DNA from: Candidatus Poseidoniaceae archaeon | Lineage (GTDB): Archaea > Thermoplasmatota > Poseidoniia > Poseidoniales > Poseidoniaceae | Assembly: GCA_965662895.1 (NCBI GenBank) | Contig: CBFIJH010000005.1 | Location: 57,928 to 121,927, forward strand | Length of the DNA stretch: 64,000 nt | Direction: 5' to 3' | Shown here: piece by piece, positions 1-64,000 of the stretch | Position numbering within the stretch: the stretch's first letter is position 1 | Layout of the letters: every line of letters starts with the position of its first letter | Program-made: the position numbers and the translations under genes | The notes under the pieces: model-generated | Database searches by the model: none | Seen by the model: only the letters and a program-made list of their open reading frames with translations | Told to the model about the DNA's origin: nothing

Positions 1-809
1 GTGGTTTGATGAAACCAAGTGCGGGTTCAGTCAGTCTGGCTGGAAAGAACATGACCCGATTGAAAGGCCAAGAATTGGTTGAACTTCGACAAAAGACCGT
101 ATCGTTCATTTTCCAAGAAGGAAACCTCCTTCCCGACTTGAACGCTCGGGACAACGTCGCTCAACCACTTCGCCATCAAGGCGTCCCCTCAAAGAAAGCA
201 CTCGCACAGGCTGATGCTATGTTGGAACGACTAGGAATGGCGCATCGGACACAAGCGCTTCCAGCTAAGCTCAGTGGTGGAGAGCAACAACGCGTTGCCA
301 TTGCTCGAGCACTCATCACTCGTCCTCGATTGATTCTTGCTGACGAGCCAACGGGTGCACTTGATCCTGTGACGAGCAGAGAAGTTCTTGCTTTGTTCAA
401 AGACTTGCACGAAAACGATGGCGTCTCGTTCCTGATTGTTACACACTCAAAAGAAGTCGCTTCTTTTGCAAACCGATCGCTTGAACTTCGAGATGGTCGC
501 TTTGTGGCCGAACATGGTGATTCCATCGACGTTGAAGATTTGAGCAAGGACCGTGAACTCATCATCGATGAGACAGGAACAGTAACACTGCCTCCAGATC
601 TTTTGGTCCGCCTTGGTGGAGCAGGACGATACACCGTCGGAAACGTGGCAAGCGGGTACCTTTCACTGCAAGGTGATTCGGTCGAAGCCATGGGCAAAAT
701 GGAACTTGCTCAGGTCTGTCCTGCCTGCAAGCATGACTATGTTGATAGCGATGAGCAAATGTGTCCATCCTGCGGCTCAAGTCGGCCCATGGTGGAAGTT
801 GAAGTATGA
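1..809 (+). CDS. ABC transporter ATP-binding protein, 5'-partial (MacB/LolD-like), with C-terminal zinc-ribbon extension
   Basis: ORF runs off the window start and no Walker A is visible. ABC signature LSGGEQQRVAIARAL, Walker B LILADEPTGALD, H-loop VTHS. Extra ~90-aa tail carrying CPACKH...CPSCGS (Cys4). Stop overlaps the next start (ATGA at 806-809). Confidence 0.8.
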   Translation, partial: GLMKPSAGSVSLAGKNMTRLKGQELVELRQKTVSFIFQEGNLLPDLNARDNVAQPLRHQGVPSKKALAQADAMLERLGMAHRTQALPAKLSGGEQQRVAIARALITRPRLILADEPTGALDPVTSREVLALFKDLHENDGVSFLIVTHSKEVASFANRSLELRDGRFVAEHGDSIDVEDLSKDRELIIDETGTVTLPPDLLVRLGGAGRYTVGNVASGYLSLQGDSVEAMGKMELAQVCPACKHDYVDSDEQMCPSCGSSRPMVEVEV

Positions 810-1093
810 AGCAACTCGTCTCATTTGTTAGTTATCTCGAGGGTTTCTCAGCCCTGTTTCTATTTGCAGTAGCGATGCCTGTCAAGTATATCGGTGGCGA
901 TCCATCACTGGTTTCACTCGTTGGCGCCATCCACGGAGGTCTTTTTGTTGCGTTCATTGGTTTGTTGTTCTTCGGTGTAGGACGTCAATGGAACCTGACT
1001 GCACTGATTCACGGATTCATCGCTGCCGTCGTTCCAGCAGGACCGTTTCTCTTTGATGGAATGCTCATCAGTGGAGAGTACGACCCCAAGTAA
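806..1093 (+). CDS. DUF3817-like small integral membrane protein
   Basis: 95 aa with 3 hydrophobic helices (LFLFAVAMPVKYIGG..., GGLFVAFIGLLFFGV, LIHGFIAAVVPAGPFLF). Start overlaps the ABC ATPase stop, suggesting translational coupling. Family assignment is from memory of DUF3817 architecture. Confidence 0.55.
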   Translation: MKQLVSFVSYLEGFSALFLFAVAMPVKYIGGDPSLVSLVGAIHGGLFVAFIGLLFFGVGRQWNLTALIHGFIAAVVPAGPFLFDGMLISGEYDPK

Positions 1094-1164
1094 TTTGATA
1101 TATAATCAGTTTTATTTAGTCAAGACTATAAGTAACGTGTTGTGTCGCTGGCTAACGTGATAAA

Positions 1165-1578
1165 ATGGACGCGAAAACTATCTTTCAACCGAAAATATGG
1201 TACATCATCTGTGGCGCTATAGCCCTCTTTGGTGGAATTGAAAACATGATGAACGCTGAAACTTGGGCTGAAAGCGCCTGGGGTAAGGACGGCGTAAACG
1301 ATCAAAGCAAAGCAATGGAGACCCTCTTCGGCCTCTTCATGTGTGGATTTGGGGTGATGGGTCTTGTTTGTGCCTTCGTGCTTGATGGTACAACTCAGGC
1401 CAAATTTGCGATGGCCAATGCAGGCGCAATCATGGCGTTCTTCCTCGCTATGTTTTTTGTTCTCCCAGAAACTGGCTACGAAATGCCAGGTGTTGCTTTC
1501 TTAGTACCACCATTCTTGTTCCTTGGTGGTCTTCTCGCTGCAGGATACTTGCACATGAACGACACGGAAATGGTTTGA
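1165..1578 (+). CDS. Small 4-TM membrane protein, MDAK-family paralog 1
   Basis: N-terminus MDAKTIFQPKIWY followed by hydrophobic helices. Stop TGA lies immediately before the next ATG at 1579. A TATA-like ttgatatataatc sits ~60 nt upstream. Confidence 0.6.
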   Translation: MDAKTIFQPKIWYIICGAIALFGGIENMMNAETWAESAWGKDGVNDQSKAMETLFGLFMCGFGVMGLVCAFVLDGTTQAKFAMANAGAIMAFFLAMFFVLPETGYEMPGVAFLVPPFLFLGGLLAAGYLHMNDTEMV

Positions 1579-1959
1579 ATGGATGCAAAGTCGATTCTTA
1601 ACACGAAAGTATGGCTAACAATCATTGGCGTTATGCATCTTCTCATGGGTGTCATTGTCAACTATATGGAAAATGGTAGTGAAGACAATCTTGCAGGATT
1701 TGGATTCTTTGCCATGATTAGTTTCTACCTACTTTATGTCGCATTTATGACCACAGGACAGGTACAAGCACGATTGGCAGTTATTTTCTGCGGACCAGTC
1801 GTTGTTTGGTTTATCGTTTGTATGGTTATGGATCTCAATCTCTTTGGGGCTCCGGTCGCATCTATGCCGGAAGCAGTTCTACCACTCGTTCTTTGGGGTA
1901 TGCCTGCTCTCTGCGGTATTCTCGATTGGAACATGGACGACACCGCAACTGAGGCATGA
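1579..1959 (+). CDS. Small membrane protein, MDAK-family paralog 2
   Basis: N-terminus MDAKSILNTKVWL. Same length class and same TM pattern as paralog 1. Confidence 0.6.
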   Translation: MDAKSILNTKVWLTIIGVMHLLMGVIVNYMENGSEDNLAGFGFFAMISFYLLYVAFMTTGQVQARLAVIFCGPVVVWFIVCMVMDLNLFGAPVASMPEAVLPLVLWGMPALCGILDWNMDDTATEA

Positions 1960-2432
1960 TGATGGATGCAAAGCGTATTTTTCAACCAAAAATATGGCTA
2001 CTCGTATTCGCTTTGGTCCATACTCTTGGGATGAGTGCTGATCTTCTACCGGTCCTAACGGATGACGAAGCTGCAGGTACACACTTAGGTAACACCGTCA
2101 ATGAATCGCTTGCCGATGATGAAAGTGCAATCGAGGCTTATCAAGGTGGCATGTCACAGGTGTATGGTATCGGATTGTCATGGACCATCATCATGGTTGG
2201 TGGTGCCTTCTGGACACGTGGGAAATCACAGGCCCAACTGAGCGTATTGTTCGGTGGTGGACTTTTTGTGACCGGCTTAACCTTGGGCATTATGGGTTCG
2301 ATGGTCGGTGACGGCTTCGACGCGTTTGCCTTTGTCATGACTACGCTCTTTGCGGCTCCGATCATCGCGAGTGGTGTTCTTCATCTTGAAGATGAGGCCG
2401 AAGAACCGTCCGCATCTCACGTTGATGCTTGA
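1956..2432 (+). CDS. Small membrane protein, MDAK-family paralog 3
   Basis: N-terminus MMMDAKRIFQPKIWL. ATGA overlap with the paralog 2 stop. Alternative starts at 1959 or 1962. Confidence 0.6.
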   Translation: MMMDAKRIFQPKIWLLVFALVHTLGMSADLLPVLTDDEAAGTHLGNTVNESLADDESAIEAYQGGMSQVYGIGLSWTIIMVGGAFWTRGKSQAQLSVLFGGGLFVTGLTLGIMGSMVGDGFDAFAFVMTTLFAAPIIASGVLHLEDEAEEPSASHVDA

Positions 2433-2449
2433 ACGAGTCTTGAACTCGA

Positions 2450-3706
2450 TCAACTGATTTTGAGTTCGAGAAAGCCAAATCCGCCGTTGTCGACCGCCAC
2501 CACGAGGTTGCCGTCTTTGTTGACACAGATGTCTTCACCGGCCCAATCTCCGCCTTCAGGTCCGTAGGTGGCTTCCCATTCCAACATACCTGTAGAATCA
2601 TACTTCAGCACGTAGACCCGCCATGCATCGGAACATTCCTCACCGTCGCATTTCGAGTAGCGCCAATATTCGTCACCCGTGCCCGCTACCACGACAACGC
2701 CACCATCCTCGAGCGCTTGCAAGCCCCAGACTTCGTCGTGAATGTATCGAGCATCAAAGCCTCGAGGGTTGCCGTTGGTAGCCTCCCAAAGCACCTCTCC
2801 TTGGGTATTCACTTTCACGGTATAGGTGTCCCAGTTTTCAGTTCCTGAAAGCGTGTGTCCGGAGAGATACATCAAGCCCTCAGAGGTCATGCCGAACGCA
2901 AAGTTGTGATCGGGCTCGCTGCCACCGTAGGTTTTGGCCCACTTCACTTCGCCCGTTATGTCTGCTCTCAGGAGGGCATAATCCTCAGCGCCTTCGGTTA
3001 GCCCGGACACGTACAGGTCTCCCTCATACATGGCAATACGATAAGCTTGAGCCATGTGGACTTGGAGTGATTTATCTGAAATTTGTTCGCCTGATGGTCC
3101 AAAGACCATCATGTGCCCTCGTCCTTCGGTGAAGAAGGTGTTCTCGTCGTCCTCCGCATTGGTGTAGCCAACAGCAACAAAGCCACTTGGAACCGCCACC
3201 AGGTGTTCAAGAGCATCGCTGCCTCCGTAATTGTAGGTCTTTAACCAAAAGCTCTCACCCGTGGTTTTGTTAAGTTTCATGATGCTACTGTCCTCGCCCA
3301 ACGCGCCGACAACAACGTAGCCGTCCGCAACCTCAATGGCGCTGTTGCCCAAATTGTGGCCTTTCGTACCGAATTCTTTCTTCCATTCAAGAACCCCTGT
3401 GGCATTCACCTTGACGACGAGAAGCTTTGCTCCGTTTGGGATGAAACCAGTCTCGCCGATTTGCAAGTAACCCCCGTCCTCACAAGCGAGAATGAAGTGG
3501 CCATGCGATTCTTCCTGCGAGCCACCGTAGGAAGTCATCCAACCAACCTCCGGTACGGTGCCGCTGTGTTCGTTTGAGGCGACAAGAAGGGGACCATCGC
3601 CTTCACCTTCTCCGAAGCATCCAGCGATTGAGGATATGAGCAGCACCAAACAGAATAAGGCAAAGCTACGATGATGCATGGATTTCATCCGTCTCTGCTC
3701 CTTCAT
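2450..3706 (-). CDS. Secreted lipoprotein with SBBP-type beta-propeller repeats
   Basis: Start moved to MKEQRRMKSMHHRSFALFCLVLLISSIAGC, a signal peptide plus lipobox Cys. At least 6 repeats of ~50 aa matching the YGGS...D.g..v....G.hYhhG.T pattern (e.g. TYNYGGSDALEHLVAVPSGFVAVGYT, KTYGGSEPDHNFAFGMTSEGLMYLSGHT). Confidence 0.65.
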   Translation of the reverse strand: MKEQRRMKSMHHRSFALFCLVLLISSIAGCFGEGEGDGPLLVASNEHSGTVPEVGWMTSYGGSQEESHGHFILACEDGGYLQIGETGFIPNGAKLLVVKVNATGVLEWKKEFGTKGHNLGNSAIEVADGYVVVGALGEDSSIMKLNKTTGESFWLKTYNYGGSDALEHLVAVPSGFVAVGYTNAEDDENTFFTEGRGHMMVFGPSGEQISDKSLQVHMAQAYRIAMYEGDLYVSGLTEGAEDYALLRADITGEVKWAKTYGGSEPDHNFAFGMTSEGLMYLSGHTLSGTENWDTYTVKVNTQGEVLWEATNGNPRGFDARYIHDEVWGLQALEDGGVVVVAGTGDEYWRYSKCDGEECSDAWRVYVLKYDSTGMLEWEATYGPEGGDWAGEDICVNKDGNLVVAVDNGGFGFLELKIS

Positions 3707-3777
3707 GAATCCATTGGGTCGAGGGTGTTCTTTGGGCGATGGAGAATCTCGCTCTGTTCGACTATGCGAATCATGAT

Positions 3778-4140
3778 TCAGGCAGCCTTGACTCCTTGCG
3801 GCCAGAGTACGAGGATGAGCGTCTTTCCACGCGTCTTTGGCGTGTGGGTTGATTCTGGGTCCATCCAAACAATGGATCCAGTTGGATAAGTCCCATCTTC
3901 ATCCCAGACTTCACCTTCAAGGACGACGTAGCATTCGCCACCAGGGTGGCTGTGAGGCATGAACGCATCCACTTCGACTTCAGATTGTGCTTCATAGAGA
4001 ACCAGAGATGTTTTCTCTTCACGCTTGAGTTTGCCCAAGCGTACACCGGTTCCAAAATCCTTCCAGGAGATGTTCTCTTTGAGCCAATCCTCGTCAATGT
4101 TGAAACTGAGCCAATCGGCCATGTCGTGTGTGAAGACCAT
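3778..4140 (-). CDS. Cupin-fold protein (ChrR-like cupin)
   Basis: Cupin metal motif HSHPGGECYVVLEGEV...G..V.......H. Start trimmed to MVFTHD. The longer upstream reading has no support. Confidence 0.5.
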   Translation of the reverse strand: MVFTHDMADWLSFNIDEDWLKENISWKDFGTGVRLGKLKREEKTSLVLYEAQSEVEVDAFMPHSHPGGECYVVLEGEVWDEDGTYPTGSIVWMDPESTHTPKTRGKTLILVLWPQGVKAA

Positions 4141-4193
4141 GTCCGTCCCAACGACAACGGTTTGATGAGGTGTTCGGTTTCGTGGTTTGCAAA

Positions 4194-4724
4194 CTATTGT
4201 GCCGTTTCCCACAAATCAAGAACTTCTTGCGGTTCTTCCAGCATACCGACCTTTGTCGCAGTGATGTAACCTTCAGCATTGACGAACATCACTGTGCCTG
4301 GAGAAGTGATGTCAAGTTCGAGCCCTGGTTCAACACCTTTCATGAACGCATAGGTTGTGAGTGTGACGCCTGTATCGCCAGATTCGTCATCGAAGGCGTT
4401 GGCTGATTCATGCCAATCTTGGAGTGTAATGCCGCTGGCGTTTTCAGCAGGATCTGTGGACATGACAAGTACAGGAAGTTCAGGAAGCGCTTCCCAAATT
4501 GTGAACATCGATGTGTGACATGGGTTGTTGCACCACTCTGCTGAGAACATGACAATATATGGAGAACCCGCCATCTTTGCTTTGTTGTAGGTTTCATTGT
4601 CGTCTGCAACACTTGAAAATTGAGGGAAGACCTTCAGTTCTTCAGTTTCTTCGGATGTACATCCAGCAAAGCCTGTTGAAATCAACAGCAGTACGACCAA
4701 AATGGTGAGGTTTGATTTCATCAT
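4194..4724 (-). CDS. Thioredoxin-fold lipoprotein (TlpA/redoxin-like)
   Basis: Start at MMKSNLTILVVLLLISTGFAGC (signal peptide plus lipobox). CxxC-like WCNNPC in the expected thioredoxin position. Confidence 0.65.
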   Translation of the reverse strand: MMKSNLTILVVLLLISTGFAGCTSEETEELKVFPQFSSVADDNETYNKAKMAGSPYIVMFSAEWCNNPCHTSMFTIWEALPELPVLVMSTDPAENASGITLQDWHESANAFDDESGDTGVTLTTYAFMKGVEPGLELDITSPGTVMFVNAEGYITATKVGMLEEPQEVLDLWETAQ

Positions 4725-4808
4725 GTATCCTTCTCCGTCCGGTGCTATTGAAATGTTTTCCCTATAGGTTTCGCAAAAACCCAAATACGGCAGGCCATAT
4801 CCTGAGGC

Positions 4809-5882
4809 ATGAAACATCGGGTGCTGCTGGTTGGTCTCGTTGTTTTCTGCCTGGTTCAACCCATGGCCCATGCTGAAGATTCGTCCTACGAATGTACCGC
4901 AGGCGACTCGACCGAAGACCGAGTTGGTTGCCTCGACTCGGATGGAGATGGTTGGTCCGATCCAGATTCAAACTGGAACGAATCGATGGGTGCCGATGCG
5001 TTTCCAAACAATGCTTCTGAGCATCGAGATCTTGACGGAGACGGTCTAGGTGATGGCATCGATTCAGACATGGACGGCGATGGCTCCAACGATGATGTAG
5101 ATTTGTGGCCAGAAGATGCAGGCATTTGGTCAGATTCCGACGGAGATGGATACGCAGATCAAGGCTTGCATTCACTTTCTGACAATTGTCCATTCATCTA
5201 TGGAAAGAGCAAGATTCGTCTTATTGGGTGCTCCGACATTGATGGAGATTTCATGCCGGATGAATACGATGATGATGCAGACGGTGATGGAATTCGAAAT
5301 GAAATGGAACGTGCAGCATCCTCGGGAACAATCCTCTACGACCCCTACAATGCAGAATCAACCCCTCTCGATACGGACCGAGATACACTTCCCGATGTCC
5401 TCGATGATGACAACGATAACGATGGCTGGCCGGATGATGTCGAACTCGATCGTGGTTCTGGTATCTATGATGCTGATTCAACTCCGTTCAACATGTACAT
5501 GGGGGTGGAGACAGGATTCTTTTATCGCGGCGGTTTGAATGCAGACTCATTCACGAGCGAATACGATCCTGAGAGTTTCGAAATCTCTCTGTCTGCACTA
5601 AGTGAAATTGTGTTTGAGGAATTGGTGATACCTCTTCTTCTTGTTCCGATTTATTTTGCTGTCTTTTTCGCTCGACGTGGTGAATTCCGAAATTGTCTGA
5701 AGAAAATTGAGTCCGCTTCGACATCCAATGAACTCATTGAACTTGAGAAAATTGTCAATTCGATGGTAAAGGAAAAGAGAATCAAGGTTTATCATGGGCT
5801 TGTTTTGAGAAATGCATTGGAAGAAAAGGAATCCGAGTTTGGCTCTGAACCTCAATATGAAGCCAAATCAGAGGAAGAATAA
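4809..5882 (+). CDS. Cell-surface protein with thrombospondin-type-3-like acidic Ca-binding repeats and a C-terminal TM anchor
   Basis: Signal peptide MKHRVLLVGLVVFCLVQPMAHA. Repeated DSDGDGWSD, DLDGDGLGD and DSDMDGDGSNDD units. Single C-terminal helix LVIPLLLVPIYFAVFFA followed by an ~80-aa charged cytoplasmic tail. SD-like GAGG sits upstream. Confidence 0.7.
   Translation: MKHRVLLVGLVVFCLVQPMAHAEDSSYECTAGDSTEDRVGCLDSDGDGWSDPDSNWNESMGADAFPNNASEHRDLDGDGLGDGIDSDMDGDGSNDDVDLWPEDAGIWSDSDGDGYADQGLHSLSDNCPFIYGKSKIRLIGCSDIDGDFMPDEYDDDADGDGIRNEMERAASSGTILYDPYNAESTPLDTDRDTLPDVLDDDNDNDGWPDDVELDRGSGIYDADSTPFNMYMGVETGFFYRGGLNADSFTSEYDPESFEISLSALSEIVFEELVIPLLLVPIYFAVFFARRGEFRNCLKKIESASTSNELIELEKIVNSMVKEKRIKVYHGLVLRNALEEKESEFGSEPQYEAKSEEE
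4920..5450 (+). repeat. Intragenic tandem acidic D-x-D-x-D-G repeats (TSP3-like)
   Basis: Recurrent gatggagatgg / gacggtgatgg codon blocks. These also spawn spurious ORFs in the other frames. Confidence 0.55.
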
Positions 5883-5886
5883 TCCT

Positions 5887-6246
5887 TCATATCCAAACAT
5901 CGTTGGATGCGGTGAGATTGCTTTCAGCATCTCCAGTGTTGACAACACCTCGAGGTTCAATCAGCATAATTTTGCATTCTGCTTTTGCATAAGGGCGATG
6001 TCGTACACCCTTTGGAACAACGTACATTTCACCAGCATTCAACTCCATTGTTTCGGACTCAAATTCAATGAACAATGTCCCTTCAATGACGTAAAAGAAT
6101 TCATCCGTATCCGAGTGATTGTGCCAGACAAAATCACCCTCAACCTTGGCAATCTTGATTTGATAATCGTTCAATTCGCTGATGATTTTTGGTGTCCAGA
6201 GTTCATTGAACAAAGCAAATTTTTCATCCAAATTAATCTTCTTCAT
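5887..6246 (-). CDS. Cupin domain protein
   Basis: 119 aa. Two cupin motifs: VWHNHSDTDEFFYVIEGTLFIE and GEMYVVPKGVRHRP. Confidence 0.7.
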   Translation of the reverse strand: MKKINLDEKFALFNELWTPKIISELNDYQIKIAKVEGDFVWHNHSDTDEFFYVIEGTLFIEFESETMELNAGEMYVVPKGVRHRPYAKAECKIMLIEPRGVVNTGDAESNLTASNDVWI

Positions 6247-6387
6247 GTCATTATCTCGTACACTATACTATTGAAAAACTTTCCAGACTCGATTCAGATT
6301 CGACTCTCTTACATTTCTTTTCTTTGAGCCAATATTCATCCAACGATGTGGATTAAGTTAGAATACTGGGTGTGAATTACCCTCTAT

Positions 6388-6732
6388 ATGGAACGCAGGC
6401 GTCGAGACCTCTCCGTGACCATCTACCGTATCCTCTTGTACCTCTCCAGAATGCGAGAACGCGATGCTGAATCAAAGCGCTTGATGCGTATTGAACGGGC
6501 AACAGGTATTGAACGTAAGGAGTTGAAAATCCACCTTGAGAAACTCGTTGATGCGGGCTACGTCAAACAAATTGACTCAGATAAGAAAGGACGGGGAGGT
6601 CACCCTATTGTTACCTATGACATTTTAGAATCCGGCCGAAGTTTACGTAGTGACATAGGCCGATGGATCGATTTAGGGATTCGAATGAAATACTATCCAG
6701 ACAATTTTTTCTATCTTCCGAGTGATGCCTGA
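6388..6732 (+). CDS. Winged helix-turn-helix transcriptional regulator
   Basis: 114 aa. Pattern IYRILLYLS...LMRIERATGIERKELKIHLEKLVDAGYV fits the wHTH recognition helix plus wing (MarR/ArsR/PadR-like). Divergent from the cupin gene. Confidence 0.55.
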   Translation: MERRRRDLSVTIYRILLYLSRMRERDAESKRLMRIERATGIERKELKIHLEKLVDAGYVKQIDSDKKGRGGHPIVTYDILESGRSLRSDIGRWIDLGIRMKYYPDNFFYLPSDA

Positions 6733-6770
6733 TAGCGGGTAATTTAACCCCCTAAGAAAACCCTCCTTTG

Positions 6771-6777
6771 TTTATAT
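6771..6777 (+). promoter_or_regulatory. Archaeal TATA box (TTTATAT) centred about -26 from the ATG at 6800; implies a leaderless transcript
   Basis: tttatat at 6771-6777 with ATG at 6800. This spacing is the classic archaeal leaderless arrangement. Not experimentally supported. Confidence 0.4.
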
Positions 6778-6799
6778 CCATTAGGGCTATCCCAAAATC

Positions 6800-7075
6800 A
6801 TGTCCGGAAAGAAAGCCGTAGACAAGGTCAGCAAAGGACTCGGTTCCTTAATCGATGAATTTGCTTCAGCCGTCAAAGAGATGGTGAACGCTGGAGAAGA
6901 AACCGTTGTTCATCTAGCAGTTGGCTCAAGCCGAGTCATCAAGGCTGCCATCGATGCGACAGGTGAAGTGACTAAGATCACCGTAGAAACCGCTGGCAAC
7001 GTTGTCGGTTCGGTGGCACAAGGTGTGAAGAACGTCGTCGGTTCAAACGGGCAAAAAAAAGGTGAAGAAGAATGA
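6800..7075 (+). CDS. Small soluble Gly/Val/Ala-rich protein (91 aa), first gene of a 3-gene micro-operon
   Basis: ORF-track entry. Stop overlaps the next ATG (ATGA at 7072-7075). Confidence 0.55.
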   Translation: MSGKKAVDKVSKGLGSLIDEFASAVKEMVNAGEETVVHLAVGSSRVIKAAIDATGEVTKITVETAGNVVGSVAQGVKNVVGSNGQKKGEEE

Positions 7076-7251
7076 TAGGAAGATTGTTTGCAGCTACAAT
7101 TGTTGCAGGAACTGTTGGACTAATGGCTGGCGTTGCATCAAGCACATTCCGCCATTATTATCGAAAGCATGCTGAGTTTGAGGACCTAAAGAACGATTCC
7201 ATCCAGGAAGTCGTTGTCGTCACTGAATTCGTTGAAGGGGTGGAAGAATGA
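7072..7251 (+). CDS. Small single-TM protein (59 aa), absent from the ORF track
   Basis: Own translation: MIGRLFAATIVAGTVGLMAGVASSTFRHYYRKHAEFEDLKNDSIQEVVVVTEFVEGVEE. ATGA overlaps at both ends (7072-7075 and 7248-7251). Confidence 0.45.
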   Translation: MIGRLFAATIVAGTVGLMAGVASSTFRHYYRKHAEFEDLKNDSIQEVVVVTEFVEGVEE

Positions 7252-7421
7252 TTCCAGTTATTGTTGGTGGACTTGCAGTTGTCTCAGCAACGCTCAATGT
7301 TATGGCTGGAGCAGCAGCAATGGGCTCAGGATACGGAATCGGTCGCAAGTATGGTCGAAAGGTCTGTGAAGCTCTCGATGGCCTCGATTCAAACATGAAG
7401 AACATCCTCAAGAATGAATGA
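7248..7421 (+). CDS. Small membrane protein (57 aa), absent from the ORF track
   Basis: Own translation: MIPVIVGGLAVVSATLNVMAGAAAMGSGYGIGRKYGRKVCEALDGLDSNMKNILKNE. Coupled to the previous ORF. The antisense 63-aa ORF at 7220-7411 is rejected in favour of this one. Confidence 0.45.
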   Translation: MIPVIVGGLAVVSATLNVMAGAAAMGSGYGIGRKYGRKVCEALDGLDSNMKNILKNE

Positions 7422-7462
7422 GTTTAGCGATTTATTCATGAATCGTAGGGGGATGGGCAATT

Positions 7463-8275
7463 GTGTCTGACCCACTCCAAATCCCTTCCTTTCCGCCAGA
7501 AGGACCTTGGGAAATGTACGTTCTCGTACTGATCTGGTTACCATTTCTGTTCAGAACATTGTTGCTTACCAGACCATTGTATCGAGTCATCAAGAAATTC
7601 GCTCCTCATGGAGGGTGGGCTATTCGGCAACTACGCGAATTACCGATCAAAGGACTCTCAATTCTGGTTCTCAATGAATCTCTAGCATTTATGCTACCAC
7701 CATTGACTGTTATCCTCTTCAGATTGAGGTTTGATCCAATCGGTTGGGATACTTGGGGAGAAGCAGGTTTCCTTGGATTTCTTCTTCTCTTGATTTTCTT
7801 CTCATTGTGGATTGTTTTTGATGCATTTAGAATTTTTCGGGTTCGAAGAATGCTGATATCTGTTGATCGATACGATGTTGACAAATTGAAGAAAATCGCA
7901 GACGTAGGGATCAAAACTCGAAGATTTTTCAGGCGATTCTCAAGGAAAGAAACTGAGGATGGAGATGAAACAACGGCAGTTGATGCTGCCTCTCGAGTTG
8001 GTAAACGAAGCGCAAAGGTGTGGGGACTTCGTGTACTGAAGATGCGGAAATTGAGCCCTGCTGGATTGCTTAGTTCAGTAGCTGTTGGGGCAGCAATCGA
8101 GGCTGCAAGGGCAGGAGCAGGAAAAGTGTCTGATATCATCGATGAAAAAATGCAGGAAGAATTTGACAAAGTGGCAAAAACAAGCACAAAGTCACTCCTG
8201 ATTCTCTTCTTGAGAGATTTAGCGATGGCAGTATCCCCTTTGTTACTGTTCGCCGTTCTACCAATCATCCTTTGA
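7463..8275 (+). CDS. Hypothetical polytopic membrane protein
   Basis: 270 aa with 4 N-terminal TM helices, a charged central region and a C-terminal helix. The antisense 304-aa ORF is low-complexity Ser/Arg-rich and rejected. Confidence 0.6.
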   Translation: MSDPLQIPSFPPEGPWEMYVLVLIWLPFLFRTLLLTRPLYRVIKKFAPHGGWAIRQLRELPIKGLSILVLNESLAFMLPPLTVILFRLRFDPIGWDTWGEAGFLGFLLLLIFFSLWIVFDAFRIFRVRRMLISVDRYDVDKLKKIADVGIKTRRFFRRFSRKETEDGDETTAVDAASRVGKRSAKVWGLRVLKMRKLSPAGLLSSVAVGAAIEAARAGAGKVSDIIDEKMQEEFDKVAKTSTKSLLILFLRDLAMAVSPLLLFAVLPIIL

Positions 8276-8323
8276 CCGATGCACAATAGAAAGAACTTAG
8301 GAATCAGCGTCGCTGTATGAGTC

Positions 8324-8866
8324 ATGTCCCAACTGACAACGGGTGACCTGGCACCTACGCTTTCCTTACCAGCGATCGATGGCTCAACTTTCAACATGGC
8401 CGAAATGAAAGGAAAACGTGTTATTCTGACGTTTTTTAGGTTCTCATCGTGCCCATTGTGCAACATGCGCATTCGCCGCATTATCCAACGATGGGATGAG
8501 TTCTCTGAGGATACCGTCATGGTCGCAGTTTTTGATGCGAAGATCGGGGAACTTCAGAAACGAATGCGAAAGCACAATGCTCCTTTTGTTGTGGTTGCTG
8601 ATGAGACGTATGAGCATTTTCAAAACAACGGTGTCAAAAAGTCGTTTTTCAAATTCTTGTGGGGAGCGATGCGTTCGCCATTGACACTGCTGCAAGCTAC
8701 ATTGAGAGGCTATGTTCCGCTGACTCTATCCATCTCCAAGTTATCAACCATTCCTGTTGACATTCTTATCGATGAAGAAGGCACCGTCGTTGAGGCTCAT
8801 TATTGCAAGGACACTGCAGACCATCTTCCACTTGAGAAAATGATTGCTTTTTCCAACGGTGCGTAG
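8324..8866 (+). CDS. Redoxin/AhpC-TSA-like thioredoxin-fold protein
   Basis: FFRFSSCPLCNM CxxC motif following the beta-strand VILTFF. Length 180 aa. Confidence 0.55.
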   Translation: MSQLTTGDLAPTLSLPAIDGSTFNMAEMKGKRVILTFFRFSSCPLCNMRIRRIIQRWDEFSEDTVMVAVFDAKIGELQKRMRKHNAPFVVVADETYEHFQNNGVKKSFFKFLWGAMRSPLTLLQATLRGYVPLTLSISKLSTIPVDILIDEEGTVVEAHYCKDTADHLPLEKMIAFSNGA

Positions 8867-8943
8867 AACCACATTCTTTAGATAATTGTTCGATTTAGTC
8901 TTGAGCAGCCACACCCGTGAAGTGAAGCAATTGGAGGGATTGA

Positions 8944-9906
8944 ATGAGAAATCGAGGGAAGATTCTTTTTGTTATTTTTTCTCTTTTTTCTGTTTCACTT
9001 TCCGGGTGCATTGAAACTTCAGGAGTCCCAAAAACGGAATCGCAAGGCGAATCATTGGCCGAAGTCGCAAATCCATGTCTGATACCGACTGAATCAAATC
9101 TCCAATCTATGATTGGAATTACCGTTGACGGAGAGGAACGACTCTTCAGATTGTCCGTCCCAAATTCAGATGCTGGGACCAAGCTCCCAATCATCATTGC
9201 ATTCCATGGCGGAGATGGGGCAAACGAAGACTTCCAGCAACAAAACGAATTCGACCAATTGGGTGAACAGGAGAAGTTCATCATGGCTTATGCTATTGCA
9301 GAAAGCGACCGAACTGCAGCAGAAGGCGAATGGTTCCTCAACACGGCGGCGACGTCGAGAGAAGACAACAACTTCGCAGAGGCCATCGTTGATGAATTGT
9401 CCAATGTCTTTTGTGTTGACCAAGACCGATTGTATGCCATTGGATATTCATTGGGATCGATGTTCACGTACGAAGTTGCTTGTCAACTCAATGACCGATT
9501 TGCAGCAGTTGCGTCGTTTGCGGGTACAATGCCAGTAAGCCCAGAATCATGCAGTTTGGCAGGTTCAATGGCAGTTCTTCACATCCACGGTAAACTTGAC
9601 TACATCATCGATTATGATGAGGATTGGGATTGGAAAGATGGTGAACATGAAGGGGTTGGAACCATGAGTAATGTACCCGGTATGATCGATTTCTGGGCTC
9701 AAAAGTCAAATTGTCAGGATGAGAGTACCCCTTCTCACCTCTTTGGTGGCGATGATGTCGAACACATTGTTCACTCCGATTGTCTCGGAAACGTACGTAT
9801 TGAACACTATGGAATGGAAGCGCACGAACATACATGGCCCAGTCAAGTGGATGGAACAGATACCTACCGACTGATGTGGAATTTCTTGAGCGATTTTACG
9901 AATTGA
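8944..9906 (+). CDS. Secreted alpha/beta-hydrolase lipoprotein (esterase/PHB-depolymerase family)
   Basis: Signal peptide plus lipobox (FSVSLSGC). Oxyanion-region IIIAFHGGDG, nucleophile elbow GYSLGS (GxSxG), and a later HIHG. SD GGAGGG lies 6 nt upstream. Confidence 0.7.
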   Translation: MRNRGKILFVIFSLFSVSLSGCIETSGVPKTESQGESLAEVANPCLIPTESNLQSMIGITVDGEERLFRLSVPNSDAGTKLPIIIAFHGGDGANEDFQQQNEFDQLGEQEKFIMAYAIAESDRTAAEGEWFLNTAATSREDNNFAEAIVDELSNVFCVDQDRLYAIGYSLGSMFTYEVACQLNDRFAAVASFAGTMPVSPESCSLAGSMAVLHIHGKLDYIIDYDEDWDWKDGEHEGVGTMSNVPGMIDFWAQKSNCQDESTPSHLFGGDDVEHIVHSDCLGNVRIEHYGMEAHEHTWPSQVDGTDTYRLMWNFLSDFTN

Positions 9907-10002
9907 TCTTGTTCTATATTCACCCAGTAGCGTCCGTATCGACCAACTAAATCCCCTTTGTATTCCCCCTCATGACAAGGGTAGCCTCTGAAAATTCCAT
10001 GA

Positions 10003-10245
10003 CTAGACTATGCTCAACCCTTCAAGGGTTAACCAAACGCCGAGAGTCAGGAAGAGAATGATCATGCTCGCGAAAAAGATTGGACCTTCGGAAGCAGAAA
10101 CCCATCGGCCGCCTTTGTTTGTCCAATTTTGTTTCCAAAACCCACCTTTGACGAATAGACCGTATGCAAGATATGCAAGAAGGACCAAACCCGAAATCAG
10201 AGGTTCTGAATGTATCTCCATGACTTCTATCCATCCCATTCCCAA
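10003..10245 (-). CDS. Possible small 2-TM membrane protein
   Basis: 80 aa with two hydrophobic helices flanking KGGFWKQNWTNKGGRW. Sits in an otherwise ~435-bp non-coding stretch. Start is uncertain (MGMGW or MEIHS). Confidence 0.3.
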   Translation of the reverse strand: MGMGWIEVMEIHSEPLISGLVLLAYLAYGLFVKGGFWKQNWTNKGGRWVSASEGPIFFASMIILFLTLGVWLTLEGLSIV

Positions 10246-10342
10246 AATAACTTTTGCCAGGAATTGAGCATCAATTCTGTTTGTTATATTGCATCACTGC
10301 ATTTGAACAACCCTATTTACAACAAATTGCGTTATCCATACC

Positions 10343-11206
10343 ATGCGTCGTCGGGGTATTCACGAGGTTTTTCTCGGTTCATCGACGGATGCCCTTTTGA
10401 GACGTCTAGCGGTTAATGCTGCAATTGTTGGGTTCTTGCTCCATCTCTTGTGTTGTGTACTTTACGATGTAGGCGTTCTCAAAGAATCTGGAATCGAGAC
10501 GTTCGTTGACTCGTATCTTGATGCCTTGTACACACCGTTTTCAATTATTCTTGCTTACGAAGTGTACGAACTCATTCGAGCGATTCCGGAATCGTTCTCG
10601 AACTCCATTGGTAAGCAATTTGAAGTCGTTACGCTTCTTGTTGTTCGCGACATCTTCAAGAATTTGGCGGATCTTGGCGCATCCGAAGATGTCTCCATCG
10701 ACGCTGATGTTGCCTTTATTGCAATGGAAGCTGTTGCCTTCGTTGTGCTCTTCGGAACGGCGTTGTATTTCCGTTCAACAACCGCAACTTCGAAAACTCC
10801 CCGGCTTCAAGACGACTCTGTTCAAACATTTGTTCAGCAAAAGAAGCATCTCGCATGTGCACTGGTCGCTGTGTATGTCCTCGTTGCTTTGTATTCCTTT
10901 ACGACATGGTTGACAGGTGTCATTGATGGTGAAGCAGGTTTGAGCAGGACGGTGTTCTTCTCGGATTTCTTCACGTGGCTGATCGTTTCAGACATCGTAA
11001 TTTTGTTGGTCTCGTATCGGCACATTACCGATTTTCCTCAACTTGCTCGCAATACTGGATTTATTCTTTCGACCGTGATTATACGTGTTGGAATTGGAAT
11101 CCCTGGCTTTACTGGAGCCATTCTGTTCATTCTTTCTGCAGCACTTGCATCTTGCGTTCTCCGATTAAGCTTCCACTCTTCTCCCTTCGTCGAGTCAGAA
11201 GAATAA
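10343..11206 (+). CDS. Hypothetical polytopic membrane protein
   Basis: 287 aa with ~6 predicted helices. No recognisable motif. Confidence 0.55.
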   Translation: MRRRGIHEVFLGSSTDALLRRLAVNAAIVGFLLHLLCCVLYDVGVLKESGIETFVDSYLDALYTPFSIILAYEVYELIRAIPESFSNSIGKQFEVVTLLVVRDIFKNLADLGASEDVSIDADVAFIAMEAVAFVVLFGTALYFRSTTATSKTPRLQDDSVQTFVQQKKHLACALVAVYVLVALYSFTTWLTGVIDGEAGLSRTVFFSDFFTWLIVSDIVILLVSYRHITDFPQLARNTGFILSTVIIRVGIGIPGFTGAILFILSAALASCVLRLSFHSSPFVESEE

Positions 11207-11280
11207 CTGCATTCATGAGAGCAACTCAAGTTTGCACTGACTTGGCAACATATCATATGTGTGAAATTTGAGGTCCTGTT

Positions 11281-14004
11281 ATGCTGAAGCAACGGACCGT
11301 TGTGTTAACACTCTTGTTGCTTCTTACCTTCGTTCCGTCCTATGCGACTGAAGGGACTGAAGATGAAATTGTTGAAAAGTTCGGTGTTGGATTCGATGAA
11401 GTAACCATTGCAGATTCCTCGGACTATCTCAACGATCCGCGAGATTTGGAATTCCATCCAGGTCGCGCCAATGAGTTGTGGATCGCCAATCGAGCGACAG
11501 ACAGCATTACCATCGTTGAAAACACGGGATTGTCGAATCAAACCTCTCAAAATCGAGCAGATTCAAACAGGAATCATTTCTTGGAAGAAGTGAGTGCGAT
11601 TTCCTTCGGCGCCTATCATCCTGAATTCGATTGGCAATGGGGTTCTGCCCAAGAAACTGGAAACACCTACTGCGGTCAAGCCCCTGCGAATTATTTCATG
11701 GGTCCGACTCTTTGGCCATCATCGTTGAATCATTTTGCTGTTGAGAACCAAAACAACGGCAATGGGCTCCTTGGTAGCCACATCGATATGAACCATGAAT
11801 CGCCATTCGGTGTTGGGATTGCACACGATTATGACAACGTTTACTGGTACAACGATGGCTACTACGGCGAACTGGTTCGATACGATTTCAAAGAAGATCA
11901 CGATACGGGCCAAGACGATCATTCCGATGCTGTCGTGCGTCGTTACACGGAAATTAGTCTCACACACTTCTACGGTATTCCAGGCCACATGGTGATGGAC
12001 AAATCGAATGGAATGCTTTACATCGCAGACGCTGGAGCAAACCGTGTTCTTTGGGTCAATACTGACGATACGACAACCACATCGACCAATATCATGGACG
12101 ATGCCTCGCGATTGGAACCGCTTGCAGAGTACTCAGAAATCACCGACGTTGAATGGGGGGTTCTTGCAACTGGACTCAACCTCCCATCAGGAATAGCACT
12201 CGCAGACGGCCAGCTCTTTGTCTCAGAGAACGGGAACGGCAAGATTGTCGCTTACGAACTGGCTTCCGATGGAAAGAGCGCTGTTGAACTTGACGAAATC
12301 CAGACGACTGCTACGTCCATCATGGGATTGGAAGTTGGACCAAATGGACATCTCTACTATGTTGATAATGGTCAAGATAAGGTCGTTCGAATCGACCCTT
12401 ACACCGATGAAGACGATGATGGTGTCGGCGATCAAGTCGACAATTGTCCGAGCATCGCAAATCCGTTGCAAGCCAACTTTGACAACGATTCAATGGGAGA
12501 TGTTTGCGATTCCGATGACGACAATGACTCGGTGCTGGATGTTGACGACCAATGCATCCTCGGCCAACTCGACTGGACGTCAACGATACTGAACGATCAT
12601 GATGGAGACGGATGTCTCGATGCGACGGAAGACTTGGATGATGACAACGATGGTGTTGCTGATCCCTCCGACCTATGCTCCACAGGTGACTTGGGATGGA
12701 CCTCATCACCCTCAACCGATTACGATGGGGATGGATGCCAGGATGCACTGGAGGATGTTGATGATGACAACGACAGAGTTTGCGATGCAAGTGATCTGAG
12801 CAGCTCTTGGGCTTGTACACCATCGACTGCGAACGTCGATCTCTGCCCTCAAAGCTCTCTCGGTTTCTTCTCAAACAATCAAAACGACGTTGATGGTGAC
12901 GGTTGTGAAGATGCCACTGAAGATACGGACGACGACAACGATGGTTTTGCTGATGACGTTGATGCTTGTCCATTGGATGCAGGAACAAGTTCGCTTGGTT
13001 TTGTTGTTGGTTGCAGCGATTACGATTCCGATGGGTACAGTGATTCCATCGATTTGTTCCCGACAGAGTCGACACAGTGGTTGGATTCAGATGGTGATGG
13101 ATACGGTGACAATCCAGATGGTTTCGAAGCAGACGCCTGCGCAAACGAATCAGGGCAGTCAACTGCGGATTCATTTGGATGTCCCGATGCGGACGGTGAC
13201 GGTTGGTCGAATCTCAACGATGCTTTCCCGAACGAAGTAACCCAACATTCTGATGAAGATGGTGATGGCTTTGGAGATGCCACGGACGGCTTTCAAGGGG
13301 ACGACTGTCTCGGTGTTCCTGGAACATCAACAAAGGACTTCTTTGGATGCTTGGACCCGGATGGTGACGGATGGTCGGATTTGAACGATGCCTTCCCTCA
13401 AGAACCAACACAACATACTGACGCTGATGGAGATGGTTACGGTGATAATGCAGAGGGAAATCTTCCAGATAGTTGCCCAGAACTGTACGGTCTTTCTTCC
13501 ATCGATCGGTATGGTTGTCCAGATAGCGATGGTGACGGGTGGGAGGATCGCTCCGATGCATACGTAAATGACGCTCGACTTTGGTCCGATAGAGATGGTG
13601 ATGGCTATGCCGGCCAACAAGGAACAAATCTTTCCGATGATTGTCCTGAGACGTATGGCACATCAATTCTTGATTTCCGAGGGTGCTTGGATTCTGATGG
13701 TGATGGCTGGTCCGATAAGACCGATGCGTATCCAAACGATGCGTCGAAGTATCTCGCTTCAGAAGAGGCACCAGAAGACAACGACTTCACGCTCCTAGGT
13801 CTTGGAATCGGAGTACTTGTTCTCGTGTTCCTCATGTTTGCTATCATGCGTAGGAAGACAACAGTAGAGCCAGAGTTTGGCTTCGCAGCCCCTCCAATTC
13901 CACAACCGCTTCCACGTGCACCGCCGCTTCCTCCAGAAGGCTTGCCAGCTGGTTGGACGATGGAGCAATGGATGGTCTATGGCGAGGATTATCAAAAACC
14001 GTAA
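11281..14004 (+). CDS. Large type-I cell-surface protein: NHL/SMP-30-like beta-propeller N-domain plus ~10 TSP3-like acidic Ca-binding repeats, a C-terminal TM anchor and a Pro-rich cytoplasmic tail
   Basis: Signal peptide MLKQRTVVLTLLLLLTFVPSYA. SD GAGGT 8 nt upstream. NHL-like blades: YIADAGANRVLWVN, LPSGIALADGQLFVSENGNGKIVAYEL, GPNGHLYYVDNGQDKVVRIDP. Repeats: C.D.DGDGWSD..DAFP.E.TQH.D.DGDGYGDN. TM helix LLGLGIGVLVLVFLMFAI followed by PPIPQPLPRAPPLPPEGLPAGW. Confidence 0.75.
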   Translation: MLKQRTVVLTLLLLLTFVPSYATEGTEDEIVEKFGVGFDEVTIADSSDYLNDPRDLEFHPGRANELWIANRATDSITIVENTGLSNQTSQNRADSNRNHFLEEVSAISFGAYHPEFDWQWGSAQETGNTYCGQAPANYFMGPTLWPSSLNHFAVENQNNGNGLLGSHIDMNHESPFGVGIAHDYDNVYWYNDGYYGELVRYDFKEDHDTGQDDHSDAVVRRYTEISLTHFYGIPGHMVMDKSNGMLYIADAGANRVLWVNTDDTTTTSTNIMDDASRLEPLAEYSEITDVEWGVLATGLNLPSGIALADGQLFVSENGNGKIVAYELASDGKSAVELDEIQTTATSIMGLEVGPNGHLYYVDNGQDKVVRIDPYTDEDDDGVGDQVDNCPSIANPLQANFDNDSMGDVCDSDDDNDSVLDVDDQCILGQLDWTSTILNDHDGDGCLDATEDLDDDNDGVADPSDLCSTGDLGWTSSPSTDYDGDGCQDALEDVDDDNDRVCDASDLSSSWACTPSTANVDLCPQSSLGFFSNNQNDVDGDGCEDATEDTDDDNDGFADDVDACPLDAGTSSLGFVVGCSDYDSDGYSDSIDLFPTESTQWLDSDGDGYGDNPDGFEADACANESGQSTADSFGCPDADGDGWSNLNDAFPNEVTQHSDEDGDGFGDATDGFQGDDCLGVPGTSTKDFFGCLDPDGDGWSDLNDAFPQEPTQHTDADGDGYGDNAEGNLPDSCPELYGLSSIDRYGCPDSDGDGWEDRSDAYVNDARLWSDRDGDGYAGQQGTNLSDDCPETYGTSILDFRGCLDSDGDGWSDKTDAYPNDASKYLASEEAPEDNDFTLLGLGIGVLVLVFLMFAIMRRKTTVEPEFGFAAPPIPQPLPRAPPLPPEGLPAGWTMEQWMVYGEDYQKP
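12418..13780 (+). repeat. Intragenic tandem TSP3-like repeats (~35-45-aa units)
   Basis: Repeated gatggtgatgg / gacggtgacgg blocks. These create long spurious His/Arg-rich antisense ORFs. Confidence 0.6.
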
Positions 14005-14034
14005 TTGCATCGAAACAAATCGATTATGACGATT

Positions 14035-14436
14035 CTAAACGTTCTCATTTTCCTGTGTAGGGGCTTGCACAACGACATAGGATTTGCTCTTTTTTGCAGA
14101 AATAATGGATTTAATCCCAACAACAAAGAACGCAATTGAAGAGAGCAAATGCAACAACATAATCCAAATGAGATCATTTCGAACGCCAATGATGTTTATT
14201 CCTACAGCGACCGTTCCTAATGCGGCAAATCCTCCAATGATGACAACAAATGGCCTAGTCACTGGGAAAATCACCAAAACAAAACCTATGATGTACAAAG
14301 GTGCGCAAATTAACGAAAATAATGTTGCTCCAAAGACTCCACAAGAGTCCGCATCTGCGCACATTGCACTTGCAGGTTGAGCTGTAAGCGTTAGAGCGCA
14401 CAGGCCACTGATAAGTAGCAAAGATAACTTCTTCAC
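14035..14436 (-). CDS. Hypothetical secreted/membrane protein (GTG start)
   Basis: Translating the printed sequence gives V-K-K-L-S-L-L-L-I-S-G-L-C-A-L-T-L-T-A-Q-P-A-S-A (a signal peptide) then a Cys-rich segment and 3 helices. The start codon is GTG, not ATG. Confidence 0.4.
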   Translation of the reverse strand: MKKLSLLLISGLCALTLTAQPASAMCADADSCGVFGATLFSLICAPLYIIGFVLVIFPVTRPFVVIIGGFAALGTVAVGINIIGVRNDLIWIMLLHLLSSIAFFVVGIKSIISAKKSKSYVVVQAPTQENENV

Positions 14437-14547
14437 GAATATTTTTTACAATCTTAGCAAATAAGTATATTCCCAAATTATTGAATTGGATGTCAAATAT
14501 GGCGGAACATTACAATCGCTAAAGTACTACAAGTTCCTAGTTTAATC

Positions 14548-14946
14548 ATGAGCAAGAAATTCTTCATCAAAATCGTAACTGACCCAGACGTTGATCTCCG
14601 CAAGTGTGTTGTTGGTGTTGCTTGCGCAGCCCAAGCCATCAACGATGGCCATGACGTTGCCGTCTTCTTTGCAGCAGACGGAGTAAAGATGATCCACACT
14701 GATTACATCAAGGGACTCAATGAACAAGGAAACTTTCCAGATGGAATGATTTACAATATGCTGAACGTTATCACAGAAGGAGCATCCAAGATTTACTGTT
14801 CAACAGGTTCTCAAGCAGCCAATGGTGTCACAAAACAGAACGCAGATGAAATCCTCCTTGAAGGCTACTCAGAGTGGATGACGTGGAGCGGGCCTCCCGG
14901 TGTAATTGAGCTCAGTGCTGCATCCGATGTCCAACTCGTCTACTAG
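14548..14946 (+). CDS. DsrE/DsrF-like (sulfur-relay fold) protein
   Basis: 132 aa. N-terminus FFIKIVTDPDVD...VGVACAAQAINDGHDVAVFFAADGV resembles DsrE/YchN-family openings. Conserved Cys at CSTG. Confidence 0.55.
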   Translation: MSKKFFIKIVTDPDVDLRKCVVGVACAAQAINDGHDVAVFFAADGVKMIHTDYIKGLNEQGNFPDGMIYNMLNVITEGASKIYCSTGSQAANGVTKQNADEILLEGYSEWMTWSGPPGVIELSAASDVQLVY

Positions 14947-15347
14947 TTTGAGTTCGACTTGATCGAGAGAATCTCCTCGGGAATTCTGTAGGTGTAAAGG
15001 AAATCTTTTCCAATGAGCGTTAGCGATTCGAGTGAATCATCGAATGCAACTTGGTGAAACGTTGAGCCAAGATTGTGTAGTGGCATGTTTGCTGCCATCT
15101 TTCCTTGCCTTGAGAGCGAAATTCCAGTAACAACATATGGTTCAATGGAGTTGAATAGCAAGATTTCCTCTGAAGTTTCGATTCGTCCCAATCCTTGAAA
15201 CATCCTGACAAAATATTCACTGATTTTGTCCCATTGTTCGATGGAGAAGTTCATGGTTAAACCATCATCCATCAACGTAAAGAGATTCTCTCTGTGTCGT
15301 AGCCTTGATGCACCACCGACGAGTGGGATGTCCATGGCCTCACTCAT
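14943..15347 (-). CDS. Hypothetical protein (uncertain)
   Basis: Fills the 380-bp gap between the DsrE-like gene and gpmA. Composition is normal and not low-complexity. No motif. Its 5' end would overlap the gpmA start inside a CCATGG palindrome. Alternative starts at 15335 or 15272. Confidence 0.3.
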   Translation of the reverse strand: MSEAMDIPLVGGASRLRHRENLFTLMDDGLTMNFSIEQWDKISEYFVRMFQGLGRIETSEEILLFNSIEPYVVTGISLSRQGKMAANMPLHNLGSTFHQVAFDDSLESLTLIGKDFLYTYRIPEEILSIKSNSN

Positions 15348-16038
15348 CTTGATGCGACACGGTCAGTCGATGTGGAATGCTGCGAACCTGTTTACGGGTT
15401 GGGTTGATGTTCCGTTGACGCAAGTTGGTATCGATGAGGCGTTGGCTGGTGGAAAGAAGTTGGCGGATGTGCAGATCGATGAGGTCCACACATCCACTTT
15501 GATTCGTGCACAAATGACGGCCATGTTGGCCTTGAGTCAACACAACAGTGGAAAGACGCCGGTTCTGCAATACGCCGATTCGGGTGAACAGATGAGCGGA
15601 AACGAGCAAAAAATGGTTGAATGGTCGCAAATGCATGAAGATGCAGATGCTTCCAACATTCTCCCTGTCTACGTTTCATGGCAGTTGAATGAACGTATGT
15701 ATGGTGACTTGCAAGGGATGAACAAACAAGCAACTCGGGACAAGTTCGGAGATGAACAAGTCAAGATTTGGCGTCGCTCGTACGACATTCCTCCTCCAAA
15801 CGGGGAGAGTCTTGAATTGACCGCTGCTCGAACAATTCCATACTTGGAATCCGTTCTCCTACCTGCTTACGAGCAAGGGAAGCATCTCTTTGTTGCAGCT
15901 CATGGAAACTCTCTTCGAAGCATCATCATGCATCTTGAAGGCTTGAGCAAAGAAGAAGTTCTTGAGTTGGAAGTGCCGACTGGGGTCCCGATGATGTACG
16001 AATTGCAGAATGATGTTTGGAACCGAACGATGGGGTGA
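15328..16038 (+). CDS. gpmA: 2,3-bisphosphoglycerate-dependent phosphoglycerate mutase
   Basis: LILMRHGQSMWN (catalytic RHG), FTGW, and HGNSLR near the C-terminus. Start at MSMASLIL, with an alternative ATG at 15334. The upstream in-frame extension is unsupported. Confidence 0.8.
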   Translation: MSMASLILMRHGQSMWNAANLFTGWVDVPLTQVGIDEALAGGKKLADVQIDEVHTSTLIRAQMTAMLALSQHNSGKTPVLQYADSGEQMSGNEQKMVEWSQMHEDADASNILPVYVSWQLNERMYGDLQGMNKQATRDKFGDEQVKIWRRSYDIPPPNGESLELTAARTIPYLESVLLPAYEQGKHLFVAAHGNSLRSIIMHLEGLSKEEVLELEVPTGVPMMYELQNDVWNRTMG

Positions 16039-16042
16039 TGCT

Positions 16043-18088
16043 ATGCTTCTCAATTGGCGCTTCGATGGTTTCCCAGGACGTGTTCTTTGGGTTGATCTGA
16101 CCAAAGGAACAGTTGAAGCCAGAGAGATTCCACACGATTGGTTGATTGAATCAATGGGCGGAAAGGGGCTTGCTACTCGCTTGCTTGTTGAATGGGATAC
16201 GACCGATTATGATGCAGCGATGCAACTCAACCACCACGTTCTCGATCGGGTTGACGTTGCCAGACATCCATCAAACCCACTCCTTTTCATGACGGGTCCA
16301 TATCAAGCAAGCACGGTTGGTTCGTCCGGTCGTGCTGTGGTTGTGACGCGTTCTCCACTCACCGATTTGTACATCGACACCTACATTGGTGGAAACATTG
16401 GACATGTCCTTCGTCAAGCGGGTTGGGATGGTCTCTTCATTACAGGCGCTTCAGAGCGTCTCTGTCGTCTTGAGATTGTGGATGGCCGTGCGGAATTGCA
16501 CGAGGCAAAGGAGTTGCAAGGATTGACCACCTGGCAGGTTGAACAAGCGCTCGATGGAAAGGGCGAATGCCTTTCCATCGGACCAGCGGGAGAAAACGGC
16601 GTTCGTATTGCAAGTCCACTTACTGCAGGTCGAAGAGCTGCGGGTCGAGGTGGAACTGGTGCAGCATTCGGTTTCAAGAATCTCAAAGCGGTCACTGTAA
16701 AATCCACAACAAAGGAATCCATCCGATTTGCGAGTGAAGCCAGTCTCAAGTCTGCGGTGAAAGTTCAACGTCAAGAAATGGGATTGCGACGTCGCTCAGG
16801 CGATCCATTCTATTCCTTTGGAACGAGCCGTGGACCAATCTATGCCTCTGCAAACGGCCGTATGCCAACGGCCAATTACAGTTCGACCAATGCCATGATA
16901 CCAGAGTTTTCGGAATTGAAAGTGGGTGGTGGAGAAGGAGGAGTTGTTCCTTCAACAGGGACTGCAGTGACCATGACCACCAAACTCGATGCACATGAAT
17001 TATCTGGCGAACATTGGCATGAATCCTTGCCTGATGCGAAGCAGTCCGCTTGTTGTGCTCCATGTCCAATTGCTTGTGAAGCAGCAGACCGGCCAACCAT
17101 TGATGGAGAGAAGATCCGCAAGCGTCCAATCCACCTAAATCGTGTGGATCGTCCAGAATACGAGACGCTTGCAATGCTTGGCTCGAATTTGGGATTGACC
17201 AGTTCTCTCGACGTTATGGATGGAAACGATGCTTGCAATCGCTTAGGAATTGATACCATCTCTGGTGGTGCAGCTCTTTCCATTGTGTGTGAATTGGTCG
17301 AGCATGGTTGGCTTCCAGAAAACTGGTCGGACCATTTCCATGCACCGTTTGATTTTGGTCGGTACAAGCAAGGCGATGTTGTTCCCTGGCAATTTGGTAT
17401 ACCTGAGTTACCACCTCTTGCTCTCGCAATGCTTGCGAACGCTCAACCTGAGTCGGATGAATTGTTTTCCGTTCTCGGTGCTGGAGCAGTAGCATTTTCC
17501 GAGTATGTTGAGCGAGTTACGGGGCATCCTGCCACCAAATTGACAGCACACTGCAAAGGCCTTGATCTTCCTGCATGGGATCCGCGTGGAAAACGAGGCA
17601 ACGCGATGGCCTACATGACAGCGAACGTTGGCGCATCGCACATGCGGGCTGGCTACAAAGAGCCAACCGGTTTACCGAACGCTTCTGCGGTTGACTTAAT
17701 GGAAGAATTGATACAAAGTCAAAACAGCATTGTTGTTCGAGATTCAATGATTCTATGTGCATTTGCGAAAGGGGCGACACCAGATGAAGTCATGCTGGAT
17801 GCATGGAATGCGATTACAGGCGATGACGCTTCTTGGGACGATTTGATGCAGAGGGCGAGCATACAATGGGACTTGGCACGTGCATGGAATGTCGAACATT
17901 GGAAACGAATTGGTGTGAAACCAATGGACGCCGACTTGCTTTCATGGCGATTGCGCAAGGAACCCATCCCTGCTGGTGTTGCGGTAGGCATGGTCTCGTT
18001 TGTTGACGATGACGATGAGAAGGCTTGCATGGAAAAATACTACGCATTAAGAGGATGGCAGAAAGATGGAACCCCACAAACGGTGTAA
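16043..18088 (+). CDS. aor: Aldehyde:ferredoxin oxidoreductase family (tungsten/molybdopterin) enzyme
   Basis: N-terminus GRVLWVDLTKGTVEAREIP matches the AOR opening. Cys cluster SACCAPCPIACE. Length ~680 aa. Start at MLLNW just after the gpmA stop. Confidence 0.8.
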   Translation: MLLNWRFDGFPGRVLWVDLTKGTVEAREIPHDWLIESMGGKGLATRLLVEWDTTDYDAAMQLNHHVLDRVDVARHPSNPLLFMTGPYQASTVGSSGRAVVVTRSPLTDLYIDTYIGGNIGHVLRQAGWDGLFITGASERLCRLEIVDGRAELHEAKELQGLTTWQVEQALDGKGECLSIGPAGENGVRIASPLTAGRRAAGRGGTGAAFGFKNLKAVTVKSTTKESIRFASEASLKSAVKVQRQEMGLRRRSGDPFYSFGTSRGPIYASANGRMPTANYSSTNAMIPEFSELKVGGGEGGVVPSTGTAVTMTTKLDAHELSGEHWHESLPDAKQSACCAPCPIACEAADRPTIDGEKIRKRPIHLNRVDRPEYETLAMLGSNLGLTSSLDVMDGNDACNRLGIDTISGGAALSIVCELVEHGWLPENWSDHFHAPFDFGRYKQGDVVPWQFGIPELPPLALAMLANAQPESDELFSVLGAGAVAFSEYVERVTGHPATKLTAHCKGLDLPAWDPRGKRGNAMAYMTANVGASHMRAGYKEPTGLPNASAVDLMEELIQSQNSIVVRDSMILCAFAKGATPDEVMLDAWNAITGDDASWDDLMQRASIQWDLARAWNVEHWKRIGVKPMDADLLSWRLRKEPIPAGVAVGMVSFVDDDDEKACMEKYYALRGWQKDGTPQTV

Positions 18089-18091
18089 TCC

Positions 18092-18568
18092 ATGCATCCA
18101 ACGTTGAAGAAAGCGCTCCTGTTGGGGCTTCTCATTGCCTCTCCATGGCTTTTGGTTCAAGCATGGATCTTTGTCGCTGCTCAAGATGAATCCATCTCAT
18201 CCATGGAAACCTGTCCCGAAGGAAGCGCAAATTGTGCTCATCTTGGGGGAAATGCTGATTATCGAATGGATGCCACTTCAACAATTATCGATCGATCGAT
18301 GGATGACATTCGGTCCGAATTATCCGATTATATCTCTGAATACGATTGCGAAATTCTTGTTGAGGATGTCTCGGATACATCCTATTATGTTCATTTTGTT
18401 GAACGTACTCCGTTTTGGCTTTTCCCAGATGATGTTTTGGTTTCCATTGAACAAATCGATGAAGATACGGTGGAAATTGAACTTCATTCTCAATCTCGAC
18501 TCGGAGTTGGAGATTTGGGTGTGAATCCAGAACGATTGGAAGACATTTACAATCAATTAACAGACTGA
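18092..18568 (+). CDS. DUF1499-like small secreted/membrane-anchored protein
   Basis: N-terminal hydrophobic helix, ~150 aa, FPDDV motif. Family call is from memory. Starts 3 nt after the AOR stop. Confidence 0.45.
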   Translation: MHPTLKKALLLGLLIASPWLLVQAWIFVAAQDESISSMETCPEGSANCAHLGGNADYRMDATSTIIDRSMDDIRSELSDYISEYDCEILVEDVSDTSYYVHFVERTPFWLFPDDVLVSIEQIDEDTVEIELHSQSRLGVGDLGVNPERLEDIYNQLTD

Positions 18569-19293
18569 ATCAAATCATCCCAGCCATATGGATAACCGCT
18601 CTCATCGATGAGCAGGACATTGACGCCCAATCCTGTTTTATGGAAGGCAATCAATTGAATGTCGTGGATGGAATGACCGGTTGGAGCAACGCCGAGAACA
18701 GGCAATTCTTTTCGTGAGAACCAAGATCGTGTTTTTGTGGGTGCTTTTTCTGTTCCAAGGCTACGACGCGTACCATCAACATCATCGAACCAAGGGAGTG
18801 GTCCTTCAGGTGTAAATCGCAAACCAAGAATCATGTCGACGCCTGTGGTTTCCTGTGCTGCATCTGTATCGGCTCCACTCGGGATGGCAGGCGCATTCGG
18901 GTGCGTGTGCAACCAGTGTGTAAATCGTCCTGCCCGAGAACCGCGTTGTCCTGAGAAGAGATCATCCGTCCATTCTTCTGGAAGGTGATGGACAGAATAC
19001 GAATCGCCACGATTGACCACGTGAGCTTCTTTGATGACGTATCCTTGACCTCCGAAGAGATTTGACACGTGTTCCTGCCCCTCAAACGCAGATTCGACTT
19101 CATCGATGTGTCTCCTCTTCGGGTCAACATCTAGGCCGACCAGAATTTCGTCTGGAAGCGATTGCAAAGCCCAAACGACGAGTTCGCGAAAAACTGGTCC
19201 AGGGAGGTGCAATTGTGCCGCATAGGAGTGCCGCATCGAATACGATTCAGCGTTGTACGAACGCATCGCATCAACCAACCACGCTTCGACCAC
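18553..19293 (-). CDS. JAMM/MPN+ (Mov34) family metalloprotease-domain protein
   Basis: JAMM motif HWLHTHPNAPAIPSGADTDA (H-x-H-x7-S-x2-D) with upstream PDEILVGLD (Glu of the E...HxH site). ~100-aa C-terminal extension. Confidence 0.65.
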   Translation of the reverse strand: MVEAWLVDAMRSYNAESYSMRHSYAAQLHLPGPVFRELVVWALQSLPDEILVGLDVDPKRRHIDEVESAFEGQEHVSNLFGGQGYVIKEAHVVNRGDSYSVHHLPEEWTDDLFSGQRGSRAGRFTHWLHTHPNAPAIPSGADTDAAQETTGVDMILGLRFTPEGPLPWFDDVDGTRRSLGTEKAPTKTRSWFSRKELPVLGVAPTGHSIHDIQLIAFHKTGLGVNVLLIDESGYPYGWDDLIQSVN

Positions 19294-19372
19294 AGACCTT
19301 CCAGTGCATCATCCTTCATCAAGGAGCGCCTTGAGGAGAACCTTTGAAAAATCTAGAGTGCAAGCGCTTTTC

Positions 19373-20101
19373 ATGGCGAAGAAAAAACGAGGTGGCTTTG
19401 GCCGATTCCTCGGTGCCCTCACTGGGACGCCATACGAACGTCTTCTCAAGCAGGTCGAGAAACTTGCGAACGAACATGCGGACGATGAGCGCAAACTTGG
19501 AAAGGCACTGAAAAAACTCGTCGACGTTGTAGGGACCGCCTATGAAGAAGAAGAGATTGATGAGGATGAACATGATCTTGTTCTCGAAGCGATTGAGGAA
19601 GTTGATCCCAAAGGGCGCTCATTTCCGAAATTTGCTGAAGAAGATGCATTTTATGCAAACGATGCACCGGATGCCCCCGAACTCAATCTCGGGAAACGAA
19701 AGAACTTGGATGATTTAATGACTGCATCTGGAAAAGAATTCACTGGTAGTTTTGGCCGGGACGAATTCGATGAATTCAAAGCGCGGATGACTGAAGAGTT
19801 CTATGCAGAATCGGATGAGGCGATTCAGGCAGGCGACCATCAAGCCACCATTCGTACAGAGAATCGAGTGTTTACGGATGAAGAAGACGAACTTCAAAAT
19901 GTAAAGGCGATGATTTCTCAAGAGTCTGGCCTTGTCGATCCAACCACGGTCGAGGAAGAAGAGGAAGATTCCTTTGAAGACGATGAAAATTATTCCATCG
20001 ACGAGGATGGAACAGAGTGGTTCCAAGATGATGATGGCTATTGGTGGTACCGTCCAGAAGGTGAGCCTGACTGGCTACCATGGGAAGAGGACGAGGACTG
20101 A
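19373..20101 (+). CDS. Highly acidic hypothetical protein with a Trp-rich C-terminus
   Basis: Start trimmed to MAKKKRGGFGRF. Extreme D/E content. Ends ...EWFQDDDGYWWYRPEGEPDWLPWEEDED. Confidence 0.55.
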   Translation: MAKKKRGGFGRFLGALTGTPYERLLKQVEKLANEHADDERKLGKALKKLVDVVGTAYEEEEIDEDEHDLVLEAIEEVDPKGRSFPKFAEEDAFYANDAPDAPELNLGKRKNLDDLMTASGKEFTGSFGRDEFDEFKARMTEEFYAESDEAIQAGDHQATIRTENRVFTDEEDELQNVKAMISQESGLVDPTTVEEEEEDSFEDDENYSIDEDGTEWFQDDDGYWWYRPEGEPDWLPWEEDED

Positions 20102-21973
20102 TTACGAAGGAATCGGTTGTTGATCCCACCAAGGTGGAGCCAAGAACCATGCCTCATGATTTGCAGGCCGGTCTATGAGTGGCAATCCAATAGTACCTCC
20201 TTCAATGGAGACGCCTCCGAGTGGATTTGTTGCACATGGACCTGGAAGATAATCCTCTCCGCTTTCTGTCAGTTCGATTCGTAACGAGTGACCTGCTGGG
20301 ACAACAACATCGAGTGGATTAAATTCCATCAACATCGTATACGACGAAAACGGTGCAACAGGGTTGGCTTCGTATCCCCCGTCTCTGTAACGGATGTCCA
20401 TGGTCGCATGTCCCAGTCGAAGATTCAGTGTATCATCGTAGAGTGTCGCAAAAATCTGGCCACCGTTGCATGCCTGTGTGGAAACGTCGAGGTGAAGCGT
20501 TGGTAGCCCGGACAGATGGAGCCCATCTTCGTACACTTGGCTCGTAAGGAGAACAGTTCCTCCAGAGCCACTGACAACCCCATCACCATTCCACTCCGTT
20601 CCGATTTCTTCCATTTGCCACGTCATGTCTTCAGGAGGCCATGTTTCTTCGACGTGCCATTGACCATCATGCGTTTGAATTTGCACCATCGGCTCGGGTT
20701 CATCACCAATGTCTTTCAGATAGTATTGGAACCAGCCATACAGTTCAACGGCCCAATCCATTCGACTCATGTTCGGATAAGCCTCTCCGCCATAGCCAGG
20801 ACCCAACTCACTGTGTCGATCGGGTTGATCTGGGTAATTATGAGCCCACTGTCCTGCGATGGCTCTTGCATTAATGCCTGCATCTCGCATCAATTGATAC
20901 GTTGGGAACGCATGATACGGATCAACGTTCCAGTCCTGAAGACCCCATACAAGGTAGACGCTTCCACGGTAATTTTCGAGAACATCTGGAAGATGTCGGC
21001 GTTCGTCCCAATAATCATTCCATTCAGCTCCTCCAAATTCAGCGAAGGCATAAGTTGACCATGGATTGAGTGGGCCAACAAGGTCATCAGAGCAGACACG
21101 CATGTCGTCGGTGGTCAAATCCGCCGTTGCAGCTTGGTAGGCAGCGTCGTAACCCATTGCACGGGCTTCAGATGAGCCGTTTCTGTAGAACATCTCTTGC
21201 ACGCCAATCGATCCTGAAATAGGGACGATGGTTTTCAGATGTTCACTTGGTTGTTGAGCGGCTTCCCAATTGGTCGTTCCAGCATAGGATTTCCCCATCA
21301 AGCCAACGTTTCCATTGGACCAATTTTGTTGTCCCAACCACTCAACAACCGCTTGGATTCCAACCTGTTCTCCAAGTCCTTTCACATCTTGACAATGGGT
21401 CGATTTCCCTGTACCAAATGTACTTGCTTGGGCAAGTGCATAACCATGCGGAACGAAGGTGTCGTAAACCCACTGTCCAACTCCACCGTCTGGAATGGTG
21501 TTTGGATTGGAATCTTCACCAATGCCTGGCATGCCCTCTCCCCCGAAGTCATAGTACGGATGGATGGTCATGATGACAGGTACTTTGACCCCTTCTTCAA
21601 CATCTGGCAACCAAAGTGCAACATGCATTTTCGCTTCATCCGGATAACCGATATCTTGCTCGGAAGCGGGTAAGTCCACTGTGATGAAATGTTCTGAATA
21701 AGGAAGGATGTCATAGGTCCCGTTTTCCGGGAGTTGTGCTCGCATCGTGTCCATTGGTAAATCCATCATGTGACGGTCGTGGAGTGGTGTTTCCCACCAA
21801 TTCTCACTATTTTGAACATTCTTTTCATCCGAAAGAGCCTCTCCAAAAGACATTGAGAGGAAAAGGAAAGCGATACAAAACGCAATTGTTGCAGAGAGGG
21901 AGATGTTGAGTTGCGTCTTGGCCAACGATGATGTTGACTCGATGACATCTGCATCGACAACGTCATCAGCCAT
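20102..21973 (-). CDS. S15-family Xaa-Pro dipeptidyl-peptidase / CocE-NonD hydrolase with an N-terminal membrane anchor
   Basis: Nucleophile elbow VGLMGKSYAGTTNW (GxSYxG). Length ~620 aa. N-terminal helix IAFCIAFLFLSMSF. Confidence 0.75.
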   Translation of the reverse strand: MADDVVDADVIESTSSLAKTQLNISLSATIAFCIAFLFLSMSFGEALSDEKNVQNSENWWETPLHDRHMMDLPMDTMRAQLPENGTYDILPYSEHFITVDLPASEQDIGYPDEAKMHVALWLPDVEEGVKVPVIMTIHPYYDFGGEGMPGIGEDSNPNTIPDGGVGQWVYDTFVPHGYALAQASTFGTGKSTHCQDVKGLGEQVGIQAVVEWLGQQNWSNGNVGLMGKSYAGTTNWEAAQQPSEHLKTIVPISGSIGVQEMFYRNGSSEARAMGYDAAYQAATADLTTDDMRVCSDDLVGPLNPWSTYAFAEFGGAEWNDYWDERRHLPDVLENYRGSVYLVWGLQDWNVDPYHAFPTYQLMRDAGINARAIAGQWAHNYPDQPDRHSELGPGYGGEAYPNMSRMDWAVELYGWFQYYLKDIGDEPEPMVQIQTHDGQWHVEETWPPEDMTWQMEEIGTEWNGDGVVSGSGGTVLLTSQVYEDGLHLSGLPTLHLDVSTQACNGGQIFATLYDDTLNLRLGHATMDIRYRDGGYEANPVAPFSSYTMLMEFNPLDVVVPAGHSLRIELTESGEDYLPGPCATNPLGGVSIEGGTIGLPLIDRPANHEAWFLAPPWWDQQPIPS

Positions 21974-22146
21974 ATTCGACCCAAGCCTTGGATGTTGAAG
22001 AGGGTGGCGATTCTGTGGAAGTCAAAAATTCAAAGATTCATTCGAATACCAGTGCCATCGAAATCGTACTACAATTGATTCTCGGAATGGAAACAGCGTC
22101 GCATTGAGCCCACAACGCTCAAAGAGTTCGGAGCAAAGGCAGAGAT

Positions 22147-23382
22147 ATGAGCACCCGTCGCCTCTTCGCTGCAGTACGGGACCTTGATCCACCCGGCGGC
22201 GGCGCAGAGCGTTCCTTGGCGGCTCTGCTGAACGGAATTGCTCGGCCGGGTCCAACACTTGAAACAGCACCGACATACGTACCACTGTCCCCTGCGAAGG
22301 ATGCACCAACCCATCCAGCATGGACGGTCAGTGCCTTTGCGAGTCACGATCGAGGCGAACCAATCGGCTTGCTCGAGCCCGAAGTGAACCATGCAACCAC
22401 AGATCTTCCAATTGAAGGGCTCTGGTCGAAGGTTGCTTGGGGATTGAGGGAACGAAGAGGTGAGTTGCGACGTCGTAAGTGGGCCCTCGATCGACACATC
22501 GCTCGACGTAGTGCTCAATTCGCCGGTCGTGTCGGTTCGTGGTTGGACAAACAGGAACATACAGGTGGTATTGGATTAACCCAACTTGACTGGGCCCCTG
22601 GAGCTGCAAAAGCGTTTACTGCCCGTGGGATGCCATACATCATGTTCGTTCGTGATGACACGGCATTCCGCCTTGAGGAACGCTTTCGCCCTGTACTGGA
22701 GGGCGCAGCTCTTGTTTGTGCCGCTGGAGAAGGCCTCCTCGCTGACATACGCTCTCGCTTTGCTATTCAAAAAGGTCACAGCGTTCCTCTGCCAATTGAT
22801 TTTGAAGGGCGCTTTGGAAGCATGGACGATGTGAATGCTTTGCGGCTGGCTGAGCAGGCAAAGCGACCCGATACAGCTCCGCCCACGATCGGTGTAATTG
22901 TCGTAACTCCAGAAAAGGGTTTGCGAATCTATCAACGCCTCTTACCGAGGTTGCTTGAGCGATGGCCAGAAGCAGTAGTCCACATTGCTGGTGGAAGTGC
23001 TTATCCGCAACAACTCGTACGTCACTCGAACGCACGCGTGCTGGGTCATGTCGATGCAGCGACATTCTTCGCAGGCATCGATGTTCACCTTATTCTGTTT
23101 GAAACGACCGGTTCATGGGGCCGAGTTATAGGAGAAGCAGGCTTGTTCGGTGTGCCAACTGTAACGTCCGATGTTGGCTCACAAAAGGAAGCCTTGGGTG
23201 AGGGAGGCATTCTGGTGGACGATGGTCATGATACGGATGCAGTCATCGACGCCTTGAAGGCGGTTTATGACGATCGTGAGCGATACGGTGCATTGGCTCG
23301 AAAACACACCCAAATGGTAGATCATCGACGCTCTGTTGCGGCTTTCCGTAGCGGCCTCGAAGATTTGTTGAACGACCGATAA
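22147..23382 (+). CDS. Glycosyltransferase, GT4-like (GT-B fold)
   Basis: N-terminal PPGGGAERSLAALLNGIARPG (GT4 motif). C-terminal FETTGSWGRVIGEAGLFGVPTVTSDVGSQKE (E-x7-E region). Arg/Ala-rich non-acidic composition. The 5' half is 58-66% GC in hand-counted samples. Confidence 0.65.
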   Translation: MSTRRLFAAVRDLDPPGGGAERSLAALLNGIARPGPTLETAPTYVPLSPAKDAPTHPAWTVSAFASHDRGEPIGLLEPEVNHATTDLPIEGLWSKVAWGLRERRGELRRRKWALDRHIARRSAQFAGRVGSWLDKQEHTGGIGLTQLDWAPGAAKAFTARGMPYIMFVRDDTAFRLEERFRPVLEGAALVCAAGEGLLADIRSRFAIQKGHSVPLPIDFEGRFGSMDDVNALRLAEQAKRPDTAPPTIGVIVVTPEKGLRIYQRLLPRLLERWPEAVVHIAGGSAYPQQLVRHSNARVLGHVDAATFFAGIDVHLILFETTGSWGRVIGEAGLFGVPTVTSDVGSQKEALGEGGILVDDGHDTDAVIDALKAVYDDRERYGALARKHTQMVDHRRSVAAFRSGLEDLLNDR

Positions 23383-23439
23383 CACGTCAGTTGGTGCTTG
23401 TTGTAATACCTGCGTCAGAGAACTCTACCTGACCAACCT

Positions 23440-24195
23440 TCATCTTGTGAGTTTGTCCTTCATTCCCCAATAGAGTCGTTTTGCTGACTGTTTGACTTTT
23501 CTTCTAACCGAAATGTGCTCTTTTTGGAACAGGTAGGTCGGTGTTGCGGCGTAGTTAACACGATCCGTCGTGTACCCAAATTTGGACACAGCATCTCTGA
23601 ACAATCTGAATTCATTTTTTGTAGCCAATTCAGCAAAAATCACGGGTGACTGATTCTCAAGTATGTGCTTCGCACCTTGAATAATGGGAAGCTCGAATCC
23701 CTCAACATCTATCTTGATCAAAGCAATGTTGTCGACACCCTGCATAATGTGGTCAAGGGTGTCCACCTCTCTTTGGGAGCCTTCTACATTCACGATTTTT
23801 GTCATACCTGCATTGAGATGGTTGGTATCGGAGAGGTCAACAAACCCTTTTCTGTCCAGAATGCCAATTTCCCCAAGGATGTAGCTGTCCTCTGAGCAGT
23901 TGAGTTCCATGTTTTCCTTCAAGATTGCAAAAATCGATTCATCGATTTCAAAACTGTACACTTTTGTTGAGTTGCAAAAGCGATTGAAAAAAATAGAATG
24001 GTTGCCAATATTGGCCCCAATATCAACGTAGACACCCTCCAAACCCAATGAGCGAGCTTTTTCAAGCAACTTCTCTTCGTAGAATGTTTCCTCAGTTACG
24101 ATTCGGTCAAAGATTGAATCGTCAGCGTGGTAACCTTTCATGGTGATTTGCTGATTGGAATACACAAATTCCGTCACCACCCGGTCCTGACCCAT
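23440..24195 (-). CDS. FkbM-family SAM-dependent methyltransferase
   Basis: VDIGANIGNHSIFF (SAM motif I) and the FkbM signature LIKIDVEGFELPII. AT-richer than its surroundings (38-46% GC in samples). Confidence 0.75.
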   Translation of the reverse strand: MGQDRVVTEFVYSNQQITMKGYHADDSIFDRIVTEETFYEEKLLEKARSLGLEGVYVDIGANIGNHSIFFNRFCNSTKVYSFEIDESIFAILKENMELNCSEDSYILGEIGILDRKGFVDLSDTNHLNAGMTKIVNVEGSQREVDTLDHIMQGVDNIALIKIDVEGFELPIIQGAKHILENQSPVIFAELATKNEFRLFRDAVSKFGYTTDRVNYAATPTYLFQKEHISVRRKVKQSAKRLYWGMKDKLTR

Positions 24196-24219
24196 GGAAG
24201 GGCTACCAACTCGGTGCCT

Positions 24220-25419
24220 TTAATTCTCTTTCAAGGGTGCGTTGGATGAGAGGACAGTCTCGTAAACCTCCAGCAATCGGTTCCGAATTGCATCTTTGCT
24301 GTACCTCGCTTCAACGCCATCTCGCATTATTTGAGTGTCCCATTCCATGTCAATCATGCTGCCCATCGCCTCTGCCAAGCCATCCACATCGTCGACGTCG
24401 ACGAGCAGACCATCCTCCTTCCGGACGATGTCGTTTGGGCCGCCACAGCGGGTGGCGACGACAGGTCGACCTGTGGAAAGTGCTTCGATTAACACGATGC
24501 CAAATGTTTCGTATCGGCTTGGGTGAACAAAGGCATCGATTTCTTGAAAGAATTCACACGCTTTTTCCCTTGGTACTGTGCCAACAAACTCGACTCTGTC
24601 GTCCATTCCATATGCAGAGGCTAACGCCTGCAGCTGTTTCCGAAGTGGGCCGTCACCAGCCAGCAGAAGTTTTGCGTTTGTGACTTGTTTGAAAGCTTGC
24701 AGCAAGGTTTTGTGGCCTTTGTCATTCACTAGGTTAGCCATGTATCCAAACGTGAATGTAGCGTTTTTTGGTTGAGGTGTGTAAGGGAATTTTTCTACAT
24801 CGATCATGTTCGGTATTGTGGTGAATTTTGATGCCTGGATGCCCAGAACTTGTTCCAAATCGTTGGCCAATGTACTACTGACTGACAAGAGCCGGTTGGC
24901 TGATTTCAATGCTGACTTTGCAGTAATTTGTTCCCGCGGCCCAACAATGTTTCTTCCGAAAATGCTTGAGTGGACGGTCACAATGTACGGGATTTTTTCT
25001 CTCTCAGCGATGGCTTTCGCTAGAATAGCTCCCCACATTGTTGCTTTGGCATGAATGATGTCCGGGGGGCCGTGCACTGCTCTGTAGGCGTCGTACATCT
25101 TCAGTGCCAACTTCTCATGAGAACGGACAAATGAACGGTATACCGAGGGAATATTGTGAAGTGGACCCGGTTGGAACAACCGTTTGCTGGCTCGTACCAC
25201 GGTCAAGTTGTTTTCCACAGTCGTTGTGATTGACCGACTCGGCCCTTTGAGCCATGTTGCAGAGGGAAGGTGATGAAATATTGCATGAAGAACCCCGACT
25301 TTGTGGCCGACTTCTGCGAACATTTCGGCCTGTTCTCTGAAAAAGGTGCCTGAAAGAGGTGCATCTGGGCTTGGGTACCAAGAGGGAATAAAGAGGATAT
25401 GGTGTTTCGTCAATTGCAT
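24220..25419 (-). CDS. Glycosyltransferase family 4 (GT1 superfamily)
   Basis: RYETFGIVLIEALSTGRPVVATRCGGPNDIV (E-x7-E). Start trimmed to MQLTKHHILFIPSWYP. Confidence 0.8.
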   Translation of the reverse strand: MQLTKHHILFIPSWYPSPDAPLSGTFFREQAEMFAEVGHKVGVLHAIFHHLPSATWLKGPSRSITTTVENNLTVVRASKRLFQPGPLHNIPSVYRSFVRSHEKLALKMYDAYRAVHGPPDIIHAKATMWGAILAKAIAEREKIPYIVTVHSSIFGRNIVGPREQITAKSALKSANRLLSVSSTLANDLEQVLGIQASKFTTIPNMIDVEKFPYTPQPKNATFTFGYMANLVNDKGHKTLLQAFKQVTNAKLLLAGDGPLRKQLQALASAYGMDDRVEFVGTVPREKACEFFQEIDAFVHPSRYETFGIVLIEALSTGRPVVATRCGGPNDIVRKEDGLLVDVDDVDGLAEAMGSMIDMEWDTQIMRDGVEARYSKDAIRNRLLEVYETVLSSNAPLKEN

Positions 25420-25642
25420 CACCACTCCTTCGCGAACCACTGGCGGTGAGCCGGTCTGAGGACACACATGCAAACCAACAATCTTGTTGGTTATGAGTCA
25501 ATTCATGTGTGCTTAAACCTTTCCAAGTACTGGATTTCGTGCCGAATTCAGCCTGCTGGACACGACGTTAAATCACTCGCTTTCAGTCCTATCAGCCGAT
25601 TCATGGGATTGGTTATTTAATGATGGAGCCGGTGTTCTCACT

Positions 25643-26242
25643 ATGACAGAAAGTCCTGAAGGGGGTTCATTTTTCAAAAAGTGGGTCATGAGGCAATACT
25701 GGAGAATGCAACAATCTCAAGCTGTCGTCAGTTTGTTGTTGTGGGGGACAACCATCACCCTACTTGTTTGGCCTCTAATCAAATGGAGATTCACTGCAGA
25801 ATGCGCTTCAGGTCTTTGTATTTCTGACGAGTTTTTTGGCATATCCAGTACGTATTTTGCACTTGCTGGCATCTTTTTCACAGTCATGTTCGGCGTTCTC
25901 ACAATTGGATTTCTTTACGATCAAGTGTTCTCTCTTTGGACCGAGTATCGAAATGTCGATATGGAGCGCAACCCATTTGCAACCTATGCGCTTGCTCCAA
26001 TTTGGGTCATGACGATTGCATTACAAGCCGAGGTTTTGAAGCGCACTTCACCCGATGATGAAGCAATGGTCAAACAAGCTAATTGGTGCCTCAAATGGTG
26101 CGAGGCGTACACAGAAGGTGAGATGTTTGCTCGTGCTGTTCAACGCTGGGACGAAGATTTAGGAGAAACGCCAACATTTTGGTTTACAAGCGATGAGGCG
26201 ATGGAGCGAGCCCGGCAGACTTCCTTCGAAGATGAATCTTGA
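25643..26242 (+). CDS. Hypothetical membrane protein
   Basis: 199 aa. 3-4 helices followed by an acidic tail. Confidence 0.5.
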   Translation: MTESPEGGSFFKKWVMRQYWRMQQSQAVVSLLLWGTTITLLVWPLIKWRFTAECASGLCISDEFFGISSTYFALAGIFFTVMFGVLTIGFLYDQVFSLWTEYRNVDMERNPFATYALAPIWVMTIALQAEVLKRTSPDDEAMVKQANWCLKWCEAYTEGEMFARAVQRWDEDLGETPTFWFTSDEAMERARQTSFEDES

Positions 26243-26349
26243 TTGAGTTCGCACAAGAAACATCCAACATCGGACATGTTTGCTCCACAATTATCTTTGA
26301 ATGAAAGTGGTTGTAGCTTACAATCAAATTGCTCTTTAACCGCTAGGTT

Positions 26350-27357
26350 GTGCCTCCAAACATGCCCAGCGTTCTTGTCACAGGCGGGTCGGGAATGCTT
26401 GGCCAACACCTCGTTCCGATGCTTATAGAGCATGGACATGATGTCCGTGCTCCAACCAGTCAAGAACTTGATCTTACGGATGCTGAAGCAACAATGGATT
26501 TTTTCAAAGACAAGCAAATCAGCATTGTAATCCATTGCGCAGCCTATGTTGCAGGTATTGCATCAAGTCAAACCATCAAACATCATTCTCTGGATCAAAA
26601 CATATCCATGGGTTTGAATCTCATACGTGCCTGTGTTCGAAATGGCATTTCAGATCTCATCAATGTCGGGAGTGCCACTGTCTACCCAAATGAAGCACCT
26701 CAACCTCTCTCCGAATCCTCAATTGGAAACGGCCCGCTCGAAGGCCCGATTGAAGGTTATGCCTTATCGAAATACGTCGTTTATCGAGCGTGTGCAATGG
26801 CCAATGAACAGCATGATGTTTCCTTCAAGACGATTCTACCTTGCAATCTGTTTGGTCCTTACGATAATTTTTCCTTGGAAACTGGGCACATGCTCCCAGC
26901 CATCTTGCATAGAATGCATCAGGCAAAACAGAGCAAGCAAGCATCTGTTACAATATGGGGTGATGGAACGGCCAAGCGAGAATTCCTTTACGCCCCAGAT
27001 TTCGCGGATTTCCTTTGTTTTGCTCTTGACAACTTCGATGCACTACCAGATGTGATGAACGTAGGCTCGGGTCTTGAGATAAGTGTCAATGAAATGCATA
27101 AACACATGGCTGATGTCATTGAGTTCACGGGCGATTTTCTCCACGATTTCGACAAACCGGTTGGCCGTCTTCGCAGATGTTTGGACTTGAAGCATCAACG
27201 GGCCTTGGGATGGGCTCCAAAGACGCCGTTTAAACAAGCCTTGGAATCAACCTACAATTATCTCCTTGATCGCTTTCATGAAAGTCCTATCTGGAGAAAA
27301 GATGCTACATCCTATTCGCAAAGTTGTTGGAGCCGAAGTAATTCGTCAAATGATTGA
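26350..27357 (+). CDS. NAD-dependent epimerase/reductase, GDP-L-fucose synthase-like
   Basis: Rossmann motif VLVTGGSGMLGQHL. The HDVRAPTSQELDLTD spacing resembles GMER/Fcl. Y...K expected downstream of YALSKY. Confidence 0.7.
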   Translation: MPPNMPSVLVTGGSGMLGQHLVPMLIEHGHDVRAPTSQELDLTDAEATMDFFKDKQISIVIHCAAYVAGIASSQTIKHHSLDQNISMGLNLIRACVRNGISDLINVGSATVYPNEAPQPLSESSIGNGPLEGPIEGYALSKYVVYRACAMANEQHDVSFKTILPCNLFGPYDNFSLETGHMLPAILHRMHQAKQSKQASVTIWGDGTAKREFLYAPDFADFLCFALDNFDALPDVMNVGSGLEISVNEMHKHMADVIEFTGDFLHDFDKPVGRLRRCLDLKHQRALGWAPKTPFKQALESTYNYLLDRFHESPIWRKDATSYSQSCWSRSNSSND

Positions 27358-27382
27358 TGAATGGGCGCATCGTGGTTTGTCC

Positions 27383-28351
27383 ATGGGCAAGGCATCCAGG
27401 CAAAGGATTGTTTTGTCGCTCTTGCTCGTATTTCTTCTCCTACCATTTTCTGTGACTGGGGAAGATGAATCCACTTGGCAAAGCAATGGTATTGATCCTT
27501 CAAATTGGAGCGACGGCCCTCTCGTTGAAGACACGCCGATGCAATATTCCTATTTTGGAGACCCAGTGTTTGCCATCGATGTTACCTACATACCGGGCCA
27601 CCTCCAAGACGAGGTATCCGGAACAATCATCATCGAACTGTTTCCACAATGGGCGCCAATAACGGTCGAGAACATGATTCAACACATCGAAGATGACCTT
27701 TACGATGGAATCTTTTTTCATCGAGTCATCAATGATTTCGTAACACAATCCGGCGATCCTGAATGCAAAACAAATGGTGCCTACATTCCAGGCTTGCCTG
27801 CTCAATGCGGTAGTGGAGGAACTGGGGAAACCATTCCGCTTGAGCACAACGAAAATCTCAGCCATGTCGATGGCGCAATTGGGATGGCTCGTGGAAATGA
27901 GGAGGATTCGGCAGATTCGCAATGGTACATTGCTGAAACGGAAGCACACGGGCTTGATCCCGAAAACCGTGACGATGGAGGCTATGCTACCTTTGGAATT
28001 GTCCGTGATGGAATGAGTCATGTGCGAGCGATAGCAGAAATTCCGACATCGGACGACCCATCTGGTACGGACTTGGACAATCCATTCTCTACAGCAGGAA
28101 GACCCCTCTACGAGACAAAAATCAATAGCATAGAAATGATTGGTATTGCCGACCCTGAAGGTCAACTTTCGGGGGAAATCTCGAGTGGAGAAGCCGATTC
28201 TGGCAACGGAACAACCATTCTCTTCGTCGTGCTGTTCGTCGTCCTTGCTCTCGGTATTGCTTACATTGTTGTCCAGAACAACGTGAAACAAGATGCTCCG
28301 GTTTACGATGCTGAATTGATTGACGAAAATGAAACGTCCAATACGACGTGA
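27383..28351 (+). CDS. Cyclophilin-type peptidyl-prolyl isomerase, extracytoplasmic and membrane-anchored
   Basis: Start at MGKASRQRIVLSLLLVFLLLPFSVTG (signal peptide). Cyclophilin core FHRVINDFVTQSGDP...GAIGMARG. C-terminal helix TILFVVLFVVLALGIAYIV. Confidence 0.75.
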   Translation: MGKASRQRIVLSLLLVFLLLPFSVTGEDESTWQSNGIDPSNWSDGPLVEDTPMQYSYFGDPVFAIDVTYIPGHLQDEVSGTIIIELFPQWAPITVENMIQHIEDDLYDGIFFHRVINDFVTQSGDPECKTNGAYIPGLPAQCGSGGTGETIPLEHNENLSHVDGAIGMARGNEEDSADSQWYIAETEAHGLDPENRDDGGYATFGIVRDGMSHVRAIAEIPTSDDPSGTDLDNPFSTAGRPLYETKINSIEMIGIADPEGQLSGEISSGEADSGNGTTILFVVLFVVLALGIAYIVVQNNVKQDAPVYDAELIDENETSNTT

Positions 28352-29409
28352 CGAATTCGAGGTGCGTACCACTTTACTTTCTCAATGTGGTAATCCATCA
28401 CGTGCCAGTTTCTGCCAGCTTCTTTCGCATATTGCAGACATTGCTGCATCGTCGCTTCACACCATGCTTCGATTCGCTCCTCCTCAACGTTCATGTGAAT
28501 GTGAAGCGTACCACCTTCTGCTTTGAGTGCACAAACTGCAGGCTCCCAAGTTGCTTGCGAACTTGGCAAGTAACCAAGAAGAACACGATCGGCTGAACCC
28601 TCCAATTGCCTAAGGGTAATTTGGTTGTCTTGTGGATAGATGGTAAGTTTTGATTCTACGTCATTCGCTTTTGCTGCCCATTTGAGGGCCTTGATGCTAT
28701 GAGGGTTGATCTCACAAGCATGAATGTGCTTAACATTGGCATGAACGAGAAGCTGCATGGTGTAATATCCAATTCCTGCATAGGCATCGATGATGACTTC
28801 TCCCTTTGCATCAATCGATGCCATGCGGTGACGTTCCGTCACATTGCCTGAGGAATACATCACCTTTGTAGCATCGAAGCCATAGATTAGGCCGTTATCC
28901 TTGACTTCGACCCAAGCATCGTCGCCGTACAATAATTCGACTTGAGATGAACGCATTTGATCATCTGCAATAGGTTGTTGGCGACCGATTCTCCGGGCCT
29001 TAAGTGCATCAGCAATACGTTCAAAGAAATCCTTATTTCGGTGTATGATTCCATCCCAATTCTTTCCTTGAAAAGCATCTTTTGGGAACAAGATAAGGTC
29101 ATCCAGCCGCTCCCATCTTCTGGGGATGGATTGCATCAATTCCTCGTTTGAATTCAGCATTGGAAGGATTGCACTCAACAATCGGTTGTGTGGGTCGATT
29201 GGTGGTGGTGCTTCAACAACTTCAATTCGTTGAAATCGATGTTCAAAATCGAAGCGTGTCGATTCAACACCTTCTCGAATTGGCAACGCTAATTCTTTAC
29301 CGACACGCTGAGGTGTATAGGTTCGGTCAAGAATTTCGAGGTCAATCAAGACCTGTCGAGCCACCTCTCCTTTGGCAAGCGGTACGAGAAGACACGGTTG
29401 CACTGGCAT
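28303..29409 (-). CDS. tRNA (guanine37-N1)-methyltransferase Trm5 / TYW2-like (Met-10+ family)
   Basis: SAM motif DAYAGIGYYTMQL. NPHS in place of the catalytic NPP-type loop. ~340 aa, matching archaeal or eukaryal Trm5 rather than bacterial TrmD. Confidence 0.7.
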   Translation of the reverse strand: MPVQPCLLVPLAKGEVARQVLIDLEILDRTYTPQRVGKELALPIREGVESTRFDFEHRFQRIEVVEAPPPIDPHNRLLSAILPMLNSNEELMQSIPRRWERLDDLILFPKDAFQGKNWDGIIHRNKDFFERIADALKARRIGRQQPIADDQMRSSQVELLYGDDAWVEVKDNGLIYGFDATKVMYSSGNVTERHRMASIDAKGEVIIDAYAGIGYYTMQLLVHANVKHIHACEINPHSIKALKWAAKANDVESKLTIYPQDNQITLRQLEGSADRVLLGYLPSSQATWEPAVCALKAEGGTLHIHMNVEEERIEAWCEATMQQCLQYAKEAGRNWHVMDYHIEKVKWYAPRIRHVVLDVSFSSINSAS

Positions 29410-29471
29410 GATGACGCCTACATGCCTCCCAAGGGGAAGTCCTTTGAAGGTCTTCGGTCTGTTGCAACATC

Positions 29472-32400
29472 ATGGAAGAACGGCCAGTATGGAAAGGGCG
29501 ATTTTTGGCACTGTGTTTCACCGTGTTTTTTGCAACCCCCATACTTGCACCGTTTGCCTCTGCAGACGGTATGACAACCTGTGATGGCGTACCCGGTTTC
29601 AGTGATTGCGATGATTATGATTCAAACGATGATGGAACACCCTTTCAACAAGATTGGATTCGTGGAACGTACGATTTCGATTTGCAAGATACTTCAACAA
29701 TCCAAATGACATTGAGTTGGGCGGTGCGTGAATTCGATCGCAGCAAAGTCGGTCTCGATGATTCGACGACGAGTACTGCTCTCGCAAATGATGGATTGGA
29801 TGAGGATGATGGGATTCCAGCTGATATGATTCGAACCTACTTCGCCTACGAACCCAGCCCAGGAGCTGGTACCGTTGGTGACCAAATGTTGGACGACGTT
29901 CAAGATACAATCAGCGAACTCCTCTCGAGTGGATTCGGAACCGTTACAGCAATCAACACACAATACGATGGAATTTATTCCGAGGGAGGAAACACCGAGA
30001 TTTGTACGACCGATGCAAACGAAGACTCGGTCTACGATTCTGGCTCGGGCGTTACGGAGAACAACGTCTTCGACCCGCCCATTTGCTTCTCGACCATTGC
30101 CGAGATTCAGTTATCAACAAGCACATTCAATTTACTTGAAAATACGGACCTTGAACTTGAACGTGCGTATCAAGGCCTGCTTATTATGGGTTCAGAATTG
30201 ACAACGCAATTCAACGTCTTTGCAGAACCCGGTCACGTCTCAACCTTCTCGATTCATCCTCCGAATTATGCCACGGTCGTCGGTGTCGATGGAAACGGTT
30301 CCATCGTTCCTAATCCTTGTACAGTGGCGACCTGCGCAGGTCAGTGGACAGTGGAAAATCTGAACGCAGGTACAGATGCGTCTCGTGCCGAACAAACGGT
30401 CAGTTTGACCATGGGATATCGAAACACCTCGACAACGTCCATTGTCGAACTCGATCCGAACAAAGAGGCCGTATCGCTCCATCTCAAGGTGGATTTATTT
30501 GACGAACAAGAGGTTCAAATCGACTTCGTTGCAGGTATCAACTATCTTGATACGACAACAATGGACAATTGGGGCATTTCTCTCGTAGAATTATCCGAAT
30601 TAGCAACCATTCCTCAAATTACCTCCGATGGAATTCGTTTAGCGTATGAAAACGGAATCGCTCCTCTCGACGATTTCACCGATCAATTCCCAGTTGCATC
30701 GATTGGCGATGCGTTTTCAGCATCTATCCCAGGATCGCCTGACATTCAGATGGGACAATTATCATGGGTAAGTGATTCAGTCGCTGAGGGAATTGATGGG
30801 CCGGCTGGAGGATTGAATTACAGTCATTCCGTTGGCTGTTCTGAAACTGTGACACCACCGAACACAATCTCCTACTGTATCGAAGGACCCAGTGCTATGG
30901 GTTACGACCATCCAATCTATCTCCGTTCAACGAGCAACACGTTTGATCTTGGGTTGCTGGACCTCATTCAAGAGAATATACCGGATTCTGAATTCGAACT
31001 GGATGGTAAAACATACAACACGAAGGATTATTTTGAACTTATTACGAACGAAGACCTTCGAAGGCTGATGGATGCTGGTTTGTCGATTGAAACGGTCCTT
31101 GATACAGATTTCCTCGAAACCATGATTCCGTCTGATCTTCCACCGTCAAAAATTACACTTGAACTGATTCTACCGAGTTGGATTGTAACCGCCGATGGTT
31201 CTGACCGCATCATCCTTGAACACTCAGCATCAGGTGAAACCAGGAATGAAATCTCAATTGCAGGACCTTCTCCTTACACCTATAATCATCCAATCCTCAA
31301 TGAAGACGGTGAAACCATTTGTTTGCAAACGCAGAAGACCTGTGTTTCAACATCCCTATCCATTGATTTCGAGACCTTCGACATCAACGAATGGACGAAA
31401 TCTGTTTCCATTGAGTTTGGCCTTGAAGCCACTGCAGTTGTTCACCGAATCGCTGTTCCACAGGGGTATTACGACGTGAATGACACAACTGTCCGCATGG
31501 AGGTCATTCCAAGCGATTTAATCCGGTTGATTGGGGATATTATGAGTCGTGATGAGGAAAAAGCAATCTCCATCGAACGATGCCTTGAGTCAAACATAAA
31601 AAATTCCAATGCCTGTCCTGAGGAAAGTAGGCTTCAATTCAATCTTACATCCGATGGTTTGATGCAATTTGGAACCGATGCTGGAGAACTTCTCACACAC
31701 CAGATTCACACGCAGGTTGAAAAACTAGAAACGAGTGACGAAGGGCCTGAATTCTCGGAGGTTGACATCAGTGATTTTGTCATTGAAACGAGCCTTGCAG
31801 GACTTGGAAGTCCAGGACAAACCGTTTCTGATGAAGTGGGCCTAAGCGTGAGTCTCAAGATTCCAAAAGTTCGATTTACACTGGCTGTATCGAGCCCATG
31901 GGGCGATTTACTGAGTGGCGATCCTGACGCAATAACGCTCTCACTTCTTACCGAGGACATCAGTGGTGCTTTCCGTTCACCACTGCTTCAACCCATGGTC
32001 ATGATGGTCGATGAAATGTCGTCGATGATGACAGCAAGCCTTGTTTCATCAGAGGGAATTACATTCCCGCCGCTCGAGCAGGAAGCATTGATTGTTGAAA
32101 CAGGTTCTTGGGATACGACAATTCACGAAGATACGGAATTTGATTTGACTGGACCGGTCAGTTTCACGTTACCAAAAGGCATCATCGTCAAAGAGGGAAC
32201 ATCTACGCAAGGAAACATGATCATCACCGAAGATGATGAAGGGCGTCAAGTCATTACGTACACAATTCCGCCGGACGGTCTCGATGATGAAGTAACACTT
32301 CGGCTTCAAGTAACGTGGATGTATCTGCTTGGTCAATTTTGGGCTTATCCGGCTGTTGTTGTTATTCTGCTCATCCTTCTGATACGGCGTCGCCGCAAGA

Positions 32401-32579
32401 AGAAAAAGAAAAAGCGAGCTGCTAGAGAAGCAAAGAATTCACTGTACAAGGCCCAGAAGATGGGCTTATCGGAGTCCGACTTCGCTCAAATGGCTGGATC
32501 GGTTGACCGTCAAGTCGGAGGATACGATGAGGGAATCAATCCATTTGAAGCGATGCAACGTGAACCGCCTCAACCTTAG
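29472..32579 (+). CDS. Large secreted cell-surface protein (1035 aa) with a C-terminal TM anchor and polybasic tail
   Basis: Signal peptide ...FATPILAPFASADG. No recognisable repeat family. C-terminal helix YPAVVVILLILLI followed by RRRRKKKKKKR. Confidence 0.65.
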   Translation: MEERPVWKGRFLALCFTVFFATPILAPFASADGMTTCDGVPGFSDCDDYDSNDDGTPFQQDWIRGTYDFDLQDTSTIQMTLSWAVREFDRSKVGLDDSTTSTALANDGLDEDDGIPADMIRTYFAYEPSPGAGTVGDQMLDDVQDTISELLSSGFGTVTAINTQYDGIYSEGGNTEICTTDANEDSVYDSGSGVTENNVFDPPICFSTIAEIQLSTSTFNLLENTDLELERAYQGLLIMGSELTTQFNVFAEPGHVSTFSIHPPNYATVVGVDGNGSIVPNPCTVATCAGQWTVENLNAGTDASRAEQTVSLTMGYRNTSTTSIVELDPNKEAVSLHLKVDLFDEQEVQIDFVAGINYLDTTTMDNWGISLVELSELATIPQITSDGIRLAYENGIAPLDDFTDQFPVASIGDAFSASIPGSPDIQMGQLSWVSDSVAEGIDGPAGGLNYSHSVGCSETVTPPNTISYCIEGPSAMGYDHPIYLRSTSNTFDLGLLDLIQENIPDSEFELDGKTYNTKDYFELITNEDLRRLMDAGLSIETVLDTDFLETMIPSDLPPSKITLELILPSWIVTADGSDRIILEHSASGETRNEISIAGPSPYTYNHPILNEDGETICLQTQKTCVSTSLSIDFETFDINEWTKSVSIEFGLEATAVVHRIAVPQGYYDVNDTTVRMEVIPSDLIRLIGDIMSRDEEKAISIERCLESNIKNSNACPEESRLQFNLTSDGLMQFGTDAGELLTHQIHTQVEKLETSDEGPEFSEVDISDFVIETSLAGLGSPGQTVSDEVGLSVSLKIPKVRFTLAVSSPWGDLLSGDPDAITLSLLTEDISGAFRSPLLQPMVMMVDEMSSMMTASLVSSEGITFPPLEQEALIVETGSWDTTIHEDTEFDLTGPVSFTLPKGIIVKEGTSTQGNMIITEDDEGRQVITYTIPPDGLDDEVTLRLQVTWMYLLGQFWAYPAVVVILLILLIRRRRKKKKKKRAAREAKNSLYKAQKMGLSESDFAQMAGSVDRQVGGYDEGINPFEAMQREPPQP

Positions 32580-34303
32580 CGATGCAACGATTCGTGAATT
32601 CGCTCTGCGAGGGAAGGACCAATTCCAGGTACCGTTTTCAAATCCTCAATGCTGGCATTGTTGATTCCTTGGCGACCACCGAAATGGCGCAGGAGCGACT
32701 GCAGCTTCTTCGCACCCAAACCGAGAACGTTTTCGAGAGGGTCACCTAGTCGACTCTTTTTTCGACGTTTTCGATGGAAGGTGTTGACAAACCTGTGTGC
32801 TTCATCGCGAGCATGAACAAAGACTCGTCCACGACGGTCAAGGATAATCGGGTCTTTTTCTTCCTGATGCAGGGTTTCTTCTCGTTTTGCTAAAGCAGCC
32901 AACATAAATCGGTCTTGAACACCGTGCTCGTCCAACATCGAACGTATTGTACTCAAATGCGTTTCACCACCATCGAGCAAGAGTAAATCCGGCCATTCCT
33001 CTTGTCGTTTGAGCCACCGTTCTACGACTTCTCGCATCATTCGCAAATCATCCATCGCATCCCCCTTGACGATGTAGGTCCGATACTCCTTCTTTGCTGG
33101 ACGGCCGTTGCGGAGAACAACGCTTGCTCCAACTCGCTCATCACCTTGCAATTGTGCCATATCGAAGCAAACGACGTGATTCATTTGCTCAACATTGAGC
33201 AACATTGCAGCATCATCAGCAGCACGTTGTTCGAGCGATCCGCTTGATTTGTTGGCGAGTCGAGTTACCTGAATCTTTGCGTTCTGGTCGGCAAGAGTTC
33301 GGAGCGTGACCATCTCTCCACGCATAGGTGTTCGAACTTCGACGGTTGAACCTCTTCGTTCATCCAACCACTGCTGTATTCCATCGAGAAGTGGTGTCGG
33401 TGTCAACAACAAACGTGGAGGCCTTCGGTGGATGTAGTGCTCGCTAATGAATCGGCTTACGGTTTCACCAATGTCACCACGGTGAACAAATGGCCACACT
33501 TCCTGACCTTTGACGACACCTTCATCTGCGTGCAAGACGACAAGTGCAGCCAGATCTCCCTGTTCTGCAAATCCGATGGCATCACAATCACGATACAACT
33601 TGCTTGAAACGACGTGCTGGCCTATTGTCGTTCGAATCGATCGTATGAGATCACGGAAATATGCTGCCCGTTCGAACTGCATGTTCTGGGCGCAAGCATC
33701 CATTTTTTCACCAAGTTCTTCCAAGAATTCCGTCGCCTCACCATCAAGTATTTTTTTGACGGCTCGGACTTGTTCAGCATAACCTTCACCATTGATGCAT
33801 GGTCCTGTGCATAGGCCAATATGCATGGCCAAACAACCCTGTGGAAGCAGTTCCTTGCAATCCCGTATTCCGAAATGTCGACGCAACAATTGCATGACTT
33901 GTTTTGCAGCACCTGCGTTGGGGAATGGTCCCCATCGGTGTGCTTTTTTTGGCGGATGACGTGTGTACATAATCCGGGGAAATTCTTCGTTGGTTAGGAC
34001 AAGGTAGGGATAGGATTTGTCGTCCTTGAGCATTGAGTTGAACCGCGGTTTGTGTTCTCGGATGAGTTGACGTTCGAGAATGAGTGCTTCTTGCGGTGTT
34101 GTTGTAACAATGCACTCAACATCATCGGCCCGAGCAACGAGTTCTGGTATCATTTGACGGTCGGGATTTGTTGCAAAATACGACCGGATTCGTTCATTGA
34201 GCCTCGTTGCTTTACCAATGTAGAGGACACGCCCTTCCTCTGTTTTGAAAAGATACACGCCTGGAGAAGCAGGCAAATCGATGGATGAAGCATCAACCGC
34301 CAT
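32576..34303 (-). CDS. uvrC: Excinuclease ABC subunit C
   Basis: GIY-YIG PGVYLFKTEEGRVLYIGKATRLNERIRSYF, central UvrC region, C-terminal HhH VPGIGPSLAERI. Start trimmed to MAVDASSIDLP. Confidence 0.85.
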   Translation of the reverse strand: MAVDASSIDLPASPGVYLFKTEEGRVLYIGKATRLNERIRSYFATNPDRQMIPELVARADDVECIVTTTPQEALILERQLIREHKPRFNSMLKDDKSYPYLVLTNEEFPRIMYTRHPPKKAHRWGPFPNAGAAKQVMQLLRRHFGIRDCKELLPQGCLAMHIGLCTGPCINGEGYAEQVRAVKKILDGEATEFLEELGEKMDACAQNMQFERAAYFRDLIRSIRTTIGQHVVSSKLYRDCDAIGFAEQGDLAALVVLHADEGVVKGQEVWPFVHRGDIGETVSRFISEHYIHRRPPRLLLTPTPLLDGIQQWLDERRGSTVEVRTPMRGEMVTLRTLADQNAKIQVTRLANKSSGSLEQRAADDAAMLLNVEQMNHVVCFDMAQLQGDERVGASVVLRNGRPAKKEYRTYIVKGDAMDDLRMMREVVERWLKRQEEWPDLLLLDGGETHLSTIRSMLDEHGVQDRFMLAALAKREETLHQEEKDPIILDRRGRVFVHARDEAHRFVNTFHRKRRKKSRLGDPLENVLGLGAKKLQSLLRHFGGRQGINNASIEDLKTVPGIGPSLAERIHESLHR

Positions 34304-34407
34304 ATCGAATCCTTGCATCCATAGGTCAAAAAAACCTGCATGAATTCTGTCAATCAACAGAAGGACAACATCAAATGCGATGTTGCCAAGGTAGGGTATG
34401 AGTTCCG

Positions 34408-36591
34408 ATGCTGACACCAGCCATGTTGCGGATTTTGCGTTGGTTGGATGACCACCCAACCACGCTCGAATCGGCTTGGGACGTCCCACGAACCATCTCA
34501 TTGGAAGGCATCGCCGACGGAATTGGTGTTGTTCGTTCTGCCCTTTTTCAGCCAATGAGCGTACTGGAAGATAACGAATTCCTAAAAACCAGACAAGCCC
34601 ATGTACTTGGATCAGGGCGCAGAAAACGGAAAGTTGTCCACATTACTGAAAAGGGACGCCAACAACTTCGAGAACAGGTGGAAAACCTCCCCGAGCGACG
34701 TTCAAGAGAATCGTTGAAGTTGAAAGGACAGATTCCTGAATGTACGAATTTGCACGGGCGTCAGTCTGAACTGGAATTGATGAAAAAATCCCTGGAGCAG
34801 AAAAGACCGATTCATCTACGAGGGATGCCGGGAATTGGCAAATCGACGCTCGCTCGTACCATGGTTCAGGAATTGGCTGAACGAGGAACAGAAATCCACT
34901 GGGCGGTTCTCGACGCCTACTGCGACGTGCATGAGGCGATGCAACGAATGGAGGTCGATTCACCAAGAATTCTTGAGGTTGAACATTATGCTAACATATT
35001 CGAAACCGAGAACGTTGTTCTGGTGTTTGATGATGTGCATACCATTTCTTCAAGACACAAATCATCCTTCCTCAGCTTCTTTCAAACACTCCTGAACAAC
35101 AACATCGCCTTCATGTTGATTGGAAGAGATCGAGAAACATTCTCAATCGAAGCAACCGTTGTTGATTTGGGACCGTTGGACCAATCCGATGCAATTGAAT
35201 TACTGGACCCTGAACTCGGCGAGAACAGAGCGTCAATTGTTGAAACATTGGGTGGTCACCCGCTTGCGATTTTGCTCTACAATGTCTCGACTCCACTTCC
35301 AGAGACGGATCAAGACGTTCGAGCCTACGTTGAACAGGTTGTGCTTGAACATGCCTCAACAGAGGTCCATGATGCAATGCAACCCTTCCTTGTCTTGCCA
35401 TTTCCAATCCCTGCAATGCGGATGCCCGAACCTGACCACGTTCCATTGCTCGATGAACACACGCTGTTGCGTTGGGGCGCACAGAATTCGGCAATGGAGA
35501 TGCAACATCTCATTCGCAACGTTTGTCGTTCTTCTCTTGAAGAATCTGATATTGATGCTCTCCATCAGTCTGCTATTTCACACTGGGAGAACGACGACGA
35601 CGCACTTGCGAAGATTCTTGAATTGCATCATCGGATTCAGAGAGGTGAAACGAATGTTTCAGTGCATTTGTCGCAACGCGCAAATGAATTGATGAATGCC
35701 CATTCGGGTGCTTTCGCAACTCTTTTGGATGAAGCTTTGGTCAATGAAAATGTGAACCTCGAATTGATTGAACTTGCCGCACAACATGCATTAAATCGGG
35801 CTGAACTTAACACTGCTAAAGAATACATCAAGGAGTTTGATGACCCTCGACTCGCCAACATCCGATTTCAGATTGCCCAGTATGAGGGAAAGAACGACGT
35901 CGTTCAACACTTGGAATCTTTGACCGATGGAATCGATGATCCGAATCAAAAATTACGTGTTCAACTTTCTGTTCTCTCTCGCAGCATTGATGACCTTACA
36001 CCACAGGCGACCGAGGATGACCATCGCCGCATCCATGGACTGCTCGAACGCGTCGATCTTCCTGACAAAGAAGGCGAACGCCAACGCATTTTGACCACAA
36101 TTGTCGTCATGCGACATGCGCTTGCCCTTGAACAGAGAGATTTCAATGCTGCAAATTTTCTTCTCGATCAATTGAAGAATATTGCGTTAACAGACGATCC
36201 TCTTCTTCACTATCTTTCAACAAAAACGGAACTGAAAATGTTGGAAAAAGGCTCTGCAGATGCTGCATTTACCTTGAAGAATGCAGAGCGTATCGCAACA
36301 CAGTTGAAACATCCGCTGTACAACGTTTCACTTTTCTTACTGCTTTGCGAACATCTTGTTGAAACGCAACCCCAGCGTGCTCAACTTCTCCATGAACAAA
36401 TCGATATCCAGGCCATTGAAACAATGACCGCACCATCAGCACGTCGAATCGTTGCGAAATGGTGGGAGGTGAAGTCGATGGTTGACGAGAAAGGTCGAAT
36501 TCTTGCACTGCGGGAAGCCATTCTTCGTTATCGTTCAGTAGGATGCCCAAACCGTGCTCGAAGGTTATCCAAGCGCTTGCACAGCCTGTGA
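34408..36591 (+). CDS. wHTH-STAND-type P-loop NTPase regulator (N-terminal winged helix, AAA_16-like ATPase, C-terminal helical/TPR-like)
   Basis: N-terminal ~100-aa wHTH, Walker A LRGMPGIGKSTLART, Walker B VVLVFDDVH, then ~400 aa of helical repeats. Divergent from uvrC. Confidence 0.65.
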   Translation: MLTPAMLRILRWLDDHPTTLESAWDVPRTISLEGIADGIGVVRSALFQPMSVLEDNEFLKTRQAHVLGSGRRKRKVVHITEKGRQQLREQVENLPERRSRESLKLKGQIPECTNLHGRQSELELMKKSLEQKRPIHLRGMPGIGKSTLARTMVQELAERGTEIHWAVLDAYCDVHEAMQRMEVDSPRILEVEHYANIFETENVVLVFDDVHTISSRHKSSFLSFFQTLLNNNIAFMLIGRDRETFSIEATVVDLGPLDQSDAIELLDPELGENRASIVETLGGHPLAILLYNVSTPLPETDQDVRAYVEQVVLEHASTEVHDAMQPFLVLPFPIPAMRMPEPDHVPLLDEHTLLRWGAQNSAMEMQHLIRNVCRSSLEESDIDALHQSAISHWENDDDALAKILELHHRIQRGETNVSVHLSQRANELMNAHSGAFATLLDEALVNENVNLELIELAAQHALNRAELNTAKEYIKEFDDPRLANIRFQIAQYEGKNDVVQHLESLTDGIDDPNQKLRVQLSVLSRSIDDLTPQATEDDHRRIHGLLERVDLPDKEGERQRILTTIVVMRHALALEQRDFNAANFLLDQLKNIALTDDPLLHYLSTKTELKMLEKGSADAAFTLKNAERIATQLKHPLYNVSLFLLLCEHLVETQPQRAQLLHEQIDIQAIETMTAPSARRIVAKWWEVKSMVDEKGRILALREAILRYRSVGCPNRARRLSKRLHSL

Positions 36592-36592
36592 A

Positions 36593-36826
36593 TTACAATT
36601 CAGCACCAATCATGGTTTTGGTTTCTTGAATACCACTGATCGGACGAATTTCTTCGACAATGCAGCGTGTTAGCGTGAACTCGTCGTCGGCTTGTACTCG
36701 TGCGAGCAAATCGAATTCTCCAAACAGCATCCATTTGTCTGTGACATGCTCGATTCCATCAAGGGCATCTCGCACGTCTTTTTCTTGTCCCGGGGAGGTG
36801 GTTATCAAAACGAATCCTATCGGCAT
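36593..36826 (-). CDS. Stand-alone Lrp/AsnC C-terminal (RAM) domain protein
   Basis: 77 aa. VLITTSPGQEKDVRDAL...GEFDLLARVQADD...ISGIQETKTMIGAEL fits RAM-domain ligand-binding topology with no HTH. Confidence 0.7.
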   Translation of the reverse strand: MPIGFVLITTSPGQEKDVRDALDGIEHVTDKWMLFGEFDLLARVQADDEFTLTRCIVEEIRPISGIQETKTMIGAEL

Positions 36827-36835
36827 CTTTTCACC

Positions 36836-37069
36836 TCAGTATTCCACCGCAATTAGCGTTCGCGTGTCCCGAATTCCTTCAATGGTTCTGAACTCTTTCA
36901 TGAGCAGTGCGGTGAGATTTTTTGCTGTGTTGCTGCTCACATGAGCGAGAAGATCGTACTCTCCATACAAGGCGTGGACTTCTTTGACATCAGCATGGGA
37001 GGTTATAGCGAGATAGACATCACGCTCATGGGACGGTTCGGTCTTGACAAGGATGAATGCTTCTGGCAC
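36836..37069 (-). CDS. Stand-alone Lrp/AsnC C-terminal (RAM) domain protein, tandem paralog
   Basis: 77 aa. ILVKTEPSHERDVYLAI...GEYDLLAHVSSNT...IEGIRDTRTLIAVEY. Confidence 0.7.
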   Translation of the reverse strand: MPEAFILVKTEPSHERDVYLAITSHADVKEVHALYGEYDLLAHVSSNTAKNLTALLMKEFRTIEGIRDTRTLIAVEY

Positions 37070-37167
37070 AATGTCCGCTTGAGCAGAAGGGTCTTATCGC
37101 TTTGGTTTCGTTTTTCGGTGAACATGCAAAGGGTGCTTTCAAATGGTATCGCTTTGGATTATACAAT

Positions 37168-40100
37168 ATGGAGAGGCAAAAGCGGTTCTTTGCCCTTGGT
37201 TTGTTGCTGCTTCTCCTGATGATGTCCATGGCGCCCATGGTTCAATCCTTTCACGATTCGCAGGGGAAGCCAACTGCGGTTTCAGGACGCGCTACGACCA
37301 CATGGTCCGGTACGGTGACATTGACGAGCGATTATTTTGTGAACGTTCAAGATGAACTGCTGATTACGTCGTGCACAAGTGTTGTTCTGTCTCCAGGGAT
37401 CCGAATTTACATCGATGGACGTTTGACCGTTCAGGGAACTCCTACGTGTCCGATTGTTCTGTCAAGTTCTTCGTCCACAGGCGATCATGAAGGAATACAA
37501 TTCAATTCCTCGTCGTTTGGTCGTGGTAGTACAGTGAACCACCTTCACATTGAGGATGCGATTTATGGGATTACCATGTATGGCTCAAATCCGATTTTGA
37601 ACAATGTGACCATCTTCAATCCGGACCGTGTTGGCATCGATATGTTTGGAAGCTCAAGCCCAGTCATTCGAGACTTGCATGTGGAACAGGCTGGTCGCTC
37701 CGTTGGGTTCCAGAATGATTGGCGTTACGGCATTGGATTGTCCGTTGGCGACGGATCAACACCGATTGTTCAAGGAGCATATTTCACCGACCACCAATTG
37801 CGAGGTCTCAACTTGTGGGGCGCATCTGGAGGTATTTATCGGGACATTGTCATGGACAACATATCGGGCTCCGTTCTTGGAGAGGTGGCGGGAGTATGGG
37901 TCGAAGACAGCGTTCCACTGTTCGAAAATTTAACCATCGATAAAAGCGACACGGGCATCATCGTTCGACACATTGACGATTCGGGGTATACGCGTGGTGT
38001 TTTTAGGGACGTCGACATATCGAACAGTATGTTTCGTGGCGTTTATTTGGACAAAAACAACCACACGAATTACACCAATTACGAAACAGCAGATTTCACC
38101 AATCTTACGGTCAGAGGAACTGGTTCATCTGGGGCAACGTCCCCCGGAATTGCGCTTGCAGCTATCGACATTAACGCAACAGGCGCATGGCTTGAGAATG
38201 TCCTTGTAGATGACGCATCGTCTGTCGGCATCCGAATGTTCTTTGTTGATTCAACGACCACACTCCGAAATGTGACCATACGTGACGCTGGTGAAGTTGG
38301 ACAAGGTGCACATTCAGCGGGATTAAGCATCCAAACCTCTTACTTTGCTGCACATGTTGAAGATCTTGAAATCAGTGGCTCCCCCGGGCCAGGTGTTCAT
38401 TCGTCCAGTGGTGGCTCTCTTCAGGGGTCCGACTGGAATCTTCACAACAACTCAGAACATGGCTTGTTCATCGATTCTGCAACTGTTGTTGTTGACGGAA
38501 TCTCGACGATGAAAAATGGATATTCGGGCGTTCATGTGTTTGACTCGCGTTATGTGAGCATTTCAAATCTAACCTCTGTCAACGATGGTGATCTTGGTTC
38601 GGACGCTATGGAACAAGCGGGTCTTTCGTACCAAAAATCCAACGATTTAGAAACAAACTCAGGAGATGTTGTTTGTAGGAATTGTCACGTTGAATCCTCG
38701 CAAGGCCATGGTGTCTACGTTCGTGATTCCGTTGACCTTTGGCTGCACAACCTTTCGATATCGGACATCGACCCAACACTTCCAGCAATGTACGTCGATA
38801 ACGGAGGCTTGACGCTTGGCACACAAGGTGGACGCATCAATCTCTTCAATTCACAGATCGAGCATGAATCAACAACGCAACATGCCTTGTACATTCAACA
38901 AGCAGCGGGTCATATCGATGGACTATCATTGATTGGAAATCACAGTGGAATCTATTGGGATGCAAACCATAACGGGAATTTCCCATCGACATTAAGCAAT
39001 ACTGAATTTGTAGGCAGTGAATGTCTCAAACTTGTGAATCATCCCGACCTTGGAGGTTATGGAAATACGATCGGTTCGGATTGTGAAGGACGGATATGGG
39101 TCGAAAATTCCGATGTGAATTTCTCCAATTTGGTTGATGTAAGTGGTACACACATTTTGGACCTTGATGCAGCATCAACCATGCATTTGCATCAACCCAG
39201 TAACATTGATCTCACGATTGCAAACATTCCATCAGGCGCATCCATCGACGTTGCTTGGGATGTTACCGTGTGGGTTGTAAACAATCTCTCCAACGGCATT
39301 CCAAATGCCTATGCCAACGTGAGTTTCACACAATTTGAACCATCTGTGTCGGAGTTTACCAACGATATTGGTGTTGTACAATTGATCGATTTCATTGGAC
39401 AACGTTGGACGAATTCTGGTGCATCGGCCATGAATGATGTTGCTGTTGAATGCGGTTATGATAGCGAGAGCAACACTACGACGGTAAGTTTGGATGGTGA
39501 CAAAGTGATGTATTGTGTTCTCGAATTGGACAACCAACCCCCATTTTTGAACTGGACTTCACCGATGGACGGGGATGTGTTCCCTTCACAGGGACAGGTT
39601 TTGTTTGATGCTCAAGAGTCCTGGGATTTGGACGACGATCCTCTCACACTCACGTGGACTTCCTCCCTTGATGGCGTCATCTCATCAACACAAAGCACGG
39701 CCCCGTTTACGGTCAACGATGGCGTATCTGGGATTACGCTTAGTGATGGTATTCATGATATAACGCTGGACGTTTGTGACAATGCTGGACATTGTGTATC
39801 AGAAACACGTACAATCGAATTAACGAATCTCGCTCCGGAACTCAACGTGTCCTTTGAACCGGGCCTGACCCAGTGGAATGAACTCATTATGCCTCAAACG
39901 GGAACGGTCACCATCAATACGACAGGGACATTTGACCCTGAAGGTGATGATTTTGCTTGTACAATTTCCTTTGGAGGGTACAACCGACAAGGTACTGGAT
40001 GGGGCAATCAATATGTCTGTCCAGAGTTGTTGACGTACACCTTTGATCATTATTCGGACGACCCACCAGCATCGTTCTTCTTGAACGTCGTTGCATTTGA

Positions 40101-41877
40101 TGAAGTAGGGAATTCAGATACCTACACCGTTGAAGTCAAGTTGTACAATGAGATGCCAACCGCTGCTTTCACGCTCGAACGTAATGGAACAGCGAGTGAG
40201 GATGTGATTTTCTTCAATGGAAGCAGTTCAGCAGACCCAGAAAACAATCCAATTTCGTTTGAATGGTGGTCCAATGTGGATGGAACGCTCATGGTTGGTC
40301 AAGGTATTGAGAACATTTCTTGGTACGGACATCTCTCTCGTGGTGTTCATCAAATTGAGTTGCGAATCACCGACGATCGTATGGATCATGGAGGTCAAAT
40401 GTCGGTTGTCTCTCAATTGATTACCGTCGACAATTCTGCACCACGAGCTGTCATTGAAGAATTGGCTCTGTTCGATGACCTTGACTCGTCCGTTTTGATT
40501 CCGTTCAGTGCAAATGGTAGTGGCGATTTCGATTCAGGATGTTTTACATTCCCAAGTGAGGGGACCTGGCACTGTGCAGAGAACGAGCCTGCAGCTGGCT
40601 CCGAATTCCTGCAAATCGATTGGTCGAGCGACATCGATGGACGATTGACACCAGAAGATGAGGATTGGTTGACCTTTGAAACGCGTCTCTCCGCAGGCAC
40701 GCACCAGATTACACTCACGCTCAGCGATGGCATCAATCCCAACGTTTCCGTTTCGACAACACTTGAGGTTGCTGAATCAGCCCCTGTCTTGGTGTTGGAT
40801 TCTCCGGTAAATGGTAGCCAATTCGCCTCGAGTGATTTGATTGTTATCGATGCACGAAACAGCGTTGATTACGATGAGGATGACTTTACACTCACCTTGC
40901 GAAGTTACGAGGATTCATCTTCGACGTATCTCCCCATTCTGTCCGGTGTTTCAACATCGGTTGTTCATGAAATTCAACTCGATGCTGGATTAAGAGATTT
41001 GCAAATCGAATTACTGGATGCGACTGGAAAATCTCGCGTTGAATCGCTCGAACTACTCATTCTCCCCAGCGACCCAGAGGCCGTGATTGTATCGCCTGCT
41101 AATCTTGAATCGTTCGATCCAGGAGTAACCATCGTCTTCGAAGGTTCCTCCAGTGATGCTGATCAAGATCTCATTGTTCGAGAATGGCGATTGCACCAAC
41201 CAGGAGTCCAAACAAGCATTCTGAGTACCCAGTCAACATTCTCCCAGGTCTTTGTTCCCGGTTCGCATCATGTTTCGTTGTACGTTCAAGATGCCCGTGG
41301 AGCTTCCTCGGAGCAGCACATCAACTTCACAGTGCGATCAAGCCTTCCTGAATTGGTTCAGACCAGTTTGGAACTGTCACAGACCGAGTTCATCTCAGAC
41401 GAGCAAGTTACACTCGATGTAGCGGTCCAGCTGATTGATGCGGATGGAACAACCAACGATGTGCGCGCCGATATCGTCCACAACATTCAGACGTGGACAT
41501 TCAATCTCAGCGATGATGATGGCGATGGAATTTGGACTGGCTCGATTGAATTCCAGCCTTCGGGTGCAGGACAACCAAGTTTCAAGGTCATTGCAACCGA
41601 TGGAGAAGGCGATTCTGCCAGTGTTGATGTTCTTTACACGCCGCTGAAAGTTGTTGACGCCGAGGGTGAAGGATTTATGTCAACGGGTGTCCTTCTCGGT
41701 GCAGTTTCGATTGTTGTTCTCGTGGCCCTGCTTATCACGCTCCAGCGTCGAAGGCAAGCAGCAGAGGAAATGAAAATCATTGATTCATGGGGCGTCTTTG
41801 GTGATGGAGCAGTCGAGGATGATGCATCTGAACAAGAAGTGAATGAGGACGAAAAGTTGGATTGGGAGAACGTCTGA
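37168..41877 (+). CDS. Giant type-I surface protein: parallel beta-helix (PbH1) domain plus ~6 PKD/Ig-like domains and a C-terminal TM anchor
   Basis: Start at MERQKRFFALGLLLLLLMMSMAPMVQS (signal peptide). PbH1-like repeats NPILNNVTIFNPDRVGIDMFGSS, GIGLSVGDGSTPIVQGAYF. PKD-like modules marked by LTWTSSLDGV, FEWWSNVDGT, IDWSSDIDGR. TM helix GVLLGAVSIVVLVALLI followed by an acidic tail. Confidence 0.75.
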   Translation: MERQKRFFALGLLLLLLMMSMAPMVQSFHDSQGKPTAVSGRATTTWSGTVTLTSDYFVNVQDELLITSCTSVVLSPGIRIYIDGRLTVQGTPTCPIVLSSSSSTGDHEGIQFNSSSFGRGSTVNHLHIEDAIYGITMYGSNPILNNVTIFNPDRVGIDMFGSSSPVIRDLHVEQAGRSVGFQNDWRYGIGLSVGDGSTPIVQGAYFTDHQLRGLNLWGASGGIYRDIVMDNISGSVLGEVAGVWVEDSVPLFENLTIDKSDTGIIVRHIDDSGYTRGVFRDVDISNSMFRGVYLDKNNHTNYTNYETADFTNLTVRGTGSSGATSPGIALAAIDINATGAWLENVLVDDASSVGIRMFFVDSTTTLRNVTIRDAGEVGQGAHSAGLSIQTSYFAAHVEDLEISGSPGPGVHSSSGGSLQGSDWNLHNNSEHGLFIDSATVVVDGISTMKNGYSGVHVFDSRYVSISNLTSVNDGDLGSDAMEQAGLSYQKSNDLETNSGDVVCRNCHVESSQGHGVYVRDSVDLWLHNLSISDIDPTLPAMYVDNGGLTLGTQGGRINLFNSQIEHESTTQHALYIQQAAGHIDGLSLIGNHSGIYWDANHNGNFPSTLSNTEFVGSECLKLVNHPDLGGYGNTIGSDCEGRIWVENSDVNFSNLVDVSGTHILDLDAASTMHLHQPSNIDLTIANIPSGASIDVAWDVTVWVVNNLSNGIPNAYANVSFTQFEPSVSEFTNDIGVVQLIDFIGQRWTNSGASAMNDVAVECGYDSESNTTTVSLDGDKVMYCVLELDNQPPFLNWTSPMDGDVFPSQGQVLFDAQESWDLDDDPLTLTWTSSLDGVISSTQSTAPFTVNDGVSGITLSDGIHDITLDVCDNAGHCVSETRTIELTNLAPELNVSFEPGLTQWNELIMPQTGTVTINTTGTFDPEGDDFACTISFGGYNRQGTGWGNQYVCPELLTYTFDHYSDDPPASFFLNVVAFDEVGNSDTYTVEVKLYNEMPTAAFTLERNGTASEDVIFFNGSSSADPENNPISFEWWSNVDGTLMVGQGIENISWYGHLSRGVHQIELRITDDRMDHGGQMSVVSQLITVDNSAPRAVIEELALFDDLDSSVLIPFSANGSGDFDSGCFTFPSEGTWHCAENEPAAGSEFLQIDWSSDIDGRLTPEDEDWLTFETRLSAGTHQITLTLSDGINPNVSVSTTLEVAESAPVLVLDSPVNGSQFASSDLIVIDARNSVDYDEDDFTLTLRSYEDSSSTYLPILSGVSTSVVHEIQLDAGLRDLQIELLDATGKSRVESLELLILPSDPEAVIVSPANLESFDPGVTIVFEGSSSDADQDLIVREWRLHQPGVQTSILSTQSTFSQVFVPGSHHVSLYVQDARGASSEQHINFTVRSSLPELVQTSLELSQTEFISDEQVTLDVAVQLIDADGTTNDVRADIVHNIQTWTFNLSDDDGDGIWTGSIEFQPSGAGQPSFKVIATDGEGDSASVDVLYTPLKVVDAEGEGFMSTGVLLGAVSIVVLVALLITLQRRRQAAEEMKIIDSWGVFGDGAVEDDASEQEVNEDEKLDWENV

Positions 41878-41900
41878 GGCCACTTTATTTTGTAGGCCAT

Positions 41901-41916
41901 AGTATAATATATAACA
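41901..41916 (+). promoter_or_regulatory. TATA-like element (tagtataatatataac) about -25 from the ATG at 41934
   Basis: AT-rich box in the 56-bp gap between two large genes, with the right spacing for a leaderless archaeal promoter. Confidence 0.35.
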
Positions 41917-41933
41917 GAACTCCAGTGCGACGC

Positions 41934-44195
41934 ATGAGAAAAGCACTCACGCTCATCCTCGTTGGACTAATGATAGGAACAACCTTGCCAGCAAGCGTTG
42001 CAGCCGAAGAGACAGAACCGATTGCATTTGGTATTGAATACAACTATTCGAATCTTAACACAGATATTGCTTCGATGATTGGTGTCGATCTTCAGGAAGT
42101 CTTCCAGGAAGTGATGGCTGCTGGTGATGATGTGGGAATCGATTTGCTCATTGGTAGTGTAACATCCGGTTCGACAACCATCGTTTTTGAACAGTATGAC
42201 GGCCCGATGAAGACGCTTACAGTCGATGGAACGCAGACAGACTTTTCCACAAAAGTAACCGAACTTACCGTGCGTCACGGACTCCTTGATGACTTTGCAG
42301 TTCACTCGGAGTGGAGCGATTCCTACGGAGGAATCGACCTGACAATTGGTTATGATTCCGAGCAACTCTTCAATGCAGATGTCGTCTACACAGAGTACTT
42401 TGATTCTGAAATGGGTCTTCATGGAATGGATATGGAGATGGACGTTGAAGCGGAAATTGAATACGCCTTTGGAATAAACGGAGAACTCTCTGGCGATGGC
42501 GAAACCATGCCGTTCGACATCGAACTCAAACTTGGTACATCTTTTGAAATCAACAACGGTTTGCTCGAAGTCCGCATGGATGAAGCATCTCCTTTGTACA
42601 CAGAGATGGTAAACCTGCAACCGGGTCAAACATTGACGTGGAATTGTGGAACAGACGAAAGATATGTTGAATCCGAATTCGACGATGTTGATGTTGGGGA
42701 TTTATGCTCTGAGCGCAACATCCACTACGAGACAGAGACATCAGTTCTCCTCGAATTGACCGGAATTCCAACGGAAGAATTTGGTCTTCCGGAAGGAGAT
42801 TTTGATTTTACTGTTTCAGACACTGTTACCGACATGTATGATGGTGATGTTGAACTTTTCTTCATGGGTGGAGGAATGGAATTGCTTGATGAACCTACAC
42901 AAATGATTACCATTGACGATGGAAGCATGATCGAAGTTCACCAAGCCTATGCTTCACCTACTCCACTTGCGTTCCCTGCAATGTGGGCAATGATGTGGGC
43001 AAACTCTGTTGTTGGTAGCGGAGATTATCCTGGTATTGTCGATGCGTTGTTGGGCAATGAGGACATTGACGACGCATTTGGCGGATGGTTTGATGAGATG
43101 CTTGAATCTGCAGAAGAAGATGATGATGACTACTTCGTCTGTGCGAACCTCAATGAAATTCCTCGTCAATATGTCGAAGATGGATTCGATGATTGCGGCG
43201 ACAACTCAGATGAAGAATTCGTGTGCGATGATGGAGGTGTTATCCCCGGAGGCTGGGTCAATGATGGATGGGAGGATTGTTCAAATGGTGAGGATGAAAC
43301 CAATGTTCAACAAGAATTTGTATATGTTAATGTTTTCATGAACGGAGCAAGCGAATCAGAAATGAACTTCGATTACGAAGTGCAGGGCATGGAATATGAT
43401 GAGAATTACGAGATTTCTTGGACAGTCACGGATGATGAAGGAACCACATCCGATGCAGGTTCCGCTGCTATTACAGACGGTTCCTACAGTGCATACGAAA
43501 GTGCTAATGCAGAAATCAATGGGTTTGGTGAATACTGCGTTGATATTGTCGTTACTCAAATGAGCGATGATGAAATTGTTGGAACACAGCAGGAATGTGA
43601 ATCGGTCTCGCAGGATATCGAGCCGAGCGATCGTTTGATGACCATTGCTGAGGCACTCGCAGAATCGACCCTAGACAACACACTCGAGTCATTCGGTCAG
43701 AATCTTGAGAACCGTTTGTCGAACTTTGAGGACGATTTCGATGTCGCTTACGAAGATGGTATGGCTTATGCGCTGTATGATGCTAACGACGATCGCTTTG
43801 TTGGTTTCCAGCTGGTCGCATCACCTGGTGGGACACAGTGGTACACGCTCATTGGACCTGAGAGTTCTGCGTACGGTACGCCACAACGCGGCCTGAGCAT
43901 CACATACTTCACTGGAGTCGATGCAACACAAGAAGCGGCCGAGATTGAGGACCAAACGGATTTGTCAGACCTTGTTGATGTGACACAGCACAACACCGAT
44001 GAGGTTGAGGCAGTCAACACGGGTGTCGACCCTGCTACACTCCCTGACAACACAAACGATGACGTTGATAATACGAGTGAAGCAACAGAAGATGATGTAT
44101 CGGATCTCCTTCCGTTCCTCTCGCCGATTACAACTCTTGCAATGATTGCGCTTGCAGGAATGTTTGTATCAATCCGTTACAAGGATGAAGAATGA
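41934..44195 (+). CDS. Large acidic type-I surface protein with two LDL-receptor-class-A-like Ca-cage modules
   Basis: Signal peptide MRKALTLILVGLMIGTTLPASVAA. FVCANLNEIPRQYVEDGFDDCGDNSDEE and FVCDDGGVIPGGWVNDGWEDCSNGEDE match the D-G-x-x-D-C-x-D-x-S-D-E end of LDLa. C-terminal helix TTLAMIALAGMFVSI. Confidence 0.65.
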   Translation: MRKALTLILVGLMIGTTLPASVAAEETEPIAFGIEYNYSNLNTDIASMIGVDLQEVFQEVMAAGDDVGIDLLIGSVTSGSTTIVFEQYDGPMKTLTVDGTQTDFSTKVTELTVRHGLLDDFAVHSEWSDSYGGIDLTIGYDSEQLFNADVVYTEYFDSEMGLHGMDMEMDVEAEIEYAFGINGELSGDGETMPFDIELKLGTSFEINNGLLEVRMDEASPLYTEMVNLQPGQTLTWNCGTDERYVESEFDDVDVGDLCSERNIHYETETSVLLELTGIPTEEFGLPEGDFDFTVSDTVTDMYDGDVELFFMGGGMELLDEPTQMITIDDGSMIEVHQAYASPTPLAFPAMWAMMWANSVVGSGDYPGIVDALLGNEDIDDAFGGWFDEMLESAEEDDDDYFVCANLNEIPRQYVEDGFDDCGDNSDEEFVCDDGGVIPGGWVNDGWEDCSNGEDETNVQQEFVYVNVFMNGASESEMNFDYEVQGMEYDENYEISWTVTDDEGTTSDAGSAAITDGSYSAYESANAEINGFGEYCVDIVVTQMSDDEIVGTQQECESVSQDIEPSDRLMTIAEALAESTLDNTLESFGQNLENRLSNFEDDFDVAYEDGMAYALYDANDDRFVGFQLVASPGGTQWYTLIGPESSAYGTPQRGLSITYFTGVDATQEAAEIEDQTDLSDLVDVTQHNTDEVEAVNTGVDPATLPDNTNDDVDNTSEATEDDVSDLLPFLSPITTLAMIALAGMFVSIRYKDEE

Positions 44196-45130
44196 GCGAA
44201 GGCGAAGGGTTTCAACCCGTTGCTAGATGGCGAATTGTCGCCAGTCTTCTTCTGATCGCTCAACTTGTGGTTTTACTCGCTTTCAAATCGGCCCTCGAGG
44301 AAGAATCCTGGTTTGTTGGAAGCGTCCAAGCAACGGTCGAAGAAGGGCCACTGCAACTTGAGGGCGTATCCGTCAACTTGTCCATCGATATGCAGAATGA
44401 GCAAGACGACCTTAGCATCGAGTTTTTTGGTCCACTTCGATTGAGTCATTGGCAAAATGAACGCGATGACCGTGCAGCACTATCCGAACAAGAAGCTGAA
44501 GCGTATGATGAAAATCTGAACGAAACGTTTGACGCTCCATCACCAGATTCAATCAAATCAACAACGTTCGCACTCATCCATGTTGGAATCGGATTTTCGG
44601 TTTTTTTGATGATGGTTCTTTGCTTCGATTTAAGGAAACAAGCAAGTCAGTCATGGATTACATATTCTCGTCGCTTCGTTTCGTTTGTATCCTTTGTGAA
44701 TACATTGGCGATTCTGCTGCTCATTCTTCTGGTTCTACCTGGCGGTTGGTTAGCATCGGTTGCAGGGAATCCTCAACAATTTAGCAACAGTGATGAAAAT
44801 GATGCATTTCTTGCCCATGCTGATTTCTCGCAAGAATTCAGCATTGGGCTGGATGGTTTTTCCTTGGAATTTGAAGCGAGTGGATACGATATCGGTATGG
44901 TTCGTCCTGCAAATCGAAGTGCAGTTGAAGCCCAACCCCCACTTCCTGATACGCCTGATGCAGAATCCTTCATCTTGATTTCAGGTGAAATGCGTGCTGA
45001 TACGCCTTCTTATGTTACTGAAATGATGTATTACTGTTTCATTTTATGGGTAGTTTTACCGCTTGCTCTCCTCATTCAACAACGAACAGCAATCGATGCA
45101 CGACTTGCACCGATCAATTTGAATGGTTGA
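44192..45130 (+). CDS. Hypothetical membrane protein co-transcribed with the preceding surface protein
   Basis: ATGA overlap at 44192-44195. N-terminal helix, an acidic ectodomain-like stretch, and 3 further helices. Confidence 0.55.
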   Translation: MSEGEGFQPVARWRIVASLLLIAQLVVLLAFKSALEEESWFVGSVQATVEEGPLQLEGVSVNLSIDMQNEQDDLSIEFFGPLRLSHWQNERDDRAALSEQEAEAYDENLNETFDAPSPDSIKSTTFALIHVGIGFSVFLMMVLCFDLRKQASQSWITYSRRFVSFVSFVNTLAILLLILLVLPGGWLASVAGNPQQFSNSDENDAFLAHADFSQEFSIGLDGFSLEFEASGYDIGMVRPANRSAVEAQPPLPDTPDAESFILISGEMRADTPSYVTEMMYYCFILWVVLPLALLIQQRTAIDARLAPINLNG

Positions 45131-45901
45131 TCACTGTTCTGGTAACGTACCGTTCAAACTGTCAGGATTGTCCTCAAGTGGACCCCATTCTGTCTTGGTT
45201 CGATGGAGGCCAAATCGCTTTGCATAGAGGAATCTAAGGTTCTTCCAGCCATCACCCCACGTGTGGATTTCAGCATCTCCAACGCGTTCTCGGTATGGGA
45301 CGGAAATTTCGATGGCTTTCTTACGACCAAGATGCTTGCGTGCAAGGATCTTGATCTCTTCTGAAAGTGGCATTCCATCGTTGGTTGGGCGCATCTTTGG
45401 ATTCTCAAAAATCGACTTGCGGAACACCCACATCCCCGATTGCGAATCCTTAATTCCATAACCGAAGAGGAGTCGAGCATTGAATGAGAGAGCCCAATTT
45501 CCAAATCCGTGGAGACCAGACATGGATCCGTCTTCTGCCATGCTCAGGCGATCACACGTGATGAAATCGAGGTCATCATCCAAAAGTCGCTTGACCAATT
45601 CAGGAATCAATTCTGCAGGATAGGTACAGTCTGCATCCATTGTGACAATGATGTCGTTCGATGCAACAACGAAACCCGTACGGTATGCCCGGCCGTAACC
45701 CTTCCGTGGTTCAAGGTGAACGCGAACATCTTTTTCAAGGGCGATTTCTCGAGTACGATCGGTCGATGAACCATCGACAATCATGATTTCGAGGGATTCG
45801 CACCATCCGCGCGGAATTGCATCAACGGTCGCACCAAGTGCTTCCTCTTCATTTCGAGTGGGAAGAAGAACCGTCACAGATACTGGTAGTACCTCGTCCA
45901 T
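45131..45901 (-). CDS. GT2-family glycosyltransferase (dolichyl-phosphate hexose synthase-like) with a C-terminal membrane helix
   Basis: VLLPTRNEEEAL, MIVDGSSTDRT, MDADCTYPAE (DxD). Start at MDEVLPVSV. Confidence 0.75.
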   Translation of the reverse strand: MDEVLPVSVTVLLPTRNEEEALGATVDAIPRGWCESLEIMIVDGSSTDRTREIALEKDVRVHLEPRKGYGRAYRTGFVVASNDIIVTMDADCTYPAELIPELVKRLLDDDLDFITCDRLSMAEDGSMSGLHGFGNWALSFNARLLFGYGIKDSQSGMWVFRKSIFENPKMRPTNDGMPLSEEIKILARKHLGRKKAIEISVPYRERVGDAEIHTWGDGWKNLRFLYAKRFGLHRTKTEWGPLEDNPDSLNGTLPEQ

Positions 45902-45954
45902 GTTGTGACGATAGGCAATGAGCGTTTCAATGCATTGCCTCAACGGTCAAACGA

Positions 45955-46947
45955 TTACGACCATCGAGCACGTAGGCGACGGAGTGAAAGTTTCACAGCA
46001 AGACGAATCTTTCTCCATTTTGACAAGGAAGGACGCTTGCTAAACACGTCGCCTGAGCGGCGCACGATCTCGTGGAAAATAGCATCATAGGCTTCACACA
46101 TCAGTTGTGGTTGCAATTGGGATTTTGAATCAAGATATTCAAACAAATGCTGTGCTGATTCTTGGTGTCGTCGAACGATTTCGATGTATTCTTGAACAAA
46201 AGACTTCCACCGATGGTTGGTTCCAAATTCAGTATTCCCGAGCTCTGAAATATCGATATTGTATTCGCCTAATGCATTGATTGGAAGGTAAATTCGACCG
46301 CTTCGATAATCTTCAGAAACGTCACGAAGGATGTTGATGAGTTGCAATTGGATGCCCATATCGATGGCGTGAATTCTCCCTCCGGCATCCTCACATCCAT
46401 AAATTTCGATGAGAACCAAACCTACTGCAGAAGCCACCTTGTAACAGTATGCACGGACCTCGTCCCAAGTTTTGTGACGAACTTCGAACAGATCGTCTTC
46501 CATTCCTTCGATAATGGTTTCAAAATCAGAAAGTCGAACAGGGAAATGCTTGAACACTTCGTTGATGGCGATGAAAATGGCTTCATCTTGCGTTGCTGAT
46601 TCATCACCTGCGAACAATCGTGTGAGTCGCTCCTTGGCATCAACAAGGGCCATCAATCGGTATCGGTGCTCCTCAGGAGGGTTGTTCATTGCCGTTTGGT
46701 GGATGCTCTGGAGAAGTCCGTCTCGCTCATCCACGAGTTTGTTGAGGGCTTCGGATTCTCGAACAACTGGTCGAGAGTCTCCATCAGCAATATCATCGAG
46801 GTAACGGCACAGTGCGTAGACCGCATGAACTGCACGACGTTTCTTGAAGGGCAGTGCTGAGAAACTAGCAAAAAATGTGGATGACGCACGACGACAAATT
46901 TCTTCACATTCAAGAAAAGCCTCTTCAATGGAAGTTGTTTTGTTCAT
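45955..46947 (-). CDS. crtB: Phytoene/squalene synthase family (phytoene synthase)
   Basis: Asp-rich motifs YALCRYLDDIADG and ILRDVSEDYRSGRIYLP. YCYKVASAVG. Confidence 0.8.
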   Translation of the reverse strand: MNKTTSIEEAFLECEEICRRASSTFFASFSALPFKKRRAVHAVYALCRYLDDIADGDSRPVVRESEALNKLVDERDGLLQSIHQTAMNNPPEEHRYRLMALVDAKERLTRLFAGDESATQDEAIFIAINEVFKHFPVRLSDFETIIEGMEDDLFEVRHKTWDEVRAYCYKVASAVGLVLIEIYGCEDAGGRIHAIDMGIQLQLINILRDVSEDYRSGRIYLPINALGEYNIDISELGNTEFGTNHRWKSFVQEYIEIVRRHQESAQHLFEYLDSKSQLQPQLMCEAYDAIFHEIVRRSGDVFSKRPSLSKWRKIRLAVKLSLRRLRARWS

Positions 46948-46969
46948 TTTTTCACCTCAATTCTATTGT

Positions 46970-47425
46970 TTATGAATGCGTGTTGTTTTCCTTGTTCATC
47001 TGCATTGTAATGAAATGGATGGCGAGTCCTACTGGCATGAGCATAACGCCGAACAAAATTGCCACTTGCGCAGCAGTTTTGTTGATTTCTGTTTCAACAC
47101 TTCGCTTCCAAATCCATCGCGTGACGATGATGTCACCAATCACAAAGTGCGTCCATGCAAGAACAGCACCATCGTCTGTGCCAAGGACTTCAGCAAGGCC
47201 CGAAACGAAACCGCTCAGGGTACCGTCCCCGATCATATCGCTGAGAGCACCGAGATTCATTGCAAGAACGATCAGATAAGCAATCAACGGTCCAAGGACA
47301 AACCATGGTCCATCCATCCATTTTTTCGTTCGTTCAGCATATGGTTGAAGGAGCATAAGCATCCAGAACGGACCAACCCACATCGATGCTGCGAAGAAGG
47401 CGACCAGAAGCATTGTTTCAACCAT
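46970..47425 (-). CDS. DUF4281/ABA4-like 4-TM membrane protein
   Basis: 151 aa. FAASMWVGPFWMLMLLQPYAERTKKWM resembles the DUF4281 opening. Family call is from memory. Sits between crtB and crtI. Confidence 0.45.
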   Translation of the reverse strand: MVETMLLVAFFAASMWVGPFWMLMLLQPYAERTKKWMDGPWFVLGPLIAYLIVLAMNLGALSDMIGDGTLSGFVSGLAEVLGTDDGAVLAWTHFVIGDIIVTRWIWKRSVETEINKTAAQVAILFGVMLMPVGLAIHFITMQMNKENNTHS

Positions 47426-47988
47426 TAAATCACCTTCTCATATGCTTGTTCGATTTCGTCAATCGAGTTCTCGGTCGGATAATAGGTGTCACTTTCCCAC
47501 TGGATGACGCCGTTTTGGTCGATGAGGAACAACGCAGGTGTTCCAGGAAGACCATAGTATTCAAAAATGGATTGACTCAAATCGGCTTGATCTTCGATTC
47601 GTTGGATTGAATCATCGTCTGTTGGCAAAACAATCGGCCATGGAGTGTAGTGGTCGCTTTCCGTGAAACCAAATTCTTCAGCGACGTCCTCTTTGGTTTC
47701 AAATCGGAGGTACCGTTCAACAGAAACGATTTGCAAAGGTGGCTCCTGATTCATCCAATCGTTGTGATGTTCTCGCAAATCATCGGTCCAATCTTTGCAG
47801 CCAGTACATCCTACTCCGATGAAGAGCACGAGGACGGGCCCCTCGCTCAAGTTTTCTTTCATCGAATACATTGGTCCACCGTCTTCCTCCCGGTCGAGGG
47901 TTTCGACAGTAAAGACACGTCCGTCCTCAGGGGTCGGTTCAATGCAGCCTGCCAGGAGCAAAATGAGCACAAGGGCAACGAAACGCAC
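47425..47988 (-). CDS. Thioredoxin-fold lipoprotein (TlpA/ResA-like thiol-disulfide oxidoreductase)
   Basis: MRFVALVLILLLAGC (lipobox) and a CxxC GCTGC after the strand VLVLFIG. Stop overlaps the DUF4281 start by 1 nt. Confidence 0.65.
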   Translation of the reverse strand: MRFVALVLILLLAGCIEPTPEDGRVFTVETLDREEDGGPMYSMKENLSEGPVLVLFIGVGCTGCKDWTDDLREHHNDWMNQEPPLQIVSVERYLRFETKEDVAEEFGFTESDHYTPWPIVLPTDDDSIQRIEDQADLSQSIFEYYGLPGTPALFLIDQNGVIQWESDTYYPTENSIDEIEQAYEKVI

Positions 47989-47997
47989 GTTGCTCCC

Positions 47998-49605
47998 TCA
48001 AGCGTTGGTCGGCGTTCCTGCTTCTTTCGCAGTTGTCACCTTTCGTTGAGCTTTCCGTCCACGAGGCGAGCGGCGAATGCCTTCGAACCAAGTATCGACG
48101 CCGTTCCAATCCGGGTCAATTCCGAGGTCATCCAACACGAGTTTGCTGCTGATTCGAGCGCTCTCAAAGATGGTCGGTAGTCCACTGCCGGGATGTGTAC
48201 CTCCACCGACAATGTAGAGGTTGTTTGCTTCTTCAAACCGGTTGTGCGGGCGTCGCCAGAGCATTTGTTTGAGGTCGTGTGTGAGGTTAAACACTGCACC
48301 GCGATAGATGTCAGATGCACCCCAGTCATCGGGTGTGATTACGGTCTCTGAAACGATGTGATCGCCAATATCATCGTACCCAAGTTTTGCCAGTTGTTTG
48401 ACAACAATTTCTCTGAAATCTGCTTTGATGTCATCCCAAACGATGCTCTCGTGCTGGTTTGGTACAGGTACGAGAACGTAAATCGTCGAGTGTCCCTCAG
48501 GAGCGAGCGAGTCATCGGTTATTGACGCATTTTGAACGTAGACGGATGGGTCGTCCCATGTCAAACGATGATTGGTGATATCTTTGAGATTCTTTTCGTA
48601 CTCTGAGGATGCATAGATTTGATGATGTGGTAAATCGTATTGCTTGTCAACACCCAAGTAGAGCATAAAGGTTGAACAAGAATATCCTTTCTTTTCCAGT
48701 TTCTTATCGGACCATTTCTTGCGCTTCTCATTGGGGACGAGTGTTGTCATTGCATGAGCAAAATCTGCGTTGACAACCACTCTGTCGGCCATTATTTCAG
48801 CGCCGTCAATCCGGACGCCTTTGACGGTTTTACCTTCATAGATGAGGGACTCAACCGGAGTGCTGAGTCGAATATTGACGCCCATTTCTTCCGCAATTTC
48901 AGCCATTCGAGCAGTGATGCTTCCTAGGCCTCCTTTGGCGTGGAAAATGCCGTGCTCGTACTCAAGGAAGGCGAGAATCGTAAACAGCGAAGGGGCATGG
49001 AACGGGCTCATTCCCAGGTACTTGGTTTGGAACGACATTGCGAGTCGAATGCGTTCATCATCGAAATGCTTACTGAGATCTCCAGCAACGCTGGCCCAAG
49101 GCTTGAGGACAGAAGCCACCCGCATGGCTCGTCTCGAAAGAATGTCCAACGGACTTCGCCATGGAGTTTGCAAACACTTCTTGCTGAGGTCAAGCTTTCT
49201 TCGGTTTTGTTTGACGTACTTTTTGAATCCTTCAGCGTTTTTGTCACCGGCAAGCTCTCGAATACGTTCTGTCATTTCTTCGAGGTTGCTTGTCGCATCG
49301 ATGTGGCCTCCAGCGCCAAAGACAAGCCTGTACATCGGGTCCAATGGCATCAAACCGAGTTCCTTGTGTGCGTCTCGACCAATTGCTTGGAAGATCTCTT
49401 CGATAACTTCTGGATAGTGGAAGAAGGTTGGTCCACGGTCGAACGTGTATCCGTCCTTTGTGTACAATCTGGTGCGTCCACCGACGGCATCGGCTTTCTC
49501 GAGTACGGTCACGTTGACACCTGAATGGGCGAGGAGAAGTGCAGAAGCAAGACCGCCCGGTCCTGACCCTACGATGATTGCGGTTGGTTTATTCTGAGTA
49601 CTCAT
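47998..49605 (-). CDS. crtI: Phytoene desaturase family FAD-dependent oxidoreductase (CrtI/CrtD-like)
   Basis: N-terminal dinucleotide fold IIVGSGPGGLASALLLAHSGVNVTVLEKADAVGGR. ~500-aa CrtI-like core plus a basic C-terminal extension. Confidence 0.8.
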   Translation of the reverse strand: MSTQNKPTAIIVGSGPGGLASALLLAHSGVNVTVLEKADAVGGRTRLYTKDGYTFDRGPTFFHYPEVIEEIFQAIGRDAHKELGLMPLDPMYRLVFGAGGHIDATSNLEEMTERIRELAGDKNAEGFKKYVKQNRRKLDLSKKCLQTPWRSPLDILSRRAMRVASVLKPWASVAGDLSKHFDDERIRLAMSFQTKYLGMSPFHAPSLFTILAFLEYEHGIFHAKGGLGSITARMAEIAEEMGVNIRLSTPVESLIYEGKTVKGVRIDGAEIMADRVVVNADFAHAMTTLVPNEKRKKWSDKKLEKKGYSCSTFMLYLGVDKQYDLPHHQIYASSEYEKNLKDITNHRLTWDDPSVYVQNASITDDSLAPEGHSTIYVLVPVPNQHESIVWDDIKADFREIVVKQLAKLGYDDIGDHIVSETVITPDDWGASDIYRGAVFNLTHDLKQMLWRRPHNRFEEANNLYIVGGGTHPGSGLPTIFESARISSKLVLDDLGIDPDWNGVDTWFEGIRRSPRGRKAQRKVTTAKEAGTPTNA

Positions 49606-49650
49606 GAATCCACCAGTGAGAAACGGCTTATAAATCGACGTTTTGAACCA

Positions 49651-50940
49651 CTAGTCGGCTGGCTGTATCTCGCCTTCCCAGAACGTTTTCGTGATGGTTT
49701 TTTGCGTCCTGGAATCTTTTGAATACGGTAGTTCGACGATCGAAGCAAATTCATCGAGATAAGGCCCCATTGATGAGATAAGATCGATGTCTGGATGCCC
49801 ACGAAGAACCATTCCATCCATGTACATCAACGAACGGATGATTGGGAAGGCTTCCTCACCAAAGCGACAGCCAGCCAGGACAGCGATGCGCACCGTTTTC
49901 ATCATCTGCTGTGTGAGACTAACCTCGCTGACGGATTTGCCGACAAATCCATCATAGATTTCGTGCATTTCACGCATGTATCGCGCCTTCGCCTCACCAG
50001 TTGGAGGTGTGTCTGCCATGGTCAACATTGCTTCAAACGCACCCTCAAGTTCTCCCTTCGCAAGATAGTAGAAGAAGCCGAACAGCGCTGAACGTACACT
50101 TTCTGGAGCGTGAGAAATTGCACCAGTATCAATAAAGGTGAATTGCCCGTTTTCATCGACCATCGCATTTCCTGGGTGAAGGTCGCCGTGGAATGTCCCG
50201 ATACCAAACATGAAAGCACCGTGGATGCGAAACAACTGCAACAAGTCGTCCCAGGATAGATTTCCTTTCGAAAGTCTAGATTCGAGAGTAGGGGCTTTGA
50301 TGTGTTCCATGACCAAAACGTGTTGATTTGAGAGTTCTGGCCAAACTTTTGGAAAGTTCAACAAGGGCATGGGGAATTGGTGTTCGACCTCTTTGGCTTT
50401 CGATTGAAGCAACTCAGCACCTTGAATTTCGTTTCGCAAGTCAAGCTCTCGAAGTGTGTAATCCTCAACGTGCTGAAGCAAACCGACTGGATTGCCCACT
50501 TTTCGAAGTCGAGGATTCAAAAACAGTCCAATTCTAAGCCATCGGCGCATTCGAGCGACATCTTTGCGGAACGATTTCTCAAAATCCGCCTTGATGATCT
50601 TCACCACCACTTGACTTCCGTCTTTGAGGACACCACGGTGTACCTGTCCGATGCTTGCTGCTGCAAAGGGTTCTTCTTCGAAGGACTCAAAGGCATCAAG
50701 GAATCCGGCAGGAGCTCGACTTCGAATCAGCGACATCGAATCCTCCTTCGGAATCGAATTTGCTCTCTGATACAGCGATTGAAGTTGTCTGCACTTTTCT
50801 TCAGACAGTAGATCGGGACGGAGTGCGAAGATTTGAGTGAGTTTAACAGCAAGCAACCCCATCTTCTGTATTTTATCGAGGTCGGCAGGGCCGTCCTTCG
50901 TAATCATGCGAATAAAACGAACGAATGTCAGGAGGCGCAT
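49651..50940 (-). CDS. ABC1/UbiB-family atypical protein kinase
   Basis: FEEEPFAAASIGQVHRG, VVVKI (Lys), HGDLHPGNAMVD (catalytic loop), FIDTG. Confidence 0.8.
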   Translation of the reverse strand: MRLLTFVRFIRMITKDGPADLDKIQKMGLLAVKLTQIFALRPDLLSEEKCRQLQSLYQRANSIPKEDSMSLIRSRAPAGFLDAFESFEEEPFAAASIGQVHRGVLKDGSQVVVKIIKADFEKSFRKDVARMRRWLRIGLFLNPRLRKVGNPVGLLQHVEDYTLRELDLRNEIQGAELLQSKAKEVEHQFPMPLLNFPKVWPELSNQHVLVMEHIKAPTLESRLSKGNLSWDDLLQLFRIHGAFMFGIGTFHGDLHPGNAMVDENGQFTFIDTGAISHAPESVRSALFGFFYYLAKGELEGAFEAMLTMADTPPTGEAKARYMREMHEIYDGFVGKSVSEVSLTQQMMKTVRIAVLAGCRFGEEAFPIIRSLMYMDGMVLRGHPDIDLISSMGPYLDEFASIVELPYSKDSRTQKTITKTFWEGEIQPAD

Positions 50941-50965
50941 AGTAAAAAAATCTCCTTTTCATTTA

Positions 50966-51787
50966 TCAATCGGCGTTTTTTTTCAGGAGTGCTTTGATAG
51001 GATTTGCAAAGAGAGCAGGTGTTGTTTTCACCCATTCATCAAATCCTTCACGTTGTTGCAAATCAACTTCCGACATCTTGACACCGCTTACATAACGAAG
51101 GAGAAGTGTGAGGATAAGGGGACCAATGAGTACTGGAAGAGCGTCAAAACCCGAAACGATGACAGCAAAACCGCCAATCGACCACCACAAGATTGCTTCT
51201 CCCAAATGGTTCGGGTGACGAGTGACTGAGAACATTCCATCCGTTTTGAGGTGACCTGGGCCGTGCATAGCACGATATTTTTTCAACTCCATGTCTGCTT
51301 TGTGTTCCAAGGATAAGCCAAGCAGGAAACCGAAAAGACAAGCCAAGGACAATGCAGTAGAAGTCACGGTCCACTCAATGGATTCCGATTGTTCTGGAAT
51401 GAGGGCGAAAATTGGAAGCGCAACCACAAGGAGGAAAACCGCTTGAAGCATGAATACCTGAAGGAAACTGATCCACCACCAATTGTTCCCAGCAACCTCG
51501 CGCATGCGAACATAGCGTGGATCTTCCCCACGATTCTTTGTTCGATAATGCAATACAACTGCAAGACGCAGTCCCCACAGGGTGACACATGCGAGGCAGA
51601 GTAGTGCAGCAAGATTCGTGGCATCGGTGAAGAGAAATCGAGTCCAAGCGATGAGGACAAAACCCATTCCCCATAAGACGTCCATAACCGTAACATTGCC
51701 GGTTGATAGCGTCTTAATCCATGCAATTGTGACGTATGCGAGGACAACAAGAACGGTCAGCAAATTCAATCCAATGTCCACCATCAT
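50966..51787 (-). CDS. DUF1295 / steroid-5-alpha-reductase-like membrane protein
   Basis: ~8 helices. C-terminal SVTRHPNHLGEAILWW is typical of the ICMT/DUF1295 superfamily. Start overlaps the trmB-like stop. Confidence 0.7.
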   Translation of the reverse strand: MMVDIGLNLLTVLVVLAYVTIAWIKTLSTGNVTVMDVLWGMGFVLIAWTRFLFTDATNLAALLCLACVTLWGLRLAVVLHYRTKNRGEDPRYVRMREVAGNNWWWISFLQVFMLQAVFLLVVALPIFALIPEQSESIEWTVTSTALSLACLFGFLLGLSLEHKADMELKKYRAMHGPGHLKTDGMFSVTRHPNHLGEAILWWSIGGFAVIVSGFDALPVLIGPLILTLLLRYVSGVKMSEVDLQQREGFDEWVKTTPALFANPIKALLKKNAD

Positions 51788-53181
51788 GCAGACGGTTCCG
51801 CTGGTTGTTCTTCATTGTTCATGATGATATGGTAGCGCCAGAGGTCTTCTGGCTCACCGGTTCCATCGTATCTTCGGACGTTGACGTTTCCATCTTTCGG
51901 GAATCGAGTCATCAAGGCTCCTTCGATGATACCATCATCAAGTTCCCACATGGGTAGTACGTCTGGATCTTCGCTTGGAGGATGGTCGAGTCCAACCTGC
52001 ACATGGAAGACCGGATCGATACCGTATTCAAGCCGACCAAGTCCAGCAAATTCCCACCAATCCATCATTTCATCGAGGAATTCGACGTGATTTTCGATTG
52101 AACGGAGTGAGAAAGCCAACTCGTGTCCGACACGATTTCCGACTTGACGCAACATTCGAGCCAAGTCAATACCGAGGATTTTCAAATTTGATAATCTGCC
52201 CTTCGTAAGCTCCTGCCGTGCTTGGTTGACTTCCGTTCCAGCTGCGAGGAAGGCATCTGGGTCGAATGGTGTGTCGTGTTCGGGAAGGTCGTCAACGCCG
52301 AGGGCACCGACTAGGGAATCGAGGAAGGAACCCTCGCCGATTGTCAGTCGAAGTGGGTCATGGATTCTCCCTTTCGAAAATCGGGCTTCTGCGACTTCAA
52401 ACTGTACTGCGTCTTCCCAGATTGTATCGATTAGATTCTCTTGTGCTTTAGCGAAAGGTTCGCTTTCGATGACGAGTGCAGCGTCTTCTTTTCCACGTCC
52501 AACTGGATTTTCTTCGATGTTGAGGAACTGAACAACGTGTGTACAATCCTGGAGGAATCCTTGGGAATCAAGGTCATCTGAATGTTTGATTTCAATTGAA
52601 TCATGAAGTTTCTGGAAGAAACGTGTTGTTCGGCGATCAAGTTGGGCAATGACCTGGACCACAACACCCTTTTCAGCAACTGAATTGATGGTTTCTAGGG
52701 CTTCACTTCTGCAGAGGTGAAGAATACCGTACCGTCCGAGGAGTAGGACGAGCCGTTCTTCAGCATCCTCTGCCATTCGCTCAAGCCTGCGGTAAATGTG
52801 GCTTCGTTCTTTGAGAACTGCGAATCGTGGTTCATCACGCTGGCGGCGGTTCGCCTCGTAGGAAGCATTTGCTTCCGTGATGCCTTTGGAGAGCTCATTG
52901 AATCCTTCTTCGAGGTTATCCAGTTGCCTGCGGCGCATCTCAATAATGTGCTGCAACGCTTCATCAACACGCAAGCTTGAAAACAACATCGGCCGGTCAG
53001 CAGTTGCTGTAACGATACCCATTTCTTGGAGCCTTGAGAGGCTGTTGTACGCATCCAGTCGCGTTGTTTGCAATTCCTTTGCGAGTTCGCTTGCACGCAT
53101 GTTTGGATTGTTGCCAAGCACCATGATTGAGCGTACTTCTCGTTCAGTGAGACCAGCTTCGTTCAGAAGGCTGTCCCACAT
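51784..53181 (-). CDS. TrmB-family transcriptional regulator with a large C-terminal sensor domain
   Basis: Start at MWDSLLNEAGLTEREVRSIMVLGNNPNMRASELAKELQTTRLDAYNSLSRLQEMGIV (TrmB wHTH). ~380-aa C-terminal region. Confidence 0.65.
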   Translation of the reverse strand: MWDSLLNEAGLTEREVRSIMVLGNNPNMRASELAKELQTTRLDAYNSLSRLQEMGIVTATADRPMLFSSLRVDEALQHIIEMRRRQLDNLEEGFNELSKGITEANASYEANRRQRDEPRFAVLKERSHIYRRLERMAEDAEERLVLLLGRYGILHLCRSEALETINSVAEKGVVVQVIAQLDRRTTRFFQKLHDSIEIKHSDDLDSQGFLQDCTHVVQFLNIEENPVGRGKEDAALVIESEPFAKAQENLIDTIWEDAVQFEVAEARFSKGRIHDPLRLTIGEGSFLDSLVGALGVDDLPEHDTPFDPDAFLAAGTEVNQARQELTKGRLSNLKILGIDLARMLRQVGNRVGHELAFSLRSIENHVEFLDEMMDWWEFAGLGRLEYGIDPVFHVQVGLDHPPSEDPDVLPMWELDDGIIEGALMTRFPKDGNVNVRRYDGTGEPEDLWRYHIIMNNEEQPAEPSA

Positions 53182-53711
53182 TAGTCGGATCCCCCAGTGA
53201 CGGATGAGAGGCTCTTGAGGATTCGAGCAACGTGTCGGCGTGGACGGAACAACCAATCGTATACATGGTGGATTCGATTGTCAGGCCCAATCAAGAAACT
53301 GGATTTGGCAGGAAACATTCCGAGATGGACTGGAACCAGGAATTTGTCTGCGACTTCCCTTTCCGGATCGGCAAGAAGTGGAAACGGAAGTCCACCAATT
53401 TCTTTCTTGAACTTGGCATGCGATTCGCTTGTTCCTTCCCCAATTCCAACGACTTTGCATCCTGCTGAGACGAACAAATCGTGTTGTTCCTTGAAGGTGA
53501 GACAGCCTCGCTTGCACGTCGGTGACCCATCCTTCGCATAGAAGAACAAAATTCGCCATGAATCATTCAGCGATTTGCTGTCAAAAACGTTGCCTACGTC
53601 ATCAGTAAGCGTGAATTCAGGTGCGAGTTCTCCAATCAAATCTTTGCTCACTCGCTTCGCCTCATTGTGGGTGAGGCGCTCTGCTGTCAATATGACTTCC
53701 CCCATGTGCAT
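53181..53711 (-). CDS. bcp: Peroxiredoxin, Bcp-type (AhpC/TSA)
   Basis: APEFTLTDDVGNV, FFYAKDGSPTCKRGC (P-x3-T-x2-C peroxidatic Cys). Start at MHMGEV; the track begins upstream at a TTG codon. Stop and the trmB-like start share a TAATG. The start coordinate may be off by 1 nt: the printed sequence and the track frame disagree by one base in this region. Confidence 0.65.
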   Translation of the reverse strand: MHMGEVILTAERLTHNEAKRVSKDLIGELAPEFTLTDDVGNVFDSKSLNDSWRILFFYAKDGSPTCKRGCLTFKEQHDLFVSAGCKVVGIGEGTSESHAKFKKEIGGLPFPLLADPEREVADKFLVPVHLGMFPAKSSFLIGPDNRIHHVYDWLFRPRRHVARILKSLSSVTGGSD

Positions 53712-53716
53712 CACCC

Positions 53717-54328
53717 TCAGATTGGCAGAATGTGACGCATTCGCAACGCTTTTGTTCGCAGATAATTTTTGTTTTCTGAGCAAAATCCTGCTTTGTGAGA
53801 TACACGGTCGACAACCGATATGCCGTGCTGTTCGAGTTGCTCGACCTTGTCCGGGTTGTTGGTCATGAGACGAACGCTGTCATATCCTATATCAGTGAGG
53901 ATGTGGGCTGCGATTGTGTAGTCACGGCCATCGGCGGGTAAATTGAGCGCAAGATTAGCATCGAGTGTGTCAAGCCCACGGTCTTGTAGGTTGTAGGCCT
54001 GCATCTTTGCAAATAGTCCAATGCCGCGACCTTCCTGGCGGAGGTAAAGAACGATGCCACGTCCTTCTTTTTGGATGGTCTTTAATGCACGTTGCAACTG
54101 TGGTCCACAATCGCATCGAAGACTTCCAAGAGCGTCTCCAGTTAGGCATTCTGAGTGGATGCGGACAAGAGGGGGGGTTTGATCGTTCATGTCGCCGTGA
54201 TAGATGGCTGCGTGTTCGGAGCCATCTTTCGGGTCGATGTATGATCGTATGCGGAACTCACCATACTTCGTGGGGAGTTTTGCGTCAGCAGGAACTGCCG
54301 TAAACTTCTGGTTAGGATTTACCTTCAT
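53717..54328 (-). CDS. ribA: GTP cyclohydrolase II
   Basis: RIHSECLTGDALGSLRCDCGPQL (zinc Cys triad), LRQEGRGIGL, HGISVV. Confidence 0.85.
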   Translation of the reverse strand: MKVNPNQKFTAVPADAKLPTKYGEFRIRSYIDPKDGSEHAAIYHGDMNDQTPPLVRIHSECLTGDALGSLRCDCGPQLQRALKTIQKEGRGIVLYLRQEGRGIGLFAKMQAYNLQDRGLDTLDANLALNLPADGRDYTIAAHILTDIGYDSVRLMTNNPDKVEQLEQHGISVVDRVSHKAGFCSENKNYLRTKALRMRHILPI

Positions 54329-54417
54329 GTTTTACTTCAACGACGTTGTAGGTATAAAGGACTGTTTCTGAACAAGCCTGTTTGTGCTAATTTGTTAAAC
54401 GGTCCTTCAAATACCTG

Positions 54418-54933
54418 TTGTGGATTATTCGGATTATGACTGGCGACTTCGATGTAGGCGTGGCTGCTGCGGTCACCAACGATTCCGGCATCCTACTGGT
54501 CAAAGAATCCAAGGGCCCCTACGCCGGGTTCTGGGGCTTGCCAAAAGGATACGTCGAGCCGAACGAATCGATCGAATCAGCCGTACTACGGGAACTCAAA
54601 GAGGAAACGCACCTCGACGGGAAAATCTCAGGATTCCTTGGCTTAAGAACGACCAAGACAAACAAAGGCGTTGGTTTGTTTCTCTGCTACAAAATCGAAC
54701 CAACGAGCACGGAAATCCGACCACAACAGGATGAGATATCCGATGTGAAGTTTTTCAATCTTGAATCCTTTGACCAACTCGAATGGGTTTCTGCAGCAAT
54801 GCGAGGGTTTGCTGAAGTAGCACTCAAAGACACATCGCTCCCCCTTGTCGACCTGAGCCATGAATCAAAGCGCCCGTATCATCTCGTATTCAGCGATGGG
54901 CGTGCAACACTTTTGGATGAGGTGATTCAATGA
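54418..54933 (+). CDS. NUDIX hydrolase
   Basis: Nudix box GLPKGYVEPNESIESAVLRELKEETHL. Confidence 0.7.
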   Translation: MWIIRIMTGDFDVGVAAAVTNDSGILLVKESKGPYAGFWGLPKGYVEPNESIESAVLRELKEETHLDGKISGFLGLRTTKTNKGVGLFLCYKIEPTSTEIRPQQDEISDVKFFNLESFDQLEWVSAAMRGFAEVALKDTSLPLVDLSHESKRPYHLVFSDGRATLLDEVIQ

Positions 54934-56420
54934 TTGACGTTCGTCGGATTGATGCCAATGATAAGCCTCTCAATCCCGAAGGGACCCATATTGTCTATTG
55001 GATGACCAGTGCACGACGGGCACGATGGAATCATGCCCTCGATCACGCCATCGAACTTGCCAATGAACACAATGTTCCACTCCTAGTCGTCGAATGTCTG
55101 GCGCTTGGGCACCGATGGGCAAACGATCGCATACACACCTTCGTTTTGCAGGGAATGATTGACAACAGAAAGCTGTTCGAATCGAGTGCTGTAACGTATG
55201 TCCCTTACGTCGAGACCAAGAAAGCCCAAGCCGGAGGTCTACTGCAATCCTTCTCCGAAGATGCAGTCGCCGTCGTCATCGACTATTTCCCGACCTACAT
55301 GCCCCGCGATGTTGCCCAGCGAGCCAAGGATTTAGCCAAATGCTCGGTCCAATGCATCGACAGCAACGGAATCGTTCCTCTGGCGGCTCCTCAACGCTCT
55401 TTCTCAACGGCACATTCCTTCCGCCGATACATCCACAAGAATGTCCTCAACTACATCGCAAGTCCGCCACACTCCGAACCTCTCAAGCACCTGAAGGATG
55501 TACCTAACGGTACGAACATCGTTAAGGAATGCTTTGAGCGCGTCGATGTTCCCTTAACACCGCTCGAGTTTATTTGGAGAGTTTCAGAAGCCTCACGAGA
55601 AGGACGAGAAGCCCTCGCTGTATTGGACATCGATCACGAAGTTCCACCAGTCGACGAACGACGTGGAGGCTCGGTTACAGCTCGTACAGAACTCAAGAAA
55701 TTCATCGAGCAGAAACTTGAATCGTATCACGTTGATCGTAATCACCCGGAGCGTTCTGGAGGAAGTGGCTTGTCTCCATGGCTCCACTATGGTCACATTT
55801 CGACGTTCGAAATCATCCATGAAGTGCTCGATTCACAGGGTTGGAATCCAATGAAAATCACACCACCGCACAACGGTCGTCGGGCCGGTTGGTGGGGTAT
55901 GAGCGAAGGTGCTGAAGCCTTTTTGGACCAGGTCATCACATGGAGAGAACTTGGATTTGTTTACTGTCATGAACATCCGGATCACACCGCTTACGGCACG
56001 CTTCCAGAATGGGCCAAAGCCACGCTTGAGGAACACGAGAATGACGAACGGCCCTACATCTACACCTTCGAGCAGTTGGAACGTGGTGAAACGCATGACC
56101 CGTTGTGGAATGCAGCACAAATTCAACTTCGCAAAGATGGAATCATTCACAACTACCTCCGAATGCTATGGGGTAAGAAGGTGTTGGAATGGTGTCCCGA
56201 TCCGGAAACTGCATGCAAGTGGTTGATTCGTCTCAATGATCGCTGGGCCCTCGACGGACGAGATCCGAACTCCTACACTGGCATCTTCTGGATTTTCGGT
56301 CGCTTCGACCGAGGATGGTTCGAACGCTCCGTCTTTGGAAAGGTACGGTACATGACATCCGCATCAACCCAACGTAAGTTCAAAACTGAGGATTATATAC
56401 GAAAATACGCGGATTCTTAA
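54930..56420 (+). CDS. phr: Class II CPD photolyase (cryptochrome/photolyase family)
   Basis: C-terminal FAD region YTGIFWIFGRFDRGWFERSVFGKVRYM matches the class II signature (the G.HDR.W.ER.hFGK.RYM type). ATGA overlap with nudix. Confidence 0.8.
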   Translation: MIDVRRIDANDKPLNPEGTHIVYWMTSARRARWNHALDHAIELANEHNVPLLVVECLALGHRWANDRIHTFVLQGMIDNRKLFESSAVTYVPYVETKKAQAGGLLQSFSEDAVAVVIDYFPTYMPRDVAQRAKDLAKCSVQCIDSNGIVPLAAPQRSFSTAHSFRRYIHKNVLNYIASPPHSEPLKHLKDVPNGTNIVKECFERVDVPLTPLEFIWRVSEASREGREALAVLDIDHEVPPVDERRGGSVTARTELKKFIEQKLESYHVDRNHPERSGGSGLSPWLHYGHISTFEIIHEVLDSQGWNPMKITPPHNGRRAGWWGMSEGAEAFLDQVITWRELGFVYCHEHPDHTAYGTLPEWAKATLEEHENDERPYIYTFEQLERGETHDPLWNAAQIQLRKDGIIHNYLRMLWGKKVLEWCPDPETACKWLIRLNDRWALDGRDPNSYTGIFWIFGRFDRGWFERSVFGKVRYMTSASTQRKFKTEDYIRKYADS

Positions 56421-56429
56421 CATTAGGAG

Positions 56430-57827
56430 ATGCGTATGCCGATTTTTGAACACACCGCAACCTTTCCATTTTCTCGTCAAACCGTCTGGGATTGGCATGC
56501 TCGACCCGGAGCTGTTCGCCGCATCATGCCGGATTGGGAAGGAATCCGTCCTGTTGAAGTCGGTGGAATTACCGATGGAGCCATCACCGAATTTCGAATG
56601 AAAATTGGTATTGTGCCACAACGATGGGTGGCAAAACATCACGGTTACATGGAAGGCGAACAATTCTGTGATGATATGGTGAAGGGTCCTTTCGGGCGCT
56701 GGAATCATGTCCACAAATTCGTTGAGAACAACGAAAATGAAATGCAAATTCACGACCGTATCGATTGGAAATTACCGTTTCATTTCTTTACCCGAATTGG
56801 TGCTCCAATCATGGTCATGCCCCGTGTCAATCAAATGTTCAAGCATCGTTCGCGACGCATTCTTGCGGATTTAAATCGCCAACAGATGTTCAAAGATGCA
56901 CCACGAAAAAGAATTCTCATTACTGGCTCGACAGGTCTCATTGGAACACAACTAGGGGCATTTCTTGAGACCGACGGTCATGATGTCCATCGACTCTTGC
57001 GGCCGAGTACACGACTCCACGCCGATCAGGATTCAACAAAGGTTGTCAAATGGAACGATCGAACCGGAGAAGTTACGCAAGGTTCGCTTGAAGACTTCGA
57101 CGTCGTGATTCACCTTGCCGGTGCTGGAATTGGGGAGAAACGCTGGAGTAAGAAACGAAAGAAACTCATTTCTGAAAGTCGCGAAATCCCAACACGTCAT
57201 CTTTCCAATGCTTTGGCGGAACTAAAATCACCTCCATCGCTGTTCATTTGTGCTTCCGCAGTTGGGTTTTACGACAATCGAGGCGATGAAGACCTTGACG
57301 AAAACAGTAGCATCGGCGAAGGCTTCCTCGCTCGGATTTGTAAGAAGTGGGAAGATGCCACTGAACCTGCTGTGAATGCTGGCATCCGGACAATTTTGAT
57401 GCGAACTGGGATCGTTACCACGGCGGCAGGTGGTATGCTTCAACAGATTCTCTTGCCTGCAAAATTCGGCGCTTTGGGTCCCATAGGTGGCGGTCGCCAA
57501 TGGCAATCATGGATTTCTTTGGACGACCAAATCTATGCAATTCATTTCCTTATGAACCATGAAACTGCAAGTGGAGTTATCAATCTCACTGCTCCAAACC
57601 CGGTCACACAGAAACAATTTGCAAAGACACTTGGGAAGGTTTTACGACGTCCAGCATTTGCTCCAGCACCTGGATTTGTCATGAAAATTCTCTTTGGTGA
57701 GATGGGGAAATCGCTTATTCTGGATGGGCAAAAAGTCCATCCGAAGCGACTGTTGAATTTGGGATACAAATTTGAACATGAAACGCTCGAACCAGCGCTT
57801 CGTGATGCTTTAGGACGGTTCAATTAA
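56430..57827 (+). CDS. SRPBCC (polyketide-cyclase-like) domain fused to a TIGR01777/YfcH-type NAD-dependent epimerase (DUF1731)
   Basis: N-terminal ~150-aa SRPBCC fold, then ILITGSTGLIGTQLGAFL (Rossmann) and a C-terminal DUF1731-like tail. This architecture is familiar from bacteria. Confidence 0.8.
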   Translation: MRMPIFEHTATFPFSRQTVWDWHARPGAVRRIMPDWEGIRPVEVGGITDGAITEFRMKIGIVPQRWVAKHHGYMEGEQFCDDMVKGPFGRWNHVHKFVENNENEMQIHDRIDWKLPFHFFTRIGAPIMVMPRVNQMFKHRSRRILADLNRQQMFKDAPRKRILITGSTGLIGTQLGAFLETDGHDVHRLLRPSTRLHADQDSTKVVKWNDRTGEVTQGSLEDFDVVIHLAGAGIGEKRWSKKRKKLISESREIPTRHLSNALAELKSPPSLFICASAVGFYDNRGDEDLDENSSIGEGFLARICKKWEDATEPAVNAGIRTILMRTGIVTTAAGGMLQQILLPAKFGALGPIGGGRQWQSWISLDDQIYAIHFLMNHETASGVINLTAPNPVTQKQFAKTLGKVLRRPAFAPAPGFVMKILFGEMGKSLILDGQKVHPKRLLNLGYKFEHETLEPALRDALGRFN

Positions 57828-57852
57828 TCGTCGCTTTGTTCATAACCGGTAC

Positions 57853-60399
57853 ATGTCATGGGCGAACATGCTCGGGCGCAGCATTGCGATTGGCATTTTT
57901 GCCTTGCTCCTGCTCTCGATTGTACCATCCGTCCAAGCAGATGACAGTCAGGCATCATCAAATTTGCTCACTGACGGCGTGTCATCAAACGGTTACGTTT
58001 GCGATCCAGACGGTTGTTCCCCGAACGATGGGACCGACTGGTGGCGGATTGATGCGTACAAGGGCGATATTGTGAGCATCACATTTTCTGGCTCGATGAG
58101 CAATGCTGCATGGTGGTGTCCTGGCGACGGTTGGGAAGGTGATTTTTCGATGCACGATGAGAGTGGCAGTCAAATTGCTTCCATGGGTCGCAGCGATGAC
58201 AATCCTTCCGGAACGCTTTCGAAAACCATGTCACAACCTGGCTCAGTTTACGTGAAAATCAAAGCGAAGAACTCATGGTGCAATGATGGATTTGATTACA
58301 CGTTGCTCGCCTCCATCGATAAGACCGATCGAGACACAGATGAGGATGGCTTTGTTGACGCTGATGATGATTGCGATATCATCGTCGGGACATCCACCAA
58401 CGATCGAAAAGGCTGCATTGATTCTGATTCTGATGGATGGTCCGACACAGATTCGGGATGGGATGTTCAAAACGGTGCGGATGCGTTTGAATCCGATCCG
58501 ACACAATGGAGAGACCGTGATTTTGATGGGTATGGTGACAACATACTCGGAAATCAACCCGATCACTGTCCCGATAGCCGTGGTTACTCAACATCCGATC
58601 GGTACGGCTGCATTGATTCAGATGGTGACTCATACTCGGATGCGGACCCGGGAGGGTTGGACGGTTTGGAACCTTGGTTTGCCCATCCCGATGGCTTTGC
58701 TGATGCGTTCCCGTTCGAATCGACGCAATGGCACGATACAGACGGTGATGGCTACGGCGACAATTGGGAGGATCCCATGTGGAATGAATCCCACACGGAT
58801 TGGGGGATAGGCCAGTGGCTTGAAATTGCCAATCAACCGGATGCCTGTCCATTCATTACGGGTACTTCCTTCGCAGATCGATACGGTTGTCCCGATGCGG
58901 ATGGTGACGCTTGGTCAGATCCAGGTGAAAATTGGACCTCCGTTGAAGGCGCAGATGCGTTCCCGCTCGAACCAACGCAATGGCGTGACAGAGATTTTGA
59001 CGGGTATGGTGACAATCAGTCCGAAGGTGCACGACTCATCGATGATTTCCCAGACAACCCAACCCAATTCAGAGATTCGGATTTTGACGGATGGGGTGAC
59101 AATCAAACGTATGGAGCTACCCAAATCGATGACTTCCCTATGGTTCCGAGTCAGTATCGTGATTCGGATGGTGATGGCTACGGTGACAACATCAGCGGTT
59201 TCGAGGGTGACGTCTGCGTGAACTCAAATGCTGAAGAAGTCGAGAGTGGATGGATTTCAAGGTTTGACCGTTTGGGCTGTCGTGACGTTGACAGCGATGG
59301 TTATTCTGATCCAAGCGATGATTGGATTTCTCACCCACAAGGATTTGCCGACGCTTTCCCAAATGACGCTTCTCAGTGGTTCGACACCGACAATGATGGG
59401 TTTGGTGATAATACGGAGTATTTCGATGGACTTGCTTGGCGCCTCGCTTACAGAGGAGATGGCTGTCGAACAACCTACGGGCTCTCAACTTTCGACCGAT
59501 GGGGTTGTCCTGATTCGGATGAGGATGGGTGGTCCGATCCAACTCCGTACTGGCTTGCGAGTCCGGGTGGTATGGGTGATGCGTGGCCTGAAGATTCTAC
59601 GCAATGGCACGATCGAGATGGAGACGGTCGAGGAGACAATCCTTCCGGAACGAAAGCGGATGTGTGTCCTTCTGAGCCAGGAACCTCGGTCGGACCGAGT
59701 TCCGGTGGTGATAGATGGGGATGTCCGGACACCGATGGTGATGGATGGTCGAATCTTGGAGATGCTTTCATCCATGAGCCAACGCAATGGCGGGATACGG
59801 ATGGAGACGGATACGGGGATGAAGTTGATGGCAATGAACCAGATGCTTGCCCCACGATACGCGGGACCTCGATTCTCGACCGGTTTGGTTGTCGTGACAC
59901 CGACGGAGATGGTTGGTCTGACCCAACCGATGATTGGGATGCACACCCCTACGGCCGAGCGGATGCTTTTCCAACCGAAGCGTTGCAATGGAAAGACACG
60001 GATGCAGATGGATTCGGTGATGTTCCACTTGGTGCTCTTCGGGATGACTGTCCAGAAGACTTCGGTACCTCTGTGCGCGATCTGCAAGGATGCGAAGACA
60101 ACAACGGTGATGGTTGGTCGAACGAATACGGTGAGTGGAATGCTGCACTTGCCATCATGGGTGAAGATCCGGCTGCATCTTGGCTGACGTATCTCATCGT
60201 TGGAATTTCCTTCATTCTTGGCGCATCGGCGGCTCTTGTTGTTCGAACCATGCGTACAGAAGATGAGAAGATGCTGACGGAAGACTTGCTGGACATAGGG
60301 GGAATCGTGCAACAGTCATCTCCTGAACCAAATCCAACGCAACTTCCAGATTTGGCCATACCTCTACCACCGCCTCCGGGAGGTGACCATGATGCGTAA
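57853..60399 (+). CDS. Large type-I surface protein: PPC-like N-domain plus ~15 TSP3-like Ca-binding repeats, a C-terminal TM anchor and a Pro-rich tail
   Basis: Signal peptide MSWANMLGRSIAIGIFALLLLSIVPSVQA. Repeats DSDGDGWSD..DAFP.E.TQW.D.D.DGYGDN. Helix LTYLIVGISFILGASAALVV followed by PEPNPTQLPDLAIPLPPPPGG. Confidence 0.75.
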   Translation: MSWANMLGRSIAIGIFALLLLSIVPSVQADDSQASSNLLTDGVSSNGYVCDPDGCSPNDGTDWWRIDAYKGDIVSITFSGSMSNAAWWCPGDGWEGDFSMHDESGSQIASMGRSDDNPSGTLSKTMSQPGSVYVKIKAKNSWCNDGFDYTLLASIDKTDRDTDEDGFVDADDDCDIIVGTSTNDRKGCIDSDSDGWSDTDSGWDVQNGADAFESDPTQWRDRDFDGYGDNILGNQPDHCPDSRGYSTSDRYGCIDSDGDSYSDADPGGLDGLEPWFAHPDGFADAFPFESTQWHDTDGDGYGDNWEDPMWNESHTDWGIGQWLEIANQPDACPFITGTSFADRYGCPDADGDAWSDPGENWTSVEGADAFPLEPTQWRDRDFDGYGDNQSEGARLIDDFPDNPTQFRDSDFDGWGDNQTYGATQIDDFPMVPSQYRDSDGDGYGDNISGFEGDVCVNSNAEEVESGWISRFDRLGCRDVDSDGYSDPSDDWISHPQGFADAFPNDASQWFDTDNDGFGDNTEYFDGLAWRLAYRGDGCRTTYGLSTFDRWGCPDSDEDGWSDPTPYWLASPGGMGDAWPEDSTQWHDRDGDGRGDNPSGTKADVCPSEPGTSVGPSSGGDRWGCPDTDGDGWSNLGDAFIHEPTQWRDTDGDGYGDEVDGNEPDACPTIRGTSILDRFGCRDTDGDGWSDPTDDWDAHPYGRADAFPTEALQWKDTDADGFGDVPLGALRDDCPEDFGTSVRDLQGCEDNNGDGWSNEYGEWNAALAIMGEDPAASWLTYLIVGISFILGASAALVVRTMRTEDEKMLTEDLLDIGGIVQQSSPEPNPTQLPDLAIPLPPPPGGDHDA
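58330..60103 (+). repeat. Intragenic tandem TSP3-like repeats
   Basis: Repeated gatggtgatgg / gacggtgatgg blocks. Multiple long spurious ORFs in the other frames. Confidence 0.6.
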
Positions 60400-61678
60400 G
60401 ATTCCGTTCTTCCTCGTGTTGCTGTTCCTTTTCCCTGCCGCAAGTACAATGAATGTCAGCGCTGAGGCTGACGCTGGTCTCGAAGAGTTGGGCATTGCAA
60501 TGGTTGCCCTCCGAAACGACACGCTCGACTTGAATCAAGATGGTGATGTTGATGCAGTTCGTGTGGTTGTTATCCTCAATTCCACAATGGAGTCGATTTA
60601 CATCGATGTCCGATTGATTGCAACGCACAACGATCGAGAAGTTATCGAGTCATCAACCATTGAAGTGATCGGTCAGACCAATGCAAGTCTGACGTACGAT
60701 GCATGGTCGCGAGGTGAACATGAGCTCTTGTTGGGTTTCTATGATATGAACGGGGCAGAAATTTCGATGATTGAACTACCGACCTATGAAATGGTTCCAG
60801 CATTGCAGACGCCGATGCTCTCTCTCCAATTGAATGGGAACATGAATTTGCAAACAGGTTCAAGTTGCGAGATTACTCGAATGTTTGCAGATGAAACCGG
60901 CCCACGATATGGTGCCATTGGAACATTGACCTTCACTGGTGCCCCCTTCATCGTTCTCGATAATGCTACCAACATCGATTGCTCAAGTTGGCCCGCTGGC
61001 GAATATTTGCTCCGTGAAACTTATCGAAACGAACTTGGTCAAACTGCTGAAACATCGCTCAATCTGACCATCGAAAATCGACCCGCACCCGCCTTCGATT
61101 TGGTCGTTACGGGCGATGGATTGACAACCGACAGGTCGTGTTTGGTCGCACTGCAACCCGTCGATTCGAATGAAGATTTTGAACAGTACACCAAGGAATG
61201 GGATGTCTCAACCACGTCGATGACTGGTGATGGAGCCGTCTACGACTGTTCGAGTCTACCTGCTGGTGTTCATCTCATTGTTCTCAAAGTCACCAACCTA
61301 GAAAACATCGCAAGTACGCAAGCTGTCAACATCGTCCGATTGCCCGCTGATGAACTGACTGCTGAAGAACAGGAAACACTCCCCAGTCAATCGTTTGGTG
61401 AGGATACGGCAACCGAACAAGTTGGTTGGTACACCATTGGCGTACTCGGATTACTTGTTGCGATCGCCGTTTTTGTACTTCTGGTTCGAATTCGTGAGGA
61501 TGATGACCTTCTCTCTTTGCCTGAGCTTGGACCGGCTCCGCAGATTCTGAACGATGGATCACCCGACCCTGAAGGATTGCCTACGGTCGTTGATGATGAT
61601 GGGCAATTATGGCGAAAGCATCCAGACGGTTCACTTGATTGGTGGGATACAACCTACAACATTTGGCAGAAGTGGTGA
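60383..61678 (+). CDS. Secreted type-I membrane-anchored protein with Ig-like beta-rich ectodomain (hypothetical)
   Basis: Signal peptide MTMMRKIPFFLVLLFLFPAASTMNVSA. C-terminal helix WYTIGVLGLLVAIAVFVLLV. Tail LPELGPAPQ...PDPEGLP...WWDTTYNIWQKW. Overlaps the upstream gene by 17 nt. Confidence 0.6.
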   Translation: MTMMRKIPFFLVLLFLFPAASTMNVSAEADAGLEELGIAMVALRNDTLDLNQDGDVDAVRVVVILNSTMESIYIDVRLIATHNDREVIESSTIEVIGQTNASLTYDAWSRGEHELLLGFYDMNGAEISMIELPTYEMVPALQTPMLSLQLNGNMNLQTGSSCEITRMFADETGPRYGAIGTLTFTGAPFIVLDNATNIDCSSWPAGEYLLRETYRNELGQTAETSLNLTIENRPAPAFDLVVTGDGLTTDRSCLVALQPVDSNEDFEQYTKEWDVSTTSMTGDGAVYDCSSLPAGVHLIVLKVTNLENIASTQAVNIVRLPADELTAEEQETLPSQSFGEDTATEQVGWYTIGVLGLLVAIAVFVLLVRIREDDDLLSLPELGPAPQILNDGSPDPEGLPTVVDDDGQLWRKHPDGSLDWWDTTYNIWQKW

Positions 61679-62556
61679 TTGAATTGGCAACGTGGTTGAC
61701 GTATGTTCTTCTCTCCTTTGTTGTTCTTCTCGTTCTGCTTGTCTTGAATGGTGTTTGGATTTGGTGGACTCGAATCCGACCACGACAGCCAAAATTGAAT
61801 GCAAACTGGGCTTCGGATTGTGAACTCACAACAAGTGCAGTGTTCCATGAATCGCAAATCACGTTCCGCAATGTCCGAGATTTTCACTGGAGGACAACAA
61901 AAGATCGTGATGAGAAATGGGCCGATGAGGTCACAGTCGATTCAACAAAGGTGAAACACATCTGGTTTGTGGTCGACCAATTCCACTCGTTTCGTGGTTT
62001 ATCGCACACATATCTAACGTTCGAATTTTTGGACGGGACGTGTCTTTCATTCTCCTTTGAAACTCGCCGTGAGCGCGGGAAGCGTTACCATCCTTGGACA
62101 GGGCTTTGGCGTTCCTATGAGTTGTACTTACTCGTTGGTTTTGAGCGAGATGTGACCCAGTTGCGCACGCACGGGCGTGACAACATCGTATCGATGTATC
62201 GTGTGATTACGCCGCCTGACAAAGATCGACAAATGATTGTTCAAATGGCTCATAGATTGAATCAACTTGCTGAACGCGCAGAATTTTATCATACGCTTTT
62301 CAAAACCTGCAATACTTCAATTGTGAGGGCAGTGAACACGGTCACGCCTGGTCGAATTCCGTTTTTATGGCGTAATTTCCTTCCGGGGTATACGCCAAAA
62401 GCTGCTCTCAAACTCAATTTGGTTGAAGACTGGGGTGGGCTTGAAGCCACGATGGAACGTTCTCGAATCGATCAACATGCCAAAGATTGGGACGGTGTGA
62501 GCGATTACAGTGCGTTCATTCGCTCCGCACTACCTCCATCACCTTTGGACGAGTAA
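61675..62556 (+). CDS. DUF4105-like membrane-anchored protein (GTG start)
   Basis: N-terminal helix LTYVLLSFVVLLVLLVLNGVWIWW. YHTLFKTCNTSIV resembles the DUF4105 motif (from memory). GTGA overlap with the upstream stop. Track start at 61639 is the alternative. Confidence 0.45.
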   Translation: MIELATWLTYVLLSFVVLLVLLVLNGVWIWWTRIRPRQPKLNANWASDCELTTSAVFHESQITFRNVRDFHWRTTKDRDEKWADEVTVDSTKVKHIWFVVDQFHSFRGLSHTYLTFEFLDGTCLSFSFETRRERGKRYHPWTGLWRSYELYLLVGFERDVTQLRTHGRDNIVSMYRVITPPDKDRQMIVQMAHRLNQLAERAEFYHTLFKTCNTSIVRAVNTVTPGRIPFLWRNFLPGYTPKAALKLNLVEDWGGLEATMERSRIDQHAKDWDGVSDYSAFIRSALPPSPLDE

Positions 62557-63162
62557 CAACAAGTCACCGTCTTTTGCTGATACGGTGATACTTGACTCAA
62601 TTGCCGTATTCGAAACACCTCGAGTTCCAGTGACGAGGGTCGCATCCTCAAGCGAATATTGACAACCAATCAGACACACACCCGTTACTTTTCCAAATGG
62701 AATCAAACTCACAAGACAGCCTGGTTGAACGGCTATTTGTTCTGGATGAGCGGAAACTCGTCGTGCCACCCATCCGTTGAGGAGGATGGTAGCAGAACTT
62801 TTGTGCTCAAACAATGAGGAATAAGCTGCAAGGTGGTGATCGTATCGTCCGATCTCAACACCCACAATGCTTACTTCCGCTGTCGAGTCATGCTGTTCAA
62901 TCCAACGCAAGCCCTTTGAGATGTCGCTGCGTTCTTGATTGGAATCGTGAATGATTTGTGCACCTTTGTTCCGGCAATGCGCCAAGGTTTCTGGTGCAAT
63001 GCTGTCCATGTCGCCAACAACGACATCCGGCACTATACCACGTTCGAGGAGGCGGTTTGAGGCTCCATCAAGTGCGATAAGAGTGGAATAATTGGGAAGC
63101 TCTCTCTCAAGATTGAATGATTCGGGCCACGCACCGTTGGCGATGATGAGTACCCGTGCCAT
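62539..63162 (-). CDS. Thiamine pyrophosphokinase
   Basis: VLIIANGAW...LIALDGASN...VVVGDMDSI matches the TPK catalytic-domain motifs. ~205 aa. Confidence 0.75.
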   Translation of the reverse strand: MARVLIIANGAWPESFNLERELPNYSTLIALDGASNRLLERGIVPDVVVGDMDSIAPETLAHCRNKGAQIIHDSNQERSDISKGLRWIEQHDSTAEVSIVGVEIGRYDHHLAAYSSLFEHKSSATILLNGWVARRVSAHPEQIAVQPGCLVSLIPFGKVTGVCLIGCQYSLEDATLVTGTRGVSNTAIESSITVSAKDGDLLLLVQR

Positions 63163-63270
63163 GTTCCGTCCATTGAAGACTGATTCTTGACATCATGGGT
63201 CATATTGAATCAACAAATTGCAACGCAAAGTCTGACAATGGTTTAGAACGTTGAGTGTTCTAAGGATTTC

Positions 63271-64000
63271 ATGCGCGAGGAGCGGACGCTTTTCAAATCG
63301 GTTTTGTCAACCGGACTTGTTCTGCTCATGCTGGTGCAATTGATGGGGCCAATTGCATCGCAATCGTTGTCAAGCGGACCTGTTTTGCTTGAAGAATTAG
63401 AAGCGAATTACACGCTCCCCAACGATCTTCAACATGGCCACGACTTTGCTGGTAGGACCATTGATGCCGAAGGAATATCCGACTTGCTCGTTCGCCAAGA
63501 TTCCTCAATCGACATGTGGATGAGCGAAGTACTCGTTACTGGCAATTCCGGCGAGCGAAGTACGCCAAGTGTCTACTTGGCAGAGAACGGATCAAAGTAC
63601 ATTTGTTGGATGAACGCACAAGGTGAGGTGCACATGGGCGTCTACACATCAAGTGGCGTATTTTCAGATTCAATCATCGATAACGTTCCTACCACACATG
63701 GAATTATCGGTTGTTCAGTGGTTGTCGATGAAGCGTATCGCCCACTCGCCATCTATGCAGATGGAGCCAATTTGTCCATGGCAAGACTTGCTTTTGAAGG
63801 ACAAATTTACAGTTCAGACACGTGGCTCAAACGCACCATTATTGAAAACCTCCACCCTCAATCAATGACGGTTCGAGTCACCGATCAAGGTACTGAATTT
63901 GCAGTCGTCAGAACGACATCCGGTGAGTTGTGGCAGGTGAACAACAGCGGCCTACGCTGGTATCATTCTCTCCTTGATGCAGGTCCAGTCGGTGAGGAAT
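63271..64000 (+). CDS. Secreted hypothetical protein, 3'-partial (runs off window end)
   Basis: Own translation, no stop through 64000: MREERTLFKSVLSTGLVLLMLVQLMGPIASQS... (signal peptide). SD-like AAGGA 5-9 nt upstream. Not in the ORF track because it has no in-window stop. Confidence 0.5.
   Translation, partial: MREERTLFKSVLSTGLVLLMLVQLMGPIASQSLSSGPVLLEELEANYTLPNDLQHGHDFAGRTIDAEGISDLLVRQDSSIDMWMSEVLVTGNSGERSTPSVYLAENGSKYICWMNAQGEVHMGVYTSSGVFSDSIIDNVPTTHGIIGCSVVVDEAYRPLAIYADGANLSMARLAFEGQIYSSDTWLKRTIIENLHPQSMTVRVTDQGTEFAVVRTTSGELWQVNNSGLRWYHSLLDAGPVGEE

Follow-up and report, generated by a model that had tools for sequence, protein, structure and literature searches.

A probable flexible region of the replacement type in a predicted surface-glycan modification locus of a marine group II archaeon

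RESULTS

Gene content of the locus

The window, that is, the whole 64-kb stretch of DNA that was analyzed, derives from a Poseidoniaceae member of the marine group II archaea. The locus and its left flank comprise the following genes.

20102 to 21973, minus strand: X-Pro dipeptidyl-peptidase (S15), assigned with Pfam; conserved left flank.
22147 to 23382, plus strand: GT4-1, a GT4/GT-B glycosyltransferase (PF13692, 51.4 bits; PF00534, 37.1 bits).
23440 to 24195, minus strand: FkbM-family SAM methyltransferase (PF05050, 52.7 bits; cut-off, 22.7).
24220 to 25419, minus strand: GT4-2, a canonical GT4 glycosyltransferase (Pfam, 123.9 and 120.4 bits).
25643 to 26242, plus strand: p199, a 199-aa membrane protein, assigned by hydropathy.
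26350 to 27357, plus strand: GDP-L-fucose-synthase-like SDR epimerase/reductase (PF01370, 198 bits; NF047922, 249 bits).

The Pfam and NCBIfam profiles, together with hydropathy, confirmed the gene content listed in an earlier note on this DNA (GT4, FkbM methyltransferase, GT4, membrane protein, and GDP-fucose-synthase-like protein). The C-terminal GT-B domain of GT4-1 scored above the Pfam gathering cut-offs for its two domain matches (27 and 26.4 bits), which places the protein in glycosyltransferase family 4. Its N-domain found no match in a Pfam search, its sole matches in the PDB were weak ones to the C-domain of PimA, and the AlphaFold model of the protein was poor (pLDDT, 55). GT4-1 is a divergent GT-B/GT4 enzyme rich in Arg, Ala, Gly, and Pro. 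The FkbM protein also matched TIGR01444 (86.6 bits; cut-off, 37.7), so that both profiles assign it to the FkbM family. In GT4-2 the N-domain was matched by Pfam as well, and its longest ORF extends to 25473 with a TTG start. p199 has two clear hydrophobic helices (two to three transmembrane helices) and an acidic C-terminal domain, and it had no match in Pfam or NCBIfam. For the last gene, an assignment as GDP-L-fucose synthase (Fcl) was rejected since the NF047922 score of 249 bits is below the 500-bit equivalog cut-off, and the product is termed Fcl-like only; the window ORFs that were scanned included no gene for a GDP-mannose dehydratase. Of the giant surface proteins of the window, for which the locus might supply glycans, only one (1606 aa) is enriched in N-X-S/T sequons.

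The GC step follows the amino acid composition of the proteins

The earlier note had proposed, from hand-counted GC samples, that the locus was assembled from foreign pieces. The samples themselves (58 to 66% for the 5' half of GT4-1 and 38 to 46% for the FkbM gene) were roughly right. The 5' half of GT4-1 gave 67, 57, 54, 59, 50, and 60% in 100-nt bins (57.6% for the half-gene), and the bins of the FkbM gene gave 39 to 48%. The background of 50 to 55% was mistaken, as the GC content of the window is 48.0%, with an SD of 2.2% across 1.2-kb windows. GT4-1, at 55.0% (z = +2.5), has the highest GC content among 47 ORFs, and the FkbM gene, at 43.1% (z = -1.8), has the third lowest; the step of 12 points between them is the biggest for any adjacent ORF pair in the window. 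Such extremes would be expected had the genes been acquired recently from compositionally different, non-Poseidoniales donors whose signature is still un-ameliorated.

The step, however, is confined to codon positions 1 and 2. For GT4-1, GC1, GC2, and GC3 were.687,.498, and.461, and for the FkbM gene they were.480,.310, and.500, against a window GC3 of.466 +/-.047 (GC3 z of -0.09 for GT4-1 and +0.74 for FkbM). When GC content was predicted from protein composition and mean window codon usage, the values obtained (54.3% for GT4-1 and 42.3% for FkbM) fully accounted for those observed. Synonymous codon usage was typical for GT4-1 (z = -0.7) and gave a z of 2.1 for FkbM, and the tetranucleotide distances of both genes lay inside the window variance (|z| < 1.5). 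Orthologues hold the same values across hosts with GC3 ranging from.37 to.73, with GC1 of ~.66 to.69 and GC2 of ~.49 to.51 for GT4-1 and GC1 of ~.44 to.48 and GC2 of ~.30 to.31 for FkbM. The Arg/Ala/Gly/Pro-rich N-terminal sequence of GT4-1 was almost unchanged among 13 homologues, and the contrast of a high-GC glycosyltransferase with a low-GC methyltransferase recurs in the alternative cassette of a conspecific strain. The GC step is therefore not a transfer scar; it arises because the conserved amino acid compositions of the two proteins differ, GT4-1 being rich in Ala, Arg, Gly, and Pro and FkbM in Asn, Ile, Lys, and Phe.

The description of GT4-1 as Arg/Ala-rich and nonacidic was borne out (Ala, 12.2%, and Arg, 9.7%, both the highest proportions in the window; pI 6.9). 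Its portrayal as unlike its neighbors was only partly correct, since GT4-2 has a still higher pI of 8.3 and that of about one-third of the window proteins exceeds 6. GT4-2 is the sole real compositional outlier of the locus, with a codon-usage excess z of 4.8 and, at 24601 to 25800, the lowest tetranucleotide signature of the window (z = -3.8).

Homologues lie within the Poseidoniales

The closest homologues of GT4-1, FkbM, and GT4-2 were all from Poseidoniales, an outcome that the earlier note had itself named as refuting its reading. Each enzyme gene had dozens of Poseidoniales homologue clusters at 58 to 97% identity, and the homologue search of the three enzymes returned no non-Poseidoniales match closer than these. 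Nearly all of the genome loci (57 of 58) were from Poseidoniales MAGs. GT4-1 was 411 aa long throughout, with 78 to 90% identity within Poseidoniaceae and 40 to 44% in Thalassarchaeaceae, and it is a core gene across the order Poseidoniales. Outside the order, FkbM and GT4-2 fall to 30 to 48% identity and the few named matches are bacterial, so a very ancient bacterial origin of these families is possible. A recent transfer from outside the order is contradicted by the Poseidoniales clusters, and with host-like GC3, codons, and tetranucleotides and a GC content predicted by amino acid composition, base composition provides no evidence of foreign origin. We consider acquisition from foreign donors to be extremely unlikely.

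A tract is replaced between strains of the same species

Comparison with the conspecific contigs L096 and L097 delimited two further features directly.

22147 to 22358, plus strand: 5' anchor of GT4-1 (codons 1 to 70), the same in both strain types.
22359 to 24299, no strand: strain-variable replacement tract.

Between 22162 and 22358 there were zero mismatches to L096 (dS of the anchor, 0.017), and dense mismatches started at 22359. The tract contains codons 71 to 411 of GT4-1, the entire FkbM gene, and the final ~26 codons of GT4-2. It was 73 to 85% identical to L096 and L097 in GT4-1, with no homology across FkbM, whereas its flanks were 97 to 100% identical to the conspecific contigs. Correspondingly, dS was 0.95 in the tract (GT4-1 allele) and 0.02 to 0.10 in the flanks, a jump of about 20-fold; the peptidase gene had a dS of 0.035 against L096, and GT4-2 was 97% identical to L096 except at its 3' end. 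The breakpoints of the strain replacement are at 22359 and approximately 24299. In the place of the FkbM gene, five conspecific contigs (L096, L097, L099, L100, and L101) carry a gene for a 202-aa Methyltransf_23-like protein on the opposite strand, which had no BLASTP similarity to the FkbM protein and which was 80% identical to the methyltransferase of L079. Taken together, the contigs show that the segment from 22359 to 24299 has been swapped between strains of the same species.

A purely vertical locus, with nothing mosaic in it and merely unusual amino acid compositions and differing rates, would agree with the protein-level explanation of composition, with GT4-1 as an order-wide core gene, and with the GT4-1-FkbM-GT4-2-p199 order, which is collinear in several species. 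It would not account for a passage, within conspecific contigs, from 0 mismatches to ~20 to 25% divergence, then to a nonhomologous methyltransferase, and then to 97 to 100% identity, nor for the dS jump, the incongruent gene trees of the locus, or a near-identical 4.4 kb within a ~25%-divergent background (see below), and we judge it very unlikely. Surface-glycan enzymes are common targets of diversifying selection, and such selection, acting in situ and without recombination, might have driven the divergence of GT4-1 between strains. However, the dN/dS of ~0.09 inside the divergent part, at a dS of 0.95, points to old alleles under purifying selection, the adjacent methyltransferase is nonhomologous between strain types, and each of the two GT4-1 alleles is more closely related to sequences from other genomes. 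We consider this explanation extremely unlikely.

The allele comparison favors replacement. Residues 71 to 411 of the window GT4-1 were 86 to 89% identical to alleles in other genomic contexts and 78 to 81% identical to the sister-species clade, to which the conspecific GT4-1 allele was 86 to 88% identical. The window strain thus appears to carry an imported GT4-1 allele class over codons ~71 to 411, with the direction and age of the import suggested by clade affinities. No potential donor of this allele exceeded ~89% protein identity in the search. Grouping of the window with the sister clade (L064, L079, and L067) received only 70% bootstrap, on p199, its placement otherwise being judged from how similar the flanks are, with an approximate clock.

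A near-identical segment occurs in a divergent lineage

A second, larger segment was shared with a more distant relative.

21261 to 25717, no strand: inter-lineage shared segment, with 1 mismatch in 4.4 kb relative to a ~25%-divergent lineage.

Three contigs (L002, L004, and L005) shared ~75% identity with the window on the left side of position 21260 and matched it on the right side, with the junction at 21260/21261 within the peptidase gene. This indicates that 21261 to 25717 was probably transferred recently between lineages.

The strain variants and this shared segment could instead be metagenome assembly chimeras, formed where co-occurring Poseidoniaceae were joined at shared k-mers. The comparison sequences are short-read metagenome contigs throughout, including those behind the divergent-genome match, and many contigs break exactly at the same positions (several begin at 21261 to 21263, and others end at 25717 and at 26020 to 26025), revealing graph forks. 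Nevertheless, the variant arrangement was found with both flanks attached in five contigs from independent assemblies, assemblers, and samples, the window-type arrangement was found in at least three, and alternative cassettes were seen independently in species-representative MAGs. The L004-type junction recurred in three samples, and a chimeric join is unlikely given one junction in three samples. Chimeric assembly as a general explanation is likewise unlikely.

The slot between GT4-1 and p199 varies among species

Cassette diversity was also observed directly across Poseidoniales. Some species have no gene in the slot between GT4-1 and p199; in the remaining ones the slot contains GT4-2 only, FkbM with GT4-2, another GT4 with a Methyltransf_23 protein (L064), or an unknown protein with an FkbM-like protein. 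Another clade has NeuB/cytidylyltransferase genes at the slot, and NeuB/DegT neighbors occur in other clades. p199 co-occurs with GT4-1 in Poseidoniaceae and Thalassarchaeaceae, and it is a conserved partner of GT4-1 across the order, bounding the variable slot on the right.

No tRNA genes were found within the 64-kb window, the only border repeats found were of chance length, no viral copies were found, and a Pfam scan that covered 43 of the 47 window ORFs detected no integrase domain. The lack of a tRNA gene, border repeats, and viral copies points to homologous recombination as the likely mechanism of exchange.

DISCUSSION

The locus is most probably a small flexible region of the replacement type, set among genes predicted to modify a surface glycan or a lipid-linked glycan in a Poseidoniaceae archaeon. 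The idea of an assembly from foreign pieces holds insofar as comparative evidence reveals a mosaic of exchanged pieces, but the pieces come from the same family and not from foreign taxa. The further suggestion that such mosaicism is typical of surface-glycan loci was well founded, given the replacement tract, the imported allele, the near-identical copy in a divergent genome, and the alternative cassettes.

We propose that GT4-1 and p199, conserved across the order, bracket a slot for alternative mini-cassettes of a glycosyltransferase and a methyltransferase, that of this genome being FkbM and GT4-2. The cassettes, plus most of GT4-1, would pass between lineages of Poseidoniaceae through homologous recombination, with the first 70 codons of GT4-1, the GT4-2 body, the peptidase gene, and p199 serving as anchors. 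The glycans of strains of the same species would then differ in their decoration and, presumably, in their methylation. The predicted biochemical role is sugar transfer to, and O-methylation of, a cell-surface glycan; a role at the exposed cell surface is suggested by the GT4, FkbM, and Fcl-like domains, the membrane partner, and the NeuB/DegT neighbors elsewhere. Viruses or grazers may be the selective agent.

Lopez-Perez, Martin-Cuadrado & Rodriguez-Valera 2014 (PMC4033161) described, in aquatic prokaryotes, replacement flexible genomic islands ("glycosylation islands," glycotype loci), whose exchange proceeds through homologous recombination at boundaries that are conserved (PMC4033161; PMC8430335). 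The locus is of this known kind, being one small, ordinary recombination hot spot. As in those islands, it is found at one and the same place on the chromosome of related strains, has conserved boundaries, encodes glycosyltransferases and sugar-modifying enzymes, and lacks integrase and tRNA marks. Its contents are functionally equivalent yet nonhomologous (FkbM, PF05050, versus Methyltransf_23-like), its boundary is marked by a jump in mostly synonymous substitutions, and a near-identical cluster occurs in different clonal frames (the 21261-to-25717 segment of the metagenome contigs). Indirect hints of an under-recruitment of metagenomic reads, a further trait of such islands, come from the contig breaks at 21261, 25717, and 26020. 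Unlike those islands, which are exchanged as whole clusters of typically 20 to 40 kb, the exchanged unit of the locus spans 1.9 to 4.8 kb and one to three genes, and its two tracts, one of 1.9 kb and the other of 4.4 kb or more, have intragenic breakpoints, which fall inside glycosyltransferase genes and give chimeric enzymes. The divergence of one exchange partner is ~25%, compared with > 96% ANI, and the host belongs to the uncultured marine group II archaea.

Three other systems bear comparison. In bacterial O-antigen and capsule locus switching, glycosyltransferase/modifying-enzyme cassettes between conserved anchors are swapped by homologous recombination, much as proposed here. The present locus differs in that polymerase, flippase, and chain-length genes are absent, the envelope is archaeal and without LPS, and what varies amounts to a methyltransferase and part of a glycosyltransferase. 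The archaeal agl clusters (for example, the Haloferax AglP methyltransferase and Sulfolobus Agl16 [GT4]) similarly combine soluble glycosyltransferases with a SAM methyltransferase, and by analogy the enzymes of the locus could build and methylate a lipid-linked glycan. Membership in the Agl N-glycosylation pathway was not supported: the best match of GT4-2, Agl16, reached only 64 bits against a cut-off of 575, FkbM does not belong to the AglP family, no equivalog-level match was obtained, and the scan of window ORFs detected neither an oligosaccharyltransferase (STT3/AglB) nor a flippase. Classical horizontally acquired islands likewise vary in presence among relatives. A compositionally atypical transferred island was rejected, as GT4-1 and FkbM lie within the host range in GC3 and codon usage and GT4-2 alone deviates, and no tRNA, integrase, or border repeat accompanies the locus.

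More tentatively, GT4-1 and p199 might delimit an order-wide, two-anchor "glycan diversification slot" in which intragenic homologous recombination shuffles cassettes and also portions of the anchor enzyme, even between ~25%-divergent lineages. If so, surface-glycan methylation in uncultured marine group II archaea would be subject to fine-grained, virus-driven change, and the slot would be a direct marker of present inter-species gene flow in plankton.

The Fcl-like gene had been counted as part of the island. Between conspecific contigs it adjoins the exchanged tract but lies outside it (97.5% identity to L096), although it is missing at the locus of one related species (L064). Compared with three independent contigs, in which the stop occurs ~75 nt earlier, the window lacks 1 nt at ~27270, and this deletion accounts for the end at 27357; the 3' end of the gene in the window is thus frameshifted.

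Genes of the putative glycosylation locus

Homologue names and exact-protein look-ups place the sequence in seawater metagenomes, and its source is a Poseidoniaceae member of the marine group II archaea. This group is abundant and uncultured, and little has been done to characterize gene flow and variation of the cell surface in it. The locus comprises the following genes, GT4-1, FkbM and GT4-2 having been assigned by domain and family profile searches and p199 having been run through profile searches:

20102-21973, minus strand: S15 peptidase gene, flank on one side
22147-23382, plus strand: GT4-1, first GT4 glycosyltransferase, 411 aa
23440-24195, minus strand: FkbM methyltransferase, 251 aa
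24220-25419, minus strand: GT4-2, second GT4 glycosyltransferase, 399 aa
25643-26242, plus strand: p199, 199 aa, two clear TM helices, no family match
26350-27357, plus strand: Fcl-like SDR enzyme, top match GDP-L-fucose synthase at 249 bits (cut-off 500)

The other flank carries the cyclophilin and Trm5 genes. NCBIfam gave no equivalog matches for GT4-1, GT4-2 or p199. A sequence search of the PDB with GT4-1 returned only weak PimA/WbnH C-domain matches, and its AlphaFold2 model, made from a 13-sequence alignment, had a pLDDT of 55 (below 50 in the N-domain) and so gave no usable N-domain. Relative to three comparison contigs (L001, L002 and L003), the window has a 1-nt deletion at 27270 (between 27269 and 27271; TTGATTCGC -> TTGA-TCGC), which changes the reading frame over the final codons of the Fcl-like gene, and the ORF consequently extends into the cyclophilin gene as far as 27357. 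The three contigs instead have an ATGA overlap where the gene terminates. The deletion is a strain variant or else a sequencing error.

The GC step is a product of protein composition

The earlier note had read a GC mosaic at 22147-27357 as an island built from foreign pieces. The contrast itself was confirmed, since GT4-1 is the most GC-rich of the 47 ORFs in the window (55.0%, z +2.5) and FkbM the third lowest (43.1%, z -1.8), but the baseline of 50-55% was too high, the window having a GC content of 48.0%. In 100-nt bins, the 5' half of GT4-1 ranged from 50 to 67% GC (57.6% for the half-gene) and FkbM from 39 to 48%, and the step between the two genes was the largest among adjacent ORF pairs. 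As evidence of transfer, the contrast did not hold up. Both genes deviate only at codon positions 1 and 2: GC1, GC2 and GC3 were.687,.498 and.461 in GT4-1 and.480,.310 and.500 in FkbM, against a mean GC3 of.466 +/-.047 for the ORFs of the window. Furthermore, the GC content predicted from each protein's amino acids and the average codon usage of the window (54.3% for GT4-1 and 42.3% for FkbM) matched that observed. The GC step is therefore a product of protein composition and not a transfer scar. GC1 and GC2 were unchanged in orthologues from genomes with GC3 values from.37 to.73, the Arg/Ala/Gly/Pro-rich N-terminus of GT4-1 was nearly invariant across homologues, and the alternative cassette of a conspecific strain exhibited the same contrast (GT4-1, 53.7%; methyltransferase, 42.4%). 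In synonymous codon usage, GT4-1 could not be told apart from the other ORFs of the window (excess z -0.7) and FkbM was slightly off (z 2.1); the tetranucleotide distances of both were inside the variance. The locus is a cautionary case in which protein composition alone makes a striking GC step that a check of GC3 and codon usage exposes.

The sole true compositional outlier of the locus is GT4-2, which has the strongest deviation in synonymous codon usage of the window (z 4.8); the stretch 24601-25800 has the window's lowest GC-normalised tetranucleotide correlation (z -3.8). Despite its atypical composition, GT4-2 is 97-98% identical between both strain types. Elsewhere in the window, codon-usage deviations near that of GT4-2 were found in the ORFs at 2450-3868 (minus strand; z 4.4; PQQ/beta-propeller-like protein, GC3.571) and 7463-8275 (plus strand; z 4.0), and the GC minimum (41%) lies at 5.5-7 kb, with 38.8% in ORF 5812-6327.

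Nearest relatives lie within the same lineage

All comparison sequences were metagenome contigs or MAGs. Homologues of GT4-1 fell into over 100 clusters (78-90% identity), all of them 411 aa long and, where named, belonging to Ca. Poseidonia, Poseidoniaceae or Poseidoniales. When a single genome was scanned for each GTDB species, 58 GT4-1 loci emerged, 57 of them in Poseidoniales MAGs; identities were 78-90% within Poseidoniaceae but 40-44% within Thalassarchaeaceae. The lone exception, a relative at 56% identity in a contig binned as 'Salinimicrobium sp.' (L090, CAXRAI010000043.1), is probably mis-binned, since the family is otherwise found only in Poseidoniales. The nearest homologues of FkbM (58-89%) and GT4-2 (61-97%) were also in marine group II, followed by a gap and then by far homologues at <=48% identity, few of them named. 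The supposedly foreign pieces come from within the same archaeal family. Homologues in the same lineage and compositional indices within the variance are what the earlier note had named as refuting its reading, and both apply to GT4-1 and FkbM.

Strain-level replacement of GT4-1 and the methyltransferase

Five contigs from several assemblies and samples (L096, L097, L099, L100 and L101) encode a p199 protein identical to that of the window. Their flanks are fully syntenic with the window at 97-100% identity, from AFOR (aldehyde:ferredoxin oxidoreductase) to the peptidase and from p199 to Fcl, PPIase, Trm5 and a 1035-aa protein. Between these, the window differs sharply from the conspecific contigs from 22359 to ~24299. 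There were 0 mismatches at 22162-22358, whereas GT4-1 codons 71-411 were 73-85% identical, and the FkbM region was without homology, its place being taken by a 202-aa Methyltransf_23-like gene on the opposite strand. From ~24400, identity was back at 97-100%. The diverged part of GT4-1 had a dS of 0.95 and a dN of 0.089, compared with dS values of 0.02-0.10 in the peptidase, GT4-1 codons 1-70, GT4-2, p199 and Fcl. In-situ diversification of GT4-1 was rejected on this difference between tract and flanks; the diverged parts are instead old alleles set into a near-identical background via recombination. For marine group II archaea, this documents an exchange of glycosyltransferase and methyltransferase genes between strains, with breakpoints resolved to the base pair.

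A second strain-variable tract (~30850-32000), 5 kb from the first, lies within ORF 29472-32579, with 63-87% identity to L096 and 97-100% in the remainder of the ORF. The product (1035 aa, acidic, family-less) is probably a surface protein.

Origin of the GT4-1 allele

The GT4-1 proteins of the syntenic sister species (L064, L079, L067 and L065) formed a clade with 100% bootstrap support and 91-98% identity among members. The window allele was only 80-82% identical to them, as against 93-95% identity to L064 in AFOR, a JAB-like protein and the peptidase, values above those between L064 and L079. It had the non-sister state at 21 of the 22 diagnostic residues, and its residues 71-411 were closest to alleles in other genomic contexts (86-89%), those of L096 being closest to the sister clade (86-88%). 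From these observations we infer the direction of exchange: the body of the window's GT4-1 seems to have been imported from a different lineage of Poseidoniaceae. Among the sampled sequences, no donor was more than 89% identical to the allele. In the p199 tree, the window was placed with the sister clade at only 70% bootstrap. Two further proposals were rejected, namely a fine-scale mosaic of A and B alleles within the window's GT4-1 (21 of 22 diagnostic sites were non-A, unclustered) and an imported tract reaching the 5' end of the peptidase gene, which was unsupported because L079 declines similarly there.

A near-identical module in a divergent lineage

Contigs from three samples (L004, L002 and L005) matched the window rightward from 21261 with 1 mismatch in 4.4 kb, and directly to the left of this position they were ~75% identical. 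The left part of L004 was no closer to the window than to the sister species of the window (75-77% in either case). On both sides of 21261 the window remains 83-87% identical to its sister species, from which we infer that the L004 lineage is the likelier recipient of the module. The near-identity points to a very recent event, and adds a near-identical cassette common to divergent marine group II lineages. Several contigs begin at 21261-21263 and stop at 25717 or 26020-26025, indicating assembly-graph forks. The module-carrying lineage (L004 1-2550 and the left ends of L002 and L005) carries an inserted response-regulator gene upstream of the peptidase gene. Its peptidase gene has ~75% nucleotide identity to those of the window and the sister species.

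The GC3 of the module genes tracked host GC3 with slopes of 0.5-0.66 (0.57 for GT4-1 across 40 loci). GT4-1 GC3 often departed from that of its host, for example in L040 (.56, host.40) and L035 (.51, host.64), with further cases in L038, L071 and others. Recurrent gene flow between lineages could account for this mismatch, and so could gene-specific constraint. The slope was set aside as evidence of gene flow, as it fits gene-specific constraint as well.

Variable content between GT4-1 and p199

GT4-1 and p199 co-occur order-wide, p199 being directly upstream of GT4-1 in Thalassarchaeaceae. The content of the slot, the stretch between the two genes, varied among genomes.

Slot content across comparison loci
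Empty: L043, L050, L052
GT4-2 only: L048
SAM methyltransferase + GT4-2-like: L079
FkbM + GT4-2: window, L029, L036, L040, L051, L062, L067
Another GT4 + Methyltransf_23: L064
Unknown 300-aa protein + FkbM-like: L055, L066
Cytidylyltransferase/NeuB/PhyH cassette: high-GC Poseidoniaceae clade

The earlier interpretation is hence partly supported: the 22359-24299 swap, the GT4-1 allele classes, the near-identical module and the variable slot bear out a mosaic surface-glycan locus, reached through a GC argument that was wrong. The conserved GT4-1-p199 pair offers a handle to catalogue glycan-cassette diversity in metagenomes.

In L054 (5095-11233), and also in L026-L028, a p199-like gene and GT4-1 enclose a nonulosonic-acid-type cassette that encodes a cytidylyltransferase, NeuB, an unknown protein of 407 aa and PhyH. 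In L086 (Thalassarchaeaceae), GT4-1 is followed by a DegT aminotransferase. In CM001443.1 (L021/L044), the first published MG-II genome, GT4-1 is followed directly by only a p199 3' fragment, a 77-aa ORF (11387-11620) corresponding to window 26015-26242 at 84.6% nucleotide identity, the start of which coincides with the contig break position 26020-26025.

Mechanism of exchange

Window scans revealed no tRNA genes and no significant border repeats, the repeats present being not beyond chance, and no integrase domain was found in the window ORFs scanned. Scans of viral contigs found no relatives of GT4-1 or FkbM, and thus no sign of a viral vector. The breakpoints fall in the best-conserved sequences (GT4-1 codons 1-70, GT4-2, the peptidase gene and p199). 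Given these breakpoints and the lack of mobile-element marks, homologous recombination at conserved anchors is the most likely mechanism, as has been proposed for replacement flexible genomic islands (PMC4033161; PMC8430335). The locus has most of the defining features of a replacement-type glycosylation island, a phenomenon already well described in other aquatic microbes, but is unusually small, has intragenic breakpoints and includes one exchange that spans lineages ~25% divergent. It does not have the atypical composition and integrase or tRNA linkage of a classical island. In the literature on Poseidoniales glycosylation islands, nothing specific to the GT4-1-p199 locus was found.

Proposed function and surface proteins

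Based on domain families and gene neighbourhoods, GT4-1 would add a conserved sugar, perhaps tethered by p199, and the cassette enzymes (the glycosyltransferases and methyltransferases of the slot) would attach additional residues to an envelope glycan, or to its lipid-linked precursor, and O-methylate them. Most of GT4-1 was co-replaced with the methyltransferase, suggesting that the two may be functionally coupled. The glycan can plausibly be linked to the large acidic surface proteins, but the link is a weak one. The 1606-aa acidic protein at 37057-41877 (plus strand; right-handed beta-helix, PKD and Ig-like domains) has 28 N-X-S/T sequons, where shuffled sequences give an expectation of 15.5 (z 3.7); no sequon enrichment was seen in the window's other large acidic proteins, and AglB was absent among the window ORFs scanned.

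At 45131-49605 (minus strand), a GT2 glycosyltransferase gene adjoins genes for a squalene/phytoene synthase and an amine oxidase of the phytoene-desaturase-like type. Together they resemble a cluster for a carotenoid, possibly a glycosylated one, that has no relation to the glycosylation locus. At 34408-36591 (plus strand), a 727-aa protein with weak STAND/AAA NTPase matches (nSTAND3, NB-ARC) adjoins uvrC and may be a conflict-system NTPase.

Follow-up and report, generated by a model that had tools for sequence, protein, structure and literature searches.

A conserved stand-alone RAM gene pair and a STAND regulator gene beside a giant surface glycoprotein gene in Poseidoniales

A gene for a giant surface glycoprotein, the divergent RAM1-RAM2 operon and the convergent gene of a wHTH-STAND-TPR protein form an evolutionarily fixed core in the genomes of uncultured Poseidoniales (marine group II) archaea, the source of the window, which is the whole 64-kb stretch of DNA that was analysed. 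The genes for UvrC, Trm5, a 1035-aa surface protein, an LDLa-repeat protein and the membrane partner of the latter are neighbours that lie outside this core. The linkage of a RAM pair with the giant gene and the STAND gene hints at nutrient-sensing control of the cell surface.

The eight genes described in an earlier note on this DNA, together with a 98-bp divergent region, were recovered at the same positions in the open reading frames and their translations, in domain searches and in public gene calls, whose boundaries match for identical sequences. The further view that some 16 kb form a single surface-protein super-locus does not hold. The transcription units are separate and mostly of leaderless type, with a TATA-like box some 27 nt 5' of the start codon for each gene or gene pair; uvrC, Trm5 and the 1035-aa gene can be parted from the rest or lost, and the LDLa and 312-aa genes are lineage-restricted. 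The genes of the region are as follows.

29472-32579, + strand: 1035-aa acidic type-I membrane-anchored surface protein (ORF; N-terminal signal-like segment, C-terminal TM segment and then a poly-K run)
32576-34303, - strand: uvrC (excinuclease ABC subunit C), a housekeeping neighbour (TIGR00194, 444 bits; cut-off 285)
34408-36591, + strand: 727-aa wHTH-STAND NTPase with helical-repeat sensor (wHTH, P-loop and helical repeats)
36593-36826, - strand: RAM2, 77 aa, second gene of the RAM operon (PF01037 RAM domain only, E 6.2e-12)
36836-37069, - strand: RAM1, 77 aa, GTG start, first gene of the RAM operon (PF01037 RAM domain only, E 3.9e-13)
37168-41877, + strand: giant surface glycoprotein, 1569 aa (Pfam Beta_helix, PKD, PKD_4 and Big_9)
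41934-44195, + strand: LDLa-repeat surface protein, 753 aa, very acidic (Ldl_recept_a, E 2.3e-8, two stretches)
44192-45130, + strand: 312-aa membrane protein with four TM-like segments, its start overlapping the LDLa stop (ATGA)
45131-45943, - strand: GT2 glycosyltransferase (PF00535, E 6e-25)

Conservation of the core across related loci

The neighbourhood was compared across 182 related loci, including 80 species-level MAGs and 80 metagenome contigs, with counts taken on the informative loci. RAM1 and RAM2 stand in tandem in 180 of 180 such loci, RAM2 following RAM1 after 9-13 nt, and the pair lies directly 5' of a full-length giant orthologue in all 170 loci informative on this point (165 divergent, 5 tandem), so that the synteny comparison proposed in the earlier note came out in favour of the linkage. 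The STAND gene is found within 1 kb of the RAM pair in 149 of 153 loci; in 144 of the 153 it is within 400 nt and convergent with RAM2, and in five more a TerB gene is inserted between the two. A deep clade in which RAM1 shows 44% and the giant protein 33% identity keeps the trio of RAM pair, giant gene and STAND gene, and the order giant/RAM1/RAM2/STAND/uvrC/1035-aa/Trm5 is likewise kept at deep-clade identities of 35% for the giant and 28% for the 1035-aa protein.

In most lineages synteny extends all the way from the giant gene to Trm5, so part of the signal is explained by the general conservation of gene order in a compact genome. Breaks and insertions gather at the STAND/uvrC junction and past the 3' end of the giant gene, with none between RAM and giant genes, and the uvrC-1035-aa-Trm5 segment is displaced by inserted genes in several lineages and absent from the locus in one. 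A rearranged clade, seen in five independent assemblies, has lost STAND and uvrC from the locus and still carries the RAM pair directly 5' of the giant orthologue, in a new tandem orientation, so the STAND gene does not have to lie next to them.

RAM1 and RAM2

RAM1 and RAM2, paralogues of 39% identity, are by their domain content DM1-type stand-alone RAM domains without a DNA-binding domain. RAM2 aligns end to end with DM1 (2e1a, 2cvi) and STS042 (2zbc), RAM1 finds sequence matches in the PDB to DM1, STS042 and the TTHA protein 2djw, and residues 1-75 of both align with RAM-only structures, so that proteins of 77 aa leave no room for an HTH. The closest known proteins are the demi-FFRPs Pyrococcus horikoshii DM1 (2E1A, 2Z4P, 2CVI), S. 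tokodaii STS042 (2ZBC), T. thermophilus TTHA0845 (2DJW) and T. volcanium TvDM, which share the length of 75-83 aa, the RAM-only composition and an end-to-end alignment with the family profile (E 1e-17 to 7e-19). Unlike these, the proteins described here are two paralogues whose genes stand in fixed tandem, and in a fixed place beside one particular giant gene and a STAND gene.

The conserved YGEYD and T-x-T positions are present in the RAM proteins and line up with those of DM1, which to this extent supports the link between the RAM genes and amino acids drawn in the earlier note. In vitro, DM1 has been shown to bind amino acids and to assemble with a full-length regulator into hetero-octamers (PMC2995911). 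A full-length FFRP is the only partner shown for any stand-alone RAM protein in the 2010 review, which reports no genomic target association for such proteins and calls their physiological role unclear (PMC2995911). Fused double-RAM proteins occur elsewhere and are consistent with two RAM domains acting as a unit; the 64-kb window holds no RAM gene beyond the pair.

Identity among orthologues is 44-100% for RAM1 and 50-87% for RAM2 across Poseidoniales loci. Among genome-collection loci the RAM proteins show 61-92% identity, a level of conservation like that of housekeeping proteins. They evolve as slowly as UvrC and GT2. The slow divergence of the RAM pair beside the fast divergence of the STAND and giant proteins also fits a global, not a local, role of the pair.

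The predicted STAND regulator

The Walker A (GMPGIGKST) and Walker B (VLVFDD) motifs of the 727-aa protein are both conserved, and its Pfam matches to AAA_16, nSTAND3 and NB-ARC all fall below threshold. The best Foldseek match in the PDB of its AF2 model (pLDDT 86.6) is 6mfv_A (PH0952; E 6.7e-11), followed by Apaf-1 and then MalT (8bob, E 1.7e-6), and on this model the protein is predicted to be a PH0952/MalT-like transcription factor. With PH0952 of P. horikoshii and MalT of E. coli it shares the NOD (P-loop NBD-HD-WHD), the arm and the helical-repeat sensor fold, and its N-terminal wHTH effector resembles that of PH0952 (PMC6468293), although sequence identity to the two is only 13-16% and the DNA-binding domain of MalT is C-terminal. 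The family is apparently confined to Poseidoniales, within which it diverges fast (about 30% identity). Proteins of the MalT type are modulated by partner proteins (PMC10427625).

The giant surface glycoprotein

The giant protein comprises a signal peptide, a right-handed beta-helix at residues about 40-790 (Pfam Beta_helix, E 2e-18), four to six or more PKD/Ig-like modules, a C-terminal TM segment and a 40-aa cytoplasmic tail, with TM-like segments at residues 6-29 and 1500-1529. The six PKD domains counted in the earlier note are borne out in part: two PKD-type domains and one Big_9 have Pfam support, and with a profile made from the first repeat unit three further related units emerge at E<0.01, besides two weaker ones. 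The protein has a pI of 4.1 and 28 N-x-S/T sequons, and its orthologues diverge fast (35-50% identity).

The signal peptide, beta-helix and Ig-like modules and C-terminal anchor are shared with archaeal envelope glycoproteins and beta-helix (PbH1/CASH) plus PKD surface proteins, as are the acidic pI, the dense N-glycosylation sequons and the glycosyltransferase genes nearby. No S-layer family model appears among its Pfam and NCBIfam matches. The label of adhesin previously attached to it is unproven, as a principal envelope (S-layer-like) glycoprotein would fit the protein equally well; its candidate functions are those of an S-layer, an adhesin and a polysaccharide-binding or -processing protein.

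The 98-bp intergenic region

RAM1 and the giant gene are separated by exactly 98 bp (37070-37167), within which the following elements lie.

37092-37099, - strand: RAM-operon TATA-like box (TCTTATCG as read on the + strand), at a distance of 24-25 nt from the start codon of RAM1
37095-37105, + strand: direct repeat copy 1, TATCGCTTTGG, overlapping the RAM TATA/BRE position
37137-37143, + strand: TATA-like box of the giant gene, TTTCAAA, centre 28 nt from the ATG
37147-37157, + strand: direct repeat copy 2, TATCGCTTTGG, between the giant TATA-like box and the ATG

The interval measures 97-122 nt in relatives, with both promoter boxes at fixed offsets: among 83 unique intergenic sequences, 80 have the "TTA" of the RAM box at 24-25 nt, and 80 likewise have TT[CG]A[AT] centred 27-28 nt from the giant ATG. 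A [CT]TTNA[AT] box centred at -31 to -24 precedes 8 of the 31 window genes, as against 0-3 in control windows. The family-wide conserved motifs of the region are generic core-promoter boxes. The search for palindromic operators suggested earlier yielded none above chance, with no palindrome of 5-nt perfect arms in 37070-37167 and two of 6-nt arms with one mismatch where 2.9 are expected.

No operator is conserved across the family, the direct repeat being limited to the genus-level group of the window. Its two 11-nt copies, spaced 52 bp apart, are the only exact ones in the 64 kb; they are nearly invariant in 32 unique sequences of that group, the spacer between them varying, and in other clades the likeness between the two copies is weak or absent. 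The covariation between the copies (permutation p 0.00045) owes its strength to related clades and lacks phylogenetic independence. Alternatively, copy 2 may be an element close to the promoter or a duplicate of the RAM promoter.

Divergent transcription is common in Lrp/AsnC regulator-target pairs. The present arrangement resembles asnC-asnA and S. solfataricus LysM-lysWXJK in that a RAM-domain gene diverges from its putative target across a short shared promoter region and the two are conserved together. It differs from them in that the regulator has no HTH, the putative target is a giant envelope protein rather than an amino-acid metabolic operon, and the palindromic Lrp-type box is absent from the 98 bp.

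Possible roles of the conserved linkage

Our preferred reading, held tentatively, is that the RAM sensor pair acts on the giant gene via a DNA-binding partner, probably the STAND factor; a pair devoid of a DNA-binding domain would need to act through such a partner. RAM1 and RAM2 would join in a hetero-oligomer whose RAM-RAM interfaces, like those of DM1, would bind an amino acid or a related metabolite. The adjacent STAND factor is the most likely partner of this complex, a full-length Lrp encoded elsewhere being the alternative, and together they would modulate the two promoters that stand back to back here, one for the RAM operon and one for the giant gene. The candidate operator in the genus of the window is the direct repeat TATCGCTTYGG, placed over the RAM TATA/BRE and between the giant TATA box and start codon, whose 52-bp spacing would correspond to about five helical turns.

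A serious, if somewhat unlikely, alternative is that synteny is conserved without local regulation, the RAM pair serving as a general metabolite-sensing co-regulator that joins full-length Lrp/FFRP regulators encoded elsewhere, as DM1 does with FL11. Only the compactness of the genome would then keep it beside the giant gene; where promoters stand back to back and gene ends abut or overlap, a breakpoint would be deleterious. This would agree with a full-length FFRP being the sole demonstrated partner of a stand-alone RAM protein (PMC2995911), with the survival of the seven-gene order even in a deep, divergent clade, with the tiny gene spacing in the block (an interval of 98 bp, a gap of 1 nt and an overlap of 4 nt), with RAM proteins evolving at the pace of UvrC and GT2, and with the generic nature of the intergenic motifs conserved family-wide. 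However, it sits poorly with repeated breaks at other junctions of the block (STAND/uvrC and the 3' side of the giant gene) and zero at RAM/giant, and with the clade that rebuilt the locus, where the RAM pair, though reoriented, still directly precedes the giant gene; a full-length Lrp gene was also not found within the 64-kb window.

Post-translational coupling is improbable. On this view, modelled on PII-AmtB or on the sequestration of MalT by MalK, either the RAM complex or the STAND protein's TPR sensor would bind the giant protein's cytoplasmic tail or the glycosylation/export machinery and so link metabolite status to surface-protein assembly. The conserved GT2 gene near the giant 3' end and the abundance of sequons would suit it, as would the sequestration of MalT by partner proteins (PMC10427625). 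The 40-aa cytoplasmic tail of the giant protein would suit it too: 19 of 19 clade representatives show a recognisable I(D/E)SW(G/D)xFG motif next to the membrane, and many of them end in LDWDNV. Against it, the tail is no better conserved than the ectodomain (mean column identity 0.57 versus 0.60-0.65). RAM domains are, moreover, known mainly from transcription regulators. That the two RAM-only proteins should themselves regulate transcription by reading a palindromic operator in the 98-bp region is very improbable, for although the divergent arrangement recalls many Lrp/AsnC regulator-target pairs and the ligand-site positions are conserved, 77-aa proteins with no room for an HTH contradict it by their domain content, and no palindrome in 37070-37167 rises above chance.

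Neighbouring genes

The 1035-aa protein matched no Pfam or NCBIfam family; it has TM-like segments at residues 10-32 and 949-974 and a pI of 4.1, and a CCTTTGAAGG box lies at about -26 of its gene. Its orthologues (27-90% identity) are convergent with uvrC in most loci, making the gene a frequent neighbour outside the core module. All UvrC domains (GIY-YIG, UVR, two RNase H-like and HhH) were detected in the product of uvrC, which overlaps the 1035-aa gene by 4 nt at its 3' end and directly adjoins the STAND gene in 109 of 132 loci. Its start is likely the ATG at 34303 (575 aa), chosen over the long TTG ORF because a T-rich box lies about 28 nt 5' of this ATG. As previously reported, uvrA and uvrB are not nearby, with neither found among the ten largest remaining ORFs of the window and ten locus-flanking genes; a lone uvrC is nevertheless normal, since uvrA, uvrB and uvrC are unlinked in E. 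coli.

The LDLa gene has its own TATA box (TAATATATAA, about 25 nt 5') and is found by tblastn only in the window clade and, weakly, in a few loci elsewhere (the L069 clade, L085, L113, L119, L157, L166 and L167). The 312-aa gene is translationally coupled to it via the ATGA overlap and co-occurs with it. The GT2 gene, whose product is 66-96% identical among related loci, is detected within about 9 kb of the RAM pair, on the side of the giant gene, in most loci of sufficient length, usually near the giant 3' end and sometimes together with a GT4 gene.

Gene organization of the locus

In all sampled lineages a pair of genes coding for stand-alone RAM-domain proteins lies directly 5′ of a gene for a giant surface glycoprotein, and in nearly all of them a gene for a MalT-like STAND NTPase is found beside the pair. 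The parts of this trio are new members of known families, and as far as the literature was searched their conserved association is previously undescribed; we present it as a testable hypothesis and not as a demonstrated system. Every gene listed in the earlier note is confirmed by the ORF map, the translations and scans with Pfam and NCBIfam models, and the boundaries are identical in public gene calls for identical sequences.

Genes of the locus (coordinates, strand, product)
29472-32579, plus strand: 1035-aa protein, no family match in Pfam or NCBIfam
32576-34303, minus strand: uvrC (TIGR00194, 443.9 bits against a cut-off of 285.45)
34408-36591, plus strand: STAND gene, a putative wHTH/P-loop/helical-repeat protein of 727 aa (ORF map and domain scans)
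36593-36826 and 36836-37069, minus strand: RAM2 and RAM1, RAM-only proteins of 77 aa each (PF01037)
37168-41877, plus strand: giant gene, a Beta_helix/PKD protein of 1569 aa (Pfam)
41934-44195, plus strand: 753-aa protein with two LDLa stretches (domain scan)
44192-45130, plus strand: 312-aa membrane protein, its start overlapping the stop of the preceding LDLa gene

The uvrC product retains the GIY-YIG nuclease, the UVR motif, the RNase H-like endonuclease domain and (HhH)2 (Pfam, NCBIfam). Its reported separation from uvrA and uvrB holds, with neither found in ten flanking genes or in ten of the largest remaining ORFs, a set that includes AOR, glycosyltransferases, carotenoid genes and several proteins without a Pfam family. 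The names borne by RAM homologues assign the window to the Poseidoniaceae/Poseidoniales (marine group II), and this agrees with the flanking genes, among them those for glycosyltransferases, Trm5/TYW2, a cyclophilin, a phytoene synthase, a desaturase and an ABC1 kinase. No further RAM gene was found in the 64-kb window, and neither an Rfam scan nor a tRNA scan of the window gave a match.

It had been proposed that these 16 kb form a single surface-protein super-locus. Every gene or gene pair comes with a TATA-like box of its own, about 25-28 nt 5′ of its start codon, or about 36 nt in the case of the STAND gene, so the 16 kb is a row of separate units and not a single locus-wide one. Such boxes are seen at the 1035-aa gene, uvrC, the RAM operon, the giant gene and the LDLa gene as well as at unrelated genes of the window, and a [CT]TTNA[AT] box centred at -31 to -24 occurs in 8 of 31 window genes vs 0-3 in equal control windows. 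A box at about 25-28 nt from the start codon is the geometry expected of leaderless archaeal mRNAs.

Other junctions of the locus have features of their own. The uvrC and 1035-aa genes are convergent with ends that overlap by 4 nt (32576-32579), a pairing kept in most related loci, where the 1035-aa protein is 27-90% identical. Trm5/TYW2 and the 1035-aa gene diverge from a 62-bp region (29410-29471) with one palindromic box, CCTTTGAAGG, at about 29441-29450. The box is centred some 26 nt from the ATG of the 1035-aa gene and some 36 nt from that of Trm5, and may serve both genes as one bidirectional promoter element. The divergent region between uvrC and the STAND gene (34304-34407) holds ACATCAAATGCGATGT, with 5-nt inverted arms flanking AAATGC, about 36 nt 5′ of the STAND ATG, and its TCAAATG core resembles the box of the giant gene.

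Conservation of gene order across Poseidoniales

Gene order was compared over 182 loci, each with a RAM1 orthologue, in which the proteins of the window were searched for by tblastn. The loci were gathered from contigs with RAM1 homologues of 61-90% identity, 80 species-level genomes, four more assemblies of a rearranged clade, 80 metagenome contigs seeded by divergent RAM1, and a still deeper clade. RAM1 is followed by RAM2 in all 180 informative loci, and a giant orthologue adjoins the pair wherever this could be judged (165 divergent and 5 tandem arrangements). The STAND gene is convergent within 400 nt in 144 of 153 loci; it is present behind an inserted TerB-domain gene in 5 more, and missing from the locus in 4, all from the rearranged clade. 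The neighbourhood beyond the trio is looser: uvrC directly adjoins the STAND gene in 109 of 132 loci, the uvrC-1035-aa-Trm5 group is missing from the locus in one lineage (L013-15) and displaced by inserted genes in others (L016-18, L057, L064, L071, L091-93 and L148), and the LDLa gene and its partner are found only in the window's clade, plus weak detection in a few loci (the L069 clade, L085, L113, L119 and L157). The synteny check in related MAGs that the earlier note had called for gives strong support to selection for keeping the RAM pair and the giant gene together (170/170) and leaves the wider super-locus unsupported, the uvrC-1035-aa-Trm5 group being displaced or absent in several lineages and the LDLa pair lineage-restricted.

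The divergent RAM-giant pair is conserved in distant genomes while the flanks vary. In the deepest clade, with identities of 44% for RAM1, 51% for RAM2 and 33% for the giant protein, the giant gene is still divergent from the RAM pair and a STAND-like C terminus is convergent downstream. The rearranged clade (L069:211-15280 and L099-L102) has lost the STAND and uvrC genes from the locus and shows the order FG-GAP giant, FG-GAP giant, RAM1, RAM2, giant orthologue on one strand, the FG-GAP-repeat giants being 1500-1850 aa long, with LDLa-like and 288-294-aa genes convergent on the opposite strand in the L069 clade; through this rebuilt order, therefore, the RAM pair stayed directly 5′ of the giant gene. 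Misassembly was considered for L069 and rejected, as the same order recurs in four further independent assemblies.

The inserted TerB-domain gene belongs to a divergent deep-water clade (L107:10534-11166; also L104 and L108-L110), where it codes for a 210-aa protein with a very acidic tail and is placed after RAM2, on the same strand, ahead of the convergent STAND gene.

Two stand-alone RAM proteins

The two RAM proteins match PF01037 with 45.7 and 49.5 bits (cut-off 25) on residues 6-73 and 6-75 of 77, so that a single RAM domain is the whole protein in both. Both give end-to-end alignments with the stand-alone RAM proteins DM1, STS042 and TTHA0845, the DM1/STS042 alignment spanning residues 1-75, and keep the positions that match YGEYD and T-x-T of DM1; G36, E37, D39, T69 and T71 show no variation across 17 sequences of RAM1 and RAM2. 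From the FFRP structural literature we take the G-x-x-D of the beta2-beta3 region and the C-terminal T-x-T positions to be ligand contacts. The two paralogues are 39% identical to each other. Over 80 species-level genomes identity ranges from 61 to 92% for RAM1 and from 68 to 87% for RAM2, falling in deeper metagenome clades to 44% and 50%, respectively.

The HTH models of Pfam and NCBIfam match neither 77-aa protein, and the HTH of full-length Lrp/AsnC regulators is lacking. The suggestion that the RAM-only proteins are direct DNA-reading regulators does not stand, since the RAM domain fills all 77 residues with no room for an HTH, and a literal model fails because such proteins cannot bind DNA. 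A 2010 review of archaeal Lrp regulators describes the physiological role of stand-alone RAM proteins as unclear (PMC2995911). DM1 binds Ile, Val, Leu, Met, Arg and Phe with a change in assembly state and forms a hetero-octamer in vitro with the full-length regulator FL11, a full-length regulator being the sole partner shown for proteins of this type, and in vitro only (PMC2995911). Double-RAM fusions of 166-177 aa occur in other organisms (homologues P0250, P0253, P0258 and P0260), a Rosetta-stone hint that two RAM domains can act as a unit. Beyond the orthologues, the closest RAM-only homologue (41% identity) is encoded singly, amid transporter and metabolic genes. The contig retrieved for a more distant RAM homologue, P0279, spans just 508 bp.

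The neighbouring STAND-like protein

The 727-aa protein contains a Walker A motif, GMPGIGKST (139-147), and a Walker B motif, VLVFDD (204-209), with G139, P141, G142, I143, G144, K145 and D208 invariant in 23 orthologues. By sequence it has no significant match in the PDB, and a fold search was needed. With an AF2 model of pLDDT 86.6 and pTM 0.84, the top Foldseek match in the PDB is PH0952 (6mfv_A; E 6.7e-11, 669 columns), followed by Apaf-1, MalT, CED-4 and NLRs, and the NBD-HD-WHD core, arm and helical-repeat (TPR-like) sensor of the PH0952/MalT clade are also present in the modelled protein. The Pfam gathering scores are narrowly missed for AAA_16 (31.1 vs 32.6), nSTAND3 (25.0 vs 27.2) and NB-ARC (22.1 vs 23.5). 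Judged by modelled fold and motifs it would work as a STAND NTPase does, but it falls outside every curated STAND family.

Residues 1-90 are modelled as three helices and a beta-hairpin wing, a putative winged helix in which R43, S44, R62, H65, R72 and R74 are invariant among the orthologues; matches to HTH_34 and PadR (E 0.001-0.004) are below cut-off. The homologues are full-length, apparently confined to Poseidoniales, and fast-diverging, with about 30% identity between clades.

The giant glycoprotein and other surface proteins

The three large proteins of the locus are acidic, with a pI of about 4.1, and each combines an N-terminal signal-like segment with a TM segment at the C terminus. 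N-x-S/T sequons number 28 in the giant protein (1.8 per 100 aa), compared with about 0.3-0.4 per 100 aa in the locus's cytoplasmic enzymes and regulators, and a GT2 gene neighbours the giant gene. The earlier count of six PKD domains can be verified only in part: Pfam recovers two of PKD type plus a Big_9, and a self-profile of the repeat brings out three to five more related units. S-layer family models do not match the giant protein, and the literature searched had nothing specific on an S-layer or a giant surface protein in MGII, or on an association with RAM proteins; an adhesin, an S-layer-like envelope glycoprotein and a carbohydrate-binding protein are candidate roles.

In the cytoplasmic tail (residues 1530-1569; 41758-41877) the motif I(D/E)SW(G/D)xFG lies just past the membrane anchor in 19 of 19 clade representatives, and many tails terminate in LDWDNV. 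A cytoplasmic partner might dock at this motif. The idea that the tail is exceptionally conserved was rejected, its conservation being average.

The shared promoter region

RAM1 and the giant gene are separated by 98 bp in the window (37070-37167) and by 97-122 nt among 83 unique orthologous sequences. The sole elements conserved family-wide are a ‘TTA’ box 24-25 nt from the RAM1 start and a TT[CG]A[AT] box centred 27-28 nt from the giant ATG, each present in 80 of the 83. Boxes of the same type stand at the same position in other window genes; the two are therefore core promoter elements, and a family-wide specific operator was rejected. A search of this region for palindromic operators gave nothing above chance.

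What the region does contain is an 11-nt exact direct repeat, TATCGCTTTGG, at 37095 and 37147 (spacing 52), whose two exact copies are the only ones in 64 kb. Elsewhere in the window, the STAND upstream included, there is one 1-mismatch match, at 49859, which is chance level. Within the genus-level group of the window (32 unique sequences) both copies are nearly invariant and the spacer is variable. Between the two positions in other clades there is weak resemblance or none, and a permutation test of copy-to-copy covariation (p 0.00045) is driven by related clades. Copy 1 overlaps the RAM TATA/BRE, and copy 2 lies between the giant TATA box and the ATG, the classic position for a repressor. 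Alternatively, copy 2 may be a duplicate of the RAM promoter or an element close to the giant gene's own promoter.

A possible link between nutrient sensing and the cell surface

The model that we favour, tentatively, is that a RAM1/RAM2 metabolite sensor acts via a DNA-binding partner on back-to-back promoters. RAM1 and RAM2 would sense the metabolite, the partner would most plausibly be the adjacent PH0952/MalT-like STAND factor, and sensor and partner together would target the back-to-back RAM and giant promoters, with the genus-specific repeat as the candidate site. The main rival, which we consider somewhat doubtful, is that synteny has been conserved in a genome of tightly packed genes and that the RAM pair acts as a general co-regulator. 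Gene order, which cannot itself show regulation, speaks strongly for a selected RAM-giant link. A post-translational link between the regulators and the giant protein, prompted by the recognisable tail motif in all giant orthologues, is a minor alternative, but the tail is not unusually conserved.

The favoured model has a more elaborate form, which we think unlikely, in which heteromeric RAM1/RAM2 and the wHTH-STAND factor make up a three-part sensory module, and expression of the giant glycoprotein, which would be the main envelope glycoprotein of the lineage, is set by amino-acid or metabolite supply. If true, this would provide the first defined physiological target for stand-alone RAM proteins and tie nutrient sensing to cell-surface make-up. 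The adjacency of the RAM pair and the giant gene offers a concrete hypothesis on what stand-alone RAM proteins control. The Poseidoniales (marine group II) are uncultured, and no other planktonic archaea are as abundant in the surface ocean; should the hypothesis hold, their surface would adjust to nutrient state, with a bearing on particle attachment, virus susceptibility and organic-matter use. Should it fail, the block is still a useful synteny marker for the Poseidoniales, and the locus a promoter set of apparently leaderless geometry, in which a TATA-like box precedes the start codon by about 27 nt.

Other genes of the window

Just beyond the locus lie a phytoene synthase gene (45955-46947) and an amine-oxidase-type desaturase gene (47998-49605), and the intervening ORF of 151 aa (46970-47425) is a possible ABA4-like gene, judging by synteny with the related locus L001. 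The genes at 45955-49605 probably serve carotenoid/retinal synthesis for proteorhodopsin phototrophy. Two large ORFs, 11281-14004 (907 aa) and 57853-60399 (848 aa), match no Pfam family at E<=1e-5 and may be further lineage-specific large proteins. The 490-aa protein encoded at 51784-53256 carries a TrmB-type HTH at its N terminus (E 2.7e-8), followed by a long C-terminal stretch that is uncharacterised, and is a candidate for another regulator in the window.

Follow-up and report, generated by a model that had tools for sequence, protein, structure and literature searches.

Among the extracellular modules of animals, the LDL-receptor class A (LDLa) module is a textbook case, with a fold considered to rely on three disulfides and one Ca2+ ion. 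The modules of LDLR, VLDLR, ApoER2 and LRP1/2 carry six Cys and are arranged head-to-tail in tandem, running in each case from a Phe-x-Cys2 start to an SDE end, with a hairpin Gly and Ile-Pro, an aromatic residue before the cage and the D-G-x-x-D-C5-x-D-x-S-D-E cage itself. A pair of LDLa-like Ca2+-binding subdomains is also present in the G2B domain of the glucosidase II beta-subunit (PRKCSH; PDB 5F0E, 5HJO), a protein of the eukaryotic ER lumen. Closest to the locus described here are LDLa repeats with two Cys in extracellular, anchored proteins of the Poseidoniales, the same lineage and the identical module type. Marine Group II ranks with the most abundant archaea of the plankton, and we know of no cultured representative. 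The NCBI entries MDA1167525.1, MED5567946.1 and MEC7504348.1 are already annotated as [quoted passage not shown], and most orthologues carry a precomputed PF00057 tag; at the database level, the domain assignment is therefore nothing new. Our literature search, which covered LDLa in prokaryotes, in archaea at large, in MGII and in Poseidoniales, found no paper describing such modules (one match, PMC11471779, was a false positive, “LdLam” being an abbreviation for laminarin), and what appears to be undescribed is the form with a single disulfide, together with its expansion within this lineage.

The two segments studied here lie in a gene for an acidic type I surface protein of 753 aa, within a 64-kb stretch of DNA (the window) from a Ca. 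Poseidoniaceae archaeon of Marine Group II, and the coordinates of all features are collected in Table 1. The mechanical ORF call is longer (41862..44195, frame +3, 777 aa, start TTG 41862), and the orthologues, whose first residues are MRKALTL, point to the ATG at 41934 as the likely true start; the residue numbers used here (aa 425-479, C427, etc.) follow the 777-aa ORF. At the N-terminus, a signal peptide of the Sec type (MRKALTLILVGLMIGTTLPASVAA) is followed by a beta-rich region and the two LDLa-like modules. After these come an Ig-like beta-sandwich, a helical segment and another beta region, and the chain ends with an acidic linker and then a TM anchor; hydrophobic segments of the 753-aa protein lie at aa 4-22 and aa 722-740. 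Eight Cys are invariant across the family and fall into four local pairs in the orthologue alignment, one of them (559/579) inside the Ig-like domain.

Table 1. Features of the surface-protein locus and its immediate neighbours (positions in the window).
Feature	Position	Strand	Basis
1606-aa beta-helix/PKD/Big surface protein, C-terminal TM anchor, upstream	37057..41877	+	Pfam Beta_helix, PKD, Big_9
Acidic type I surface protein gene, 753 aa (likely start)	41934..44195	+	ORF list, orthologue coverage 97% of query
Poly-acidic linker EEDDDDY before module 1	43113..43133	+	Direct reading; block 401-425 poorly conserved
LDLa-like module 1, FVCANLNEIPRQYVEDGFDDCGDNSDEE, aa 425-452	43134..43217	+	Pfam 25.4 bits alone
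LDLa-like module 2, FVCDDGGVIPGGWVNDGWEDCSNGEDE, aa 453-479	43218..43298	+	Pfam 29.0 bits alone
Ig-like/CBM-like beta-sandwich directly after the modules, ~aa 485-584	43314..43613	+	AF2 + Foldseek
C-terminal membrane anchor LLPFLSPITTLAMIALAGMFVSIRYKDEE	44112..44195	+	Hydrophobic segment
312-aa protein, four hydrophobic segments, downstream	44192..45130	+	Junction sequence, hydrophobic segments

The modules are directly adjacent, in the same frame and 27-28 residues each, and module 2 follows immediately after the SDEE of module 1, so that the window protein, unlike canonical LDLa arrays, has no inter-module linker. Two tandem LDLa-like segments had been proposed in the initial annotation, and Pfam, hhalign, the predicted fold and the conservation of the cage agree on them. 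With Pfam Ldl_recept_a (PF00057) the whole protein scored 34.4 bits (E 2.5e-8) against a gathering score of 24.1 bits, which each module also exceeds singly, with the cage residues aligned, while hhalign against canonical modules gave 98.5% (E 2.9e-15). The Asp/Asp/Asp/Glu cage and the SDE motif are present in both modules; the match, which had been placed in the C-terminal half of the LDLa consensus, is in fact wider: it runs from the Phe before Cys2 to SDE and covers profile positions 6/7 to 35/36 of 37. The resemblance to G2B is structural only; its Cys complement is unlike that of these modules, and the PRKCSH-like profile (PF12999) reached 6.9 bits on the tandem segment against a gathering score of 34.9.

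A strongly acidic protein could in principle imitate a DxSDE cage by chance, since strings rich in Asp and Glu would produce structurally meaningless matches, and this one is extremely acidic (pI 4.05, D+E 168 vs K+R 16, Asp+Glu 22%), as are the neighbouring surface ORFs. However, composition-preserving shuffles of the 65-aa segment matched LDLa in 0 of 9 cases, each real module lies above the curated threshold, and the alignment without gaps also takes in non-acidic landmarks (Phe, Cys2, Gly, Ile-Pro, aromatic, Gly, Cys5). The motif occurs at this single locus in a six-frame scan of the 64 kb. Across 121 sequences (the window protein and 120 orthologues) the landmark positions are invariant, whereas the adjoining low-complexity EEDDDDY linker varies. 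In module 1, F425, C427, I433, D440, G441, D444, C445, D447, S449, D450 and E451 are found in 121/121, and in module 2 the invariant residues are C455, N467, C473, E477, D478 and E479, with the cage residues D468 and D472 kept in 113 and 117 of the 121. A low-complexity coincidence, which was named beforehand as the outcome that should overturn the proposal, is thus refuted by the shuffles, the per-module Pfam scores, the profile alignment and the conservation, and we give it hardly any credence.

We conclude that both segments are bona fide LDLa-type modules in a reduced-cysteine version, as supported by the profile threshold, the profile-profile comparison, the predicted fold and the cage conservation. 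Each module has exactly two Cys, not two to three as was initially stated, aligned to canonical Cys2 and Cys5 (C427 and C445 in module 1, C455 and C473 in module 2), so the six Cys and three disulfides (C1-C3, C2-C5, C4-C6) of canonical LDLa are not found; Cys1, Cys3, Cys4 and Cys6 are gone. The position of Cys4 is taken by Asn (87% of the archaeal family; N467 in module 2) or by Glu/Asp, and module 1 of the window family stands apart as a divergent subtype, with ANLNEIP and with Glu/Asp in place of Cys4.

An alternative in which a DG..DC.D.SDE cage was reached independently, as a convergent Ca2+ loop comparable to EF-hand, TSP3 or dockerin and so LDLa-like without homology, has to be weighed at this point. 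The modules are short and lack four of the six hallmark Cys, which leaves the canonical six-Cys PROSITE-type signature unmatched (a PROSITE-type four-Cys pattern gave no match, and its Cys-relaxed version matches both modules), and LDLa-bearing proteins also use EF-hand and TSP3 Ca2+ motifs. Sub-threshold matches limited to the cage do exist: small secreted proteins on three viral contigs have a YLNDGWEDCVDGSDE cage (Pfam ~14 bits, profile positions 23-36 only), and we rejected them as LDLa modules of viruses or bacteria. Against convergence, 30-32 ungapped positions are alike, including the non-cage N-terminal hairpin F-x-C-x-x-G-x-x-I-P, and module 2 aligns without gaps to modules of LRP2 and VLDLR, with the same length and register. 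The two Cys that are kept are the canonical disulfide pair at the canonical spacing of 18, all four acidic Ca ligands are shared, and the predicted fold retrieves LDLa structures only. For these reasons we regard convergence as very unlikely and homology as the better account.

The structural check proposed at the outset, AlphaFold followed by Foldseek, agreed with the profiles. The model of the tandem modules had a pLDDT of 86.9 (module 1 >90) and showed the N-terminal beta-hairpin, Ca-binding loop and short helical turn of the LDLa fold, and LDLa pairs were the only PDB structures retrieved with it, among them 2FCW, the LDLR LA3-4/RAP complex. A full-length AlphaFold run with 27 orthologues (mean pLDDT 47.9, modules <50) was uninformative for the modules, and its sole confident part was the Ig-like domain (pLDDT 74-86), which Foldseek aligned to generic beta-sandwiches (~110 residues, 2.8 A), namely Ig-like domains from GH2 enzymes, a porphyran CBM, the Wzt CBD and fn3.

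It is therefore our favoured, and in our judgement probable, reading that the segments are single-disulfide LDLa homologues, predicted Ca2+-binding mini-domains which serve as a spacer cassette between larger extracellular domains. Each ~28-residue unit would form a short beta-hairpin and then a loop wrapping one Ca2+, held by four acidic side chains and two backbone carbonyls. AF2 models carry no ions, and the ligands are predicted from the cage positions: D440, D444, D450 and E451 with the carbonyls of Y437 and F442 in module 1, and D468, D472, D478 and E479 with those of W465 and W470 in module 2, the acidic residues being equivalent to D196, D200, D206 and E207 in the crystal structure of LDLR LR5. 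One putative disulfide per module (C427-C445; C455-C473), the canonical Cys2-Cys5 bridge, would tie the cage and the hairpin together, while the Cys1-Cys3 and Cys4-Cys6 bridges of canonical LDLa would be missing. Seawater contains ~10 mM Ca2+, so the modules should be permanently metal-loaded. Together they may act as a compact, rigid and strongly acidic connector from the N-terminal beta-rich region to the Ig-like domain of a protein that is probably membrane-anchored and extracellular.

A secondary and less certain role, of the kind seen in receptors of the LDLR family, would be that the aromatic-plus-acidic face docks ligands bearing Lys or Arg. To put this first, and see an adhesin or receptor whose cage and aromatic dock a Lys/Arg of the partner, leaves fold and chemistry as in the spacer reading and differs in the main function alone; candidates for the partner are the beta-helix/PKD protein from the operon, proteins on particle or algal surfaces, and peptides. 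Such docking is established for LDLR-family modules (the LDLR LA3-4/RAP complex), the geometry of the aromatic-plus-acidic triad is kept in the two modules of the window protein (Y437/D440/D444 and W465/D468/D472), the three surface genes stay together as a conserved block, which suggests a complex, and proteins with as many as 19 modules look like avidity-type receptors. Nevertheless, the docking aromatic of module 2 is variable (among the 121 sequences, 57 have W, 43 have S and 10 have D) and the possible partners encoded in the operon are very acidic too (pI 4.16 and 4.20), and we consider ligand capture as the primary role to be rather unlikely, with the spacer function preferred.

The upstream gene for the 1606-aa protein is a probable operon partner of the LDLa gene, and the ATG of the downstream 312-aa gene overlaps the LDLa stop codon by 4 nt (ATGA), which suggests translational coupling of the two. 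The order of these genes is the same in all related loci that reach that far, on both sides, and the conserved block (beta-helix/PKD protein, LDLa protein, membrane protein, GT2 and phytoene synthase), of which the first three would form the surface-protein block, was found in 31 independent loci. Since LDLa in its canonical form comes overwhelmingly from metazoans, and those canonical matches that we checked were animal proteins, an LDLa gene from a marine eukaryote, on a contaminating or chimeric contig, might be suspected. This is refuted by the synteny, the 31 loci being nearly all from Poseidoniaceae/Poseidoniales MAGs, and by paralogues with archaeal PGF-CTERM signals; compact prokaryotic gene packing, with the start/stop overlap, and the presence of UvrC and photolyase among the neighbours also speak against it, and its probability is practically nil. 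The host is an archaeon, as the initial annotation held, in contrast to the animal hosts of canonical LDLa. Scans of the 64-kb window for tRNA genes and Rfam families found nothing.

The suggestion that such a module would be near-unique in prokaryotes did not survive, as NCBI LDLa names had already been assigned and a profile of the 2-Cys module found 36 low-Cys protein families among the best 150 representatives. In these 36, every module is of the same 2-Cys type, and the named members are all Poseidoniales, Thermoplasmatota or “archaeon” MAG. With Cys4 replaced by Asn, the module occurs in dozens of Poseidoniales surface-protein families, with the consensus F-x-C-D-[DN]-G-x-x-I-P-x-x-W-V-N-D-G-x-x-D-C-x-D-G-[SE]-D-E-P. 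Lineage-wide, it is probably a shuffled cassette of surface proteins, with copy numbers that range from 2 to 19 per protein.

It can be hypothesized that this module is an independent and ancient prokaryotic LDLa lineage and not a recent degenerate copy of the animal one, which we hold to be improbable; the alignable columns (~30) are too few for a reliable module tree that would polarise the archaeal against the eukaryotic version. In one variant it might be near a minimal ancestral unit, a calcium cage plus one disulfide, later elaborated to the six-Cys eukaryotic module, and in another it might be donor or recipient in an old transfer between archaeon and eukaryote. If true, it would offer a natural minimal system for how far Ca2+ alone specifies the LDLa fold and would bear on the source of a hallmark “animal” extracellular module. 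Under the favoured reading of a single-disulfide spacer cassette, what matters is that a version with only Cys2 and Cys5, strictly conserved, is expanded across many Marine Group II surface-protein families. It may provide a natural minimal LDLa for studies of folding and Ca-dependence, a concrete data set for the origin of “metazoan” extracellular modules, and a handle on the very acidic, Ca-rich and largely uncharacterised Poseidoniales surface, including adhesion, particle association and possibly virus receptors. What lessens this value is that proteins of this kind already receive an LDLa-repeat label from automated annotation.

The means of anchoring differ among these proteins. Many Poseidoniales LDLa proteins have a PGF-CTERM anchor and a lipobox-like N-terminus, and the paralogous P0121, P0127 and P0217 pass Pfam PF18204 (PGF-CTERM), whereas the window protein ends in an LLPF...TM anchor which is PGF-CTERM-like and yet has no match to that sorting signal. 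Its C-terminal 56 aa gave no NCBIfam match to PGF-CTERM (TIGR04126 / PF18204) at E<=1, and the whole 753-aa protein gave no PGF-CTERM match in Pfam and no family in NCBIfam, for which reason we dropped it as a candidate archaeosortase substrate. P0152, P0164, P0240 and P0257 are true paralogues of the window protein, sharing its N- and C-terminal domains, and the LLPF anchor variant is common to the window protein and the paralogues P0164, P0225 and P0257.

Both modules were found in succession in one open reading frame, at the coordinates and with the peptides that the initial annotation had given, but each holds exactly two Cys, not the two to three reported there. Because orthologues start at MRKALTL, the start of the gene, judged by sequence comparison, is most likely the ATG at 41934, giving 753 aa; residue numbers follow the 777-aa frame. 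A six-frame scan of the 64 kb gave no second occurrence of the cage motif.

Coordinates of the module-bearing gene and of other features in the window
Feature	Position (nt)	Strand	Remarks
ORF with the modules	41862..44195	+	777 aa counted from TTG
Module 1, FVCANLNEIPRQYVEDGFDDCGDNSDEE	43134-43217	+	aa 425-452; direct reading
Module 2, FVCDDGGVIPGGWVNDGWEDCSNGEDE	43218-43298	+	aa 453-479; adjoins module 1 directly
848-aa ORF	57853-60399	+	very acidic, pI 4.05, 20 Cys; no Pfam match
DTDEDGFVDADDDCD stretch	58357-58374		in the 848-aa ORF; resembles a TSP3-type calcium motif
1035-aa ORF	29472-32579	+	acidic, pI 4.08, 13 Cys; no Pfam family at E<=1e-3
727-aa protein	34408-36591	+	STAND/AAA-type NTPase domain; directly upstream of the surface-protein block
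Light-related and DNA-repair genes	32576-34555	-
Light-related and DNA-repair genes	45955-49605	-
Light-related and DNA-repair genes	54930-56420	+

As the window protein is extremely acidic (pI 4.05; 168 D+E versus 16 K+R), an artefact of composition needed to be excluded. The whole protein matched the Pfam profile of the LDL-receptor class A (LDLa) module, Ldl_recept_a (PF00057), at 34.4 bits (E 2.5e-8; gathering score 24.1), and the single modules scored 25.4 bits (module 1) and 29.0 bits (module 2). When the 65-aa segment was shuffled nine times with its composition preserved, no LDLa match appeared at E<=10. Using phmmer against PDB sequences, megalin/LRP2 (E 1.8e-16) and VLDLR (1e-9) were matched, together with LDLR, relaxin receptors, factor I, LRAD3 and glucosidase II beta, in gap-free alignments running from a conserved Phe through Cys2, Gly, Ile-Pro, an aromatic residue and D-G-x-x-D-Cys5 to the SDE motif. 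The similarity of the cage noted initially is therefore sustained, but it is not confined to the C-terminal half of LDLa, since positions 6/7 to 35/36 of the 37 in the profile are covered, i.e., almost the entire module. An independent profile-profile comparison of 140 archaeal two-Cys modules with 129 canonical six-Cys modules (metazoan LRP-like matches) gave a probability of 98.5% and E 2.9e-15 over 32 ungapped columns, where the archaeal Cys pair falls on canonical Cys2 and Cys5, Cys3 is a variable polar residue and Cys4 is Asn.

The full-length AlphaFold model (27 orthologues) had a mean pLDDT of 47.9, with the modules below 50, so it was not used for them; its sole confident part is the Ig-like/CBM-like beta-sandwich domain that follows the modules. 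A run on the tandem modules (68 residues, 35-row alignment including module pairs of paralogous families) reached a mean pLDDT of 86.9, 49 residues at 90 or higher and a pTM of 0.69; it is a prediction from a network whose training included LDLa structures, and Ca2+ is absent from the model. In it, both modules consist of a two-stranded hairpin, then a short helical turn and a loop. The top 50 Foldseek matches of this predicted model in the PDB were LDLa pairs only (probabilities ~1.0, TM-scores 0.40-0.45), including ApoER2 LA1-2 (E 9.2e-5), VLDLR, megalin, LDLR LA3-4 with RAP, glucosidase II beta, CD320 and factor I; the large global rmsd in these matches reflects variable inter-module orientation. 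With similarity found in both profile and predicted structure, and with the shuffles unmatched, the acidic low-complexity coincidence that the initial annotation had named as its refutation does not describe these modules, and there is little support for any of the rival readings of coincidence, contamination or pure convergence. The curated profile threshold is exceeded and the acidic cage and predicted fold are present, but both modules depart from the canonical six-Cys, three-disulfide form; we therefore class them as a reduced LDLa variant with a single disulfide, not as canonical members.

All eight Cys of the window protein are invariant among 120 orthologues sharing 68% identity or more (121 sequences with the window protein) and fall into four local pairs (262/282, 427/445, 455/473, 559/579), the spacing of 18 in the module pairs being equal to that of canonical Cys2-Cys5. 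The cage was mapped from LDLR module LR5, whose Ca2+ ligands are W193 O, D196, G198 O, D200, D206 and E207. The predicted ligands are D440, D444, D450 and E451 in module 1 (each 121/121), and D468 (113/121), D472 (117/121), D478 and E479 (both 121/121) in module 2. Cage and Cys are conserved while the adjoining poly-acidic linker, directly upstream of the modules, varies freely among orthologues, which is the pattern that marks a structured element under selection. In one orthologue clade (e.g., proteins P0042 and P0146), a 4-residue insertion in the module 2 hairpin (FWCTDNDGNSWQISPWSVNDGWEDC) gives a Cys spacing of 22 versus 18; this variant falls under Pfam detection, yet the Cys pair and cage are kept, and Pfam-based counts therefore underestimate these modules.

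The best-supported reading of fold and chemistry, which we regard as quite probable, is a Ca2+-caged mini-domain with one disulfide. This disulfide, the equivalent of Cys2-Cys5, would hold each mini-domain, the other two disulfides found in animal modules would be dispensed with, an Asn or acidic residue taking the place of Cys4, and in Ca-rich, oxidising seawater the modules would be constitutively folded. Their main role, we infer, is that of rigid and acidic connectors or stalk elements of modular build, because they sit between larger domains, differ in copy number among paralogues and co-occur with other extracellular Ca motifs. The modules may also dock ligands, as LDLR-family receptors do, but this seems rather unlikely as the main function: many orthologues have Ser or Asp in place of the docking aromatic in module 2, and the proteins encoded by the operon partners are very acidic too.

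When the tandem-module profile was searched against 1.84 billion representative proteins, 1866 matched at E<=1e-3 and 267 at E<=1e-10. Among the best 150 of the 1866 matches, 36 are low-Cys (1-4%) proteins whose modules are all two-Cys (for a few proteins, 80% or more of them), the remainder being Cys-rich proteins with canonical modules. Named canonical matches are animal (crinoid (LRP2-like), snail, hemichordate, ctenophore), and the named members of two-Cys clusters are all from Poseidoniales, Thermoplasmatota or 'archaeon' MAGs. PF00057 was matched by all nine two-Cys proteins tested (E 2e-12 to 5e-51). Over 181 two-Cys modules the consensus reads F-x-C-D-[DN]-G-x-x-I-P-x-x-W-V-N-D-G-x-x-D-C-x-D-G-[SE]-D-E-P, and 87% have Asn where Cys4 would stand; the proteins carry 2-19 modules, often with lipobox-like N-termini, PGF-CTERM anchors above the Pfam threshold, EF-hands and bacterial-type TSP3 repeats. 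True paralogues (P0152, P0164, P0240, P0257, P0225), with 2, 3 or 4 modules, have N- and/or C-terminal regions in common with the window protein at 28-35% identity, while in the remaining two-Cys proteins the module is the only common part.

The initial interpretation was thus largely right, the finding being real and robust, but not the supposed rarity, given these 36 proteins and an automated annotation that already calls the domain: the NCBI pipeline gives some of the two-Cys proteins (MED5567946.1, MEC7504348.1, MDA1167525.1) the name 'low-density lipoprotein receptor class A repeat-containing protein', and most orthologues are tagged PF00057 in the precomputed Pfam column. A full-text search found no literature on LDLa modules in archaea or Marine Group II; as far as could be found, databases recognise the modules generically, and the distinct, expanded archaeal form is undescribed. 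It may be an ancient prokaryotic module, or it may derive from eukaryote-to-archaeon transfer with Cys loss, or from the reverse transfer. Five proteins matched in the search of representatives and encoded on short metagenome contigs (P0149, P0150, P0181, P0204, P0243) have intermediate Cys patterns, without Cys4 and with 2-3 Cys upstream of the cage, and could inform on Cys loss or gain. Small secreted proteins (222-242 aa) on IMG/VR viral contigs (L032:979-1644, L033:3881-4546, L034:3875-4600) each carry one YLNDGWEDCVDGSDE cage in which Asn stands in for Cys4, and their Pfam LDLa matches are sub-threshold (~14 bits, profile positions 23-36 only).

When one genome per species was scanned, 31 loci were found, nearly all from Ca. 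Poseidoniaceae, Poseidoniales or 'Methanobacteriota/Euryarchaeota archaeon' MAGs, i.e., Marine Group IIa. Every locus spanning the region has the order of a 1606-aa beta-helix/PKD/Big surface protein, the window protein and a 312-aa protein with four hydrophobic segments; 3' of the latter gene, on the opposite strand, are a GT2 glycosyltransferase and phytoene synthase. The stop of the window-protein gene is overlapped by the ATG of the downstream gene (ATGA). A Sec-type signal peptide at the N-terminus, together with a hydrophobic anchor near the C-terminus and RYKDEE after it, marks the window protein as a type I extracellular protein; its LLPF... anchor gave no PGF-CTERM match. Two public bacterial-MAG contigs, L001 (CAXQWT010000061.1, labelled Salipiger bermudensis) and L019 (CALDQY010000054.1, labelled uncultured Rhodobiaceae), carry the same syntenic Poseidoniaceae block at ~80-95% amino-acid identity to the window, and are therefore probably archaeal contigs mis-binned into bacterial MAGs.

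Elsewhere in the window, the 848-aa ORF may encode another Ca-binding surface protein because of its TSP3-like stretch. The NTPase matches of the 727-aa protein (AAA_16, nSTAND3, NB-ARC-like) are all near or below gathering scores. Neither tRNA genes (ARAGORN) nor Rfam families at gathering threshold were found in the 64 kb (1-64000). The light-related and DNA-repair genes comprise UvrC, phytoene synthase, a phytoene-desaturase-like amine oxidase and a photolyase-like protein, a set consistent with a sunlit-ocean photoheterotroph.
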